A DNA stretch of 64,000 nucleotides from Brevibacterium luteolum (GCF_013004595.1 NZ_JABEMC010000001.1:248001-312000); one strand, 5' to 3'. Positions 1 to 64,000 are shown, counted from the stretch's first letter. Translations and numbers: made by a program. The notes: generated by a model from the letters alone, not told the origin.

Positions 1-416
1 TGCGCGATGACGAGGCCGGCAGTGAAGAGCCCAGCGAATGGCACGTCAGCACCATCACCGTGCAGGTGCCCGACGATGCCGAACGCGTCGTCCCCTCCCG
101 CCAGGCCTACCCGGTGCGCGGGCACATCATCGCCCCGGACGGCACCGACCTGTACCTCAGCATCGAGACCGCCGACGGCCGGATCGCGAGCATCGACCTG
201 ACCGAGGACTACGACGTCTACCCGGACCTCGCCGCCGAGACAGAGGGCGAGGCCTTCGGCATGATCGGCAGCGCCGAGAATGCCGAGGACTGGGACGACG
301 ATGCCGCTGAAGCTGACTGGGAGGCCCGCGAAGCACTGTTCGTGCTGCGCAACTGGCCGCGCGCCGGCGAGTTCGAGATCGTCTCCGACGCCGATCGGAT
401 GCCGAACCTGAGCTGA
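1..416 (+). CDS. Partial (5'-truncated) acidic hypothetical protein
   Basis: The frame of ORF 60..416 is open from position 3 (RDDEAGSEEPSEWHVSTITVQVP...) with high-GC3 codons; stop TGA at 414-416. No family recognised. Confidence 0.7.
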   Translation, partial: RDDEAGSEEPSEWHVSTITVQVPDDAERVVPSRQAYPVRGHIIAPDGTDLYLSIETADGRIASIDLTEDYDVYPDLAAETEGEAFGMIGSAENAEDWDDDAAEADWEAREALFVLRNWPRAGEFEIVSDADRMPNLS

Positions 417-445
417 GCGCAGTCTGCTGCGCCCAAGATCCGCAT

Positions 446-489
446 GGTAACTGTCGTTGACAACTTGAGTTCCGGTAACTAGAATTACC
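446..489 (+). promoter_or_regulatory. SigA-type promoter overlapped by two putative operator boxes
   Basis: TTGACA (457-462), 17 nt, TAGAAT (480-485). Imperfect inverted repeats GGTAAC-N4-GTTGAC (446-461) and GGTAAC-N4-ATTACC (474-489) overlap the -35 and -10. Confidence 0.7.
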
Positions 490-505
490 AAAAAGCAGAG
501 TGTAG

Positions 506-718
506 ATGGAAGTCAAGGACAGTGCTCTCAAGCACGGGGTTCGGCCCGAGGACATTCGTCATGCTCTTGTCAATGTGATAATCGTGCATTTCTTTGATGA
601 CTACAGGATGGTGGTCGGGCCCGCTCGGGACGGTTCGCTTCTAGAGGTCGCGGTGAACCGGTCAAGTGAGGTCATCCATGCGATGCCGGTTCGGCCCAAG
701 TTCCTGCGGCGAAAGTGA
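506..718 (+). CDS. Putative type II toxin (BrnT/RelE-like small basic protein)
   Basis: 70 aa; SALKHG...EDIRHA...GPARDGSLLEV...VIHAM.R.KF pattern typical of small actinobacterial toxin-like proteins; AT-richer than flanks; precedes an HTH gene. Confidence 0.65.
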   Translation: MEVKDSALKHGVRPEDIRHALVNVIIVHFFDDYRMVVGPARDGSLLEVAVNRSSEVIHAMPVRPKFLRRK

Positions 719-728
719 GGGATCAGCG

Positions 729-968
729 ATGCGCAGCGATGAAGACCGGCTCGCAGAAATCGAATCTGGAGATGGCCCGGATCCGATTGCCTCAGTGTCG
801 GGAGAACTGGCGCGTGTTGCGGTGGCTGCGATGGACGTGGAGGGTGCGGAGGCGTCGCTTAGAGATGCTGTTGCTTCTGCCCGACGGGCAGGACACACGT
901 GGCAGTCGATCGGCGATGTGCTCGGCATGACTCGGCAAGGTGCGCTTAAACGATTTCGGGTGGCCTGA
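729..968 (+). CDS. Putative antitoxin with C-terminal HTH
   Basis: ATG 729 after GAGGGA; acidic N-terminus then AVASARRAGHTWQSIGDVLGMTRQGALKRF helix-turn-helix. Confidence 0.7.
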   Translation: MRSDEDRLAEIESGDGPDPIASVSGELARVAVAAMDVEGAEASLRDAVASARRAGHTWQSIGDVLGMTRQGALKRFRVA

Positions 969-1179
969 CTGTTGCGCCATGCATCACTGGTTCTCATCGG
1001 TTGCACGGTGCTGATGTTCGACTCTTGACAGTTGCCGCTTTGAGCCGAAACCCTTACTCGTCCTGCCGTGGTCGCGGCAACTTAGGTTGCATCATTGGTG
1101 TTGCGCTTCCGCGTTCAGATGACAAGCACACTCGTCCTGGTCTGCAACTTTCGAGGCGTGCGTCGACTGCAGCACCCCT

Positions 1180-1205
1180 GGAATAACTCGCCGGCCGGGG
1201 TGGTT
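1180..1205 (+). promoter_or_regulatory. SigH/SigR-type thiol-stress promoter of msrA
   Basis: GGAAT-N18-GTT ending 9 nt before the msrA ATG; matches the actinobacterial SigR/SigH consensus. Confidence 0.7.
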
Positions 1206-1214
1206 CCGACGAAT

Positions 1215-1736
1215 ATGCAGACTTTGACCCTGGCCGCAGGGTGCTTCTGGTGTTTGGAGGCCATCTACCGGCAGACCCGCGGCGTCGACTCCGTCATCAG
1301 CGGCTATACCGGTGGTCACACCTCTGACCCGGACTACTACTCCGTGTGCTCGGGCACCACCGGCCATGCCGAGGCCCTGCAGGTGACCTTCGATGAGGAC
1401 GTCATCACCGACGACGTGATCCTCTCGATGTTCTTCACCTCGCATGACCCCACCAGCCTCAACCGGCAGGGCAACGACGTCGGCACCCAGTACCGTTCGG
1501 CGATGTTCTACCGCGACGAGGACGAACGGCAGCGCTTTGCCGCCGCCATCGAAGACGCCCAGGAGCTCTACGCGGAACCGATCGTCACCACTCTCGAACC
1601 GCTGGGCGACTTCCACGTCGCTGAGGACATCCACCAGGACTTCTACCAGCGCAACCGGTTCAACGGATACTGCATGTTCATCGTCGACCCCAAGCTCGCC
1701 GCCGCCCGGCGCGCCTACGCAGAATGGATGCAGTGA
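1215..1736 (+). CDS. msrA: Peptide-methionine (S)-S-oxide reductase
   Basis: GCFWC active site, GYTGG, GTTGHAE, HDPT..NRQGNDVGTQYRS, AE..HQ motifs. Confidence 0.97.
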   Translation: MQTLTLAAGCFWCLEAIYRQTRGVDSVISGYTGGHTSDPDYYSVCSGTTGHAEALQVTFDEDVITDDVILSMFFTSHDPTSLNRQGNDVGTQYRSAMFYRDEDERQRFAAAIEDAQELYAEPIVTTLEPLGDFHVAEDIHQDFYQRNRFNGYCMFIVDPKLAAARRAYAEWMQ

Positions 1737-2488
1737 TGAGCCACCCACAGCCTGCCGCCACCCGCTTCGACGACCCGGTGCTGGCCGCGATGGCCGCCCG
1801 CCGCTCGATCTCGAAGGTCGGCTCGCAGACCCCGAACGACGACGAGCTCCTCGCCCTCCTCGACGCCGTCACCCCGGTCGCCGATCACAAGGCGCTCAAA
1901 CCGTGGCGACTGCTGACGATCCGCGGCGACGACCGTCTCCGGCTCGGTGCGGCCCTCGACGCAGCCGCCGGACGCGAACCCGGTGACAAGCCGAACCCCA
2001 AACCGCTGCGCGCTGAACTGCTCATCGCCGTCATCGCCTCACCGACCGAGCACCCTAAAGTCCCCGAATGGGAGCAGCACGCCACCGCCGCCGGTGCCGC
2101 CCACTTACTCGAACTCGCCCTCTGGCAGGCCGGCTGGGGCGTCATGTGGCGCACCGGGCTTGACGCCAACGCCCCGGCTGTGCGAGCCCTGCACGGGCTG
2201 GGGGAGGACGAGCTGTTTATGGGCTGGCTCTACGTCGGCGACATCGACCCTGCCTTCCGCAAGCGCCTGGAGACCTCCCGCCGCCCACCGAAGGACCCCA
2301 GCCAGTTCCTCTCCACTCTGCCCGCGCCCGAGGAGGTGACGGCGGAGAGCACCGATGCTGACGATCCAGCAGGGGAGCGCGCCGGCCAGCGCGCCGACGA
2401 GAAGGCGGCCACAACTGCGGCGAAGAAGACCGCCAAGAAAGCTGCGAAGAAGGCAAAGAAGAAGGCAAAGAAGAAGGACCGGCGGTAA
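1736..2488 (+). CDS. Nitroreductase family protein (YdjA-like) with Lys/Ala-rich C-terminal tail
   Basis: RRSI, ADH..LKPWR, GWGVMWRTG motifs; TGATG coupling with msrA. Confidence 0.88.
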   Translation: MSHPQPAATRFDDPVLAAMAARRSISKVGSQTPNDDELLALLDAVTPVADHKALKPWRLLTIRGDDRLRLGAALDAAAGREPGDKPNPKPLRAELLIAVIASPTEHPKVPEWEQHATAAGAAHLLELALWQAGWGVMWRTGLDANAPAVRALHGLGEDELFMGWLYVGDIDPAFRKRLETSRRPPKDPSQFLSTLPAPEEVTAESTDADDPAGERAGQRADEKAATTAAKKTAKKAAKKAKKKAKKKDRR

Positions 2489-3745
2489 GTGAGCCACCCC
2501 GCATCCGCCGCCTCCCGGCAGCCCCTGCCCGGGGAGATCACCGTCCTCGTCGCCGCGGCCTTCACCGTCGCCATCGGCTACGGCATCATCGCCCCGGTGC
2601 TGCCGCAGTTCGCCGAAAGCTTCGACCTCGGCGTCACCGCCGCGACCATCGTCGTGAGCTCATTCGCCTTCTTCCGGTTCGTATTCGCCCCCGCCGGCGG
2701 CAGCCTCGTCAACGCACTCGGCGAGCGCCGGGTCTACATCACCGGCCTGCTCATCGTCGCCGCCTCCACCTTCGCCGTGGCACTCGCCCAGAACTACTGG
2801 CAGCTGCTGATCTTCCGCGGCCTCGGCGGGCTCGGTTCGACGATGTTCACCGTCTCGGCGATGGCCCTCATCGTCCGCATCGCTCCGGTCCGCCAGCGGG
2901 CCCGGGCGACCAGCGCCTACGCCACCGCCTTCCTCGTCGGCAACATCGCCGGCCCCGTCGTCGGCGGGCTCATGGCCGGGTGGGGGATGCGCGTGCCGTT
3001 CATCGTCTACGCCGTCGCCCTCGTCATCGCCGCCGCGATCGTGTGGCTGCGCCTCGATGCCACCCGCATCGACGTGCTTGCCACCAGCGCCAACCGCGAC
3101 GAGGCGACCACCGCCTCGGGTGCGGAGGCGCCGGACACCTCGCGGATGGGCTTCCGCGAAGCCTGGCGCGACTCCGCCTACCGGGCCGCTCTGCTGTCCG
3201 GATTCGTCCACGGCTGGGCGTCGATGGGCATCCGCGTGGCCCTCTACCCGCTCTTCGCCCTCCACGTGCTCAGCGCCGGACCCAAGACCGCCGGGCTGGC
3301 GCTGACGTTCTTCGCCCTGGGCAACTTCGCCGCCGTGCGCGTCGTCGGCCGCTACTCCGACTTCCACGGCCGCAAGCCCTTCATCGTCACCGGCCTCATC
3401 ATCATGGGTGCCGCAACGATCGTGCTCGGCCTCAGCCCGTCGGTGTGGGTGTTCTACGCCCTCTCCGTCATCGCCGGCATCGGCGCAGGCCTGCTCAACC
3501 CCGCCCAGCAGGCCGCGATCTCCGATATCGTCGGCTCGACCCGCAAGTCTGGAACCGTGTTCTCCCGCTACCAGATGGCGATGGACGCCGGCGCGATCCT
3601 CGGCCCGATCCTGGCCGGCATGCTCGTCGACACCAGCGGCTACGCCCTGGCCTTCGCGCTGACCGGGGTGCTCGCGCTGCTCGCAGCCCTCGCGTGGGCT
3701 TCCGGACGGGAGACCCTGCCCGCCGGCGAGGCGCCGGCCCGGTGA
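2489..3745 (+). CDS. MFS transporter (DHA1-like)
   Basis: About 12 hydrophobic segments; G.L...LGERR and GRYSDFHGRK motif A copies; GPVVGG motif C. Confidence 0.92.
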   Translation: MSHPASAASRQPLPGEITVLVAAAFTVAIGYGIIAPVLPQFAESFDLGVTAATIVVSSFAFFRFVFAPAGGSLVNALGERRVYITGLLIVAASTFAVALAQNYWQLLIFRGLGGLGSTMFTVSAMALIVRIAPVRQRARATSAYATAFLVGNIAGPVVGGLMAGWGMRVPFIVYAVALVIAAAIVWLRLDATRIDVLATSANRDEATTASGAEAPDTSRMGFREAWRDSAYRAALLSGFVHGWASMGIRVALYPLFALHVLSAGPKTAGLALTFFALGNFAAVRVVGRYSDFHGRKPFIVTGLIIMGAATIVLGLSPSVWVFYALSVIAGIGAGLLNPAQQAAISDIVGSTRKSGTVFSRYQMAMDAGAILGPILAGMLVDTSGYALAFALTGVLALLAALAWASGRETLPAGEAPAR

Positions 3746-3958
3746 GCGACCGGCCAGCCGGCAGAGCCGCCCGTTGAATGGTTCACAAGTTCGGTCACTA
3801 ACCTGGGGGGTGGTCAGGTGGGGGAAACCCGACCCACCCGGCCGGACACCCGCAGTGCCGCTGTGGCAAGCTGTCCCTAGGCTGAAGACAACAGTTGCCG
3901 CCGTTGGAGGCCGGCCCTCAGGCAGCCGAACTCCAACACCCACATGTGAAGGACACAT

Positions 3959-6900
3959 ATGAACCTGCTCACCCGTGTGAGTCTGCGCAACCGGGCGCTC
4001 ATCGCCCTCATCTCCGTCATCGCGATCGGCTTCGGCCTCATCGCCACCGCCCAGATGAAGAAGGAGCTCTTCCCCGACCTGCAGATGCCGCAGGCCTTCG
4101 TCACCACCTCCTACGACGGTGCCAGCCCCGAAGCCGTCGAGAAGGAGGTCACCGAACCTCTCGAAGCCGCACTGAACAACGTCGCCGAGGTGGAGAAGGT
4201 CTCCTCAGTCTCGATGGCCGGGTCCTCCCAGGTCATCGTCGAGACGAAGTACGGCACCTCGTCTGATGAGATCGTCCGGCAGCTCCAGCGCGCCGTCTCC
4301 CAGGCTCAGCCGCAGCTGCCCGACGGCTCCGAGCCCGAGGTGTTCTCCGCTTCGACAGCCGACATCCCGATCGCGATGCTCACCGTCACCGGCTCCGATG
4401 ACCCTGAGGCGCTCGCTCAGGAGCTCGACGACGTCGCCGTGCCTGAGCTCAAGCGCATCGACGGCGTCCGCGCCGTCGACGTCACCGGCGCACCGGTCAA
4501 GGAAGTCTCGATCGAAGCCGATGAGGACAAACTCGAAGACGAGGGCTTGAGTCCCGACGCGCTGGCCGGGATTCTGCAGGCCAACGGCATCCCCACCTCG
4601 GCAGGCGACCTCGTCGATGAGGGCAAAACCACCCCGGTGTCCGTCGGCGCCCGGCTGACCAGTGTCGACCAGATCGCCAACCTCGCTCTGCCCGGTAAGG
4701 ACGAACCGGTGCTGCTCAAGGACGTCGCGACAGTCGAGCTGCGGGAGGCGGACTCCCAGTCGATCTCGCGCACCAACGGCGAACCGGCGCTGTCACTGAT
4801 GGTGATGAAGAAGCCCGATGGCAACATCGTCGAGATCTCCGATGCCGTGGCGGAGAAGCTGCCGCAGCTCAAGGAGCGGATGAGCGAGAACGTCGAGTTC
4901 CACACCGTCTTCGACCAGGCGCCCTTCATCAAGCAGTCGATCGACGACCTCGTAGGCGAGGGCGTCTTCGGCCTCATCTTCGCCGTCCTCGTCATCCTCG
5001 TGTTCCTGCTCTCGGTGCGCGCGACGATCATCACCGCGATCTCGATCCCGCTCTCACTGCTTGTCACCCTCTTGAGCCTGTGGCTGAGCGGCTACAGCCT
5101 CAACATGCTCACCCTGGCAGCACTCACGATCTCGATCGGCCGTGTCGTCGACGACTCGATCGTCGTCATCGAGGCGATCCGCAGACGCCACGCCCAGGGC
5201 GGGACGAAGTTCACCTCGATCATGGGAGCCGTCTCCGAGGTCGCCGGCGCCATCACCGCCTCGACCCTGACGACGATGGCCGTGTTCGTGCCGATGATCT
5301 TCGTCTCCGGTCAGACCGGTGAGATGTTCCGGCCCTTCGCCCTGACCGCAGCGATCGCGCTGGCCTCTTCGCTTCTCGTGGCACTCACGATCGTCCCGGT
5401 GCTCGCCTACTGGTTCCTGCGCGCCCGCGAATCCCGCGTCAAGCTCACCCGCGCGCAGAAGCAGCAGATCCGCGCCGACCGCAAGGCCAACCTTCGGCAG
5501 TGGAAAGCCGAACGCAAAGCCGCCCGCAAGCGTCCGGTCTCCATCGGGGCTCCCGCCGGAAGGCATGCGACCAGCGAACTGCCGATCGTCGGCGAGTCCG
5601 CGGCAACCGCAGCCGGTGGTACCGCCGCGACCACCGCCTCGGGCACGGCGACCGGTGGGCAGCCCGGCAGCGAGGTCGACGAGCTCGCCGCGCTGCGCTC
5701 GCCGGTCACCCGGCTGCAGAAGACCTACGTTCCGTTCATCTCCGCCTCGACGAAGCACCCGGTCATCACTCTCATCATCGCGGTGCTCGTGCTCGCCGGC
5801 ACCGTGTTCATGATCCCGCAGCTGAAAACCGAGCTGTTCCCCGACACCGGGCAGGACTTCCTGCAGGTCGAGCAGAGCTTCGAAGCCGGCAGCTCACTGG
5901 AAGAGTCCGGCGAGCAGGCCGCGATCGTCGAGGACGTGTTCGACAAGTACGACGAGATCGAGTCCTACCAGCTCTCGATCGGCGACAACTCGATGGGCGG
6001 CGACGCCGCAGCCGGCACCCACCTGCTCAACCTCAAGCCCGGCACGAGCATCAAGAATCTGTCCGCGAAGCTGGAAGACGACTTCGAGGACCTCGACGGC
6101 GCCGGTGAGCTCACCATCCAAAGCGAAGGCGGCGGCATGAGCAACGACATCGAGGTCACGGTCACCGGCTCGGACACCGACAAGCTCGCCACCGCCAGTG
6201 AGGACATCGCCGATGCGGTGCGCGACCTCGATGAGGTGCAGTCGGTGACCACCGACCTGGAGGCCACCCAGCCGACCCTCGAAGTCGACATCGACCGCAA
6301 GAAGGCCGCCGAAGAGGGCCTCGACGAGGCCACCGTCGGCCAGGTGGTGCAGCGGGCGATGAACGGCCAGCAGATCGGAAACGTCGTCATCGACAACCTC
6401 GGCCACCGCGTCGTGCTGCACGCCGGCGACGTCTCGACGGTGGGCGAGCTCGAAGACCTCGAAATCCCCGTGACGGCCCAGGCGGCCGGCGGTGCTGGTG
6501 CCTCAGGCACCGGCCAGGATGGTATCAGTGACATGGGCCAGGACACCGGTGCGGGCATGATGCCCGGCGCACCGGCCCCAGCCCCCGCGCCGGAACCGGA
6601 GACGGTCAAGCTCTCGGAGATCGCCGAGGTCAATCGCACCGAGACGCCCGCTGAGATCCGCCACACGGAAGGCCAGCGCTCGGTCACGGTGACGATCACC
6701 CCGGCCGGCAACGACCTGGGTGCAGCCAGCCAGGCGGTGCAGAAGGCCGCTGCCGATGTCGACACCCCGCAGGGTGTGACCGTCGACTTCGGCGGTGCGA
6801 CAGCCGAGCAGCAGGAGGCGTTCACGCAGATGGGACTCGCGCTGCTGGCGGCGATCCTCATCACCTTCGTCATCCTGGTGGCAACCTTCAAGTCGCTGCT

Positions 6901-7609
6901 GCAGCCGCTCATCCTGCTCGTGTCGATCCCGTTCGCCGCGACCGGTTCGATCGGCCTGTCGCTGCTGACCGATACGCCGCTGGGCATGACGTCGATGGTC
7001 GGTCTGCTCATGCTCGTGGGCATCGTCGTGACGAACGCGATCGTGCTCATCGACCTCATCAACCACTTCCGCCGTCACGGCGTGGAGCTGCGTACTGCGA
7101 TCATCCATGGTGCCCGGCTGCGCTACCGGCCGATCCTCATGACCGCTGCGGCGACGATCTTCGCGCTCGTGCCGATGGCGCTGGGGATCTCCGGTGAGGG
7201 CATGCTCATCTCCAAGCCGCTGGCGATCGTCGTCATCGGCGGCCTGGTGAGCTCGACGGTGCTGACCCTCATCCTCGTGCCGGTGCTGTACCTGCTGCTC
7301 GAAAGCGTCAAGGAGCGCCGCACCGAACGCCGGGTCATCTCGGACATGACCCGCTCGCACGTCATCGACCAGGCCGAGGCTGAGGCCGAACGCAAGGAGA
7401 CCGCAGCCGCCATGGCAGGCACCGGCAGCAGGACGGTGGGAAGCACAGCAGCTGATGCTGTCCCCGCCTCGCGTGCGGATGGCGCCGCCAGCGCTGTGGA
7501 CGTGGGCGAATCTGCTTCCACCGGCGCAGCTGAGACCCAGGCGAAGGAGACCGGTGAGCCCCGGGCGGACGAGGCCGAGACCTCGGGACCGGAGCAGAAG
7601 CCGGAGTGA
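3959..7609 (+). CDS. RND efflux permease (AcrB/SwrC-like)
   Basis: ELFPD, GASPE.VE..VT.PLE, GRVVDDSIVVIE, GIVVTNAIVL, RYRPILMT motifs. Confidence 0.95.
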   Translation: MNLLTRVSLRNRALIALISVIAIGFGLIATAQMKKELFPDLQMPQAFVTTSYDGASPEAVEKEVTEPLEAALNNVAEVEKVSSVSMAGSSQVIVETKYGTSSDEIVRQLQRAVSQAQPQLPDGSEPEVFSASTADIPIAMLTVTGSDDPEALAQELDDVAVPELKRIDGVRAVDVTGAPVKEVSIEADEDKLEDEGLSPDALAGILQANGIPTSAGDLVDEGKTTPVSVGARLTSVDQIANLALPGKDEPVLLKDVATVELREADSQSISRTNGEPALSLMVMKKPDGNIVEISDAVAEKLPQLKERMSENVEFHTVFDQAPFIKQSIDDLVGEGVFGLIFAVLVILVFLLSVRATIITAISIPLSLLVTLLSLWLSGYSLNMLTLAALTISIGRVVDDSIVVIEAIRRRHAQGGTKFTSIMGAVSEVAGAITASTLTTMAVFVPMIFVSGQTGEMFRPFALTAAIALASSLLVALTIVPVLAYWFLRARESRVKLTRAQKQQIRADRKANLRQWKAERKAARKRPVSIGAPAGRHATSELPIVGESAATAAGGTAATTASGTATGGQPGSEVDELAALRSPVTRLQKTYVPFISASTKHPVITLIIAVLVLAGTVFMIPQLKTELFPDTGQDFLQVEQSFEAGSSLEESGEQAAIVEDVFDKYDEIESYQLSIGDNSMGGDAAAGTHLLNLKPGTSIKNLSAKLEDDFEDLDGAGELTIQSEGGGMSNDIEVTVTGSDTDKLATASEDIADAVRDLDEVQSVTTDLEATQPTLEVDIDRKKAAEEGLDEATVGQVVQRAMNGQQIGNVVIDNLGHRVVLHAGDVSTVGELEDLEIPVTAQAAGGAGASGTGQDGISDMGQDTGAGMMPGAPAPAPAPEPETVKLSEIAEVNRTETPAEIRHTEGQRSVTVTITPAGNDLGAASQAVQKAAADVDTPQGVTVDFGGATAEQQEAFTQMGLALLAAILITFVILVATFKSLLQPLILLVSIPFAATGSIGLSLLTDTPLGMTSMVGLLMLVGIVVTNAIVLIDLINHFRRHGVELRTAIIHGARLRYRPILMTAAATIFALVPMALGISGEGMLISKPLAIVVIGGLVSSTVLTLILVPVLYLLLESVKERRTERRVISDMTRSHVIDQAEAEAERKETAAAMAGTGSRTVGSTAADAVPASRADGAASAVDVGESASTGAAETQAKETGEPRADEAETSGPEQKPE

Positions 7610-8388
7610 TCCGCCCGCGCTTCGGTGTCGAGCTGCTCGTCGTCGCTGCGCTGTCGCTGGGAAAGTCGGCGGCGTATGCGGTGGTGAACCTGCTCGACAC
7701 CGTCTCGCGGGGGCCGCTGGCTGAGGCGCAGGCGAAGCTCAACACTGAGGCCTCGCCCCGGCCGTGGTTCGACCTGACCTACCAGCTCATGGGCATCGGG
7801 TTCGCGCTCGTGCCGGTGCTGCTGGCGATCTGGCTGATGAACCGCGATGTGCTCTACATGCAGTCAGACAGCCTCGACCCCTCCGCCGACACCCGCCCGG
7901 CGCTCACCCGCATGGGCCTGGACTTCCGGGCACCGGGCCGGGACGCCGGGTGGGGACTCGGGCTGTTCTTCATCATCGGCATCGGCACGCTCGGGGTGTA
8001 CTTCGCCGGGCGGCTGGCCGGGGTCACCGCCGAGGTGCTGCCGAACAACCTCGGCGCCTACTGGTGGACGATCCCGGTGCTCATCCTGTCGGCCGCCAAG
8101 AACGGCATCCTCGAAGAGGTGCTGCTGCTCGGCTACGGCTTCGACCGGCTCGCCAAGCTCCGCTGGGCACCGTGGGCCATCATCATCGCCCTCGCGCTCG
8201 CCCGCGGCAGCTACCACCTGTACCAGGGCATCGGCCCGTTCATCGGCAACGTCGTCATGGGCCTCATCTTCGGCGCGGCCTACCTGCGTATCCGCCGGGT
8301 CATGCCCTTCGTCGCGGCTCACACGGCCATCGACATCGTCGGATTCCTCGCTCCCGAGGTGCTCGCCATGGTCGACCCGCGGCTCTGA
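7606..8388 (+). CDS. CPBP/Abi family intramembrane glutamic protease
   Basis: NGILEEV, RGSYHLYQG and AHTAID motifs; hydrophobic; 4-nt overlap with the RND gene. Confidence 0.9.
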   Translation: MIRPRFGVELLVVAALSLGKSAAYAVVNLLDTVSRGPLAEAQAKLNTEASPRPWFDLTYQLMGIGFALVPVLLAIWLMNRDVLYMQSDSLDPSADTRPALTRMGLDFRAPGRDAGWGLGLFFIIGIGTLGVYFAGRLAGVTAEVLPNNLGAYWWTIPVLILSAAKNGILEEVLLLGYGFDRLAKLRWAPWAIIIALALARGSYHLYQGIGPFIGNVVMGLIFGAAYLRIRRVMPFVAAHTAIDIVGFLAPEVLAMVDPRL

Positions 8389-8411
8389 GGGCCGCTCCCA
8401 GGGCGCCCGTA

Positions 8412-9053
8412 TCAGATCGTGACGGTGCCGTTCGGGGTCTCGAAGGTCACCGACATGAGACCGGGCGTGCCGTGCGGGGAGTCCCAGTCGATGCCGATCT
8501 CGGAGATCGGCTTCTTGTCCTGGGTGCCGAGCCAGTCGCGCAGCCGGTCGCGGTCGCCGGCGATCTTGAGCGAGGTGATCGACACCCCGCAGCCGGCGCC
8601 GCGGGCAGACGGATGCTCGTCCGCCGAGGAGACCCAGCGGATGAAGAACGGCAGCTGCGGATCGGCGATGAGGCCTTTGATGCCGATCTGCTTCCACAAA
8701 AGCTCGACACCGGTGTCGGGCGTGCGGTTGCCGTCCACGGCCTTGCGCTCGAGGCGCTCCTCGACCGGGTCGAGATCATCGACGGCGACACACCAGCCCA
8801 TCCAGCCGCCGCCGAGTTCGCTGCGGGCGCGCACCGCCTGACCGAACGGCGTCGACAGGGCTGCGGGATGTTCGAGGGCTTCGACGACCTCGACATAGTG
8901 CCCGTCGGCGAGCGGGAAGATGAGATTGCGGGTGCCGAAGCGCGGATGCACGCCGCCGTCGTAGGCCTCGATGCCCAGCTTTTCGGCGATTCTGGCCGCG
9001 GTCTTCTCGTAGCCGTCGGGTTCGCTTGCGAAGGAGACGTGGTCAAGATGCAT
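8412..9053 (-). CDS. VOC/glyoxalase-like family protein
   Basis: LDHVS, GGVHPRFGTRN, YVEVV, LPFFIRW (Glyoxalase_3-type). Confidence 0.9.
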   Translation of the reverse strand: MHLDHVSFASEPDGYEKTAARIAEKLGIEAYDGGVHPRFGTRNLIFPLADGHYVEVVEALEHPAALSTPFGQAVRARSELGGGWMGWCVAVDDLDPVEERLERKAVDGNRTPDTGVELLWKQIGIKGLIADPQLPFFIRWVSSADEHPSARGAGCGVSITSLKIAGDRDRLRDWLGTQDKKPISEIGIDWDSPHGTPGLMSVTFETPNGTVTI

Positions 9054-9084
9054 ACGTGAAGAATCCCACACTGGCAATACCTGT

Positions 9085-9103
9085 GCTCCTTAGCCTTGCC
9101 TAA
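9085..9103 (-). promoter_or_regulatory. Possible DtxR/IdeR iron box upstream of the VOC gene
   Basis: Minus strand TTAGGCAAGGCTAAGGAGC; 13/19 match to TWAGGTWAGSCTWACCTWA, all within the first 14 nt. Confidence 0.45.
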
Positions 9104-9287
9104 GTCGTCTGCCGGCGGCGGTGCGCGTCGTCACGGCTCACCGGGGCCGAGGCGGTGAAGCCCCAGGTGGCACCGGCACCTCTGCTGACCGGCAGGGTGA
9201 GCAGACGTGTCCGGCGGCCTGTCCACCTCGTGGAACAGGCCGCCGGAATCAGGTGCGTCTCAGCGCCTCAGCGGGCTCAGCCGGGGG

Positions 9288-9776
9288 TCAGTGTCCTTCG
9301 GACTGGAAGCGCTTGATCGAGGCTTCGACCTCCGCCTCGGCTTCGGCACGGCCGACCCACGAGGAGCCCTTGACGTACTTGCCCGGCTCCAGGTCCTTGT
9401 AGTGGACGAAGAAGTGCTCGATCGCATCGAGGGTGAACTTATCGACGTCCTCGATGTCGGTGTAGGCATCCCAGCGCGGGTCGCCTGCGACCACACCGAG
9501 GACCTTGTCATCGCCGCCGGCCTCGTCTTCCATCTTGAACATGCCGATCGGGCGCACATCGACCTGGCAGCCGGGGAACACCGACTCGGTCAGCAGCACG
9601 AGCACGTCGAGCGGGTCGCCGTCCTCACCGAGGGTGTCCTCGAAGTAGCCGTAGTCGGCCGGGTACTCCATCGAGGTGTAGAGGTAGCGGTCGAGCTTGA
9701 CCCGGCCGGTCTCGTGGTCGACTTCGTACTTGTTGCGCGACCCCTTGGGGATCTCGACAGTTGCGAGCAGTTCCAT
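9288..9776 (-). CDS. ppa: Inorganic pyrophosphatase
   Basis: [32 protein letters not shown] motifs. Confidence 0.97.
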
Positions 9777-9867
9777 TGCGTCTCCTTGGTCAGCTCTGAG
9801 GTGACATCGGTCGGATGGGCGGTCGGCGGCGCTTCGGCAATCGCACCGAACTCACTTAGCATAGTGA

Positions 9868-11379
9868 ATGCGCCGCCGGCACACAGCACCGCCCCACAGG
9901 CCGCGCTCCCTGACCGCAATGCGAAAGAACCCGACAGTGGCCCACACCCGATCCACCCGGCGCGCAGCCCGCAGCCGCCGCCGGCTCACTGCTGGCATCG
10001 CAGCTGGAGCTGCGCTGGCGCTGCTGGCCGGATACGGAGTCGCTGACGCTTACGACCGGGTGCCCGGCATTCTGACGGTGGCCGAACCGATCCACATCGA
10101 CCCTGTGCCCAAACCCGAGGCGAACGCCGGCCAGCAGCAGCTCGCCAGCCCGCTGGACACCTCGGCGCCGGTGCCGGCAGACCTGGCCAGCCGGCTCGAT
10201 GAGCTGTTCGACGACGAGCGGATGACCGGCCAGCTCAGCATCGACATCCGCGATGCGGCCACGAACGTCGTCCTCTACACCCGCGGGGAGGCCAGCGCGA
10301 AGACCCCGGCCTCGGTGACGAAGGTGCTCACCGGTGCGGCCGCGCTCTTAAGCCTCGGCGGCGAATCCCGGTTCACCACCACGGCAGCGCTGACCAGCAC
10401 AGACGGCGGTCCGGCCCAGCTGCACCTCATCGGCGGCGGCGACGTGCTGCTCGGACTCGGCGAGTCCGATCCCATGCAGGTGATGGGCCATGCCGGCCTG
10501 GCGACCCTGGCCGAGGAGACCGCCGAACAGCTCAGGGCGCGCGGCATCAGCTCCGTGCAGTTGTCAGCCGACGTCTCGCGCTACACCGGCCCGACCTACA
10601 ACGACGGCTGGGAGCCTGGCGACATCGGCCATGGCTTCATCACCCACATCAGCCCGCTCATGACCGAATCCGGCTGGACGAAGCTTGAGCGCGGGGCGCC
10701 CCGGCACGCCGATCCCGTGCAGGTGGCCGTCGACCAGTTCGCCGAGGCGCTCGCCGCCCACGGCATCGACGCCGAGGTGGGCGAACCGGCCGCGGCCGGC
10801 GACGGTGCCGAACAACTCGCCCAGGTCGAGTCCGCGCCGGTCTCAGCGGTCGTGCAGAACATGATGCTCGCCAGCGACAACGTCTCCGCCGAGGTGCTCG
10901 GCCGGGAGGTCGCGCTCGCCGCCGGCAAGCCCGGCTCCGGTGCCGAGTCGCCGCTGGCGGTCATCGAGACGCTGCGCAGCGCCGGACTCGACACCGGGTC
11001 GATCGCACTGGAGGACGTCTCCGGGCTCAACTACGGCAACCGGATCTCCGCCCACGACCTCACCACTCTCATCCGGGCCGCGGCCGCCTCCGACGGCGAC
11101 CTCTCCAGGCTCATCCCCGGCATGCCCGTCGGCGGGCTGTCGGGCACCCTGGCCGAACGCTACGAGGACCCGGAGACGACACCGGCCGCCGGGCGGGTCA
11201 ACGCCAAGACCGGCACACTGCGCACGGTCACGAGCCTGGCCGGCACCGTGCTCACCGCTGACGGCCGGCTGCTCGTCTTCTCCCTCATGGCCGACGACCT
11301 GCAGCCGGGCACGGCCGGACGCGGACGCGAGGTCTTCGACGAAGCCGTCACCCTGCTCGCAGAATGCGGCTGCTCATGA
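9868..11379 (+). CDS. dacB: D-alanyl-D-alanine carboxypeptidase/endopeptidase (PBP4); start may be 9919
   Basis: PASVTK (SxxK), SDN and KTG motifs; N-terminal membrane anchor; conserved ppa-dacB-tilS-hpt-ftsH order. Confidence 0.93.
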   Translation: MRRRHTAPPHRPRSLTAMRKNPTVAHTRSTRRAARSRRRLTAGIAAGAALALLAGYGVADAYDRVPGILTVAEPIHIDPVPKPEANAGQQQLASPLDTSAPVPADLASRLDELFDDERMTGQLSIDIRDAATNVVLYTRGEASAKTPASVTKVLTGAAALLSLGGESRFTTTAALTSTDGGPAQLHLIGGGDVLLGLGESDPMQVMGHAGLATLAEETAEQLRARGISSVQLSADVSRYTGPTYNDGWEPGDIGHGFITHISPLMTESGWTKLERGAPRHADPVQVAVDQFAEALAAHGIDAEVGEPAAAGDGAEQLAQVESAPVSAVVQNMMLASDNVSAEVLGREVALAAGKPGSGAESPLAVIETLRSAGLDTGSIALEDVSGLNYGNRISAHDLTTLIRAAAASDGDLSRLIPGMPVGGLSGTLAERYEDPETTPAAGRVNAKTGTLRTVTSLAGTVLTADGRLLVFSLMADDLQPGTAGRGREVFDEAVTLLAECGCS

Positions 11380-12515
11380 CCACACCTCGCCCTCACGACC
11401 CGGCAGCTTCCGGCTGGGTGTCCGTCGACGCCGTCCGCCAGACTGCAGCCGAACTCCTCGGCGCCGGCCGGCTGCCCGAACCGGACGATGCGGCAGCGCT
11501 GGTCGAGGAGCTGCGCGAGGACGCTGAGACCGCTATCGACCTCGTGCTCACCGTCATGCGGATGGACACCGAGACCGACACCCGGATCCGGCGCCGGCTG
11601 GCCGAAGGCCGCACGCTCATCGTCGACCGGCTCAGCTGGGTCGAGGCCAACGCCCAGTCCTTCGGCCGCGTGCTTGCCGACGCCGCAGCAGCCACCGGGA
11701 CGCCGGACCCCAGCCGCGCCCAACGGTGGGCGAGCTCGGTGGAGATGGGCGCAGCTCTGGCGATCGTCGGTTCGCGGGTGCTCGGCCAGTTCGACCCCTT
11801 CACCGCTGACGGCCGGCTGCTGCTCGCAGCCCCGAACATCCTCACCGTCGAACGCGAACTCGGCGTCCCCGCCCGCGACTTCCGGCTGTGGGTCGCCGTG
11901 CACGAACGCACCCACCACGTCCAGTTCGCCGCCGCCCCCTGGCTGCAGGCACACCTGCAGGAGCGGATGCAGGCCTTCCTCGCCCCCGTCATCACCGGCA
12001 GTCTGCCCGGCCGATCCCGTCAGCCCGGCGGCATCGAGAACCCCGGGCTCGTCGAGACCCTCGCCGCGCTCGCCCGCGCGCTCAGAGACGACACGAGTAT
12101 CATCGACACGCTCATCGGGCCCCGGCATGCCGAGCTGCTCGATGAGGTCACCGCGCTCATGAGCCTGCTTGAAGGCCACGCCGATGTCGTCATGGACGCC
12201 GTCGGCCCCGGCGTCATCCCGAGCGTGCGCCGCATCCGCGCAGCCTTCGACACCCACCGGCATTCGGCGACCGGCATCAAGGCGATCGTCAACCGGGTCC
12301 TCGGCATCGACGAGAAGCTCGCCCAGTACACCCGCGGCGCCGCGTTCGTCCGTGCTGTCGTGCGCAAGCACGGGCATGCCGGGCTCAACCGCGTGTGGGA
12401 ATCCCCGGAGAACCTGCCGAGCCTGCACGAGATCGAACACCCCGCCGACTGGGTCGCCCGCGTCCTCGACGCCCCGGAGCAACCAGGCCCGCTGAGCCCG
12501 CCGGAGCAGATGTGA
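11376..12515 (+). CDS. Zinc-dependent metalloprotease (DUF2342 type)
   Basis: LGQFDP, HERTHHVQF (HExxH), MSLLEGHAD, K..QY..G..FV. Confidence 0.9.
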   Translation: MTTPRPHDPAASGWVSVDAVRQTAAELLGAGRLPEPDDAAALVEELREDAETAIDLVLTVMRMDTETDTRIRRRLAEGRTLIVDRLSWVEANAQSFGRVLADAAAATGTPDPSRAQRWASSVEMGAALAIVGSRVLGQFDPFTADGRLLLAAPNILTVERELGVPARDFRLWVAVHERTHHVQFAAAPWLQAHLQERMQAFLAPVITGSLPGRSRQPGGIENPGLVETLAALARALRDDTSIIDTLIGPRHAELLDEVTALMSLLEGHADVVMDAVGPGVIPSVRRIRAAFDTHRHSATGIKAIVNRVLGIDEKLAQYTRGAAFVRAVVRKHGHAGLNRVWESPENLPSLHEIEHPADWVARVLDAPEQPGPLSPPEQM

Positions 12516-13627
12516 CCGGCAGGCGCCCGCGGCTCGATGCGGCCACGGCCGCGATCCGGAATGCGCTGCGCAGCTTCCTCGACACCGCCGTCGCCCGCCT
12601 GCCCGCCTCTGATTCCACGGCTGAGCCTGCCGCCGGCGATCCGGTCCGGCTCATCATCGCCGTCTCCGGGGGAGCCGACTCCCTGGCCCTGGCCGATGCC
12701 GCCGCCTTCCTCACCACCCGCCCCGCAGGCCTGACAGCAGCCGGCCGGCCCATCGAGATGACAGCAGCGACCGTCGACCACGGCCTGCAGCCAGCCACCG
12801 CCGAGGTGTGCGCGACCGTGCGCGATCACCTCACCGACCGCGGCCTGCCGACCACCGTCCTCACCCACCCGGTCACCACCGGACCGGAGGGCCTCGAAGC
12901 CGCCGCCCGCACCACCCGCTACACAGCACTCGACGAGCACCGCCGCCAGCTCGGCGCTGCCGCCGTGCTCACCGCCCACACCCGTGACGACCAAGCCGAA
13001 ACCGTGCTCCTCGGCATGGCCCGCGGGTCCGGCGCCCGCTCACTGGCCGGGATGCGGGCTGTCAGCACCGTCGCCGGGTGCCCGGTGTGGCGGCCGCTGC
13101 TGGACATCACCCGTCAGCAGACCACCGCCTCGGCTGCGGCACGGCACCTGCCCGTCTGGCACGACCCGATGAACGACGACCCCGCCTACGCCCGGGTGCG
13201 GGCCCGCCAGCAGGCATTGCCGGCACTCGAAGCCGCGCTCGGCCCCGGCATCGCCGACGCACTCGCCCGCACCGCCGGGCAGCTCGCCGCCGACACCGAC
13301 GCACTCGATCACTGGGCCGCAGGCGCCAGCGCCACCCACACCTCGGGCACGGAAACCCACGCGAGCCTGGCCGCGCTGCCGGCAGCGATCCGCACCCGCG
13401 TGCTGCGCGCCTGGCTGCACACGGGCACTGGCCGGGCTCAGGAGGTCACCGCGGCCCACATCTTCGCCGTCGACGATCTGGCCACCGGCCGCAGGCTCGG
13501 CAAGGTCTCCGTGCCAGCCGCCGCCGAGGTGGTGCGAACCAGGCGCGGACAGGGTCCGGCAGGCCTGCGGTTCCAGCCGGCCGACCGCCGTGAGAACGAT
13601 GCGCCACCGGCTGCCGATAGGCGCTAG
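12512..13627 (+). CDS. tilS: tRNA(Ile)-lysidine synthetase
   Basis: SGGADS PP-loop, VDHGLQ, EAAAR..RY, AHT.DDQAET, RPLL. Confidence 0.95.
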   Translation: MTGRRPRLDAATAAIRNALRSFLDTAVARLPASDSTAEPAAGDPVRLIIAVSGGADSLALADAAAFLTTRPAGLTAAGRPIEMTAATVDHGLQPATAEVCATVRDHLTDRGLPTTVLTHPVTTGPEGLEAAARTTRYTALDEHRRQLGAAAVLTAHTRDDQAETVLLGMARGSGARSLAGMRAVSTVAGCPVWRPLLDITRQQTTASAAARHLPVWHDPMNDDPAYARVRARQQALPALEAALGPGIADALARTAGQLAADTDALDHWAAGASATHTSGTETHASLAALPAAIRTRVLRAWLHTGTGRAQEVTAAHIFAVDDLATGRRLGKVSVPAAAEVVRTRRGQGPAGLRFQPADRRENDAPPAADRR

Positions 13628-13698
13628 TGTTGGTCACGAACGGCAACAGGCATCAGCGCAGGGCGAGGAGTCGCCGGCGGACAAGGAGCTGACCCACT

Positions 13699-14250
13699 GT
13701 GGATGAAAAGGACCTCGGCACCGACATCGAGCGGATTCTCGTCACCGAAGCACAGATCAAGCACCGGCTCGTCGAGCTGGCAGCCGACATCGACCGCGAC
13801 TACGAAGGCAAGGACGTCCTGCTCGTCGGCGTGCTCAAGGGCGCGGTCATGGTGATGGCCGACCTCGCACGCGCGCTGCACTCGCCGCTGCGGATGGACT
13901 GGATGGCAGTCTCCTCCTACGGCTCGGGCACCAAGTCCTCCGGTGTCGTGCGGATCCTCAAGGACCTCGACACGGATCTGAAGGACCAGCATGTGCTCAT
14001 CGTCGAGGACATCATCGACTCCGGCCTGACCCTGTCCTGGCTGCTGGCGAACCTGCGCTCGCGCGGGGCCGCCTCCGTCGAGATCTGCACGATGCTGCGC
14101 AAGCCCGAGGCCCTCAAGGTCGACATCGACGTCCGCTATGTCGGCTTCGATGTGCCCAACGAGTTCGTCATCGGCTACGGCCTCGACTACGCCGAGAAGT
14201 ACCGCAACGTGCCCTTCGTCGCCACCCTGGCGCCGCACGTCTACGCCTGA
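13699..14250 (+). CDS. hpt: Hypoxanthine phosphoribosyltransferase
   Basis: VLKGA, VSSYG, LIVEDIIDSGLT, FVIGYGLD. Confidence 0.98.
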   Translation: MDEKDLGTDIERILVTEAQIKHRLVELAADIDRDYEGKDVLLVGVLKGAVMVMADLARALHSPLRMDWMAVSSYGSGTKSSGVVRILKDLDTDLKDQHVLIVEDIIDSGLTLSWLLANLRSRGAASVEICTMLRKPEALKVDIDVRYVGFDVPNEFVIGYGLDYAEKYRNVPFVATLAPHVYA

Positions 14251-14414
14251 GCCGAGGCGGTCGCCGGCCTGCATGGGCAGGTGCGGGTGTGATTCAGCGG
14301 CTTTCCGGAATATCCCACTAGGCTGAGCTCTTGTATCCTCAGGGGGTCACGCCTCAGCGGGCCTTGCACCCGGCGCACCTGAGCCCTGAGCACACATGAG
14401 TCCTGGAAGGATCA

Positions 14415-16622
<2,208 letters not shown>

Positions 16623-16623
16623 G

Positions 16624-17187
16624 ATGGTCGACCAGCCGCGCATCGAGGCGGCGGTCAGGGAGATCCTCCTCGCAGTCGGGGAGGACCCTGACCGCGACGG
16701 CCTGCGTGACACCCCCGCCCGGGTGGCGCGCTCCTATGAAGAGGTCTTCTCCGGCCTGCACAAGGACGCCGCCGATGTCCTCAGGGTCGTCTTCGACGTC
16801 GGTTACGACGAGATGGTGCTCGTGCGTGACATCGAGATGTACTCGACCTGCGAGCACCACCTCGTGCCCTTCCACGGCTCGGCCCACATCGGCTACATCC
16901 CAGGACCCGAGGGCAAGGTGACCGGGCTGTCGAAGCTCGCCCGCCTCGTCGAGATCTACGCCCGCCGCCCGCAGATCCAGGAACGGCTCACCAGTCAGAT
17001 CGCCGACGCGATCGTCGAGCACCTCGAACCGAGAGGTGCGATCGTCGTCATCGAAGCCGAGCACCTGTGCATGTCGATGCGCGGGGTGCAGAAGCCTGGG
17101 GCGACGACGATCTCCTCAGCCGTGCGCGGCCAGCTGCGCGACGCCGCCTCCAGGGCAGAGGCGATGAGCCTCATCCTCGGCCGCTGA
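16624..17187 (+). CDS. folE: GTP cyclohydrolase I
   Basis: [30 protein letters not shown]. Confidence 0.97.
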
Positions 17188-17213
17188 GCCCACCTCAAGC
17201 GAAGGAGCAGCTG

Positions 17214-18110
17214 ATGCGCACCCAGATCATGGGCGTCCTCAACGTCACCCCCGACTCGTTCTCCGACGGGGGCCGGTGGTTCGACTTCAGTGCGGCCGTC
17301 GACCACGGCCTCCAGCTGCTGGCCAACGGTGCCGACATCATCGACATCGGCGGCGAATCGACCAGACCCGGCAGCACCCGGGTGTCGGCCGAGGAGGAAG
17401 CCCGCCGCGTCATCCCCGTCATCAGGAAGCTCGCCGCCCAGGGCGCGGTCATCAGCATCGACACGATGCGCGCCGACATCGCCCGCCAGGCCATCGACGC
17501 CGGTGCGGCGATCATCAACGATGTCTCCGCCGGCCAAGCCGAAGCCGCGATGCTCAAAGCCGCAGGCGAAGCCGGCGTGCCGATCATCCTCATGCACTGG
17601 CGCGGACTGCTCTCCGACGCGACCGCCCGCTACCACTACGACGACGTCGTCGCCGAAGTCCAGGCCGAACTCACCGAGCGCATCGAGGCCGCCCGCACCG
17701 CCGGAGTCGCCGATGAGGACATCATCATCGACCCCGGCATCGGGTTCTCGAAGAACGCCGAGCACAACTGGCAGCTGCTCGCCCAGATCGAACGCTTCAC
17801 CGAACTCGGCCCCCGCCTGCTCGTGGCTGCCAGCCGCAAACGGTTTATCTCCACCCTGCTCGGGGCCGAGAAGTCCGATGACATCCCGCTTGCCGACCGC
17901 GATGCCGCGACCGCCGCGATCACCGCGATCTCCGCCCAGGCAGGTGCGTGGGCGGTGCGCGTGCACGAACCGCGCGCCTCACTCATCGCCGCACAGGTCG
18001 CCGAGGCGATCAGCGCCCACCGGCCCCACACGCGCCCGCTGCCACTCGACCTGCCGGAGAACCCGGCCACCGCCTCGGGCACGGAAATCCGGCCCCCCTG
18101 GCCGACCTGA
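17214..18110 (+). CDS. folP: Dihydropteroate synthase
   Basis: GVLNVTPDSFSDGG, GGESTRPG, DPGIGF, SRKRF, VRVH. Confidence 0.97.
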   Translation: MRTQIMGVLNVTPDSFSDGGRWFDFSAAVDHGLQLLANGADIIDIGGESTRPGSTRVSAEEEARRVIPVIRKLAAQGAVISIDTMRADIARQAIDAGAAIINDVSAGQAEAAMLKAAGEAGVPIILMHWRGLLSDATARYHYDDVVAEVQAELTERIEAARTAGVADEDIIIDPGIGFSKNAEHNWQLLAQIERFTELGPRLLVAASRKRFISTLLGAEKSDDIPLADRDAATAAITAISAQAGAWAVRVHEPRASLIAAQVAEAISAHRPHTRPLPLDLPENPATASGTEIRPPWPT

Positions 18111-18176
18111 GCCCAGAGCGCGAAACCGCCGGGCGCAGTACGGTAGAGACCAACGACGACACGACAGGGAGACACA

Positions 18177-19145
18177 GTGGCCGACCGCACGCGCGCAGGC
18201 GACGCCATCACGCTGACCGGGCTGAAGGTCTACGGCTACCACGGCGTGTTCGACTTCGAGCGCCGCGAAGGCCAGGACTTCATCGTCGACGTCACCCTGC
18301 ACACCGACACCCGCGCGGCAGCCGCCTCCGATGCGCTCGTTGACACCGCCGACTACGGCACCCTGGCCGAGGACATCGCCGCGATCATCGCAGGTGAGCC
18401 GCTCAACCTCATCGAAACGCTCGCCGAGCGCATCGCCGATCACTGCCTCACCGTCGCGGATTCCGCGACCGTCACCGTGCACAAGCCCGCCGCGCCCGTG
18501 CCGGTCGCCTTCGACGACGTCAGCGTCACCATCACCCGCCCCGCACCCGAGACGCCGGCCGGCTCCCTGCCCGCGCCCGAGGCGGGGGACACCCGCGCCG
18601 AGAGCACCGGCCTGCAGGCGGTGCTCGGGCTCGGTGCCAACCTCGGCCAGCCGCTCGAGGCGCTGCGCGCAACCGTGACCGCCCTCGACACCCATCCCGA
18701 CATCAGCGTCGAGGCGTGCTCGACGGCGTTTGCGACGAAACCGGTCGGTGGAATCGACCAGCCCGACTTCACCAATGCCGTGGCGATCGTGACGACCGAA
18801 CTGTCACCGCTGCAGCTGCTCGGTGTGTGCCAGGGCATTGAACTCGCCCACGGCCGGACCCGTGAGACCCGCTGGGGCCCGCGCACCCTCGACATCGACC
18901 TCATCCGCTGCACCCGCACCGGCAGCCTCGACGACGCGGCCGCCGAGATCACCTGCGAGACCGGCCAGCTCGTCCTGCCTCACCCGCGGGCCGCCGAACG
19001 CGCCTTCGTGCTTGCCCCCTGGGCCCAGCTGCGCCCTGATGCCACGGTGGCCACCGCCTCGGGCACGGTGCCGCTCAGCACCGCCCTCACCCGCGCTGAC
19101 GACGGCGGCGGGCTGCGCGATACCGGTGAGGCGATCGGGTTATGA
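18177..19145 (+). CDS. folBK: Fused dihydroneopterin aldolase / HPPK (FolB-FolK)
   Basis: N-terminal GYHGV..ER..GQ.F.VD, DYG, LIETLA, HKP.AP (FolB); C-terminal GLGANLG, Q.DF.N, RWGPRTLDIDL, LPHPR..ERAFVL (FolK). Confidence 0.93.
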   Translation: MADRTRAGDAITLTGLKVYGYHGVFDFERREGQDFIVDVTLHTDTRAAAASDALVDTADYGTLAEDIAAIIAGEPLNLIETLAERIADHCLTVADSATVTVHKPAAPVPVAFDDVSVTITRPAPETPAGSLPAPEAGDTRAESTGLQAVLGLGANLGQPLEALRATVTALDTHPDISVEACSTAFATKPVGGIDQPDFTNAVAIVTTELSPLQLLGVCQGIELAHGRTRETRWGPRTLDIDLIRCTRTGSLDDAAAEITCETGQLVLPHPRAAERAFVLAPWAQLRPDATVATASGTVPLSTALTRADDGGGLRDTGEAIGL

Positions 19146-19603
19146 CGCAGACGAAACCGGCCCAGCTGCTGACCTGGGGGATCCTCGGCATCATAGTGGC
19201 GCTCGGCTTCAACTACATCTGGGAGTCCCTCGGCCAGGCGCTGCCGGGCCTGCCGTGGCCGGCGATCATCGGCATGCTCGCACTGTCGATCGTGCTGCTG
19301 ATCCTCGGCTGGCCGATCAAGAAATGGAACGACGGTGACCGCACCAAGGAACTCGACCACGTCAAAGCCGCCCGCGTGGCGATGATGGCCAAGGCCGCAG
19401 CACTTGCCGGGTCGCTGCTGACCGGCTGGTACCTCGGAGGCACCATGTACCTCGTCGTCAGCGCCGCCGGCGTGCGCGCCGAACAGGCCGGCGGGATGCT
19501 GCTGGCCGTCGCAGCCGCCGCCATCGTCATGGTCGTCGGGCTCGTCGTCGAGTCCTTCTGCCAACTCCCACCCGACGACACTGCAGGAGCAGATACCGCA
19601 TGA
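19142..19603 (+). CDS. DUF3180-like membrane protein
   Basis: Four TM segments, AKAAA..G and E.FC.LPPD ending; usual position after folK. Confidence 0.85.
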   Translation: MTQTKPAQLLTWGILGIIVALGFNYIWESLGQALPGLPWPAIIGMLALSIVLLILGWPIKKWNDGDRTKELDHVKAARVAMMAKAAALAGSLLTGWYLGGTMYLVVSAAGVRAEQAGGMLLAVAAAAIVMVVGLVVESFCQLPPDDTAGADTA

Positions 19604-20154
19604 GCATCCCCGCCCCACCACCGCAGCCGCCCCGCCAGCCGGAGCCACCCCAACGCCCGGTGCAGCCGGGCCCGCTGCCCCCGCCCGAGGCCGGGGTCGC
19701 CTTCCAGCCGGTGGACCGCAAGTACGCCTACGCCCGGCTGCTGACCGAGGCGATCTTCCTGGTCGGCGCACTCATCGTCGTCCTCGTCGTCGGCATCCTG
19801 TTCTGGAAGCCGCTGATGTGGATCGGCCTGCCGGTCATCGCCGCCTGGGCGATCTTCGCCGTGTGGCTCATCTTCCGGCAGACGAAGGCTCTCGGTTACG
19901 CCGAACGCGCCTCCGATCTGCTCGTGCGCCACGGCATCATGTTCCACACCACCTCAGTCGTGCCCTACGGCCGGCTGCAGTACGTCGAAGTGTCCTCCGG
20001 GCCGATTGAGCGGATGTTCGGCCTGGCTGGCGTCGAGCTGCACACCGCCTCGGCCTCAACCGACGCGACGATCCCCGGCCTGCCGCGCGCCGAGGCCGAA
20101 CGGCTGCGCGATGAGCTGGCCACTCGCGGTGAGTCCCAGCTGGCAGGCTTGTGA
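19600..20154 (+). CDS. Bacterial PH-domain membrane protein (YdbS-like)
   Basis: Two TM segments then G......VPYGRLQYV....GP..R.FGLA...LHTA...IPGL. Confidence 0.88.
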   Translation: MSIPAPPPQPPRQPEPPQRPVQPGPLPPPEAGVAFQPVDRKYAYARLLTEAIFLVGALIVVLVVGILFWKPLMWIGLPVIAAWAIFAVWLIFRQTKALGYAERASDLLVRHGIMFHTTSVVPYGRLQYVEVSSGPIERMFGLAGVELHTASASTDATIPGLPRAEAERLRDELATRGESQLAGL

Positions 20155-21989
20155 TGGCCCATCCCGAACCCGGCCAGCCCCAGAACGTCCAGCCGGACGT
20201 CCCGCCGTCGGTTGTCGACGCCCCGACCGGTGACGCCGGCTGGACGCGCGTCCACCCGCTGACCCCGGCGATCAACCTCGTCGCGATCATCGTGGCGGTC
20301 ATCGCCGGCCTCATCGCCTTCGGCCAGTCGGTCCTCGACTCGATCATCCGGGCGATCCGCGAAGGCCGCCCACCGGACATGGGCTTCTTCGCCTGGATGG
20401 GCCAGAACGGGCTGCTGTGGGTGGCCGCGGCAGCACTGGCTGTCCTGCTCATCATCGGGCTGCTCAACTACCTGCTGTGGCGGGCGATGGCCTACCGCGT
20501 CGACGACGAAGCCGTCTACCTGCGCGAGACCCTCATCAGCCGCAAACTGCGCTCCGCCCGCCTCGACCGCGTCCAGTCGATCGACGTCTACCAGAAGATC
20601 CTCCCGCGCATCTTCGGGCTGGCCGGCCTCGTCTTCGACGTCGCCGGCGGCTCGGATTCGAAGATCGAGATCGCCTACCTCACCCGCAGCCAGGCCGAGA
20701 GCCTGCGCGCGGAGATGCTCACCCGGGTGCGGGCAGCCAAGCAACGCACCGCGCCCGAGGCGCCGGGCACCCAGGCAGGCGCGCCCACCCCCGCAGACGG
20801 TGCCGTCGACGGCCAGGTGCCCACCGCCTCGGGAACGGGGGAGGGGACCGCGATCACCCAGCCGGATGTCCATGCCCGTGAGCTGCGCACCGGCGACACG
20901 CTCGGTGCGCGCGTCATGCGCGCCGTGCACGGGGCCGCCGGCGAGGTGACCGCCGATGCCGAGCAGACGCTGCACGAGGTGCTCGCCCCGTACCGGGTGA
21001 GCCCGCGCACCGATGCCGAGGGGCGGATCGTGCGGATCCCCGCCCACATCGTCATCCTCTCCCAGCTCTTCACCCTCGGGGTGATCCTCTTGGGGCTGCT
21101 GCTCATCGCCGCGGCCGGGTTCTTCATCGTCATGGCCGTCTTCTTCCCCGGCCGGATCAGCCTCACGATCGCGCTGAGCTTCCTGCCGGCGATCTTCGGC
21201 CTCCTCGCCTACGCGCGGAGCACCTTCACCAACGCGAACTTCTCCGCCAGCCTGTCCGAGGACGGCCTGCAGGTGGCCCGCGGGCTGCTGTCGACCTCCC
21301 GGCGCACGATCCGGCTTGAGCGCATCCAGGCGGTGCGGATGAGCCAGCCGCTGCTGTGGCGGCTGACCGGCTGGTGGAAGGTCGAGTTCAACATGGCCGG
21401 CGGGGAGACCGGCGACGGGGACGGCGACAACGTGCTGCTGCCAGTCGGCAGCCGCGAGCAGGCGCTCATGATGCTCGCCCTCGCCCTGCCCGATCCGCAG
21501 CCGTCCGACGGCATCGACGCCCACACTCTCTTCGCCGCCGCGATGTACGGCGATGAGGCTGCCAAGATCACCGATGCCGACCCGGCTGCGCTCGCCACTG
21601 TCGAGCAGCGCTTCGTCGGCCAGCCGCCCTCCAGCCGGTGGCTCGACCCGCTGACGTACAAGCGCAACGGGTGGACGGTGACCGGTTCGATGCTCATCAT
21701 CCGCTCCGGCTGGCTCACCCGCCAGGTCACCTGCACCCCGCACGCCCGCGTGCAGTCGATGCGCTGGCACCAGGGCCCGCTGCAGCGCCGCTTCGATCTC
21801 GCCAGCATCAACCTCGACTCGACCGCCGGGCCGATCGCCGCCTGCGTGCTGCACCAGTCGATCCCGGTCAGCTGGCAGTTCTTTTTCGACCACGCCGAAC
21901 GCACCCGCTCCGCCCGCGAAGTCCTCGACGGCCGGACACCGGCAGCAGCACAGCAGACGACACCACAGCACGAGGGAGGAACGGTATGA
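20151..21989 (+). CDS. Multi-PH-domain membrane protein (YdbT-like)
   Basis: W.RVHPLTP start; three RVQS/RIQA bPH_2-type repeats. Confidence 0.88.
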   Translation: MMAHPEPGQPQNVQPDVPPSVVDAPTGDAGWTRVHPLTPAINLVAIIVAVIAGLIAFGQSVLDSIIRAIREGRPPDMGFFAWMGQNGLLWVAAAALAVLLIIGLLNYLLWRAMAYRVDDEAVYLRETLISRKLRSARLDRVQSIDVYQKILPRIFGLAGLVFDVAGGSDSKIEIAYLTRSQAESLRAEMLTRVRAAKQRTAPEAPGTQAGAPTPADGAVDGQVPTASGTGEGTAITQPDVHARELRTGDTLGARVMRAVHGAAGEVTADAEQTLHEVLAPYRVSPRTDAEGRIVRIPAHIVILSQLFTLGVILLGLLLIAAAGFFIVMAVFFPGRISLTIALSFLPAIFGLLAYARSTFTNANFSASLSEDGLQVARGLLSTSRRTIRLERIQAVRMSQPLLWRLTGWWKVEFNMAGGETGDGDGDNVLLPVGSREQALMMLALALPDPQPSDGIDAHTLFAAAMYGDEAAKITDADPAALATVEQRFVGQPPSSRWLDPLTYKRNGWTVTGSMLIIRSGWLTRQVTCTPHARVQSMRWHQGPLQRRFDLASINLDSTAGPIAACVLHQSIPVSWQFFFDHAERTRSAREVLDGRTPAAAQQTTPQHEGGTV

Positions 21990-22885
21990 ACCACGAGGAC
22001 CAGACCCGGCTGGGCATCGGCATCGTCGGCTGCGGACGAGTCGGAGCCGTCATGGGCAATGCGCTGCGCGCAGCCGGACACGCGATCATCGGCACGACCG
22101 CCTCCTCCCAGGCCTCCCGCGACCGCGCCGAGGCGATGCTGCCCGAGGTGCCGATCCTCGAGATCGAGACCCTTGTCGAACGCGCCGAACTCGTCCTGTT
22201 CACCGTCAGCGACGATGTGCTGGCCGAACTCGTGGCCGGGCTGGCGAAGCTCGGCTGCTTCAAACCCGGCCAGATCGTCATGCACTGCGCGGGCATGTAC
22301 GGCACCGAGGTGCTCGGCCCCGCCGCCGCATCCGGAGCCTTCACCATCGCCCTGCACCCCTCCCTGTCGTTCACCGGCACCTCCGTCGACCTGCCGCGCC
22401 TGCGGGAGGCGACGATCGCAGTGACCGCGGCCAAGCCGGTGCTGCCGATCGGACAGGCGCTCGTCGTCGAGATCGGCGCTGAGCCGATCATCGTCGCCGA
22501 AGCCGACCGGGCGCTCTACCACGCGGCCATCGCCCATGCCGCCAACCACACCGTCGCCACCCTCAGCCAGTCACTCGACGTGCTCACCAGCCTCGGCATC
22601 GACGACCCCGCCCGGGTGCTGCGCTCACTCGTCGAAGCGAGCGTGTCCAACACCCTGCAGGCCGGGCCCTCGGCACTGACCGGGCCGGTCAGCCGCGGCG
22701 ACACCGGCACGGTGGCCGCCCACCTCGACGCCCTGGCTGAGTACAGTGTCGCCGCAGGCTCCCTCGACGTCGCTGACGCCTACACCGCGATGGCCAAGGC
22801 CACGATCGCCCGGGCGCTGACCAACGGAACCATCACCACCGAGCAGGCCCGGGCCATGCACGAGCTGCTGACCGAACGCGACTGA
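21986..22885 (+). CDS. Rossmann-like/DUF2520 protein (PanG-like ketopantoate reductase candidate)
   Basis: GIVGCGRVG, V.DD, HCAG, LHP, YHAA...AANH, LTGPVSRGD. Confidence 0.88.
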   Translation: MNHEDQTRLGIGIVGCGRVGAVMGNALRAAGHAIIGTTASSQASRDRAEAMLPEVPILEIETLVERAELVLFTVSDDVLAELVAGLAKLGCFKPGQIVMHCAGMYGTEVLGPAAASGAFTIALHPSLSFTGTSVDLPRLREATIAVTAAKPVLPIGQALVVEIGAEPIIVAEADRALYHAAIAHAANHTVATLSQSLDVLTSLGIDDPARVLRSLVEASVSNTLQAGPSALTGPVSRGDTGTVAAHLDALAEYSVAAGSLDVADAYTAMAKATIARALTNGTITTEQARAMHELLTERD

Positions 22886-22982
22886 CCTCCCGAACGTGAC
22901 CCACGCCTCGGGCGCGGGCCCCGCAGCGGCAGGCGAACCTGTGGATTCGTTGACAGGCGGGCGCACTTAGTACCCTGGAGGC

Positions 22983-24515
22983 ATGCCAGAGAACGTCACG
23001 GCACCGGCTGGTGCGCCCGAAGAGATCCCAGAACATCTCGACCCCGAACAGCAGCGCATCCGCAAGGCCAAGCGCGCCCGGCTGCTCGAGTCCGGTCAGC
23101 AGGCGTACCCGGTCACCGTCAACCGCACCCACACGCTCGCTGAGGTGCGCGCTGCCCATCCGAATCTCGAACCCGGTGAGGAGACCGAGGACGTCGTCGG
23201 CGTGGCCGGCCGCGCCGTGTTCGTGCGCAACACCGGCAAGCTGTGCTTCGTCACGCTGCAGTCCGGCGACGGCACCCGCCTGCAGGGGATGCTCTCGCAG
23301 AAGGTCGTCGGCGCCGAACGGCTCGAAGACTGGAAGTCCGACGTCGATCTGGGCGACCACGTGTTCCTGCACGGCAACGTCATCAAGTCCAAGCGCGGCG
23401 AGCTCTCCGTCATGGTCGACGAGTGGGCGATCGCAGCCAAGGCGCTGCGCCCGCTGCCGGCCCTGCACACCGAGCTGACCGACGAGACCCGGATCCGCCA
23501 GCGCTACCTCGACCTCATCACCCGCGAGCAGGCGCGCTCGACCGTGCAGACCCGGGCGAAGATCGTCAAGTCGCTGCGCTCAACCTTCGACGACGCCGGC
23601 TTCACCGAGGTCGAGACGCCGATGCTGCAGACCCTGCACGGCGGTGCCGCCGCCCGGCCGTTCCGCACGCACATGAACGCCTACGACATCGACCTGTTCC
23701 TGCGCATCGCCCCGGAGCTGTACCTCAAGCGCGCCGTTGTCGGCGGACTGGAGAACGTCTTCGAGATCAACCGCAATTTCCGGAATGAGGGTGCTGATTC
23801 CACGCATTCCCCGGAATTCGCAATGCTGGAGGCATATCAGGCATACGGCGATTACCATTCGATCGCCAAGCTCACCCAGGAGCTCATTCAGAATGCCGCC
23901 AAGGATGCGGTGGGATCGCTCACCGTCACCTTGTCCGACGGCACCGAATACGACTTCGGCGGTGACTGGGCTGTCGTGAGCATGTACGAATCGCTGTCCG
24001 AGGAAGCCGGGCGCGACGTGACCCCGGACACAAGCATTGAAGAGCTCTCCGCCATTGCCGATGAGCACAATGTCGATCTCGAAGGAGTATTCCGCTCACA
24101 CGGCAAATACGTCGAAGAGCTGTGGGAGCACTTCTATTCCGACCGTCTGTGGGCACCGACATTCGTCGTCGATTTCCCCGTCGACACCTCACCGCTGGTC
24201 CGCGCCCACCGGGACAAGCCCGGCGTGGTGGAGAAATGGGATCTCTATGTGCGCGGCTTCGAACTGGCCACCGGCTATTCCGAGCTCGTCGACCCGGTCG
24301 TGCAGCGCGAGCGCTTCGAAGCCCAGGCCAAGGATGCTGCCCGCGGTGACGACGAGGCGATGCGCCTGGACGAGGACTTCCTCATGGCCATGGAATACGG
24401 CATGCCGCCCAGCGGCGGAATGGGCATGGGAATCGACCGGCTCATCATGGCGCTCACCGGCCTGGGAATCCGCGAGACCATTCTCTTCCCATTCATCAAG
24501 CCGATTGAGAATTGA
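22983..24515 (+). CDS. lysS: Lysine--tRNA ligase (class II)
   Basis: [47 protein letters not shown]. Confidence 0.98.
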
Positions 24516-24647
24516 GCGCAGTCGGGCAGATGAAAGACCAATGCACATTGAGTCAGGCGACCGGGAGCTGAACGATATTCGTGTGATTCACACCCAGACA
24601 ATGTCGATAAAGATATGCAAAAGGGCCGTCAAGGGTTAGGATCAGTT

Positions 24648-24908
24648 GTGGAATACATCAAAGTCCTTCTGCCATCGCTGTGTGTGGCGCTGCTGTTCTG
24701 GTACGTTATTCGTGCCATCATCCGCGCCGACAGCATCGAACGGCGGGAAATGGATCGGTATTACGCCGATCTAGAAGATTCGGAGAAACAGGGCGAGAAC
24801 CGCCCGGGCGATTCCGCTGCTGCAGCGCCGAACACGGTGACAGAAACAGAACCTGAACCTGAATCCGGCTCCGTGACCCGGGATGCAGAGGACACCTCGC
24901 CTCATTGA
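24648..24908 (+). CDS. Small membrane protein (one TM plus acidic tail)
   Basis: GTG shortly after a TAGGAT -10; LLPS....LFWYVIRAIIRAD..ER pattern resembles small actinobacterial proteins I recall downstream of lysS. Confidence 0.7.
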   Translation: MEYIKVLLPSLCVALLFWYVIRAIIRADSIERREMDRYYADLEDSEKQGENRPGDSAAAAPNTVTETEPEPESGSVTRDAEDTSPH

Positions 24909-24930
24909 TCAGCATCGACGAAAGGCTCTT

Positions 24931-25272
24931 ATGGCACGCGAAATGAAGCTTGTGCTCACCGACGACTTCGACGGCACGGACGCAGCCGAGACGGTGTCGT
25001 TCTCCATCGACCAGGGACACTACGAGATCGAGCTCTCGAGCGAGAACGCAGCCAAGCTGCGTGAAGCCCTCGCCCCGTTCATCGAGCGCGCCCGCCGGGT
25101 CGCCAACCCGGCACGCGGCACCCGCAGCGGCAACGGACGCAGCCGCCGCTCGGCAGGCTCGCGCTCGGACACCGCCCAGATCCGCAAGTGGGCCCAGGAC
25201 AAGGGCTACGAGGTCTCCGACCGCGGCCGGATTCCCAGCGAGATCATCGAGGCCTACGACAACGCCCACTGA
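24931..25272 (+). CDS. lsr2: Nucleoid-associated protein Lsr2
   Basis: L.DD.DG..A.ETV.F..D...YEI.LS..NA..LR and IR.WA...G..VSDRGRIP AT-hook. Confidence 0.96.
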   Translation: MAREMKLVLTDDFDGTDAAETVSFSIDQGHYEIELSSENAAKLREALAPFIERARRVANPARGTRSGNGRSRRSAGSRSDTAQIRKWAQDKGYEVSDRGRIPSEIIEAYDNAH

Positions 25273-25335
25273 CCCCAGGCCAGCGGCACTTTCTGTGCCG
25301 ACCTGAGCACCGCCTCGGGAACGGAGCCTGACATA

Positions 25336-25366
25336 AGCGGGCCCAGCCACTCCGGCTGGGCCCGCT
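25336..25366 (+). terminator. Hairpin after lsr2
   Basis: 13-bp perfect stem AGCGGGCCCAGCC/GGCTGGGCCCGCT with a 5-nt loop. Confidence 0.7.
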
Positions 25367-25407
25367 GCGGTGTTGTTAGGGCGGATTCCCAGCCGATCCG
25401 CACAGAA

Positions 25408-25446
25408 TTTCGCCATGAGCCGAATGGCGTTCGGCTGACGGCGAAA
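25408..25446. promoter_or_regulatory. Paired ClgR-like boxes upstream of clpC1
   Basis: TTTCGCCATGAGCCGAA and TTCGGCTGACGGCGAAA form an inverted pair; -10-like TAGAGT at 25474. Confidence 0.55.
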
Positions 25447-25508
25447 CGGCAATAAATCCGGCGCCGCCTTGGTTAGAGTCAGAGGAATCGACAGACCGAG
25501 GAGGGCAA

Positions 25509-28130
<2,622 letters not shown>

Positions 28131-28144
28131 GCCTGAGCAGTGAG

Positions 28145-28179
28145 AAGGGGCCGGTGAGGTTCATCCCCGCCGGCCCCTT
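28145..28179. terminator. Intrinsic terminator after clpC1
   Basis: AAGGGGCCGG/CCGGCCCCTT stem ending in a short T run, between convergent genes. Confidence 0.7.
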
Positions 28180-28256
28180 TCGCGTCCCCGCTCAGCTGTC
28201 GTCCGCGTTGATCCTGACGGCGGGCGATCAGTATCAGCTGTGACGGTGGCCGACGA

Positions 28257-31142
28257 TCAGTATCCGCTGCCTTCCTCGACGCTGATGACGACCTTGCCGT
28301 CGATGATCTCGGCGGTGCCGAAGACGTCGATGCTCACCGTATCGTCATAGCTCTCCGTTTCCCCGAACAGGCTGTATTTGCCGGTGATGAGCGCGGATCC
28401 GCTGGATTCTGAGGTGATGTGCCACTTCGAGGCCTCGTCCGGCTCGGAGCCGCCATAGTAGCCGTACCCGTAGCCGCCGTCGCTCAGGCTGATCTCCGGG
28501 TACTCCTCGATCGACCACTTGACGTCTGTGACCTCGGAGTAGGTTGCCGACCGGGAGCCGAACGGGCATCCGGCCGGCTCGGTCTCCGCCTTCCCAGCGC
28601 ACGAGTCCAGCAGGCTGCGCACCTGCTTGTTGACCTCATCGGTGAACGCCTGCGTCGGCGTGGCCTGCAGCACCGGCAGCTCCCCGCCGGCTTCCTCTGC
28701 GGAGGTGCCTTCGAAGAACGCCCGCGTCTGCACCTCGTCGGCCTCCAGATAGTCCGAGGAGTCGGCCAAGCTGACGGTGTAGAGCGCCGGGAAGGCCGGC
28801 AGGCTGAGCATCCCGTCGGCGGTCGGGACGGTCACGCCGTTGACGTTGACCTGGCTGAGGTTCGGGGTCTCGACGACGACCTGGCCGAGCCCCGGGGAGG
28901 CCAGCCGCCAGTCGTTGAAGAAGATTCCGCGCTTGCCGACCTTGCGCACGTCCATCGTGACGTCGCTCTTCGAACCGCCGAGGTCGAATTCGGCGGTGAC
29001 GACGGCGGTGTCGCCATCGACCTCCGTGTCGGTGATCGAGATGCTGTCCGGACGCGCGGCGGCGTTGCTGAGCACCTCGTTGGTCAGCAGTGTGCGCTCC
29101 TCGGCAGGCACGTCGACATCAGCTAGGGCCAGGGCCCCTTCGGCGTCGCCGCTGGAGAGCTTCGACAGGTAGGAGCGCACGACCCCGTCGGGGCCGTAGA
29201 GTCGTGAGTTGATCTGCCCGACAGCGATGACGCCGGCGATGAGCGCGAGGACGAGCGCTCCAGCAGTGATGCCCCAGATCTTGGCTCTGCGCCGGTCGAT
29301 CGGCTGCGGCGGGCCCATCGGCGCGGCCGCGTATCCCGGCGGTGGCGGCGGGGCGGCCTGCACCGGTCCCGAGGCGGTGTAGGGTGCCGCTGCCACAGCC
29401 GGTGCCGAGGTGGCAGGTGGGGCGCTCGGCGGAGGTGGCGTCACTGCTCCACCCGGGGCCGCTGGTCCGCTTGGGTCCGCCGGCCCGCCTGGGGGTGCGA
29501 CCGGGGTAGGAGGTGTCTTCATGTCCGGGTGGCGGAGCGCACCGCGCGGTTCACTGATGCCCAGCGGCTGGCCCCAGTATGGGTGGACGGCGCGACCGCC
29601 CAGCCAGGCGGCCAGCTGCGGCATCGTGAGCGCGATGCGGGGTGCGATCGTGATGACGAGGACCTCGATGAGCAGACCCCAGAGGGCGAAGATGAGGAAC
29701 GTCCACGGCAGCAGGCCGACACTGAGGTTCAGCATCGCCGGGATGTCGCTGCCGAGCAGGTCAGCACCCTGTCCGCTGGCCCGGCCGCTGACCTTGACTG
29801 GCAGAAGCACGAGTGAGAGCAGTCCCCACAGCAGGCCGAAGGCGACCGGCAGGTGCCAGATCGACGTCCACGGACTGGAGACGCCGGGCTGGTGGGCCCA
29901 GCTTGGCCGGCGCGTGACGGCTGCGGCGATCGCAGCGATGAAGACGGCCAGCAGCACGGCGAGCAGACCGAGCCACAGGGTTCCCGGGATCGTGTCGCTG
30001 AACATCGTGACGGCCGACGAACCGCCCTCGTGGCTGTCTCCGGCCAGTGCGCGGCCGCTGGCGGACAGGCCGCCGAAGTGGGTCAGCGCTGCCATCATGA
30101 GGGCGGCGGTGCCGGCGAGCAGCGGCACGAAGCTGCCGTGGACATCGAAGTGCAGCGGCAGGACGAAGAAGCTGACGATGAGGAAGATCGCGCCGACGAT
30201 GACGAGATGCAGCAGCGCGGTGCGCGCAGGGGCAGCGGCGTAGCGCAGCCACGGGAGGCCGGCGGCATCGCAGCCGCGGTGGTGGCCGAGGATCCGGCCG
30301 ATGGTCGTGGCGATGAGGATGAAGATGAGCGGCAGGAAGAACGTCCGCGGGGTCACGGCGGAGAATTCGAGGGAGGCTGAGAAGTAGTCCTCGGTGATGT
30401 TCGAACGCGAGGCGAAGATGAGCTGGAGCAGGAACAGCACAGTGGTCAGCGCCAGGGTCGTCAGGCCGATGCGGATCCAGAACCCCGCGACGGTGCGCGA
30501 GGGGTGGCGCCGTTCGCTGAACATCGACCACCACACCAGGGCGCTCGTGAACACGGCGGTGATGAGCAGCGGCGCGCCGGCGAAGTGCACTGCCGCTGAG
30601 GCGCTCAGCTCGTCGAAGGCCTGACCGCTGAAGCGCAGGGCGGCTGACCCGCCGAGGGCGAGGGCGAAGAGGATGAAGGGCAGCACGAAGCCGAGCGATC
30701 CGGTCGGCAGGTCCTCACCGAAGTCCGTGATGGCGTCGTTGATGGTGGAGACGACGATGACGGAGATGATGAGCGAGGCGATGAAGCCGGCTGCCAGTCC
30801 GATCGCCGCGGTCACGAGGCCCTCGCGGATCGTCGCCCCGTCGATGGGGCCCTGGCGGGCCGGGAACTGGCCGGTGGGGTAGCCGTAGGCTCCCTGCTGC
30901 GGCTGCGAGCCCGGGTAGGGCCCGGCGGGCTGGCTGTACGCCTGCTGCCCGTAGGGCTGTTGGCCGTAGACCGGCTGCGAACCGGTCATCGGCTGTCCGG
31001 AGGCAGGCTGGGAACCGGGGGCTGGCTGCGGGCCGGTGGCCGACTGCGGCGGAACGGGAGGGGGCGACGGGATGCCCTGCTGACCGGGGTTCGAGCCGGG
31101 GGTGTTCTCGGGTGGCTGTTCCGGTGGCAGCTGGTCGGTCAT
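28257..31142 (-). CDS. Large multi-pass membrane protein with Pro/Gln-rich N-terminus and acidic extracytoplasmic C-terminal domain
   Basis: 961 aa; about 11-12 TM segments, Pro-rich linker, one more TM, then an acidic beta-rich region; GGAG RBS. Confidence 0.85.
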   Translation of the reverse strand: MTDQLPPEQPPENTPGSNPGQQGIPSPPPVPPQSATGPQPAPGSQPASGQPMTGSQPVYGQQPYGQQAYSQPAGPYPGSQPQQGAYGYPTGQFPARQGPIDGATIREGLVTAAIGLAAGFIASLIISVIVVSTINDAITDFGEDLPTGSLGFVLPFILFALALGGSAALRFSGQAFDELSASAAVHFAGAPLLITAVFTSALVWWSMFSERRHPSRTVAGFWIRIGLTTLALTTVLFLLQLIFASRSNITEDYFSASLEFSAVTPRTFFLPLIFILIATTIGRILGHHRGCDAAGLPWLRYAAAPARTALLHLVIVGAIFLIVSFFVLPLHFDVHGSFVPLLAGTAALMMAALTHFGGLSASGRALAGDSHEGGSSAVTMFSDTIPGTLWLGLLAVLLAVFIAAIAAAVTRRPSWAHQPGVSSPWTSIWHLPVAFGLLWGLLSLVLLPVKVSGRASGQGADLLGSDIPAMLNLSVGLLPWTFLIFALWGLLIEVLVITIAPRIALTMPQLAAWLGGRAVHPYWGQPLGISEPRGALRHPDMKTPPTPVAPPGGPADPSGPAAPGGAVTPPPPSAPPATSAPAVAAAPYTASGPVQAAPPPPPGYAAAPMGPPQPIDRRRAKIWGITAGALVLALIAGVIAVGQINSRLYGPDGVVRSYLSKLSSGDAEGALALADVDVPAEERTLLTNEVLSNAAARPDSISITDTEVDGDTAVVTAEFDLGGSKSDVTMDVRKVGKRGIFFNDWRLASPGLGQVVVETPNLSQVNVNGVTVPTADGMLSLPAFPALYTVSLADSSDYLEADEVQTRAFFEGTSAEEAGGELPVLQATPTQAFTDEVNKQVRSLLDSCAGKAETEPAGCPFGSRSATYSEVTDVKWSIEEYPEISLSDGGYGYGYYGGSEPDEASKWHITSESSGSALITGKYSLFGETESYDDTVSIDVFGTAEIIDGKVVISVEEGSGY

Positions 31143-31365
31143 GACGGCTCCTTGGCTCAGTCGCCTTCGCCTGGGGAGGGGCGAAGCTGCTGCGACGTCG
31201 ATTCAGTTCTCGTCTCCCACTGGGCGCCGAGTGATTCGCGCGACGGTGAGCGAATCACAAGGCACCTTGGCGCCCACCATACAAGAACCTGAGCGTGCTG
31301 TGTATGGTTCATAAGAGAACAGTCAGTCCATGGGTGAGGTGCCGCCGAGGACAGGAGACAGAGCC

Positions 31366-32214
31366 ATGAGTGTTCCGCCCCAGGGAAATCCGCAGCACAA
31401 CGGCTGGAACCAGCCGCAGGGCCACTGGCCTGCGCCACAGCAGCCCCAGCAGCCGCAAGGCCACTGGCCGACGCCCCCACAACAGCCGCAACAGCAGCCT
31501 GCACAAGCACCCCAGCAGCAGCCCCACCCCCAAGCCGGCTACCCTCCCTATGTCCAGCAGCCCGGCCAGCCCTACACCGCCGGCCCGCAGCCTCCGCAGC
31601 AGCGCAAGAAGCGCGGCCCCTGGCCGATCATCCTCGGCATCCTCCTCGTCCTGGCGCTCGGTGGCGGCCTCGGCTGGGGCGCCATCCAGCTGTTCGGCAA
31701 GGACGACGAATCCGATGCCACCGCAGCCCCGAGCGCACCGCCGTCTGCCGCTCCGACCGAGGACCCAACCGGTGCGGAAACCGGCGACCAGGGTGAGGAC
31801 GCCACCGGTGATCCGACCGACGGCGCCCTGCCCGACGACCCGGCTGAGGCGCTCAAACAGCGCATCGACACCGACGCCTCGGCGGTGGCCGCCGACATCG
31901 AGGGCAGCTGGGTGCCGCAGCTGAGCTCGAAGAAGGTCGGCCTCGAAGCCGAGGGCCGCACCTGGGATGAGCAGGCGATCCTCGATGAGCACGAGCGGCT
32001 GCGAGAGGAGCACCCGCGCGTCAAGCTGCTGTGGTCGGGGGACTACGCGAGCTTCAAGAGCAAGGACTTCTACGTCACGATCGTCGGGATCACCTTCGAC
32101 GACCCCGACCAGGCGCTCGCCTGGTGCGGTTCGCACGGCCTCGATGCCGACTCCTGCTACGCGAAGAAGATCAGCACCACCGGCGGCCACGACGGCACGA
32201 CGAAGACGCGCTGA
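31366..32214 (+). CDS. Single-TM protein with Gln/Pro-rich N-terminus and disulfide-candidate C-terminal domain
   Basis: RKKR then TM; C-terminal WVPQLSSK...LLWSGDY..F...DFYVT...WC.......C.AK. Confidence 0.85.
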   Translation: MSVPPQGNPQHNGWNQPQGHWPAPQQPQQPQGHWPTPPQQPQQQPAQAPQQQPHPQAGYPPYVQQPGQPYTAGPQPPQQRKKRGPWPIILGILLVLALGGGLGWGAIQLFGKDDESDATAAPSAPPSAAPTEDPTGAETGDQGEDATGDPTDGALPDDPAEALKQRIDTDASAVAADIEGSWVPQLSSKKVGLEAEGRTWDEQAILDEHERLREEHPRVKLLWSGDYASFKSKDFYVTIVGITFDDPDQALAWCGSHGLDADSCYAKKISTTGGHDGTTKTR

Positions 32215-32759
32215 TGACCACCCGCAGCCAGGACACCGCGGCGATCGCACGCGCCACCGGCCGCAGGTGGGCCGAGATCACCGACACCTTCGCAGCTGCC
32301 GGCGGTGAGTCGCTGTCCCACCGCGAGCTCGCCGACGTCGCGGCAGGGCTCTTCACCGGCGTCGACAATCCCGACTGGTGGGCCCAGGGCGCGGCGGTGG
32401 CCTCTGAGCAGCAGATCGGCCGCCGGCTGCCCGGCCAGCGCGTCGACGGGACCTTCGAAGTCAGCGTCACGAAGACCGTGTCCGGTGATCCCGATGATGC
32501 GCTGGCGGCCTTCGAGGCGCTCATGGCCGGTCGCAGCGAGCTGGGCGGGATCCCCTTCGCCGAGGCGCCGGTGACCTCGCGGACGCAGAAGTGGCGGTAC
32601 TGGCGGGTGCCGTTGTCAGACGGCACCCGGATCGCCGTGACGATCGGCACCCGCCGGCCCGGCGCCTCGGGCGTGGCCGTGCAGGTCAGCCGGCTCACCG
32701 GCCCCGAGGCGGTCGAGACGTGGCGGGAGTGCGTGCGCAGTCTGCTGGCTGGGATGTGA
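32214..32759 (+). CDS. Hypothetical protein (DUF4287/SRPBCC-like)
   Basis: ATGR.W, WWAQG..V..EQ.IGRR.PGQ..DG.F..SV.KT pattern; TGATG coupling with the upstream gene. Confidence 0.75.
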   Translation: MTTRSQDTAAIARATGRRWAEITDTFAAAGGESLSHRELADVAAGLFTGVDNPDWWAQGAAVASEQQIGRRLPGQRVDGTFEVSVTKTVSGDPDDALAAFEALMAGRSELGGIPFAEAPVTSRTQKWRYWRVPLSDGTRIAVTIGTRRPGASGVAVQVSRLTGPEAVETWRECVRSLLAGM

Positions 32760-32795
32760 GCAGACAGCCCGCTGCGCCGGGACTACCATGACGAC

Positions 32796-33407
32796 ATGAC
32801 CGGCCACCAGCCCCACCTGCACACGGATGAGAACGAGCCCACCGCCTCGGCGCCGGTGTGGGCCGAACGCGACTTCGCCCACCGGCGGCTCCCCGGCGGG
32901 CTCATCATGCGCAGGGCGCGCACAAGCGATGTCGCTGCGATCCGCAGGCTCGTCCAGCCGCTGGTCGATGAGCGGATCCTCGTGGCCAAGGAGGCCGTCA
33001 ACTACTTCGAGGGCCTGCACGAGTTCCGGCTCGTCGCCGACCCGGACGCTCCCGGTGGGGAGCGGGTCGTCGGCTGTGCGGCGCTGCACGTGCTGTGGGA
33101 GGACCTCGCCGAGGCACGCACCGTGGCGACCGACCCGGACTACCGGGGGCGGGGGATCGGACGGATGCTCATGGAGCAGCTGCTGGCCGACGCCCAGGCG
33201 ATCGGGGTGAAGCGCGTGTTCTGCCTGACGTTCGAGACCCGGTTCTTCGCCTCGCTCGGCTTCGAGGAGATCACCGGCACCCCGGTCTCACCGGAGGTCT
33301 ACGTCGAGCTGCTGCACTCCCATGACGAGAACACCGCCGAGTTCCTCGACCTCGCCCGCGTCAAGCCGAACACCCTGGGCAACTCGCGGATGATGAAGCA
33401 CCTCTGA
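32796..33407 (+). CDS. argA: Short GNAT amino-acid N-acetyltransferase (ArgA, Rv2747-like)
   Basis: GCAALHVLWEDLAE.RT, RG.G.G, FCLTFE..FF, AEFLDLARVKPNTLGN. Confidence 0.88.
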   Translation: MTGHQPHLHTDENEPTASAPVWAERDFAHRRLPGGLIMRRARTSDVAAIRRLVQPLVDERILVAKEAVNYFEGLHEFRLVADPDAPGGERVVGCAALHVLWEDLAEARTVATDPDYRGRGIGRMLMEQLLADAQAIGVKRVFCLTFETRFFASLGFEEITGTPVSPEVYVELLHSHDENTAEFLDLARVKPNTLGNSRMMKHL

Positions 33408-33441
33408 GCCGCCGGTGCCAGGGCCCCGGGGCCCTACGGCT

Positions 33442-34443
33442 TCAGTGCGGCAGGTGCAGCCCGGCTCGGCTCTCGGCGGCCAGCCCGTCGGCGATGAGTG
33501 CGTCGATGAGCCGGCCGATCCGCTGCCCGTCGCCGAGCTCGCGCACCCGCAGGATCGCCGTCTCCACCGCCTCGTGCGTGGCGCCCTGCGCATCGAACGT
33601 GCCATCGGGCCCGCTGTCGAATTCCGTCGCCGAGGCGGTGAACAGGTCGCGGGCGACCGGCGCCTCGGCGGCCTTGAGGACGGCCATGATCGCCCCGCGC
33701 AGCTGCCGGTCCGTGCCGTGCCACGCCTGGGTTTTGGGTTTCCGGGCCGGGTCGTCGCCGGCGGGGCGGCCGGCGGCCAGCCAGTGGCACTGCTCGGCCA
33801 GCGGGCAGACCTCACACGCCGGGTTGCGGGAGGTGCACACGAGCGCGCCGAGCTCCATGACCCCGGCGTTCCATGCCACGTGGCGGGCGTCCGGTCCGTC
33901 GGCGGGCACGAACTCGGCGGCCCAGGCGGTCTCGGACTTGGTCAGCGCGCCCTTGGGGTGGGCGTGGCCGTCGAAGACGCGGGCGAGGACGCGGCGGATG
34001 TTGACGTCGAGGACGGTGGTGCGCCGCCCGCAGGCGAACGAGGCGACTGCGGCGGCGGTGTAGGCGCCGATGCCGGGGAGTGCGCGCAGCGTCTCCTCAT
34101 CACACGGCACCCGGTCGCCGTGCTCGGCGGCGATGACGGCCGCGCACTCCTTCAGGCGCAGGGCCCGGCGCGGGTAGCCGAGCGAATCCCAGGCGCGCAG
34201 CACCTCGGCGGTGGGCGCGGCAGCGAGGTCGGACGGGGCCGGCCAGCGGGCCATCCAGTCCCGCCACCGGGGCACGACGCGGGCGACCGGGGTCTGCTGG
34301 GACATGATCTCGGAGACGAGCACCGCCCACGCCGAGGTGCCCGGCGCTCGCCACGGCAGGTCGCGGGCGTGGGCGTCGAACCAGGTGAGGACCGCCTCGT
34401 GCGCGGCGGCGAGGTCGGTTTCGGCAGGTGTCCGGTGTGTCAT
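33442..34443 (-). CDS. mutY: A/G-specific adenine glycosylase
   Basis: RDLPWR, VSEIMSQQT, LGYPRRA, HhH LPGIGAYTA, CTSRNPACEVCPLAEQC Fe-S motif. Confidence 0.96.
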   Translation of the reverse strand: MTHRTPAETDLAAAHEAVLTWFDAHARDLPWRAPGTSAWAVLVSEIMSQQTPVARVVPRWRDWMARWPAPSDLAAAPTAEVLRAWDSLGYPRRALRLKECAAVIAAEHGDRVPCDEETLRALPGIGAYTAAAVASFACGRRTTVLDVNIRRVLARVFDGHAHPKGALTKSETAWAAEFVPADGPDARHVAWNAGVMELGALVCTSRNPACEVCPLAEQCHWLAAGRPAGDDPARKPKTQAWHGTDRQLRGAIMAVLKAAEAPVARDLFTASATEFDSGPDGTFDAQGATHEAVETAILRVRELGDGQRIGRLIDALIADGLAAESRAGLHLPH

Positions 34444-34481
34444 CGTCGTCGCTTACAGCTGCAGCCCGTAGGCTTCAGGTG

Positions 34482-35240
34482 ATGTCTCCTTCTGCGCGTG
34501 GTCAGGGTTCCCAGCGGCGCCGGCCGAGTTCGGCTCGCGGCGCGCGCCCGGCAGCCCGCTCGACGGCTGGCTCCGGTGGCGGCGGCCCGCGCCGCCCCGA
34601 CCCTGCAGTCTATCGCCGCCGGCGCATCGTCGTCGGCGTGCTCGCCCTCATCGTCGTCTGCCTGCTCGTGCTCGGCATCGTGCTCATGGTCAAGGCGATC
34701 CAGAAGGTGCGCCAGGACTCCCGCGATCAGGCCGCAGCCGAGGCGGCGGCCGCCCAGTCGCCGGAACCGACCCTCCCAGCCCCGACCGGGGACGAGGCCT
34801 CGGGCGCCTGCCCGGCCGATGCCGTGGAGATCATCGCCGGGACCGATGAGGGATCCTACGCGCCCGGCGCCTCGGCGACCCTGGAGCTGACGGTGAAGAA
34901 CAACCACGACGTCGCCTGTGCGATCTCGGTGGGCCCGGAGCATCAGGTCTTCGAGATCCGCCAGGACGGCAAGACGCAGTGGTCGACGGAGTACTGCACG
35001 CCGGGTGGCGACGAGGCGGATGAGGACGTGCGCGTCTTCGCCCCGGGCACCGAGCGCAAGTCGACGCTCAAGTGGCAGATGATCCCAACGGACAAGAACT
35101 GCAACCGCACCGGTGACTCGTTCAAGGCAGGCGAGTACGAACTGGTGACGAAGCTCGGTGAGGTGGAGAGCAAACCCGCGCGGTTCACCGTCGAGGAGCC
35201 GTCGCCGGAGCCGACCGAGAAGCCCGAAGGCGAGGGCTGA
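34482..35240 (+). CDS. Membrane-anchored protein (Rv3587c-like)
   Basis: P.VYRRRR then TM, Cys-containing Ig-like C-terminal domain; conserved mutY/disA neighbourhood. Confidence 0.8.
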   Translation: MSPSARGQGSQRRRPSSARGARPAARSTAGSGGGGPRRPDPAVYRRRRIVVGVLALIVVCLLVLGIVLMVKAIQKVRQDSRDQAAAEAAAAQSPEPTLPAPTGDEASGACPADAVEIIAGTDEGSYAPGASATLELTVKNNHDVACAISVGPEHQVFEIRQDGKTQWSTEYCTPGGDEADEDVRVFAPGTERKSTLKWQMIPTDKNCNRTGDSFKAGEYELVTKLGEVESKPARFTVEEPSPEPTEKPEGEG

Positions 35241-35299
35241 GCGCAGGGCTGACGTTGAGGGCTGACCGACGCTGACCGACGCGGTCAGGGCTGACCGAC
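35233..35299 (+). repeat. Short tandem AGGGCTGA / GCTGACCGAC repeats between convergent genes
   Basis: AGGGCTGA four times and GCTGACCGAC three times within about 65 nt. Confidence 0.7.
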
Positions 35300-35314
35300 C
35301 CGAATGAGTTGTCG

Positions 35315-36427
35315 TCAGTTCTCGTGGACTTCCTCTTCGATGCGGTTGAGGCCCTCGCGCACGATCCGCGCGCGGTGCTCGCCGACGCCCTCGACGGATT
35401 TGAGCTCTGAGAGCTCAGCAGCCAGCAGCTCGGTGAAGCGGCCGAAGTGCTCGGCGAGCCGGTCGACGACCATCGGGGGCACGCGGCGGATGGTCGAGAG
35501 CAGCCGGTAGCCCAGCGGGTAGACGTAGCGGTCGAGGGATTCGCTGGCAGCTGAGGATCCGATGGTGCGGGCGACGATGTCGATGTCGATGAGGTCGTGG
35601 CCGGGCAGCGCGGCGAGATTGAGCAGGACGTCCTCGATCGAGTCGTGTTCGGGGATCGCGTCGATGTAGTCGCGCAGCAGGTGGTACTGGCTGTCATTGC
35701 GGGGCCCGACGAGCTCATCATGCTGCAGGGTGATGAGGCGGGCGTCGTCGCCGAGTTCGAGGATGTAGGTCTGGATCTCCTCCGAGATCCGGCGCACCAT
35801 CTCCTGGCGCTGTAGAACGACGAGCATATCGGCCAGGGTGGCCCGGTCGACGATCTCCAGGTACGTCAGCGTTGCGGTGACCTCGTCGAGGCGGTGCTTG
35901 TAGCGCTCCAGGGTGTCGAGGGCCTGGTTGGCGCGGGCGAGGATCCTGTCGGAGGTCTCGAGCACGTGCCGGATGCTGTGCACGTAGACCTGGATGATCT
36001 GCATCGACTGGCTGACGGAGATGACGGGGAATCCGGTCTGCTTGGCCACGCGCTCAGCGGTGCGGTGGCGGGTGCCGGATTCCTGTGTGTCGATCGAGGG
36101 ATCGGGCAGCAGCTGCACGCCTGCGGTGTGGATGTGGGAGGCGTCGCGGCTGAGCACGATGGCGCCGTCGAGCTTGGCGAGCTCGCGCAGGCGGGTGGCG
36201 GAGAATTCGATGTCGATGTTGAACCCGCCGGTGGAGATCGAGTCGACGACCTTCGATGAGCCGAGCACGATGAGCGCACCTGTGCGGCCGCGCAGCACTC
36301 GTTCGAGGCCGTCGCGCAGCTCAGTGCCCGGAGCGACTGCTGCGAGAGTGGAGAGGACGAGATCGTAGCTGGTCTGGTCGACCTCGCGCTGAGCGTCAAG
36401 GAAAAGGGGATTTCGCGCCGCGCGCAC
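35315..36427 (-). CDS. disA: DNA integrity scanning diadenylate cyclase
   Basis: APGT.LR.GLER, KLDGA, GTRHRTAER, C-terminal HhH VEGVG. Confidence 0.96.
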   Translation of the reverse strand: MRAARNPLFLDAQREVDQTSYDLVLSTLAAVAPGTELRDGLERVLRGRTGALIVLGSSKVVDSISTGGFNIDIEFSATRLRELAKLDGAIVLSRDASHIHTAGVQLLPDPSIDTQESGTRHRTAERVAKQTGFPVISVSQSMQIIQVYVHSIRHVLETSDRILARANQALDTLERYKHRLDEVTATLTYLEIVDRATLADMLVVLQRQEMVRRISEEIQTYILELGDDARLITLQHDELVGPRNDSQYHLLRDYIDAIPEHDSIEDVLLNLAALPGHDLIDIDIVARTIGSSAASESLDRYVYPLGYRLLSTIRRVPPMVVDRLAEHFGRFTELLAAELSELKSVEGVGEHRARIVREGLNRIEEEVHEN

Positions 36428-36570
36428 CTATGCTCTCCGATCAATGTCTACGGTCCTCTCAGTAGGCTAGCGAACCGTGTGGCACCCCGGCGGGGAATAC
36501 TGTTGCGAATGAGCAACAGTTGTGTTGCCGATCTGCCGCAATCGTCGGGGCAAGGGGTGTTGTTGTGTGG

Positions 36571-37962
36571 TCAGCGCGTCGTGTTGTTGAGTTCGAGGCC
36601 CATGGCAGCTTCGACGGCCTGCCGGATGCTGTCGCATTCGCTCACATCCATCCCGCGCGGGACGGTGACGTTGTTGAGCCCGCCGGCGGCGACGATCGCA
36701 TGGCTGACGCCCTGCCGGTATGCCTCTTCCAGCCGTTGTTCGATGCCGGGGACATTGCGGATCTCACCGGACAGGCTGATCTCTCCGATGCCGATGACCC
36801 GATTCTCCAACGGCCGGAACTGCCAAGCGGACTCCAGCGCGAGTGCCAGCGCCAGGTCGGCCGCCGGCTCGATGACTTTGGCACCGCCGACAGTAGAGGC
36901 GTAGACATCGCATTCGGCGAAGCTGTGCAGCATCGGCTCGCTGTTGAGCACTGCGAGCGTCATCGCGAGCCGGTTGGCATCGAGCCCGCTGACCGTGCGC
37001 CGCGGCGCCCCCTTCGTCTGCTTGTCGACAAGCGTCTGGATCTCCACGAGCAGATGGCGCTTGCCCTCCTGCACGACCGTCAGGCACGAGCCCGGCGCAT
37101 GCCCGCTGCCGCGTGAGAGGAACAGACCGGTGGGGTCGGGCACCGACTGGATGCCGAGCTCGGTCATGTCGAAGCAGCCGACCTCATCGGTGGGCCCGTA
37201 GCGGTTCTTCACCGCGCGCAGCAACCGCAGGCGGGAGTGCTTATCGCCTTCGAACTCGCACACGACGTCGACGAGGTGCTCCAGCAGCCGCGGGCCGGCG
37301 ACGGTGCCGTCCTTGGTGATGTGCCCGACGAGCACGGTCGGCACGTCGAGCGACTTTGCTGCGCGGATGATCGCCGCCGCCACCTCGCGCACCTGCGTCA
37401 CGCCGCCGGGCACGCCCTGCACCTCGGCTGAGGCCAGCGTCTGCACCGAGTCGATGATGAGCAGCTCCGGCTGGATCTCGACGATCATGCCGAGCACCGT
37501 GGCGAGATCGGATTCCGCGGCCAGCAGGAGGTCGGGGTGCATGGCGCCGATGCGCTCAGCGCGAAGCCGCACCTGACCGGCCGATTCCTCACCGGTGATG
37601 TAGAGGGCACGGCGTCCCTCACCTGACTCGCGCGAGGCCCGCCCGGCCACGTCGAGGAGAAGGGTGGATTTGCCGACTCCCGGCTCGCCGGCGAGCAGGA
37701 TGACCGCACCGGGGACGACGCCGCCGCCGAGGACCCGGTCCAGTTCGGAGACCCCGGTGCGGAATGCGCGGGTGCGAGTGCCGTCGACTTCGGTGATCGG
37801 CTTGGCGAGCTTGCTCGCCGGCACCTCCTTGGCCTGTGTCTTGATCGCTGTTGCGCCGCCGGCGGCTTCGGACTGCTCGAGAGTCCCCCATTCGCCGCAG
37901 CGCGAGCATCTGCCCAGCCACTTGATGCTGCTGTAGCCGCATTCCGTGCAGGTGTATGACAT
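36571..37962 (-). CDS. radA: DNA repair protein RadA/Sms
   Basis: C4 zinc finger, GEPGVGKSTL, KNRYG motif, Lon-like C-terminus. Confidence 0.97.
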   Translation of the reverse strand: MSYTCTECGYSSIKWLGRCSRCGEWGTLEQSEAAGGATAIKTQAKEVPASKLAKPITEVDGTRTRAFRTGVSELDRVLGGGVVPGAVILLAGEPGVGKSTLLLDVAGRASRESGEGRRALYITGEESAGQVRLRAERIGAMHPDLLLAAESDLATVLGMIVEIQPELLIIDSVQTLASAEVQGVPGGVTQVREVAAAIIRAAKSLDVPTVLVGHITKDGTVAGPRLLEHLVDVVCEFEGDKHSRLRLLRAVKNRYGPTDEVGCFDMTELGIQSVPDPTGLFLSRGSGHAPGSCLTVVQEGKRHLLVEIQTLVDKQTKGAPRRTVSGLDANRLAMTLAVLNSEPMLHSFAECDVYASTVGGAKVIEPAADLALALALESAWQFRPLENRVIGIGEISLSGEIRNVPGIEQRLEEAYRQGVSHAIVAAGGLNNVTVPRGMDVSECDSIRQAVEAAMGLELNNTTR

Positions 37963-37969
37963 GTGCCCA

Positions 37970-37991
37970 AGTCTGGCATGAGCCACGGACA
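37970..37991 (-). promoter_or_regulatory. RecA-NDp (PafBC-type)-like promoter of leaderless radA
   Basis: Minus strand TGTCCG-N10-CAGACT, 7 nt before the ATG. Confidence 0.6.
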
Positions 37992-38004
37992 TCACGGCCT
38001 CGAC

Positions 38005-38013
38005 TGTGGATAA
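38005..38013 (-). promoter_or_regulatory. Consensus DnaA box
   Basis: TGTGGATAA, which reads TTATCCACA on the minus strand. Confidence 0.5.
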
Positions 38014-38031
38014 CCGCTGGTCAGGAAGCGA

Positions 38032-38053
38032 TGTCAGTGCCCTCGCCTAGTGT
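38032..38053 (+). promoter_or_regulatory. RecA-NDp (PafBC-type) promoter facing the HNH gene
   Basis: TGTCAGTG-N8-TAGTGT, matching tTGTCRgtg-N8-TAnnnT apart from the weak leading t. Confidence 0.72.
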
Positions 38054-38109
38054 GGGAAGCAGATCGGAAGCCGGTTGTTTCCGGCTGTCGACAACAGGGG
38101 AAATACACC

Positions 38110-38138
38110 TAGACATCACACTTAAGCACGATTATAAT
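38110..38138 (+). promoter_or_regulatory. SigA-type promoter of the HNH gene
   Basis: TAGACA-17 nt-TATAAT. Confidence 0.62.
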
Positions 38139-38191
38139 CGAACGAAAGAGGTGCTCTTCACCTCTTGATCGTCCACGAGGAGGTGGCGGCA

Positions 38192-40537
38192 ATGAGAACT
38201 CGGACTCCCGATCCTGAGGAAAAAGAGCCATTGATCGAGGCCGCCCTCCGTTCGCACATCAGCCGCCCGCGGTACAGAGGAGTTCTGCCCGGCCGGGCTG
38301 CCACGGGGCGCAGAAGTCACGGCGAGGCTGTGCGCGGAGACCTCGATGACCGGCTCAACCGGCTGCACGCCAGCCGCGTCGCCCAAGGACTGCTCAAAGT
38401 GCACGAGTTCGAGGACGTGCTCGCGAGCTACAGCGCGCGCCTGGACCGTGAGCCTGAGTACCGCGAGCTCGCCGCCACCGTAGACACGTGGATCAAGTAC
38501 CGGCCAGCGCGATTCCGGCACGTGCGACCGGCTTCTACGTCCTCAGAGACGATCGAGTGGACGGTCCCCTGCACCGAAGAACAGCTCATGGAGTTCATGC
38601 GAGGCCACCAGGGGATGGAAGATACAGACGTCGAGACCTTGAAGTCAGGCAACGAGGCGATGGATCACGTCACCTTCGTCATCGATCCCTCCGCAATGCA
38701 TCGCATCGAGGCGGACCTCAGCTGGGATCGCGGACTGCCCGACCTCAGCGATACCGACAGCATCCACAGCACGCTGATCCACCAGAACCTCGACATCCGC
38801 CCCCGCCGCAAAGGCAAGCTGCGACCGCGTACGATCATCGGCCACAGCGCCCACGGACGCTTCTCACGCCTCGGCGCTGTCAGTGCGGATGACCGCACGC
38901 GCGGCAAGAAGAAGGCGAAGAACCAGTTCCGCCCGATCGCCGACGGGGTCAAAGCGCAGGTCGCAGAGAGCATGGCCGCCACACTCGCCCAGGTTGAGGA
39001 CACCTTCACAAGTGAGCTGCTCCTCGGCCTCACCGAAGTGTATGACTGCACCACGCAATCGGCCGTGACCAAGGTCAAGCGCGCGGCACGCGCCATCCTC
39101 GGCACACCCCGGTTGCTGTCGATGGTGCGCGCAGGTGAGCTCTCCTTCGATCGTCTGGAATATGCAGTGCGTGCTGCATGCAAGCTGCCGGCGCGCAAGA
39201 TGCCGATCTTCGACGACAAGATCTCCCAATGCCGGGCGACGAAGATGGTCTACTTCCGCCGCGCAGTCAACGAGCTGATCGCCGCGCTCATGACCGATGA
39301 TGAGCGCAACGAGGAAGCCTTCTCCAGACGCCGCGTCGTCACACACCACAACGCCAACGGCACCAGCGAGATGACGCTCATCGGCCCCACACACTCTCTC
39401 GTGCTCCTGGAAGCGCGTCTCGCAGGCATGGCCAAAGCGATCCGGCGCGGCCAGCTCTCAGTCTTCGGCGAAGAACTGCCAGAAGGGCACGTCTCGGTCG
39501 AGGAGCGCACACTCGAGCAGCTAAAATTCGACCTGCTGGCCGGCGCGATTCTCGCCACCGAGTCCGAATGCGCCCCGGCTGACGAAGCAGGCGCGGAGTC
39601 CATCCCCGGTGTCGAATCAGACCGCACGCGCGTGCGCTTCACCTGCCCAACCGACACCGAATGGCTGCGCCGCCAGGCGCGCGTGAACATCACCGTGCCG
39701 ATGATGACGATGCTGAACGAGGACGCCGATATCCCCGGCACGCTCAACGGCATCCCCATCAATCCCGAGGCCGCACGCCACATCGTCGGGTCCGGGCCGA
39801 AGACCGTCTATCGCATCCTCACCGACCCTGAAACCGGAAAGGTGCGCGACGCGCAGGCGCAGACCTACGCCATTCCCGAGGCGATGCGCATCGCTTTGGT
39901 GGAGAAGTGGCAGTACTGCACCGCGCCAGGTTGCCACCAACCAGCGCGCAAGGCTGAACTCGATCACCAGCGGCCTTTCGACCACAGGCACCCGGCAGCC
40001 GGTGGGCTCACGACGATGAAGAACCTGCACCCGCTGTGCAAGATGCACCACCAGCTCAAGACACAGGGCGTGCTGCGCCTCTCATCCTGCGGAAACACCG
40101 AGATGATCTGCTGGGAGATGGAGGGCCGCACATGCGATCCGGTGACCATTCCCGAAAGCCTGCTCGGAGTCCTCAACGCTGAGCACTTCGCCGCTATGGC
40201 TGAAGGGCGGCTGCCCAATCCCAGCCCGGAACCGGTTCTGCGAATACCGGATCGCTCCGGCGGAGACGATGACCCAGACGATTCCGCCGGATCAACCACC
40301 GCGCGGACACACCGACCTGCTGATTCCACACCAGCAGCTGAGTCAGAGCGCCCACCGCGCCCTTCACGCCCCAAGCGGCCGGTGAAGTCGGAGAATCCAA
40401 GTGACCCGGCGGAGACAGCCCCGCAGCCGGCGCCAGGTTCCGAGCGAAAGCCACAGCAGCCGCGGAACGTCGTCGACTACGTCAAGGGTGAACCGATCGG
40501 CGGCTGGGAGAACTCGATTGACCCACCGCCGTTCTGA
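38192..40537 (+). CDS. DUF222/13E12-like HNH endonuclease
   Basis: GAGGAGG RBS; ER...Q...D and RILTDP.TG motifs; HNH CTAPGC...ELDH.......GG.T...NL.PLCK.HH..KT; C-terminal PPF. Confidence 0.88.
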   Translation: MRTRTPDPEEKEPLIEAALRSHISRPRYRGVLPGRAATGRRSHGEAVRGDLDDRLNRLHASRVAQGLLKVHEFEDVLASYSARLDREPEYRELAATVDTWIKYRPARFRHVRPASTSSETIEWTVPCTEEQLMEFMRGHQGMEDTDVETLKSGNEAMDHVTFVIDPSAMHRIEADLSWDRGLPDLSDTDSIHSTLIHQNLDIRPRRKGKLRPRTIIGHSAHGRFSRLGAVSADDRTRGKKKAKNQFRPIADGVKAQVAESMAATLAQVEDTFTSELLLGLTEVYDCTTQSAVTKVKRAARAILGTPRLLSMVRAGELSFDRLEYAVRAACKLPARKMPIFDDKISQCRATKMVYFRRAVNELIAALMTDDERNEEAFSRRRVVTHHNANGTSEMTLIGPTHSLVLLEARLAGMAKAIRRGQLSVFGEELPEGHVSVEERTLEQLKFDLLAGAILATESECAPADEAGAESIPGVESDRTRVRFTCPTDTEWLRRQARVNITVPMMTMLNEDADIPGTLNGIPINPEAARHIVGSGPKTVYRILTDPETGKVRDAQAQTYAIPEAMRIALVEKWQYCTAPGCHQPARKAELDHQRPFDHRHPAAGGLTTMKNLHPLCKMHHQLKTQGVLRLSSCGNTEMICWEMEGRTCDPVTIPESLLGVLNAEHFAAMAEGRLPNPSPEPVLRIPDRSGGDDDPDDSAGSTTARTHRPADSTPAAESERPPRPSRPKRPVKSENPSDPAETAPQPAPGSERKPQQPRNVVDYVKGEPIGGWENSIDPPPF

Positions 40538-40561
40538 TCGATTCCCACCACCCGGATACGT

Positions 40562-40604
40562 TCATCGCCCCGGTCCGAACTCAATGCTCGAACCGGGGCG
40601 ATGA
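40562..40604. terminator. Hairpin between convergent HNH and ALDH genes
   Basis: TCATCGCCCCGGT/ACCGGGGCGATGA 13-bp stem. Confidence 0.72.
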
Positions 40605-40661
40605 CAGCGGTGATCAGCCCACCTGCAGCTGAAGCTAGCCGCTGATCAGGTCAGCTCCAGA

Positions 40662-42194
40662 TCAGAGGAACTTCACTCCCTGGGCCAGCGGCAGCTCACC
40701 TGAGTAGTTGACGGTGTTCGTCGCTTGGCGCATGTACGCCTGCCACGAATCCGCGCCGGACTCGCGTCCGCCACCGGTCTCCTTCGTGCCACCGAAAGCA
40801 CCGCCGATCTCAGCACCGGAGGTGCCGATGTTGACGTTGGCGATGCCGGTGTCCGAACCGGCGAGGAAGCGCTCGGCCTCAGCCTGATCCTGCGTGAAGA
40901 TCGCTGACGACAGGCCCTGCGGCACAGCGTTGTTCAGCTCGATCGCATCGTCGAGATCCGTGTACTCCATGACGTAGAGGATCGGTGCGAACGTCTCCGC
41001 CTCGACGATCTCCGTCTGACCAGGCATCTTCACGACCGCCGGCTCGACGTAGTACGCATCCGGCGCGTCATCGGCGAGCACGCGGCCGCCGCCGCACAGC
41101 ACCTCGCCGCCCTGAGCCTTCGCGGCCTCAAGCGCCGACTGCATGTCATCGAAGGCCTTCTTGCCGATGAGCGGCCCGACGAGCACACCATCCTCCGTCG
41201 GCGCACCGATGCTGAGCGTGCCGTAGGCGTCGACAATCTTGCCGACGAGCTCGTCGACGATATCGGCGTGCACGATGAGGCGGCGCAGCGTCGTGCAGCG
41301 CTGACCGGCCGTACCGGCAGCAGCGAACACGGCGCCGCGCAGCGACAGGTCCATGTCCGCGCTCGGGGCGACGATCGCAGCATTGTTGCCGCCGAGCTCC
41401 AGCAGCAGACGGCCGAAGCGCTGCTGCACCTTCGGGCCGACAGCCCGGCCCATCGGCACCGAACCGGTCGCCGAGAGCAGCGCGACGCGCTCATCCTCGA
41501 CGAGCACCTCGCCCACAGACCGATCGCCGACGAGCAGCAGATTGAGGTTCTCTGGTGCGCCCTCTTCCTTCGCGGCCTGCGCCAGCAGCGCATTCGCGCC
41601 CAGGGCCGACAGCGTCGATGCCTCCGAGGGCTTCCAGATCACCGTGTCACCGCAGGCGATCGCCAGCGCGGTGTTCCACGCATACGGGGCAACCGGGAAG
41701 TTGAACGCCGTGATGATGCCGACGACACCGAGCGGATGCCAGGTCTCCATGAGCCGGTGGCCCGGGCGCTCACTCGGCATCGTCTTGCCGTACATCTGCC
41801 GCGACTGGCCGACGGCCAGCTCACAGATGTCGATCATCTCCTGCACCTCGCCGGCCGCCTCGGACGGGGTCTTGCCGGCCTCGACGGTGACGAGCTTGGC
41901 CAGCTCGTCCTTGTGCTCTTCGAGCAGGCGGCCCCAGCGCTGCACCACCTTGCCGCGCACGGGAGCCGGCACGTCCTTCCACTGGCGGAACGCCTGCTGG
42001 GACTTGGCCACCGCCTCGGCGGCGGATTCCGGGGTGTCGACGGCGATGTGGCCGAGGATCTGGCCGGTGATGGGGGAGGGCAGCGGCATCGACTGCGCCG
42101 ACCCCTCGGTCAGCAGCGAATCGAAGTCGATGCCGCAGGCTGCCAGTCCTTCGCGGGTGAGCTGGATGATGGCGTCCTGGCTGGGAAAGGTCAT
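40662..42194 (-). CDS. Aldehyde dehydrogenase family 7 (piperideine-6-carboxylate dehydrogenase-like)
   Basis: GEVQEMIDI, PSERPGH, AFNFPVA, LELGGNN, GTAGQRCT, GTSGAEIGGAFGG. Confidence 0.92.
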   Translation of the reverse strand: MTFPSQDAIIQLTREGLAACGIDFDSLLTEGSAQSMPLPSPITGQILGHIAVDTPESAAEAVAKSQQAFRQWKDVPAPVRGKVVQRWGRLLEEHKDELAKLVTVEAGKTPSEAAGEVQEMIDICELAVGQSRQMYGKTMPSERPGHRLMETWHPLGVVGIITAFNFPVAPYAWNTALAIACGDTVIWKPSEASTLSALGANALLAQAAKEEGAPENLNLLLVGDRSVGEVLVEDERVALLSATGSVPMGRAVGPKVQQRFGRLLLELGGNNAAIVAPSADMDLSLRGAVFAAAGTAGQRCTTLRRLIVHADIVDELVGKIVDAYGTLSIGAPTEDGVLVGPLIGKKAFDDMQSALEAAKAQGGEVLCGGGRVLADDAPDAYYVEPAVVKMPGQTEIVEAETFAPILYVMEYTDLDDAIELNNAVPQGLSSAIFTQDQAEAERFLAGSDTGIANVNIGTSGAEIGGAFGGTKETGGGRESGADSWQAYMRQATNTVNYSGELPLAQGVKFL

Positions 42195-42245
42195 GGATGC
42201 TCCTTCTCTTGTGGGGGTGTCTTCAGTGTGTCGCAGATCGCTGGC

Positions 42246-43403
42246 TTATACGACGTTCATCTCGACGCGCAGCTCCTTGCGGTCGAACCGCTCGACGCTC
42301 AGGCCGCTGACGTCGACGAACGGTTCGCGGCCGAGGTAGAGGTCGCGCACGACCTCGCCGACGGCCGGGCCCTGCAGGAACCCGTGGCCGGAGAACCCGG
42401 TCGCGTAGATGAATCCGGGCAGCTGGGCGGCGGTGCCGATGAGCGCGTTGTGATCGGGGGTGCACTCGTACAGGCCGGCCCAGCCCTTGCCGATTCCGAC
42501 GTCGCCGAGGGCCGGCGCGCGGTGCTCGATGAGCTCGGCGAGCCGGTCGAGCCAGGCGGGGTCGGTGTGCAGATTGAAGTCGCGGACGTCGTCGACCTCC
42601 GGGGCGCCCATGAGCAGTCCGCGGCACTCGGAGTGGAAGTAGAACGAGGTGGTGAAGTCGATGGTGAACGGCAGCTTCGTTGCATCGAAGTCGACCGGCT
42701 CGGTCACCGCGACGTGCCGGCGCAGCGGGGTGACCGGCAGATCGACGCCGGCCATCTCGCCGATCCGCTGCGACCATGCGCCGGCGGCGCACACCACGTG
42801 CGAGGTGGCGATCTCGCCCTTCGACGTCGTCACCCCGTGGATCTCGTCGCCGGTGGTGACGATGTCGGTGACCTCGCAGTTCTGCACGAACGTCACCCCG
42901 CGCTTGCGCGCCGCGCACGCGAACCCGCTGACCGCCGCCTCGGGCGTGCAGTGGGCGTCCTCGGGGTTGAAGGCCGCTGCCACCAGGCCCGAGGTGGAGA
43001 TCACCGGGGAGAGCTCGTGGGCTTCGGAGACGGTGAGCATCCGCGAGGACTGGCCGAGGGAGCGCTGCAGCTCGACGTTGCGCTCGAACGCTGCAGCATC
43101 AGCGTCGTTGTCGAGCAGGAACAGGTAGCCGCTGGTGACGAGATCGAGGTCGGTGTCGAAGTCGGTCTCGAACCGGCGGAATGTCTCCAGGCTGCGGGCG
43201 CCGAGCATGATGTTGGTCTCGTCGGAGAACTGAGTGCGCAGGCCGCCGGCGGCTTTGCACGTCGATCCGGAGCCGAGCTGGCCGCGTTCGATGACGACGA
43301 TGTCCTCGACTCCCGCCTCGGCCAGGTAGTATGCGGCTGCCACGCCCATGATGCCGCCGCCGATGATGACGATCGAAGCACTCGGGGGCAGGGGAACAGT
43401 CAT
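42246..43403 (-). CDS. FAD-dependent oxidoreductase (DAO / sarcosine oxidase beta-like)
   Basis: GGGIMG, GSGST.KAAGG, AAGAWS, WAGLY..TPD, GFSGHGF; GGAGG RBS. Confidence 0.92.
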   Translation of the reverse strand: MTVPLPPSASIVIIGGGIMGVAAAYYLAEAGVEDIVVIERGQLGSGSTCKAAGGLRTQFSDETNIMLGARSLETFRRFETDFDTDLDLVTSGYLFLLDNDADAAAFERNVELQRSLGQSSRMLTVSEAHELSPVISTSGLVAAAFNPEDAHCTPEAAVSGFACAARKRGVTFVQNCEVTDIVTTGDEIHGVTTSKGEIATSHVVCAAGAWSQRIGEMAGVDLPVTPLRRHVAVTEPVDFDATKLPFTIDFTTSFYFHSECRGLLMGAPEVDDVRDFNLHTDPAWLDRLAELIEHRAPALGDVGIGKGWAGLYECTPDHNALIGTAAQLPGFIYATGFSGHGFLQGPAVGEVVRDLYLGREPFVDVSGLSVERFDRKELRVEMNVV

Positions 43404-43582
43404 GATGAACCTCCTCCTCTTCAGGCCGGCGCGGCCTGCCGGGACCGTGTGGGTCCGCCAGTCTGCGCCGGGAGCACAGGCCCGACGACTGTGTCGGGTC
43501 TCACAACTGCGTGTGCTGTCATCTTCCGCCAGCCAACCGGCTCCAGGCAACGTCCTGACAGCGATGAACTGTGAATGCAGCG

Positions 43583-43597
43583 TTTAGTATTACTGAA
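43583..43597. promoter_or_regulatory. Putative LysR box (T-N11-A)
   Basis: TTTAGTATTACTGAA, an AT-rich imperfect palindrome between the oxidase and the divergent LysR gene. Confidence 0.55.
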
Positions 43598-43646
43598 AGG
43601 CGGCCGGTGCGGCCGATGGAGAATGTGGCAGAACGGGGGAGTGCCG

Positions 43647-44537
43647 ATGGCGATGAACTGGACGCTCGTGCAGCTGCGCGCCTTCGTCGCCGTCGCCGAG
43701 CTCGGCACCATGAGCGCGGCCGCCCGCGCGCTCGGTTACACGCCCGGGGCGGTGAGCCAGCACATGGCGACCCTGCGCCGGGTCATCGGCGCCGATCTGC
43801 TCGTCGCCGCCGGTCGCGGCTTCACCCTCACCGAGGCCGGCCGCACCCTGCTCGAGCGTGCGCGGGCGGTCATCGCCGCTGAGGAGCAGGCCGCCGAGGC
43901 GGTGCGCGGTCAGGACTTCGGTCGCGTCGGCGCGGTGACCCTGGGGGTGTTCGGCTCGGCTTCGGTCGTCGCCTTCGCCGCCGCGGCCAGCCGGTTGACC
44001 GGCTCGGGCGTGCAGGCCCGTGAGATCGATGTCGAGCACATGCCCGAGGCGGTGCTCGCCGGCCGCATCGACGTCGGCATCGGCATCGATTATCCGGCCG
44101 CTCCGATTGCCCCGCAGCGCGGGTTGCGGGTCAAGCGCGTGCACAGCGAGGAGTTCTCCGTCGTCGCCCCTGCCGGGCAGGCGCCGTCGCATGAGGAGCT
44201 TGCCGGTGGCACGTGGATTCTGCCGCCGAGCCGGTCGCTGCAGGGCCGGGCGGTCCGCTTCGCGATCGCAGGCCTCGGGTTCGCCGCCCGCGAGACCCAC
44301 ATCATCACTGACACCTCCGTGGCCCTGGCGATGGTGCACTCAGGGCTCGGCTACACGCTCGGCACCCCGGTCATGATGGCGCTCGCCCCGGGCGGGCTGC
44401 AGCTGGTCGACGGCACCGAGGCAGGCGGCCGGCACATCGTCGTCATCAGCCGGGAGGAGCAGGCCGACCGGCCCGACATCACCGCCGTCACCGATGTGCT
44501 CACCGAGGTCTTCGCCTCGGGCGCGGGGATACGATGA
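43647..44537 (+). CDS. LysR family transcriptional regulator
   Basis: QLRAFVAVAELGTMSAAARALGYTPGAVSQH HTH; LTEAGR. Confidence 0.93.
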   Translation: MAMNWTLVQLRAFVAVAELGTMSAAARALGYTPGAVSQHMATLRRVIGADLLVAAGRGFTLTEAGRTLLERARAVIAAEEQAAEAVRGQDFGRVGAVTLGVFGSASVVAFAAAASRLTGSGVQAREIDVEHMPEAVLAGRIDVGIGIDYPAAPIAPQRGLRVKRVHSEEFSVVAPAGQAPSHEELAGGTWILPPSRSLQGRAVRFAIAGLGFAARETHIITDTSVALAMVHSGLGYTLGTPVMMALAPGGLQLVDGTEAGGRHIVVISREEQADRPDITAVTDVLTEVFASGAGIR

Positions 44538-44541
44538 GCCC

Positions 44542-45141
44542 ATGAGCTACCAGCACCAGTGGGCGCAGATGATCGCCAAGGATCCCGAGCACTCGCACCG
44601 CTACGCCGAGCGCTGGCGCAGCCTCGCCGCCGCCGGCCACGACCTCGACGGCGAGGCCCGGCTCATCGACGCGATGGCCGAACGCGGAAGCCGCATCCTC
44701 GACGCCGGCTGCGGCACCGGCCGAGTCGGAGCATACCTGGCTGAGCGCGGCCACAGCATCGTCGGCATCGACCTCGACGAGGTGCTCATCAGCGAGGCGC
44801 GCGAGACCTGTCCGGCAGGCGAATGGCACGTCGGCGACCTCGCCGAGACCGGCCCCGAGCAGCTCGGCGACGGCTTCGACATCGCCGCCAGCGCCGGCAA
44901 CGTCATGACCTTCCTCGACCCCGCCTCCCGCTCAGCCGTCATCGCCAACCTCGCCTCCGTGCTCGCCCCCGGCGGGCGGCTCATCACCGGTTTCGGCGCC
45001 GGCCGCGGCTACGACTTCGACGAATACGCCGACGACCTCACGCAGGCCGGCCTGCGCATCGAGCACCGCTTCGCGACCTGGACGCTGCAGCCGTTCGCAG
45101 CCGACAGCGACTTCCTCGTCTGCGTCTCCGTCCGGGCCTGA
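44542..45141 (+). CDS. Class I SAM-dependent methyltransferase
   Basis: ILDAGCGTGR, GIDLD, L.PGGRL. Confidence 0.92.
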   Translation: MSYQHQWAQMIAKDPEHSHRYAERWRSLAAAGHDLDGEARLIDAMAERGSRILDAGCGTGRVGAYLAERGHSIVGIDLDEVLISEARETCPAGEWHVGDLAETGPEQLGDGFDIAASAGNVMTFLDPASRSAVIANLASVLAPGGRLITGFGAGRGYDFDEYADDLTQAGLRIEHRFATWTLQPFAADSDFLVCVSVRA

Positions 45142-45153
45142 ACACGGCGGGTG

Positions 45154-45957
45154 TCACGACCCGATCGTGAAGATGAAGTTCCAGGTCCCAGCCGCCACCG
45201 CCGCACCGATCGTGACGGCAGCGGCGATGATCGCACCGGCGACGAGGGCTCCGTCGCGGGGATGGAATGTCGAGCCCCGCGCCCACGTGCGGTTCTGCGC
45301 ACCGAAGCCGCGGCCCTCCATCGCCATCGCCAGCCGGGTGCCGCGCCGGATCGCCTGCACGAGCAGTGCGAACGAGGTCTGGAAGAACCCGCCGATCCGG
45401 GCGAACACGTTCCCGCCGGCCACACCTCGGGCCCGGCGCGCCTGCGCAAGCGTCTGCCATTCGGCGATGAACAGGGTCACGAGCCGGGCGGCGGCGAGTG
45501 CCGCGAGCACGAAGGTCGCCGGCAGCCGCAGGTGCTGGATGAGGCTGTCGGCCAGGTCGGTCGGGTCGATCGTCGCGATGAGCATGACCGCCGGCAGCGC
45601 GAGCGCGAGCGCGCGCAGCGCCACCGCAGCACCCATCGTCAGCGAGTCGCTGGTGAGCAGCAGAGGGCCGGCATCGACGATGACGGTGCCGGTCTTCTGC
45701 GACAGCAGCGCGGTGCCCCAGCCGGCCATGAGCGCGGCCAGCGGCAGGAACCACAGCCGCTTGACGAGCACGGCCAGGTCGAGGCCGGTGAGCGGCAGCA
45801 TGAGGATGACGAGTCCGAGCATGACCGCGGCGGAGACGACGTCGATGCTGAGCACGACCGCGATGGCGAGCACTGCACCGGCGGCGAGCTTGGCGACTGG
45901 ATTGCAGCGCACGAGCGGGGTCTCCCGGACGACGGGGACGAGGAGGTAGGCGTTCAT
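45154..45957 (-). CDS. ykoC: ECF transporter T component (YkoC-like)
   Basis: NPVAKL, ARRARG and AMEGRGF T-component motifs. Confidence 0.88.
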   Translation of the reverse strand: MNAYLLVPVVRETPLVRCNPVAKLAAGAVLAIAVVLSIDVVSAAVMLGLVILMLPLTGLDLAVLVKRLWFLPLAALMAGWGTALLSQKTGTVIVDAGPLLLTSDSLTMGAAVALRALALALPAVMLIATIDPTDLADSLIQHLRLPATFVLAALAAARLVTLFIAEWQTLAQARRARGVAGGNVFARIGGFFQTSFALLVQAIRRGTRLAMAMEGRGFGAQNRTWARGSTFHPRDGALVAGAIIAAAVTIGAAVAAGTWNFIFTIGS

Positions 45958-47438
45958 GCGCGCACCGCCTGTCCGCGGCCGAAGAGCATCCGCTCAGCGG
46001 CGATCGCCTGGAGGAACTCCGCATCATGGCTGACGGTCAGCAGCGCGGTCCCAGCATCGAGCAGCTCGCAGCTGAGCGCCGCGAGCTCCCGCCACGTGTT
46101 CGCATCCTGGCCGAAGGTCGGTTCGTCGATGATGAGCACCGGCGGGCGGGTCGCCATCATGCACGCCACCGACAGCCGCCGCTTCTCCCCACCGGAGAGC
46201 GTGTGCGGATGCGCATGCGCCAGCCGGGTCAGCCGCAGGCGTTCGAGCAGCTCGGCCACCCGCGCCTCGGTTTCGGCCTGGGCACAACCGGCCTGGCGCG
46301 GACCCAGCCGCAGCTCATCGGCGACCGTGGTCGTGAGGAACTGATGCTCCGGCTCCTGGAACACCGTGCCGATCCGGGCGACGAGGTCAGCCGCCGGCCA
46401 CCGGTGCGGGTCGTCGCGGCGGGGCGCCCCGCGCCCGAGGTCGAGCAGCCGCGGCGTGGCCCGTACCCTCCCAGCACGGGCAGGCAGCAGGCCGCCGAGG
46501 GTGAGCGCGGTCGTCGACTTGCCAGCTCCGTTGTGCCCGACGAGTGCGAGCGCCTGGCCTTCGGCGAGGTCGACGCTGAGGTCACTGACGGCGACCGGGC
46601 CACGGCGGGAGCGGGCGACGGCGAGCTTCTCGGCCTCCAGCAGCACCGCACCCGCCGGCCGCGGGACGCGCGGCTGGGGGAGTGCGGCACCAGGCAGCCA
46701 GACCCCAGCGCCAGCCAGGGTGCCGCGCAACGCCGGGTCGTGCAGCACCGCATCGGGCGCACCGTCGGCGACCAGCCCGGACTCGCCGAGCACGATGATC
46801 CGGTCGACGTGATCGGCCCAGATGTCGACCCGGTGTTCGACGATGAGCAGGGTCGCACCAGAGGCGGCCTGCGCGTCGAGAACCGCCTGGCACACCTCGG
46901 GAACGGCGGCCGGATCGATGTTGGCCGTCGGCTCGTCGAGCACCATGAGCCCGGGAGCCATGGCGAGCACGCCGGCCAGAGCAAGGCGCTGCTTCTGCCC
47001 GCCGGACAGCGCCGACGTCGGATGATCCCACGGCAGATCGAGGCCGACGGTGGACAGCGCCTTGCGGGCGCGGGCGGGCATCGCGGCCGGGTCGACGCCG
47101 GTGTTCTCCATCCCGAAGCACACATCGTCGCCGAGCCGGGCGAGCACCACCTGCGCGTCCGGGTCCTGCAGGACGAGCCCGGTGGTGCCCGAGGTGGGAT
47201 CCGGTGGGCGGCCGCCGACGAGCAGCTCGCCGGTCCGGTACCCGGACTCGGCCGGCAGGACTCCTGCGATCGCATGCAGCAGCGTCGACTTCCCAGCCCC
47301 TGAGGAGCCGAGCAGCAGGACGCGCTCACCGGCCTCGATGCGCAGGTCGATGTCGCTGACAGCGGCGCGCTTGCGCCCGGAGTGCCGCCAGCCGAAGCCG
47401 CGGGCGAGGACGTCGACGCCGCGGGTCGCGGCGGCCAT
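45954..47438 (-). CDS. ykoD: Duplicated ABC ATPase of ECF transporter (YkoD-like)
   Basis: Two Walker A motifs (GSSGAGKS, GHNGAGKS), two LSGG and two DEPT. Confidence 0.9.
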   Translation of the reverse strand: MAAATRGVDVLARGFGWRHSGRKRAAVSDIDLRIEAGERVLLLGSSGAGKSTLLHAIAGVLPAESGYRTGELLVGGRPPDPTSGTTGLVLQDPDAQVVLARLGDDVCFGMENTGVDPAAMPARARKALSTVGLDLPWDHPTSALSGGQKQRLALAGVLAMAPGLMVLDEPTANIDPAAVPEVCQAVLDAQAASGATLLIVEHRVDIWADHVDRIIVLGESGLVADGAPDAVLHDPALRGTLAGAGVWLPGAALPQPRVPRPAGAVLLEAEKLAVARSRRGPVAVSDLSVDLAEGQALALVGHNGAGKSTTALTLGGLLPARAGRVRATPRLLDLGRGAPRRDDPHRWPAADLVARIGTVFQEPEHQFLTTTVADELRLGPRQAGCAQAETEARVAELLERLRLTRLAHAHPHTLSGGEKRRLSVACMMATRPPVLIIDEPTFGQDANTWRELAALSCELLDAGTALLTVSHDAEFLQAIAAERMLFGRGQAVRA

Positions 47439-48079
47439 CAGACTTCTCGCGCGCTGCGTCCGGACGCGAAGGCGCCCAGCGCACCGGTGCGGGCGATCGC
47501 CTTGAGCGCGAACCACGAGACGAGGCCGGCGAGCACCATGCCGGAGATGCCGGCGAAGGCGGTGTAGAGCGCCTTGTGCTCAAACGTCCAGGCGGCGTTG
47601 TAGAGGATGTTCTCGCCGATCGCCAGCGACAGCCCGGCACCCAGGCCGGCGAACAGCGTGGCGATGAAGGTGTAGCGGCGGTAGCGTAGCGAGGCGAAGA
47701 TGATCTCAGCGCCGAAGCCCTGGATGAGCCCGGAGACGATGACCATGAGCCCGAAGTAGTTGCCCGGCACCGCCGAGACAATCGCAGCGAGCACCTCGAC
47801 GTACAGCGCTGCACCGGGCTTGCGGATGATGAGCCCGCCGAGCACGCCGCCGAGCACCCACACGCCGGTCAGCAGTCCCTTCGTCGGCGGGTAGAGGGCC
47901 TGGAACGGGGCGCTGATCGTCTCCCAGGAGTTCGACCAGGCCCAGAACACGATGCCGATCGCGACGGCGAGCACGGAGGCGACGACAATGTCGACGACCC
48001 TCCAGCGCATCGTCGCCGGAACTCCGGCAGGCATGTTGTTGGGTTCGTGATGGGTGTGGCGGGTCTGGACGTCAGACAT
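47438..48079 (-). CDS. ykoE: ECF S component for thiamine/HMP (YkoE-like)
   Basis: WRVVDIVVA, IRKPGAA, QG.GAE, TGAL..F motifs; downstream of a TPP riboswitch. Confidence 0.9.
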   Translation of the reverse strand: MSDVQTRHTHHEPNNMPAGVPATMRWRVVDIVVASVLAVAIGIVFWAWSNSWETISAPFQALYPPTKGLLTGVWVLGGVLGGLIIRKPGAALYVEVLAAIVSAVPGNYFGLMVIVSGLIQGFGAEIIFASLRYRRYTFIATLFAGLGAGLSLAIGENILYNAAWTFEHKALYTAFAGISGMVLAGLVSWFALKAIARTGALGAFASGRSAREV

Positions 48080-48121
48080 CGCAAATCCTCCTTCAATCAG
48101 GCAAGGAGGGGTGAAGAGACT

Positions 48122-48210
48122 CGACTTCCTCCGGCGGTATGAACCGCGTCAGGTTCGAGGGTCTGCAACTGTGCACTCTCAGCGCTCCTCATGAGCGCTC
48201 CCCTGTCGTC
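48122..48210 (-). ncRNA. TPP riboswitch
   Basis: Minus strand GACAGGGGAGCGC...GCGCTGAGAGTGC...GCAGACCCTCGAACCTGA.GCGGTTCATACCGCCGGAGGAAGTC: conserved CTGAGA, ACCC, AACCTGA and CATACC..G.AGG elements. Confidence 0.93.
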
Positions 48211-48214
48211 GCGT

Positions 48215-48754
48215 CTACGGTAGCAGACCCATGTACGCCAGGGCGGCTTTGACGATGTGCTCCTGTCCGTGGTTCATCTCCGCCACGATGTCCTCGCGCA
48301 GTGCTTCGTCCGGGGTCAGCCAGTCGAGGCTGAGCGCATCCTGGCGCGGTGTGCACTCACCCTGCACCGGCAGGATGTAGCACAGGGCGATCGCATGCTG
48401 GCGCGGATCGTGGAGCTTGGAGGCACCTTCGGTCGGGAAGTACTCGGCGACGTGGAACGGGTTGAGCGAGCTCGGCAGCGACGGAAACGCCAGCGGCCCG
48501 AGGTCCTTCTCGGCATGGCGCATGAGCGCCGCCCACAGGGTCTCGTGGAAGCGCACCCGCCCGCCGATCACCTCGCGCACGAGCGAGCCGTCATCGCCGG
48601 TGCGCAGCAGCAGCCCGACCTTCTCCGGCACACCGTGGTCGTCAAGCAGCACCGGCACCGCATTGATGTAGGCCATCGGCAGGCGTCTGCGCAGCCGGGC
48701 CAGCTCATCGGGTTCGAGCCAGTTCTCATCGAAAGCCAAAGCGGTGCGTGTCAT
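48215..48754 (-). CDS. NUDIX-like hydrolase (DUF4916 type)
   Basis: LP..Y..AVPV, GRV...ET...AL.RH.EKDLG, AEYFP, DPRQHA, PRQDAL. Confidence 0.85.
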   Translation of the reverse strand: MTRTALAFDENWLEPDELARLRRRLPMAYINAVPVLLDDHGVPEKVGLLLRTGDDGSLVREVIGGRVRFHETLWAALMRHAEKDLGPLAFPSLPSSLNPFHVAEYFPTEGASKLHDPRQHAIALCYILPVQGECTPRQDALSLDWLTPDEALREDIVAEMNHGQEHIVKAALAYMGLLP

Positions 48755-48854
48755 AGTCCCATGGTTCCACACGGGCTCTGGTCAGGCCAGACTCCAGGCG
48801 CATGTCCGCAGGAGCGGGAAGCGTGAACCGCCGGGGCTGCGATAGGTTCGGGGC

Positions 48855-49796
48855 ATGAGCGATGACATGAACGAGCAGCCCACCGGCGCCGACCAGCATC
48901 TCGCCGACGAGATCAGCGCCCACTACCACCCGATCGCCATGACCCTCTTCGGCCTCCTGGACGCCGAGGACCAGATCGACCAGCCCGAATCGCAGGCTGT
49001 CGACGCCGCCCAGATCGCCGAGGTGTCGGTCGTGGCCGCCGCGCTGCGGATCTGGCACTGGGTCGCCTCCGGTCCGAACGCGCAGCGCCCGGCCGCCGAG
49101 ACCGGCGAGCTGAGCGGTGAGGAGCTCGCCGCTGTCGCCGAACTCGCCGGACTCGAAGAGGCCGGTGGCGCCAAGACGCTGGCTGAGCTGCCGCTGACCG
49201 AGCGGGCCTGGGCGACGCTGCTGCTGACCGGCATGCTCGAACAGGCCGGGTCTGAGTCGGTGACCGTCGGCCTGCCCGAGCTGTTCGGCCCCGTCGCCGA
49301 GGCGGTGGCTGCCGGCCGTGCGATCGAGCCCAGTGACGAGCAGGCCGGGGCGCTCGCCCGCTGGCTCAGCGTCTGGGCGCTCGCCGCGGCGAACCACTGG
49401 CAGCAGGTCAACACCCAGGTCACCGGCGCCGGTGACCTCGATATCCCGCTGTTCTCGACCCTGGCGATGTACCTCGGTGCCGGCGGGCGGGTGAGCCTGC
49501 CCGAATCCGAGCAGATCCACGCTGTGCTCGAGACCGACGAGCGGCTCAAGGCCCACACCGCCGAGTTCTTCCGGCTCCTCGGCTACGCCCCGGAGACGAT
49601 CTCCGGGGAGAGCTTCGCCCATGTCGTGCTCGCCGGCACGTCTGAGACCCTGCTGCGGATCCTCGGCGACTGGCGCTCCGGCGGCGTGCTCATCGACGCC
49701 GGAGACAGCAAGCTCCGGGCGCATCCGGGAGCCCGGCTGTCGCTCATCACCCTCGTCTCGATCATCCAGGGCACCGGACAGCCGGCAGAGGACTGA
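48855..49796 (+). CDS. Hypothetical acidic protein
   Basis: 313-aa ORF with host-like codon use; TAGGTT shortly before the ATG (leaderless geometry). No family recognised. Confidence 0.75.
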   Translation: MSDDMNEQPTGADQHLADEISAHYHPIAMTLFGLLDAEDQIDQPESQAVDAAQIAEVSVVAAALRIWHWVASGPNAQRPAAETGELSGEELAAVAELAGLEEAGGAKTLAELPLTERAWATLLLTGMLEQAGSESVTVGLPELFGPVAEAVAAGRAIEPSDEQAGALARWLSVWALAAANHWQQVNTQVTGAGDLDIPLFSTLAMYLGAGGRVSLPESEQIHAVLETDERLKAHTAEFFRLLGYAPETISGESFAHVVLAGTSETLLRILGDWRSGGVLIDAGDSKLRAHPGARLSLITLVSIIQGTGQPAED

Positions 49797-49922
49797 ACCG
49801 GCAGGGCATCAGCGCAGGCCAGCGGGCTGGCCGCGCAGCTGGGACGGGACCCGGTGAGCGAGGCCATATGTGCGCGTGGCATCCTAGAGAACGTACGGCG
49901 TTTGTGCTGCCCCTGCTCATGT

Positions 49923-49944
49923 TTTATCTTGATATCAAGATAAA
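49923..49944. promoter_or_regulatory. Perfect 22-bp palindrome upstream of prpD (TamR/MarR-like operator)
   Basis: TTTATCTTGATATCAAGATAAA is its own reverse complement. Confidence 0.75.
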
Positions 49945-50066
49945 GTGTGGCGTGGCGCTCAGCCCGCGCCGCTCATACAGTTGAATGCAGCCCGCGAACA
50001 CCTCGGGCCCTGACGGTCAGCGTCGCCGACACCTCGGCTGCCGACGTCGAGATAAGGAGAATCTCC

Positions 50067-51563
50067 ATGATCAACCATGAAGTCCGCACGTATAAGAGCT
50101 CGGAAAACCTCCCCCGCGAAGATCAGCTGGCCTGGAAGATCGCAGAAGTCGCATCCGATCCCGTCGCCGTCGAAGCCGACGTGACCGACATGGTCATCAA
50201 CCGCATCATCGACAACGCCGCCGTCGCCGCCGCCTCGGTCCGCCGTGACGCACCGACCCACGCCCGCGAGCAGGCGCTGCCGCACAAGTCCAAGCCCGGC
50301 GCCACCGTGTTCGGCCAGCCGCTCGACGACACCGTCTCCCCGGAATGGGCCGCCTGGGCCAACGGCGTGGCCGTGCGCGAGCTCGACTTCCACGACACCT
50401 TCCTCGCCAAGGACTACTCGCACCCCGGTGACAACATCCCGGCCATCCTCGCTGTCGCCCAGCACCTCGGCATCGACGGCAAGGACCTCGTCAACGGCAT
50501 CGCCACCGGCTACGAGATCCAGGTCGACCTCGTCAAGGGCATCTGCCTGCACGAGCACAAGATCGACCACGTCGCCCACCTCGGCCCCTCTGCCGCAGCC
50601 GGCATCGGTGCGATGCTGCACCTGCCGACCGAGGTGACCTTCCAGGCCGTGCAGCAGGCACTGCACGTCACCACCGCCACCCGCCAGTCCCGCAAGGGCG
50701 AGATCTCCTCGTGGAAGGCCCACGCACCGGCATTCGCCGCCAAGATGGCCGTCGAGGCCGTCGACCGCGCGATGCGCGGCGAAGGCGCCCCGAGCCCGAT
50801 CTACGAAGGCGAGGACGGCTTCATCGCCTGGATCCTCTCCGGCCCCGAGGCCCGCTACACCGTGCCGCTGCCCGAGAAGGGCGAAGCCAAGCGCGCGATC
50901 CTCGACACCTACACCAAGGAGCACTCGGCTGAGTACCAGGCCCAGGCGCTCATCGACCTCGCCCGCAAGATGGGCAAGGAGATCGACGATCTGACCAAGA
51001 TCAAGAAGATCGTCATCCACACCTCGCACCACACCCACAACGTCATCGGCACCGGCGCCAACGACCCTCAGAAGATGGACCCGAAGGCCTCCCGCGAGAC
51101 GCTGGACCACTCGATCATGTACATCTTCGCCGTCGCCATGGAGGACCAGGGCTGGCACCACGAGGACTCCTACGCTCCCGAGCGCGCCGCCCGTCCCGAG
51201 ACCGTCGCGCTGTGGCACAAGATCGAGACCACCGAAGATCCCGAGTGGACCCGCCGCTACCACTCGACCGACCCCGACGAGATGGCCTTCGGCGGCCGCG
51301 TTGAGATCGAGTTCGAGGACGGCTCGACGATGGTCGACGAGATCGCCGTCGCCGACGCCCACCCGAATGGTGCGCGCCCGTTCGTCCGCGAGGACTACGT
51401 CGAGAAGTTCCGCACCCTGGCCAAGGGCATCATCGCCGACGAGGAGCAGGACCGCTTCCTCGACCTCGTCCAGCGCCTGCCGGAGCTGTCTGCCGATGAG
51501 GTCCGCGAACTGTCCTTCGTCGTCGAGGGCCTCGAGCACACCGGATCGAAGGGAATCTTCTGA
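50067..51563 (+). CDS. prpD: 2-methylcitrate dehydratase
   Basis: [40 protein letters not shown]. Confidence 0.96.
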
Positions 51564-52468
51564 TGCTCGGCGCCACAACACCAGCAGCTCAGCGCCGCAA
51601 GCGGTTCCGCGAACTGCTCGCCGGCAGCGAGATCGTCCAGTTCCCGGGCGCGATCAACCCGATCAACGCCCAGATCATCGAGCAGCTCGGCTTCGAAGGC
51701 GTCTACATCTCCGGCGGTGCGTTCTCCGCAGCGCAGGGCCTGCCCGACATCGGGCTCACGACGCTGACCGAGGTCGTCGCCCACGGCCGCAACATCTCGC
51801 GGGTGACGAACCTGCCGACCTTCATCGACGCCGACACCGGCTGGGGCGAGGCGATGAACGTCGCCCGCACCGTCCAGGAGTTCGAGGACGCAGGCCTGGC
51901 GGGCATGCACCTGGAGGACCAGGTCAACCCCAAGCGCTGCGGCCACCTCGACGGCAAGGAGGTCGTGAGCACCTCCGAGATGGTCAAGCGGATCTCCGCG
52001 GCCGTCAAGGGCCGCCGAGATGAGAACTTCGTCATCTGCGCCCGCACCGACGCCCGCGCCGGAGAGGGCCTTGATGCCGCGATCGACCGGGCGAAGGCCT
52101 ACGCCGACGCCGGCGCGGACCTCATCTTCCCCGAGGCCATGCGGGACCTGTCAGAATTCGAGACCTTCGCCTCGGCGGTGGACGTCCCGATCCTGGCCAA
52201 TATGACCGAATTCGGCAAGAGCGAACTGTTCACCACCGAACAGCTCGCCGGTGCCGGCGTGCGGCTCGTCATCTACCCGGTGACGACGCTGCGCATCGCG
52301 ATGGGCGCCATCAAGCGCGGACTCGAGACGATCCGCGCCGAAGGCACCCAGGAAAGCATCGTCGAGGGCATGCAGACGCGTGCCGACCTGTACGAGACCA
52401 TCGACTACGGTGCGTACAACGACTTCGATGCAGACATCTTCAACTTCTCACAGGAGGGTCACCAGTGA
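51563..52468 (+). CDS. prpB: 2-methylisocitrate lyase
   Basis: DADTGWG, LEDQ..PKRCGHL, ARTDA, NMTEFG. Confidence 0.97.
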   Translation: MLGATTPAAQRRKRFRELLAGSEIVQFPGAINPINAQIIEQLGFEGVYISGGAFSAAQGLPDIGLTTLTEVVAHGRNISRVTNLPTFIDADTGWGEAMNVARTVQEFEDAGLAGMHLEDQVNPKRCGHLDGKEVVSTSEMVKRISAAVKGRRDENFVICARTDARAGEGLDAAIDRAKAYADAGADLIFPEAMRDLSEFETFASAVDVPILANMTEFGKSELFTTEQLAGAGVRLVIYPVTTLRIAMGAIKRGLETIRAEGTQESIVEGMQTRADLYETIDYGAYNDFDADIFNFSQEGHQ

Positions 52469-53589
52469 CCGAGAACGACATCAAGAAGGGCCTGGCAGGC
52501 GTCGTCGTCGACACCACGGCTGTCTCCAAGGTCGTCCAGGAGACCAACTCGCTGACCTACCGCGGTTACCCCGTCCAGGAGCTGGCCGCCAACTGCACCT
52601 TCGAGGAGGTCGCCTACCTCATCTGGAACGGTGAGCTGCCGACCAAGGACCAGCTGGCCGAGTTCACCGAGCGTGAGCGCTCCCAGCGCCAGGTCGATGA
52701 CAAGCTCGTCGACCTCATCCTCGGCCTGCCGAAGGACTGCCACCCGATGCACGTCGTGCAAACCGCCGTCGCCTACCTCGGCGCCGTCGACCCGGAGGCA
52801 GACGTCGAAGGCGAGGAGGCCAACCGCGCCAAGTCCGAGCGTCTCTACGCACAGCTGCCGACGATCGTCGCCATCGATCACCGCCGCCGCCACGGCCTCG
52901 ACCCGGTCGCCCCGACGACCGACCTGTCCTACGCCGCGAACTTCTTCAAAATGGTCTTCGACGAAGTCCCGGCCGAAGAGGTCGTGCGCTGCTTCGACAT
53001 CTCGATGATCCTCTACGCCGAGCACTCCTTCAACGCTTCGACGTTCACCGCCCGCGTCATCACCTCGACGACGTCCGACCTGTACTCGGCCGTCGCCGGT
53101 GCTGTCGGTGCACTCAAGGGACCGCTGCACGGCGGCGCCAACGAGGCCGTCATGGCGATGCTCGAAGAGGTCGGCACCGCCGACAAGGCCTCGGCATGGA
53201 TCGACAACGCCCTGGCCAACAAGCAGAAGATCATGGGCTTCGGACACCGCGTCTACAAGAACGGCGACTCGCGCGTGCCCACCATGCGCGCCGCCTTCGA
53301 GGACATGGTCCAGGCCAAGGGAGCAGACGACCTGCTCGCCCTCTACAACGCCTTCGAAGAGGACTTCGTGTCCCGCAAGGGCATCTACCCCAACCTCGAC
53401 TACCCGTCGGGACCGGCCTACCACCTCATGGGCTTCGACACCGAGCAGTTCACGCCGATCTTCGTGATGGCCCGCATCACCGGCTGGACTGCCCACATCA
53501 TGGAGCAGCAGGCCAATAACGCACTCATCCGCCCGCTCTCGGCCTACAGCGGCGAAGAGCAGCGCGAAGTCCCGGCAGACCGCGGCTGA
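52465..53589 (+). CDS. prpC: 2-methylcitrate synthase
   Basis: LTYRGY, HPM, AEHSFNAST, GPLHGGANE, GFGHRVYK, PNLD. Confidence 0.96.
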   Translation: MTENDIKKGLAGVVVDTTAVSKVVQETNSLTYRGYPVQELAANCTFEEVAYLIWNGELPTKDQLAEFTERERSQRQVDDKLVDLILGLPKDCHPMHVVQTAVAYLGAVDPEADVEGEEANRAKSERLYAQLPTIVAIDHRRRHGLDPVAPTTDLSYAANFFKMVFDEVPAEEVVRCFDISMILYAEHSFNASTFTARVITSTTSDLYSAVAGAVGALKGPLHGGANEAVMAMLEEVGTADKASAWIDNALANKQKIMGFGHRVYKNGDSRVPTMRAAFEDMVQAKGADDLLALYNAFEEDFVSRKGIYPNLDYPSGPAYHLMGFDTEQFTPIFVMARITGWTAHIMEQQANNALIRPLSAYSGEEQREVPADRG

Positions 53590-53590
53590 C

Positions 53591-54382
53591 ATGAGCGTGC
53601 TGGACCAGCTGCGCCGGCCCATCGAGAGCATCGAGGGTTTCGGCTTCACCGTCACCGGTGGAGTCGGGACCCTCGTCCTCGATCGGCCCGAGAAGCGCAA
53701 CGCCCTCTCCCGCCGGATGTGGAAGGCCCTGCCGGGGATCCTTGCGGCCATCGATGCTGCTGAGGAGATCGACGTCCTCATCCTCACGGGTGCTGGCGGG
53801 CACTTCTCGGCAGGCTCCGACATCCATGACCTCAATGTGCCGTTGGCGGACTTCTGGGAGACGAACTCCGCGGCCGAGGCGGCACTCGCCTCGGTCTCGA
53901 TTCCCACCATCGCCGCGATCGAGGGCAATTGTGTGGGCGGCGGCACCGAGCTTGCGGCTGCCTGCGATGTGCGGGTGGCAGCACCCGGCACCATCTACGG
54001 GGTGACAGCCGCGAAGCTCGGCCTCGTCTACCCGCCGGGGCCCACCAAGCGGCTGGCGGCGATCATCGGCGATGCATGGGCGAAGTACTTCCTGCTCACC
54101 GCCGAGATCATCGACTTCGACCAGGCCGTCAACCTCGGCTTCATCCACACCGTCTCCGACCACCCGCTGGAGACGGCCCGGGAGATCGCTGCGACGATCG
54201 CCAGCCGCTCGCCGCTGTCCCAGACCGGGGCCAAGCGAATCCTCTCAGGCGAGGTGCCCGACGTCTCTGACGGTTCGTGGCTGGCTGAGGCGTATGCCAC
54301 CGAGATCGTCGAAGGGCAGGAAGCGTTCTTCGCCAAGCGCCGGCCCGACTTCTCGTTCACCCGCCAGGACTGGCAGGACTGA
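53591..54382 (+). CDS. Enoyl-CoA hydratase/isomerase family protein
   Basis: RPEKRNAL, FSAGSDI, IEGNCVGGG.ELA.ACD, F.AKRRP.F. Confidence 0.92.
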   Translation: MSVLDQLRRPIESIEGFGFTVTGGVGTLVLDRPEKRNALSRRMWKALPGILAAIDAAEEIDVLILTGAGGHFSAGSDIHDLNVPLADFWETNSAAEAALASVSIPTIAAIEGNCVGGGTELAAACDVRVAAPGTIYGVTAAKLGLVYPPGPTKRLAAIIGDAWAKYFLLTAEIIDFDQAVNLGFIHTVSDHPLETAREIAATIASRSPLSQTGAKRILSGEVPDVSDGSWLAEAYATEIVEGQEAFFAKRRPDFSFTRQDWQD

Positions 54383-54415
54383 CCCGCTCCCGAGGCGATT
54401 CTCCAGTCCCGGCCG

Positions 54416-54446
54416 ACGCCCCCGCATCCGTGCGGGGGCGTTCTTG
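54416..54446 (+). terminator. Intrinsic terminator of the prp operon
   Basis: ACGCCCCCGCA-TCCG-TGCGGGGGCGT followed by TCTTG. Confidence 0.78.
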
Positions 54447-54463
54447 TATCTCCTCGCGTTGAA

Positions 54464-54489
54464 TGGTCTACTAGTTGAGTAGCTAACCA
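54464..54489. promoter_or_regulatory. YtrA-type GntR operator candidate
   Basis: TGGT-N3-CTA-N6-TAG-N3-ACCA imperfect long palindrome just upstream of the GntR gene. Confidence 0.6.
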
Positions 54490-54502
54490 ATGAGGAAGAT
54501 CG

Positions 54503-54877
54503 ATGATCGAAGAAGGCCGCGCGCTGTTCCTGCAGATCGCAGAGAACATCGAGAACACCATCGTTGACGGCTCACTGGCTGAGGAGTCCCGGGCTCCGTC
54601 GACGAACGAGCTCGCCGCCTTCTACCGCGTCAACCCGGCCACCGCCGCCAAAGGGCTGACGGTGCTCGCCGACAAGGGCCTGCTGACCAAAAAGCGGGGG
54701 ATCGGCATGTTCGTCACCGCCGGCGCCCGCGAGAAGCTGCGGGCCGAACGCCGCGCAGTCTTCGCCGAGCGCTACGTTGAGCCGCTGATGGTCGAAGCCG
54801 CCACCATCGGGCTCAACGCCGGTGAGGTCATCGCCATGGTCAAGGACCGCGCAACGTCGGTCGGAGCCCAGGCATGA
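54503..54877 (+). CDS. GntR (YtrA subfamily) regulator
   Basis: LFLQIA, PSTNELA..YRVNPATA.K, KKRGIGMFV; short C-terminal domain. Confidence 0.93.
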   Translation: MIEEGRALFLQIAENIENTIVDGSLAEESRAPSTNELAAFYRVNPATAAKGLTVLADKGLLTKKRGIGMFVTAGAREKLRAERRAVFAERYVEPLMVEAATIGLNAGEVIAMVKDRATSVGAQA

Positions 54878-55797
54878 ACCCCGTCGTCAGCGTCCGCGAC
54901 CTCGTCAAGACCTACCCGTCGGGCAATGCGCTCGACGGCGTGAGCTTCGACCTGGAACCCGGCGCCATCTACGGCTTCCTCGGCCGCAACGGCGCCGGCA
55001 AGTCGACGACCATGGCGATCCTCACCGGCCAGCTCTTCGCCACCTCGGGCACAGTGCGCGTCTTCTGCGAGAACCCCTATGAGAACCCGCGCGTGCTCGG
55101 CCGGATGTGCTTCGTGCGCGAGAACCAGAAGTACCCCGAATCGATGACCGCCGCCCAGGCGCTGCGCGCAGCCAGCCTCTTCTACCCCGGCTGGGACCAC
55201 GACTTCGCCGAGCGCCTCGTGGCCGACTTCCGGCTGCCGCTGAAAACGAAGGTCAAGAAGCTCTCGCGCGGCCAGCTCTCGGCTGTCGGCGTCATCATCG
55301 GGCTGTGCTCGCGGGCCGAGATCACCTTCTTCGACGAGCCCTACCTCGGACTCGACGCCGTGGCGCGGCGGATCTTCTACGACCGCCTCATCGCCGACTA
55401 CGCCGAGCACCCCCGCACGATCCTCATGTCCTCGCACCTCATCGACGAGATCGCCAACCTCATCGAGCGCGTCCTCGTCATCGATGCCGGCCGCATCATC
55501 ATGGACGAGACCGTCGAAGAGGCCACCTCGGCCGTCACACGCGCCTCAGGACCCACCGCCGCACTCGACCGGCTCGCCCGCGGCCACCGGGTGCTCCAGC
55601 GCAGGACCATGGGCAGTGCCGGCGCGCTCGTCTTCCACGGCATTCCCAATGAGTCCGAGTCGGACATGGCCGCCCAGTCCGGCGTGCGCCTCGAACCAGT
55701 CGGGCTGCAGGAGTCGATCGTCCACCGCACTGCGGCCGCCGCCACGGCGACCGGCCCCGAGCTGACCCCCTCCAGCATGGAAGGAGCGCTGTCATGA
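54874..55797 (+). CDS. ABC transporter ATP-binding protein
   Basis: GRNGAGKST, LSRGQ, DEPYLGLD, SSH. Confidence 0.93.
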   Translation: MNPVVSVRDLVKTYPSGNALDGVSFDLEPGAIYGFLGRNGAGKSTTMAILTGQLFATSGTVRVFCENPYENPRVLGRMCFVRENQKYPESMTAAQALRAASLFYPGWDHDFAERLVADFRLPLKTKVKKLSRGQLSAVGVIIGLCSRAEITFFDEPYLGLDAVARRIFYDRLIADYAEHPRTILMSSHLIDEIANLIERVLVIDAGRIIMDETVEEATSAVTRASGPTAALDRLARGHRVLQRRTMGSAGALVFHGIPNESESDMAAQSGVRLEPVGLQESIVHRTAAAATATGPELTPSSMEGALS

Positions 55798-56489
55798 GCC
55801 AGACCGAGCGCATCGTCAATGTCATCCGCCTGCAGTTCGTCAACCGGCAGCCGTTCCTGTGGGTGCCGCTCATGGTCTTCGGCTTCGCCATTGCGCTGTC
55901 CCTCGTCATCTACGCGATCATCCCCGAATCCGGGCCCAAGTACGGCGGGGCGAGCCAAGCGCCGATGTGGTCGTTCCTCTTCGTCGGCGTGTCCGCGATG
56001 ACCCTGACCTTCCCGTTCTCCCAATCGGTGGGCCTGGCCCGCTGGGAGTTCTACCTCGGCAGCCTGGCAGCGGCGGCTGTCACCTCCGCCGTGCTGGCCA
56101 CGGCGCTCGTCATCCAGGGCGTCATCGAACAGGTCACCGACGGATACGGCATCAACGGCTTCGTCGCCTACCTGCCGTGGGTGTGGGAATCGGGCTGGTG
56201 GAGTGCGTGGCTGACGTTCTTCGTCTTCACGCTCATGGCCTTCGTCCTCGGCTTCTGGGGTGCGACCGTGTTCAAGCGGTGGGGGATGACGGTGCTCGTC
56301 GCCGTCCTCGGCAGCCTTGGTCTCGCTCTCGCCGCTGCGCTGCTCGTCATCTCCCGCCGCGAAGCCTGGGGTGAGGTCATCGCCTGGTTCGCCACCGCCG
56401 GCTCCCTGCAGCTGACCGGCTGGCTTGCGCTGCTGACCGCCGTCCTCGCCGGCCTGTCCTACCTCACCCTGCGCCGCGCGGTGCCCTGA
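55794..56489 (+). CDS. ABC-2 type permease
   Basis: About six TM segments; coupled to the ATPase gene. Confidence 0.85.
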   Translation: MSQTERIVNVIRLQFVNRQPFLWVPLMVFGFAIALSLVIYAIIPESGPKYGGASQAPMWSFLFVGVSAMTLTFPFSQSVGLARWEFYLGSLAAAAVTSAVLATALVIQGVIEQVTDGYGINGFVAYLPWVWESGWWSAWLTFFVFTLMAFVLGFWGATVFKRWGMTVLVAVLGSLGLALAAALLVISRREAWGEVIAWFATAGSLQLTGWLALLTAVLAGLSYLTLRRAVP

Positions 56490-56668
56490 GCATCCGCATC
56501 GACCCGGCCGCCCGCGCCGCCCACATCCGGGCCAGCGGGCGGCCGGCGGCACCGGTTCCGGCTCCGGTGCCCCGTGCCCGAGGCGGAACCCGCCTGCGCA
56601 GATGGGCAGGTCGCCTTGTGCGACGGACACCGGATGAGCCGAGGGCCATGTGACTGTAGGATGAACCC

Positions 56669-57646
56669 GTGCGCCTTGCAGTTCTCGATATCGGATCCAA
56701 CAGCATCCACCTCCTCGTCGTGGATGCCCACGTCGGTGCCCCGCCGATGCCGGCCACCTCGCATAAAGAGGTGCTGCGCCTAGCCGAGCACCTCAAAGAC
56801 GACGGATCGATCACCTCGTACGGCCAGCAGCGCCTCGTCGACTTCTGCAAGGAGTCGATCACCATCGCCGAAGAGCAGGGCTCCGAGCAGATCCTCGCCT
56901 TTGCCACCTCGGCGATCCGCAGCGCACCCAACGGCGATGAGACGATCGAACGGATCCACAGGGAATCCGGGCTCACCCTCAACGTCATGAGCGGGGAGGA
57001 GGAAGCCCGCATCACCTTCCTCGCCGCCCGCCGCTGGTTCGGCTGGTCAGCCGGCAACATCCTGCTCCTCGACATCGGCGGCGGCTCACTGGAGATCGCT
57101 GCCGGCACCGACGAATACCCCGACATCGCGCTCTCCCTGCCGCTGGGTGCTGGGCGCATGCACAGCCGGTTCCTCTCCGCCGACCAGCCCAGCGAGGACG
57201 ACATCGCCGCCCTGCGCCACCTCGCGCGCAAGGAGATCGGCCGGATCGCCGGTGACGTCAACCGCGTCGGCAAGCCGGAGAAGATCGTCGGCTCGTCGAA
57301 GACCTTCCGGTCCCTGGCCCGCATCGCCGGTGCCGCGCCGAGCGGCGACGGCATCTATGTGCCGCGCAAGCTGCAGCGCAAGGACATGCCCGGCATCATC
57401 GACACGCTGCTCTCGCGCACTCCCGCACAGCGCGCCGAGCTGCCCGGCGTCTCCGCGGCCCGCTCCGGGCAGGTGCTCGCCGGCGCGATCGTCGCGGATG
57501 TCGCGTTCACGATCTTCGGCATCGAATCGATGAAGATCAGCCCCTGGGCGCTGCGCGAGGGCATCATCATGCGCAAGCTGGACCTGCTCGACTCCTCGGA
57601 GTCCGTGTCCATTCCGCGCGGCCGCCCGCTCGCCCTCGACCTGTAG
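56669..57646 (+). CDS. ppx: Ppx/GppA exopolyphosphatase
   Basis: LDIGSNSIHL, ATSAIR.A.N, GEEEA, DIGGGSLE, LREG. Confidence 0.93.
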   Translation: MRLAVLDIGSNSIHLLVVDAHVGAPPMPATSHKEVLRLAEHLKDDGSITSYGQQRLVDFCKESITIAEEQGSEQILAFATSAIRSAPNGDETIERIHRESGLTLNVMSGEEEARITFLAARRWFGWSAGNILLLDIGGGSLEIAAGTDEYPDIALSLPLGAGRMHSRFLSADQPSEDDIAALRHLARKEIGRIAGDVNRVGKPEKIVGSSKTFRSLARIAGAAPSGDGIYVPRKLQRKDMPGIIDTLLSRTPAQRAELPGVSAARSGQVLAGAIVADVAFTIFGIESMKISPWALREGIIMRKLDLLDSSESVSIPRGRPLALDL

Positions 57647-57668
57647 GCCGCGTACTAGACTGTTCGGT

Positions 57669-58598
57669 GTGACACCGAGAGCATCGCGACCCCGACGGAC
57701 GTTCCGCAAGGCGCTGACGACGCCGAACTCCGCGCGCGCGAACTCCCGCCGCCACCGCGAGTTCTTCGAACGCGTCCCGGTCTACGAGTTCGGCGTCAGA
57801 CACGTCTCCGACCACCCGATCCGGCTGGGCCTGTCGACCTCCTCGGTCTATCCGATGACGGTCACCACCTGCTTCGACACCGCCGCCCGCCTCGGCTACG
57901 AGGGCGTCGAGATCATGATCACCAACAGCGCCGAGACCCAGGACGTCGACTTCATCCGCTCCGAAGTGCAGCGCACCGGCCTGCCCGTGCTCTCGCTGCA
58001 CGCCCCGACCCTGCTGTTCATGCCGCGGGTGATGACGAGTGATCACTGGGAGAAGCTGCGCATCACCTGCCGGATCGCCGCCGAGGTCGGCGCCCGCTCA
58101 GTCGTCCTCCACCCGCCGTTCCGCTGGCAGGGCGACTACGCCCGCAACTTCGTCACCGGAGTGCGCGAGATCAGCGAGGAGACCGGCATCACCCTGGCCG
58201 TGGAGAACATGTACCCGTGGCGGGCCGGCATCCGCGAAGTCCAGGTCTACCTGCCCGACTGGAACCCGATCGGCTACGACTACGACGCCGTCACCTTCGA
58301 CTTCTCACACGCCGCGACCGCCGGGATGAACGCACTCGAAGCGGTCCAGGAGCTGTTCGGCCGGCTCCACCACATCCACCTGACCGACGGGGTCGGATCG
58401 CTCAAGGACGAACACCTCGTGCCCGGTCGCGGCCACATGCCCGTCGCCGAGGTGCTGCAGTACCTGGCCAAGGAGAACTGGTCCGGCGACGTCGTCGTCG
58501 AGGTCAACACCCGCTTCACCACCAGCTCCCGCAAGCGCGAGGAGATGCTCATCGAATCGCTCGAGTTCGCCAAGCGCCACCTCGGCCTGCGCGACTGA
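57669..58598 (+). CDS. Sugar-phosphate isomerase/epimerase-like TIM-barrel protein
   Basis: LSTSSVYP, LGYEGVE, HPPFRWQ, VENMYPW, HIHLTDG, DEHLVPG. Confidence 0.87.
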   Translation: MTPRASRPRRTFRKALTTPNSARANSRRHREFFERVPVYEFGVRHVSDHPIRLGLSTSSVYPMTVTTCFDTAARLGYEGVEIMITNSAETQDVDFIRSEVQRTGLPVLSLHAPTLLFMPRVMTSDHWEKLRITCRIAAEVGARSVVLHPPFRWQGDYARNFVTGVREISEETGITLAVENMYPWRAGIREVQVYLPDWNPIGYDYDAVTFDFSHAATAGMNALEAVQELFGRLHHIHLTDGVGSLKDEHLVPGRGHMPVAEVLQYLAKENWSGDVVVEVNTRFTTSSRKREEMLIESLEFAKRHLGLRD

Positions 58599-58620
58599 AC
58601 CGAACCGACAGGAGGACGTC

Positions 58621-59436
58621 ATGACACTGGCATTCATCGGCACCGGATCGATGGGCACCGCCCTGCTGGCAGGAGTGATCGCCGGTGGCTGCGACCCGGC
58701 TGAGACCATCGCGACGACGAAGTCCGCCGACAGCGCCCGCAGGCTCGAACGCGAGCACGGGGTCCGCGCCCTGGCCCTTGATGACGATCCCGATGCCAAT
58801 CGCAGCGCTGCCGCCGAGGCGGACTGCGTTCTCCTCGGCGTCAAACCGTGGATGGTCAAGGACACCGCCGCCGAGGTGGGTGCTGCGATGGCAGCCGACG
58901 CGATCCTCGTGTCGATGGCCGCAGGCGTCACCCTCGACCAGCTGGCAGCCGCCTCCGGGCGCGAGGCGGTGGTGCGGATCATGCCGAACACGCCCTGCCA
59001 GATCGGCTGCGGGGTCATCTCACTGTCCCCGGCTGAGGCGGTCAGCCCGGACAGGGTCGAGACCCTGCGGCAGCTGCTGTCGGGTGCCGGTGATGTCGTG
59101 CCCCTTGACGAAGACCTGATCCCGGCGATGACCGGGATCTCCGGTTCGGGAGTCGCCTACTTCTTCCTGCTCGCCGAGGAGATGGTCAAGGCCGGCGTGG
59201 CGATGGGACTCGACGAGGAGACCGCTGCCGGCATGGTGGTGCGCACCGCTGAGGGCGCCGGCCGGCTGCTGGCGAAGCACCCGGACCCTGAAGCGCTGCG
59301 CACCGCGGTGACGAGCACCGGCGGGACGACCCACGCGGCGATCACGACCTTCCAGGACGCCGGATTCACCGGCCTCGTCGAACGCGCGGCCCAGGCTGCC
59401 GGGCAGCGGGCCATCGAGATGGCCGACGAGTACTGA
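58621..59436 (+). CDS. proC: Pyrroline-5-carboxylate reductase
   Basis: FIGTGSMG, VKP, RIMPNTP, SGSG.AY, VTSTGGTT. Confidence 0.96.
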   Translation: MTLAFIGTGSMGTALLAGVIAGGCDPAETIATTKSADSARRLEREHGVRALALDDDPDANRSAAAEADCVLLGVKPWMVKDTAAEVGAAMAADAILVSMAAGVTLDQLAAASGREAVVRIMPNTPCQIGCGVISLSPAEAVSPDRVETLRQLLSGAGDVVPLDEDLIPAMTGISGSGVAYFFLLAEEMVKAGVAMGLDEETAAGMVVRTAEGAGRLLAKHPDPEALRTAVTSTGGTTHAAITTFQDAGFTGLVERAAQAAGQRAIEMADEY

Positions 59437-59476
59437 GCCGACGAGTACTGAGCCGGCGAGCACTGAGCCGGCGAGC
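59422..59476 (+). repeat. 15-bp tandem repeat duplicating the proC 3' end and stop codon
   Basis: GCCGACGAGTACTGA twice, GCCGGCGAGCACTGA, then a partial GCCGGCGAGC. Confidence 0.9.
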
Positions 59477-59479
59477 CGG

Positions 59480-61150
59480 TCAGCCGGCGCGACCCTCCCG
59501 CTCGATGTGGCTGCGCGCGTGCGCGACTGCGGCATTGAGGTCGTCGAAGAGGTGCTTGGGGTGCCGCAGAGCCGCTGACAGCCCGCCGGTGCGGGCCAGC
59601 CGCTCATGGCGGGCCTGGATGCCCTTGACGAGCACCGTGATGCCGCGGCGCTCGAGTGTGGTGACGAGTTCGGTGATGACCCGAGCGCCGGTCGAGTCGA
59701 GCATCCGGATCTGCGACATCCGGAGGATGACGACCGAAACGTCCTCGATATCGGCCAGCTCGGTCAGCAGCCGGTCGCCGACACCGAAGAACAGCGCTCC
59801 GTCGAGCCGGAACAGGGCGATGCGTTCATCGCCGGGCTGCGCCGTGCCCGGCAGCTCCTCCCGCGTCGTCGTCGACTGCGCCGACAGGGTGCGCAGCGCG
59901 AAGAACGCGGTGGCGACGATGCCGATGCCGACCGCGATGATGAGATCGAAGGACACGGTGATGAGCGCGGTGAGCCAGAAGACGAGCGCATCGGCACGCG
60001 AGGCGCGGCACACCTCGGCGGCCACAGGCACATTCACCATCCGCACCGCCGTCAGCAGCAGCACCCCGGCCAGCGCGGCGAGCGGGATCTGGGAGACGAA
60101 GCGGGCGGCGAAGAGCACCACGCCGATGAGCACGAGGGCGTGGACGATGGCCGCCAGTCGCGTCTGTGCACCGGATCGGATGTTGACGGCCGTGCGCGCG
60201 ATCGCACCGGTGGCTGGCATGCCGCCGAAGAACCCGGCGCCGATCGACGCCAGCCCTTGGCCGACGAGCTCCCGGTCGCCGTTGTAGTGCCCGACCGGGC
60301 TGAGTGTCGACGCGACGCGGGCCGAGAGCAGCGACTCGATCGCCGCCAGTGCTGCGACCGTGAGCGCCGGACCGGACAGGGCGGCGATGAGGTGAAGATC
60401 GAAGGCCGGCAGATGCGGCAGCGGCAGCGTCTCGGGCAGGGCGCCGATTCGCTCGAGCGGAGCATCGAGCCAGGCGGCGAGCAGCGCGGCAACGATGATC
60501 CCGATGATCGAGCCGGGCAGCTGCGGGTGGATGAGCGGGGCCAGCAGCATGATGCCGATGACAAGTCCCACGGTGCCCAGCGTCCAGCCGAGCTGCGGCC
60601 AGCTGGCCCCGGCAGCGGCCTGCACGGCATGGACGACGGCGTTGCGGGACTGCCCGGTGTCACTGCCGAGGGCAGCCGGGATCTGCTGGAAGAAGATGAT
60701 CGTCGCAATCCCGAGCGTGAAGCCCTCGATGACGGGAAACGGGATGAACGCGACGCTACGGCCCAGCCGCAGCAGCCCGGCGAAAACGACGAGGACACCG
60801 GCCATGAGGGCGACGACCGGGATCGCGGCAGGACCGTGGGCAGCGGCGATCGGGGCGAGCACGACGACCATCGCACCGGTCGGCCCGGACACCTGCACAT
60901 GCGAACCGCCGAAGACCGCGGCGATGAGACCGGCGACGATCGCCGTGACGAGGCCGGCCTCGGCGCTGAGCCCTGAGGAGATCGCGAATGCCAGTGCCAA
61001 CGGCAGCGCGACGATGCCGACGGTGAGACCGGCGAGCAGATCCCGCCGCCACGTCTGCGGCAGCCGCCGGTAGTCCGCGGCATTGGGCAGCAGTGAGGCG
61101 CGCGGCAGCAGCGCGCGCAGGCGGCTGGGCTCAGGCGGCACAGGCACCAT
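59480..61150 (-). CDS. SulP family anion transporter with STAS domain
   Basis: DLLAGLTVGIVALPLALAF, GGS..QVSGPTGAM, ESLLSA, N.DREL.GQG, STAS G.LFF..LDSTG. Confidence 0.94.
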   Translation of the reverse strand: MVPVPPEPSRLRALLPRASLLPNAADYRRLPQTWRRDLLAGLTVGIVALPLALAFAISSGLSAEAGLVTAIVAGLIAAVFGGSHVQVSGPTGAMVVVLAPIAAAHGPAAIPVVALMAGVLVVFAGLLRLGRSVAFIPFPVIEGFTLGIATIIFFQQIPAALGSDTGQSRNAVVHAVQAAAGASWPQLGWTLGTVGLVIGIMLLAPLIHPQLPGSIIGIIVAALLAAWLDAPLERIGALPETLPLPHLPAFDLHLIAALSGPALTVAALAAIESLLSARVASTLSPVGHYNGDRELVGQGLASIGAGFFGGMPATGAIARTAVNIRSGAQTRLAAIVHALVLIGVVLFAARFVSQIPLAALAGVLLLTAVRMVNVPVAAEVCRASRADALVFWLTALITVSFDLIIAVGIGIVATAFFALRTLSAQSTTTREELPGTAQPGDERIALFRLDGALFFGVGDRLLTELADIEDVSVVILRMSQIRMLDSTGARVITELVTTLERRGITVLVKGIQARHERLARTGGLSAALRHPKHLFDDLNAAVAHARSHIEREGRAG

Positions 61151-61298
61151 CACACCTCCGGCAGTCGACACGGGTCCCCACAGCGACCCGCTGGGGGCAG
61201 CGGCCCGCTGGGGGCCGAGCATCCTCATCCAAGCATGCCTGCGGCCGCGGCGGGGGCAGTGTCAGGAAGCTGAGACCGCCGGGCTCAGCGCGTGGGGT

Positions 61299-61976
61299 TC
61301 AGGGGCGGCCGGCGAAGCGGCCGAGCAGCTCGACGTGACCGGCGACGATGAGGACATCCTGGCTGCCGACGCGGGAGGACGGCTCCGCGTAGGTGAAGTC
61401 CCGGCCGGGGCTCTTGATGCCGACGACGGTGACGCCGTAGGTGTCGCGGATGCCGGATTCGGCGAGCGTGAAGCCCTGCACCTCCTTCGGCGGGCGCATC
61501 TTGACAACCGCGAAGTGGCCGTCGTCGAACTCGATGTAGTCGAGCATCTGCGAGGACACGAGGTGGGCCACGCGCGCTCCGGCCTCGGATTCGGGAAACA
61601 GCACATGCTCAGCGCCGATGCGGCGCAGGATCTTGCCGTGGGAGTTCGAGATCGCCTTCGCCCACACCTGGTCGATGCCGAGGTCGACGAGGTTGGCCGT
61701 CGAGAGCACACTTGCCTCGATTGAGGTGCCGATGCCGACGACCGCGGTCGAGAAGTCCTGGACACCCAGCTGGCGCAGCGCTTCGATGTTCGTCGCATCC
61801 GCCTCGACGACGTGGGTGAGCCGGCCGGACCACTCCTGGACCATCTCCGCATTTCGCTCGACAGCCATCACCTCGCGGCCGAGCCTGATGAGGTTCTCAG
61901 CCGTCGAAGCGCCGAAGCGGCCGAGGCCGATGACGAGGATCGCATCGTTCGCGGGTTTTCCCGACTGCTTAGCCAA
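61299..61976 (-). CDS. trkA: Trk/Ktr potassium uptake regulatory subunit
   Basis: VIGLGRFG RCK_N, DAT, VWAKA, FPE; TTG start overlapping the trkH stop. Confidence 0.92.
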   Translation of the reverse strand: MAKQSGKPANDAILVIGLGRFGASTAENLIRLGREVMAVERNAEMVQEWSGRLTHVVEADATNIEALRQLGVQDFSTAVVGIGTSIEASVLSTANLVDLGIDQVWAKAISNSHGKILRRIGAEHVLFPESEAGARVAHLVSSQMLDYIEFDDGHFAVVKMRPPKEVQGFTLAESGIRDTYGVTVVGIKSPGRDFTYAEPSSRVGSQDVLIVAGHVELLGRFAGRP

Positions 61977-63372
61977 TGATCGGCCTCTCCTCCGGATAGC
62001 GGAACAGACGTTGCTGGTGTCTGGCGGACAGCGAGGCCGCCAAGGTAATCGTACCGAGCCGGCCGAGGAACATGAGAGCACTGAGGACGTACAGACCGGC
62101 ATCAGGGGACTTCTCCGTCACCCCGGAGGACAGCCCGCAGGTGGCGAAGGCGGAGATGACATCGAAGATGACAGCGTCGAGCGGCAGCCGCGTGATGTGC
62201 AGCATCAGCAGGGTGCCGACGAAGACGAGAGCGGCGCCGGCGAGCGTGATCGAGATCGCCACGCGCACCGCTGCCGGGTCGATGCGCCGGTGGAAGACGG
62301 TGACGTCCCTGAGCCCGCGCGCCTCGGCGAGCGCGGCGAGGACGAGCACCGAGATCGTCGTGACCTTGATACCGCCGGCGGTCGAGGACGAGCCGCCGCC
62401 GATGAACATGAGGACGTCGATGAGCAGATGGCTGGTGCCGTACATCTGGGTGACGTCGATCGAGGCCATGCCCCCAGACCGCGGCATCGCAGCCATGAAC
62501 AGGGTGTTGGTGATCGAATCGCCCAGGCTCAACCCGCCGATCGTCTTCTCGTTGCCGGATTCGAAGATGTACAGCAGCACGAAGGACACGAGCAGCAGCA
62601 GTCCGGTGGTCGCCAGCGTCAGCTTCGTGTGCAGGTCCCAGCCGCGCGGGCGATTCCACGTGATCGCGACCATGAGCACCACCGGGAAGCCGAGCGAGCC
62701 GATGAGCATCGAGACCATGAGCACCATGAGGATCCACGGATCGTCGGCGAAGTACTCGATGCCCCCGGTGTGCAGCGTGAACCCGGCGTTGTTGAAGGAG
62801 GTCACGGCATAGAACAGGCCGTGCCACAGCGCTTCGCCCAGCGTCTCGCCGCGGATGAGGAAGCGGGGGGTGAGCAGGGCCATGATGACAGCTTCGACGG
62901 CGAAGATCGTGATGAGCACTGCGCGCAGCAGCGTGCCGACCTGGCCGATCTGGAAGGTGTTCGTCGCCTGTGCGGCGATGAGCCGCTGACGCACGCCCAG
63001 CCGTTTCGACACCGCCATCCCGAGCAGCGACGCCAGTGTCAGGATGCCGAGGCCGCCGACCTGCATCGCCGCGACCATCACCCAGTGGCCGAACGTCGAC
63101 CAGTACTCCTCGGTCACGACCGGGGTCAGGCCGGTGACGCAGACGGTGGACACAGCGACGAACAGGCTGTTGGCGAACGAGTAGTCGGACGTGTCGGCGT
63201 GGGCGACCGGCAGCGACAGCAGCACCGTGAAGATCGCGATCGCGATGACGAACGAGGCGATCGCCAGCCGTGCCGGCGAGGCCTCGGCGACCTCGTCGAG
63301 GACGTCGCGCAGCCGCCGCCCCGGGTGGAACACCCGGTCGGTGAAGGTCGTCTTCGGTCGCTGATGAGCCAC
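61969..63372 (-). CDS. trkH: Trk/Ktr potassium uptake membrane subunit
   Basis: CVTGL, FNNAGF, PRSGG, GG.SSSTAGGIK, ATCGLS, MFLGRLG; TACACT 6 nt before GTG. Confidence 0.94.
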   Translation of the reverse strand: MAHQRPKTTFTDRVFHPGRRLRDVLDEVAEASPARLAIASFVIAIAIFTVLLSLPVAHADTSDYSFANSLFVAVSTVCVTGLTPVVTEEYWSTFGHWVMVAAMQVGGLGILTLASLLGMAVSKRLGVRQRLIAAQATNTFQIGQVGTLLRAVLITIFAVEAVIMALLTPRFLIRGETLGEALWHGLFYAVTSFNNAGFTLHTGGIEYFADDPWILMVLMVSMLIGSLGFPVVLMVAITWNRPRGWDLHTKLTLATTGLLLLVSFVLLYIFESGNEKTIGGLSLGDSITNTLFMAAMPRSGGMASIDVTQMYGTSHLLIDVLMFIGGGSSSTAGGIKVTTISVLVLAALAEARGLRDVTVFHRRIDPAAVRVAISITLAGAALVFVGTLLMLHITRLPLDAVIFDVISAFATCGLSSGVTEKSPDAGLYVLSALMFLGRLGTITLAASLSARHQQRLFRYPEERPIIG

Positions 63373-63484
63373 AGCATCAGTGTAGCCGGGGGCGGCGCGG
63401 CTGCCGCGGCGCTGGCGGGCAGGCGTATGGCGGCTGTGGCGGGGCGCTGTTCCGCAGCTCACACCGAACCAGTAGAGTGTGGCC

Positions 63485-64000
63485 ATGGCCAAGCGAGAGA
63501 CAGAAGTCTTCGTCATCTGGGACGAATCCTTCACGCAGTACAACTTCGGACCGACCCATCCGATGAACCCGCTGCGCCTCGACCTGACCGCGAAGCTCGC
63601 GACCGAATTCGGTCTCTTCGACCACCCTCGCATCCACATCTCCGGCGTCGGCGGCGTCGACGAGGACGCGCTCGCAGCCCTGCACACCCAGGACTTCATC
63701 GACGCAGTCAAACGCGCCGAGACGACCACGGACATCGCCCCTGACGTTGCGCAGACCTTCGGAGTCGGCACCGATGACGTGCCCCGCTTCGACAGGATCC
63801 ACGAAGCCTCCGGACGGATCTTCCAAGGCAGTCTCGAAGCCGCCCGCGCCATCACCTCGGGACGCTATGAGCGGGCGGTGAACTTCTGCGGCGGGATGCA
63901 CCATGCGATGCCGGGCAGGGCCGCCGGATTCTGCATCTACAACGACCTCGCCGCCGCCATCCAGCATTTCCTCGACCACGGCTATGAGCGGGTCTGCTAC
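63485..64000 (+). CDS. acuC: Acetoin utilization protein AcuC / histone-deacetylase family (3'-truncated)
   Basis: Read directly (not in the ORF track): MAKRETEVFVIWDESFTQYNFGPTHPMNPLRL...GGMHHAMPGRAAGFCIYND. Confidence 0.93.
   Translation, partial: MAKRETEVFVIWDESFTQYNFGPTHPMNPLRLDLTAKLATEFGLFDHPRIHISGVGGVDEDALAALHTQDFIDAVKRAETTTDIAPDVAQTFGVGTDDVPRFDRIHEASGRIFQGSLEAARAITSGRYERAVNFCGGMHHAMPGRAAGFCIYNDLAAAIQHFLDHGYERVCY

Follow-up and report, generated by a model that had tools for sequence, protein, structure and literature searches.

A dispersed, asymmetric DNA motif was characterized in a Brevibacterium genome (2.97 Mb, a draft assembly of 21 contigs), and the best explanation for its occurrence is that selection or drive acting on the sequence itself maintains it as a non-polar DNA signal throughout the genus. 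The strict motif is CGCCTCGGG-NN-CGG, and the broad motif is CRCCTCGG-S-NN-CGG, usually with CCAC directly before it. Its consensus extends in graded strength across about 24 bp and contains a 2-nt gap of fixed length; the 3' edge is abrupt, and the 5' side decays. A literature search found no description of the motif.

The motif was initially noticed in a 64-kb window (the whole stretch of DNA presented here), for which a preliminary description listed 14 strict copies and estimated that fewer than one was expected. All 14 are present at the coordinates and on the strands reported, and 100 dinucleotide shuffles gave a mean of 0.14 copies and a maximum of 2. The 17-mer form was likewise recovered five times (5632, 18068, 19052, 20822 and 25308), four strict copies are indeed intergenic (22904, 25311, 54384 and 56572), and coding copies encode TASG(T/A) or PEA, as had been stated. 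The assigned coding locations hold for the MFS, RND, FolP, FolB-FolK (18571), PH-protein, 961-aa protein and LysR genes; the copy at 19055 also lies in FolB-FolK, though in its C-terminal part rather than a linker, and that at 32698 was placed in an unknown 181-aa gene. The description of the motif family was incomplete in that the CACCTCGG variant, with 230 genome copies against 5.5 expected, had been overlooked as a full member. The copies in the window are as follows.

3102..3125, plus strand: copy with the 5' extension AGGCGACCAC, MFS central loop (TASGA, aa208)
4329..4342, minus strand: CACCTCGGG variant in the RND gene (SEPEV)
5632..5648, plus strand: 17-mer copy, RND transporter insert (TASGT, aa559)
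13339..13352, plus strand: CACCTCGGG variant in tilS (TSGT)
18061..18084, plus strand: 17-mer copy with ACCCGGCCAC extension, FolP C-terminal tail (aa286/298)
18571..18584, minus strand: strict copy, antisense (PEA), FolB-FolK linker (aa132)
19052..19068, plus strand: 17-mer copy, C-terminal part of FolB-FolK (aa293/322)
20749..20762, minus strand: strict copy (PEA), left half of an inverted pair, linker of a bPH_2-domain protein
20822..20838, plus strand: 17-mer copy (TASGT), right half of that pair, bPH_2-domain protein
22904..22917, plus strand: intergenic strict copy, 18 nt past a stop codon, upstream of lysS
25308..25324, plus strand: intergenic 17-mer copy, lsr2-clpC gap
29363..29376, minus strand: strict copy, Pro/Ala-rich linker of the 961-aa protein (TASGP, aa589)
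32698..32711, minus strand: strict copy near the 3' end of the 181-aa gene (GPEAV)
44513..44526, plus strand: strict copy, LysR C-terminal tail (aa297/304)
45423..45436, plus strand: CACCTCGGG variant, minority reading frame
46893..46906, plus strand: CACCTCGGG variant, antisense (PEV)
54384..54397, minus strand: intergenic strict copy directly after a stop codon
56572..56585, minus strand: intergenic strict copy with an AGGCG mirror half-site upstream

The inverted pair in the bPH_2-domain (PH) protein has starts 76 bp apart, at aa199 and aa224. The conserved genes ftsH, lysS, clpC and prpDBC, thought to lack the motif, contain no broad 14-mer in any of the six; the bare 8-mer does occur there, at 0-4 per gene.

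Genome-wide, 505 strict copies (253 on the plus and 252 on the minus strand) and 1,172 broad copies were counted, and the enrichment supposed from the window proved strong against both high-order Markov and codon-shuffled nulls. Overall, a genome carries about 735-1,172 copies. Markov models of orders 3, 5, 6, 7 and 8 predict 5.1, 7.7, 19.4, 46.1 and 122.7 strict copies, respectively. Coding copies make up 71% (361, compared with about 15 after synonymous shuffling and about 32 after tripeptide-context shuffling), and the 144 intergenic copies represent a 2.5-fold excess. Two reading frames hold 322 of the 361 coding copies, and TASG and PEAV exceed the frequency predicted from residue composition 4.6- and 3.6-fold. 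Four-fold synonymous sites within the motif differed at 15 of 294, 4 of 201 and 1 of 50 positions in three comparisons, against codon-matched expectations of 44-58, 28-29 and 8-10; synonymous change inside the motif is thus 3-10 times below that of codon-matched sites, and its free N site is background-like (8/54, 6/40 and 2/10). The coding excess over the nulls, the intergenic excess and the protected synonymous sites support the conclusion that the motif is a DNA-level signal and not a set of favoured codons.

With changes polarised on an alignment of three species (134 kb), 26 substitutions led away from the consensus against 60.4 expected; gains towards it numbered 7 against 1.6, and control motifs behaved similarly (5 vs 2.1 and 6 vs 2.6). 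In a second trio, losses showed no deficit in G000 (7 vs 7.3) and G047 (4 vs 6.5) and a deficit in G057 (1 vs 16.2). The turnover of copies relative to G072 was mostly by substitution (40 substituted, 15 gapped), and some copies fall within short expansions that vary from species to species. The substitution rate near copies is not lower than far from them (0.142 vs 0.124).

Motif sites lie preferentially in linkers and at gene 3' ends, and 95 of 113 intergenic copies crowd after stop codons, with 1.33/kb in convergent and 0.53/kb in divergent gaps. The alignment-gap check proposed earlier bore out this permissive placement: 30% of motif-coded residues are gapped or unaligned in comparison with 10% elsewhere, and their identity to distant orthologues is 31% as against 54%. 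DNA shared with relatives carries 184 copies in 587 kb and unshared DNA 10 in 130 kb, where the motif is about four times rarer.

Chi, KOPS, matS, SlmA/Noc, REP/BIME and Ssn-NTS resemble the motif in being dispersed chromosomal words, some of them within genes. Chi and KOPS are polar, matS, SlmA and Noc sites are domain-confined, and REP elements have hairpin properties. The motif has no replichore polarity (258 leading vs 244 lagging), nor did stretches of four complete relatives show orientation skew, so that the Chi-like alternative raised earlier fails and a Chi- or KOPS-type skew relative to replication is absent. Spacing between copies is near random (CV 1.04). Contig C15 of the 21-contig draft holds 2-7 copies per full 25 kb throughout, skew switch included, and density is about 2-fold lower on the terminus-side contigs C15 and C16; neither confinement to the terminus nor exclusion from it was found, and the matS/SlmA/Noc alternative is weakly disfavoured.

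Among the 1,172 broad copies, 41 head-to-head pairs lie within 150 bp, some of them forming perfect hairpins after stops. Recurrent distances are 19 bp (11 pairs) and 37-38 bp (9 pairs) for inverted pairs and 20-21 bp (15 pairs) for direct ones, and 26 of the 1,172 copies fall in tandem repeats. Upstream of the motif, at a distance of 5 bp, is a weak mirror half-site: of 209 intergenic copies, 31 have AGGYG at -10, and 29 of 735 copies have the complete inverted 8-mer at -13. The arms do not covary (odds ratio 0.94, P 0.83). No Y1 transposase was found and no small stand-alone GIY-YIG gene, both GIY-YIG hits being in frames of 592-642 aa, and no dense cluster of copies surrounds a candidate gene (maximum 6 in 2.5 kb). 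REP, BIME and Ssn-NTS elements are mostly intergenic hairpins whose arms covary and to which a HUH or small GIY-YIG nuclease is linked, a pattern that the motif does not show. In contrast to NTS as presented in the available part of one report (PMC11893778), and also to REP, the motif is mostly coding, without hairpin covariation or a linked nuclease, and the REP-like alternative raised earlier fails.

Across the genus, related dialects sharing R-CCTCGG follow clades and agree with a Tad-protein tree. Of the 69 genus genomes, 42 contain CCRCCTCGGYGA in 599-1,394 copies and the remaining 27 in 6-169. Its density of 158-340/Mb compares with a maximum of about 47/Mb among 188 genomes from other families. 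A CCAC-type 18-mer has 221-341 copies in 4 genomes and no more than 15 in the other 68. The R-CCTCGG dialects are not enriched in 188-282 other-family genomes, and high-GC relatives outside the genus lack the motif.

Of the 69 genus genomes, 66 encode a solitary DNA methyltransferase resembling type III Mod (single-copy in 65 of these 66), which none of three other genera of the family has, and its recognition domain was found in none of 374 other-family genomes searched. It is an intact, fixed, syntenic core gene within one genus, with the beta-class order DPPY ... FAGSGT and a recognition domain between, which is 64-77% identical between clades. Its best sequence and fold matches are EcoP15I Mod (4ZCF), H. 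pylori 6K0W and Mbo45V 7DSU; type III Mod subunits have 570-640 aa and the Brevibacterium enzyme about 400-500. None of six loci examined has an adjoining Res gene, and a Res search with one query, run without a positive control, gave no match in five of five genomes. Genus-wide dialects and the co-occurring methyltransferase are observations beyond the reach of the single window described earlier.

The three genomes without the enzyme form one clade (support 100/100), the only one without a clear dialect, so that the enzyme-motif correlation rests on about two independent events. The ratio of CRCCTCGG to its reversed control is 3.4-4.8 in these genomes and 9.5-10.1 in four similarly small enzyme-bearing ones. 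Some signal is retained (in 36 kb of coding DNA each, CCGAGGYG is at 1.84 and 1.38 and CCGAG at 0.83 and 0.76 times the null). In this clade the usual neighbour of the enzyme gene likewise appears to be absent or to have a paralogue in its place, which makes a locus deletion in a reduced genome possible.

Phages AGM1, Rousseau and Cantare carry no host-dialect copies, and the prophage has none against 9.9-15.8 expected. CCGAG is not avoided by the three phages (ratios 1.13, 0.98 and 0.79), Cantare being entirely without certain other pentamers. Unlike type III restriction-modification, the Brevibacterium enzyme is a genus-core gene with neither an adjacent Res nor phage avoidance of its predicted site. 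In the host genus, CCGAGA is depleted in 16 of 17 sampled enzyme-bearing genomes; G064 has the enzyme, yet shows no such depletion and little 8-mer excess (60 kb). The loss of CCGAG is 6-11% in full motif context and 13-49% in non-motif contexts. CCGAG is halved in G003, G065 and G083, which points to a cost not accounted for by uptake drive alone.

Among known systems, the preliminary analogy with uptake signals fits every genomic test run, namely occurrence on both strands, lack of polarity, permissive placement, preference for shared DNA and the dialects. As described in the available parts of four reports (PMC2397512, PMC2817400, PMC3630211, 10.1101/2025.10.24.684340), DUS and USS are also non-palindromic, abundant on both strands and frame-biased, inflating a few peptides; they are strongly conserved in permissive parts of the shared genome and absent from unshared genes, with clade-specific dialects round a constant core and intergenic copies near gene ends. 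Over-representation, non-polarity, conservation in permissive shared DNA, dialects and competence genes (two Tad loci, comEA, comEC and dprA) are all found here. On the other hand, Neisseriaceae and Pasteurellaceae use type IVa pili with ComP or PpdA, whereas the present host, a Gram-positive actinobacterium, has Tad/Flp pili; motif density is lower (0.25-0.4/kb), inverted pairs are less common, the consensus is graded over its gapped span, a methyltransferase co-occurs, and uptake bias is a prediction. Transformation of M. luteus requires two tad loci plus ComEC, according to the accessible part of one study (PMC4322843). All 69 genus genomes, those lacking the motif among them, encode ComEC and Tad ATPases, which hence do not discriminate motif-bearing genomes.

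The co-occurrence of a solitary methyltransferase with the word (one loss event only) also recalls two other systems. In C. jejuni, the solitary adenine methyltransferase CtsM marks self DNA at RAATTY, and only marked DNA is imported (PMC10046745, available in part); RAATTY is a 6-bp palindrome for which that part describes no flank dialects, whereas the Brevibacterium core is asymmetric with long, conserved, clade-specific flanks, the enzyme is a shortened type III Mod, and methylation is predicted. In Synechococcus PCC 7002, methylated HIP1 sites raise transformation more than 100-fold, and HIP1, too, is a short word iterated many times and linked to a methyltransferase (10.1101/2024.09.10.611283, available in part). 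HIP1 is, however, an 8-bp palindrome, and the Brevibacterium motif, asymmetric, gapped and 12-24 bp long, is not a palindromic octamer of this type. A literature and database search found no Brevibacterium methylome naming the motif site.

Taken tentatively, as a reading with a fair chance of being wrong, the motif may be a self-DNA tag for natural transformation, whose CCGAG core the solitary Mod-like enzyme is predicted to methylate. The enzyme would methylate CCGAG on one strand, probably at the A, and a reader acting during uptake through Tad/ComEA/ComEC, or in the subsequent recombination, would favour the marked core when a particular flank surrounds it. Over many rounds of taking up and recombining conspecific DNA, permissive sites could then be pulled towards that flank, as has been modelled for DUS/USS, and divergence of the reader would yield dialects; some inverted pairs may have been co-opted as terminators. 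Counting against this reading are Tad minor pilin alignments, which revealed no obvious dialect-linked feature or candidate receptor, the single clade behind the enzyme correlation and the signal that it retains, the ubiquity of the competence genes, the halving of CCGAG and the case of G064.

A less probable alternative is a HIP1-like intracellular site, in which CCGAG is marked and a cytoplasmic repair, recombination or nucleoid protein, possibly a dimer on a pseudo-symmetric site, acts there, copies being kept for chromosome maintenance. It accounts equally well for enrichment, conservation and enzyme co-occurrence, a biased repair process fits the context-dependent CCGAG depletion, and the lower density on C15 and C16 favours it, as does the mirror half-site, whose lack of arm covariation is as expected for a protein dimer. 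However, polarity and domain confinement are absent, spacing is random, substitution rates near copies are not lower, and some 1,000 sites far outnumber the tens known for SlmA, Noc and matS.

A classical uptake sequence that a Tad minor pilin or ComEA reads directly, independently of methylation, is an unlikely alternative, in which the methyltransferase would be an unrelated genus-core gene whose distribution matches by chance. All the DUS/USS-like genomic traits and the dialects tracking phylogeny would follow, and the enzyme correlation could reduce to one loss plus absence outside the genus. The near-universal single copy and conserved recognition domain of the enzyme speak against this alternative, since type III Mod-like methyltransferases are usually patchy in distribution, and the enriched or avoided unit is an asymmetric pentamer, matching the asymmetric 4-6-mers that type III Mod enzymes target.

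A decaying residue of a selfish short repeat (REP-like, or an Ssn/NTS-like hairpin) spread by a nuclease or slippage is improbable and already largely refuted: the abrupt 3' edge with decaying 5' consensus, the preferred pair distances and the species-variable expansions would suit it, but the coding majority, the scarcity of tandem copies, the non-covarying arms, the missing nucleases and clusters, the mainly substitutional turnover and a conservation above the two-fold expected of a decaying relic do not. A restriction-site or codon/peptide artefact is barely credible despite the frame bias and inflated peptides, given the intergenic copies, the motif-free high-GC relatives and the six loci without Res, and as main cause it is refuted by the codon nulls, synonymous-site protection and phage CCGAG ratios.

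Returning to the methylated self-DNA tag, the Brevibacterium motif might conceivably, though this is rather doubtful, represent a third, independent species-recognition system for DNA uptake and the first in Gram-positives, in which a domesticated methyltransferase marks CCGAG for a reader in the Tad/ComE path. If so, the reader would recognise the mark plus lineage-specific flanks, and the dialects would act as gene-flow barriers between clades of the genus, cheese-ripening species included.

The source genome (2.97 Mb, 67% GC, 21 contigs), which was placed in the luteolum/otitidis/gallinarum group (its lysS shares 93–97% identity with named Brevibacterium records, and no more than 80% with the others listed), was scanned for the dispersed motif. 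Genes were called with a purpose-built codon model (2,493 genes, 85% coding), and their boundaries are thus approximate. All 14 strict copies (a core word followed by NN-CGG) that the preliminary description had found by eye in the window were recovered exactly, together with its five copies of a 17-mer and its four intergenic strict copies. Genome-wide, 505 strict copies (253 on the plus and 252 on the minus strand) were detected, compared with 5–123 expected under Markov models of order 3–8. Coding DNA contained 361 copies in 2,536 kb, compared with 11–21 after synonymous shuffling and 23–37 when tripeptide context was kept (12 shuffles each), and ~405 kb of intergenic DNA contained 144. The enrichment roughly estimated from the window is a strong excess over Markov and codon-preserving nulls.

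Single-position scans defined the motif as CRCCTCGG-S-NN-CGG, with the gap fixed at 2 nt (505 copies at this length, compared with 4–29 at gaps of 0, 1, 3, 4 and 5). With S as G there are 735 copies, and the broad motif totals 1,172. A graded 5' extension, A-S-S-Y-R-R-C-C-A-C, which was seen in intergenic copies as well, is in part a mirror image of the core about a centre of 5 bp. Because the mirrored positions do not covary, extension and core are not a base-paired hairpin; a hairpin RNA or ssDNA element was rejected on the same ground, the upstream flank folding only ~1 kcal/mol better than controls. In genes, 322 of the 361 copies fall in two reading frames, TASG and PEA/PEV, both of which retain GC in the third codon position; as peptides, TASG and PEAV are over-represented 4.6-fold and 3.6-fold. 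The motif-coded residues show little conservation among distant orthologues (98 pairs, 60 genes), in agreement with the permissive positions first described.

Copies are spaced nearly at random (CV 1.04), and no orientation bias was found relative to the inferred replichores (strict 181/165, G-variant 258/244, 8-mer CRCCTCGG 1,205/1,172). Stretches of four complete relatives likewise showed no skew, and without replication polarity the Chi-like alternative raised earlier, as well as KOPS, is not upheld. Terminus-side contigs have about half the motif density, and copies run on through the skew switch. Density was lowest in low-GC3 genes and four times higher in DNA common to relatives than in unshared DNA, and a 40-kb prophage of host-like GC contained no copies, compared with 9.9–15.8 expected. 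This prophage (G000:C1:44000-84000, in the source genome) encodes a terminase that shares 73% identity with its counterpart in Brevibacterium phage AGM1. Intergenic copies occur in both orientations, mostly just 3' of a stop codon and between convergent genes.

Several side observations concern the window and matches to its lysS. The gene lsr2 (window:24931-25272) separates lysS from clpC and is closely followed by an intergenic motif copy. Among the differences listed for contigs of four conspecific runs over window 15001–34500, three runs have ~1 kb of extra DNA at window:28217-28257, in the interval from clpC to the 961-aa gene, and the same three runs lack window 32263-32776; the contigs gave no information on methylation. 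The lysS matches in G058 (L237), G074 (L238) and G004 contain one TAG stop (open frame 503 aa), which probably reflects an overlap N-terminal to the real gene.

The motif is preserved as a DNA sequence. Three sets of DNA from close relatives (139–380 kb each, 87–91% identity; two include one lysS locus) were aligned to the genome, and the motif's G/C third positions at four-fold degenerate sites were scored against a codon-matched expectation. Differences were found at 15 of 294, 4 of 201 and 1 of 50 sites, compared with 44–58, 28–29 and 8–10 expected, and the free N position was unprotected in the same comparison. A decaying relic predicts about half the background rate at motif sites, whereas two of the three sets fall well under it. 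On polarised branches (134 kb), 26 substitutions away from the consensus were observed, compared with 60.4 expected. A second trio (71 kb) showed 1 loss compared with 16.2 on the long G057 branch and no deficit on two short branches, and a four-species polarisation, of 28 sites only, gave observed/expected losses of 3/2.7, 1/1.9, 0/1.7 and 0/7.9. Gains towards the consensus did not exceed those of two control motifs in the polarised alignments. Among 160 copies compared with the relative G072, 105 were intact, 40 substituted and 15 touching gaps; turnover therefore proceeds mainly by point change.

The flanks of the motif form dialects, which track clades in two trees, one of Tad (11 genomes) and one of lysS (29 rows). 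The CCAC-type 18-mer is abundant in 4 of 72 family genomes (221–341 copies), and none of the others exceeds 15. In G022 none of the 310 strict cores carries CCAC, and the flank is GGG-CGCCTCGG, as in G010; GGCCTCGG is the dialect of G020, G065 and G083, and CACCTCGG that of G058. For a second major dialect, CCRCCTCGGYGA, the 69 genus genomes fall into 42 with 599–1,394 copies and 27 with 6–169, and RCCTCGGGMRCGG is distributed in a complementary manner, with no more than 22 copies in those 42 genomes and 73 or more in 18 of the 27. Neither occurs as a dialect in G011, G061 and G080. Outside the family, neither was enriched in 282 genomes (at most 45 copies) or in 188 other-family genomes (at most ~47/Mb, compared with 158–340/Mb). 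Dialect data for several genomes (among them G018, G046, G063 and G081) and for the other three family genera consist solely of pattern counts.

A candidate writer is a solitary type III Mod-like DNA methyltransferase, the one N6/N4 methyltransferase family match in the genome (C19:71088-72512; L231:4088-5512, minus strand), in which two C5 methyltransferase matches are also present. Its DPPY and FAGSGT motifs are intact, and both its sequence and its predicted fold match those of type III Mod subunits, but it is 100–170 residues shorter. In six of six loci it is transcribed divergently from the same oxidoreductase (the source genome has an inserted HNH gene), and no Res gene lies beside it. 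The enzyme is a syntenic core gene of Brevibacterium, present in 66 of 69 genomes and missing exactly from G011, G061 and G080, one long-branch clade in which the neighbouring oxidoreductase is absent or paralogue-like; G063 keeps the enzyme without that neighbour. In small genomes with similar control counts, the ratio of CRCCTCGG to its reversed control is 9.5–10.1 in four with the enzyme and 3.4–4.8 in three without. Other genus-core genes will also have such a genus distribution. The enzyme is absent from three other family genera, and its recognition domain was found in 0 of 374 other-family genomes of the order; elsewhere the domain is rare (71 representatives, many of ~620 aa as in full Mod subunits). 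A homologue of 441 aa that shares this recognition domain at 51% identity (P0119 / P0129) is named from a bird-gut spirochaete, the P0119 locus was not found in metagenome contigs, and plasmid or phage homologues are only 30–41% identical. Separately, the oxidoreductase has an in-frame insertion of ~100–200 residues near its middle in the YGA-dialect clade, seen as two half-matches in one 500–680-aa frame (L232:4202-5959 in G016, and other YGA-dialect genomes).

CCGAG, a pentamer of the motif core, behaves as a unit. Between species it is lost at 6–11% in full context, compared with 13–49% in non-motif contexts, and it is about halved in G003, G065 and G083, a reduction not shared by CCGAT or CCGAA. 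CCGAGA is depleted (0.08–0.81) in 16 of 17 enzyme-bearing genomes sampled, compared with 1.08 in an outgroup pool, and CCGAGG-YG is enriched in most of them. Enzyme-less samples still gave 1.4–1.8-fold for CCGAGG-YG and 0.59–0.88 for CCGAGA, and three other family genera pooled gave 0.80 for the latter. The lowest CCGAGA values (0.08–0.22) were observed in G065 (L183-L186), G003 (L179-L182) and G083 (L187-L190), a set also enriched in GCCCAC/GCCCAG words, perhaps as synonymous escape or a second motif; CCGAC is also avoided in G065 and G020. Three Brevibacterium phages contain no host-dialect copies and do not avoid CCGAG, which is thus not a restriction target. In one phage, Cantare (L259, L261; 90.7 kb), GGACC/GGTCC, GCCGC/GCGGC and CCAGG/CCTGG are wholly absent, which suggests strong restriction avoidance. 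According to PMC8259958, one type III system of Brevibacterium casei has a site that differs from the CCGAG core, GAACCC, which is attributed there to a putative m4C type III R-M; the supplements of PMC4752239 gave no match to the genus or core.

The gene set required for transformation in Micrococcus luteus, as given in PMC4322843, is also present:
C1:193-198 kb, Tad/Flp locus 1
C18:56-61 kb, Tad/Flp locus 2
C16:91-94 kb, comEA-comEC
C1:630 kb, dprA
Competence genes are universal in the genus; they therefore permit an uptake reading and do not prove it, and they were ruled out as a correlate of the motif. Alignments of Tad minor pilins across 8–10 genomes revealed no decisive reader. A TadG-like minor pilin (G000:C18:60780-61241; L192:5780-6238) has an arginine-rich variable segment in the two most motif-rich of the genomes aligned, and is a weak lead for the reader.

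Among other origins, tandem repeats were rejected (only 26 of 1,172 copies lie in them), as was an Ssn element, since two GIY-YIG matches sit in long frames and no motif hotspot marks a candidate gene. The REP-like remnants suggested initially find no counterpart in PF01797 (RAYT), which is absent from the genome. The defining features of Chi/KOPS, of matS/SlmA/Noc, of REP/NTS (PMC11893778) and of type III restriction are not those of the motif.

Enrichment, DNA-level conservation, non-polarity, mobile-DNA exclusion, dialects and enzyme co-occurrence are observed, and we tentatively propose that the motif marks self-DNA for transformation and that its core is likely methylated. CCGAG would be methylated, a reader would recognise the signal, and uptake would be biased to signal-bearing DNA. 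The motif is a candidate member of the DUS/USS class, which it resembles in every genomic respect compared, frequent terminator pairs apart (PMC2397512, PMC2817400, PMC3630211 and 10.1101/2025.10.24.684340). The enzyme link recalls CtsM of C. jejuni (PMC10046745) and also HIP1 (10.1101/2024.09.10.611283). An intracellular HIP1-like or nucleoid site appears somewhat doubtful, and a plain uptake sequence seems quite unlikely. A selfish repeat is very improbable, and an artefact is scarcely credible given the shuffled counts.

The literature search, with most subscription journals, REBASE (possible Brevibacterium methylomes) and bioRxiv supplements outside its scope, found no description of the motif or of the enzyme's target, and in the literature searched, dialected sequence-specific DNA uptake is described in two Gram-negative families. 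A dialected DUS-like word across an actinobacterial genus would have arisen independently and with another kind of pilus (Tad/Flp), possibly with an epigenetic writer as well, and would join the DUS/USS, CtsM and HIP1 cases. If the site is intracellular, it would still be an undescribed genome-wide signal, which reshapes linker peptides through ~1,000 protected copies. The genus also offers a natural experiment on the origin of highly iterated words, with a single conserved enzyme, five or more flank dialects and one clade without the enzyme or a clear dialect. In practical terms, adding the correct dialect in methylated form would be worth trying to transform cheese-ripening Brevibacterium.
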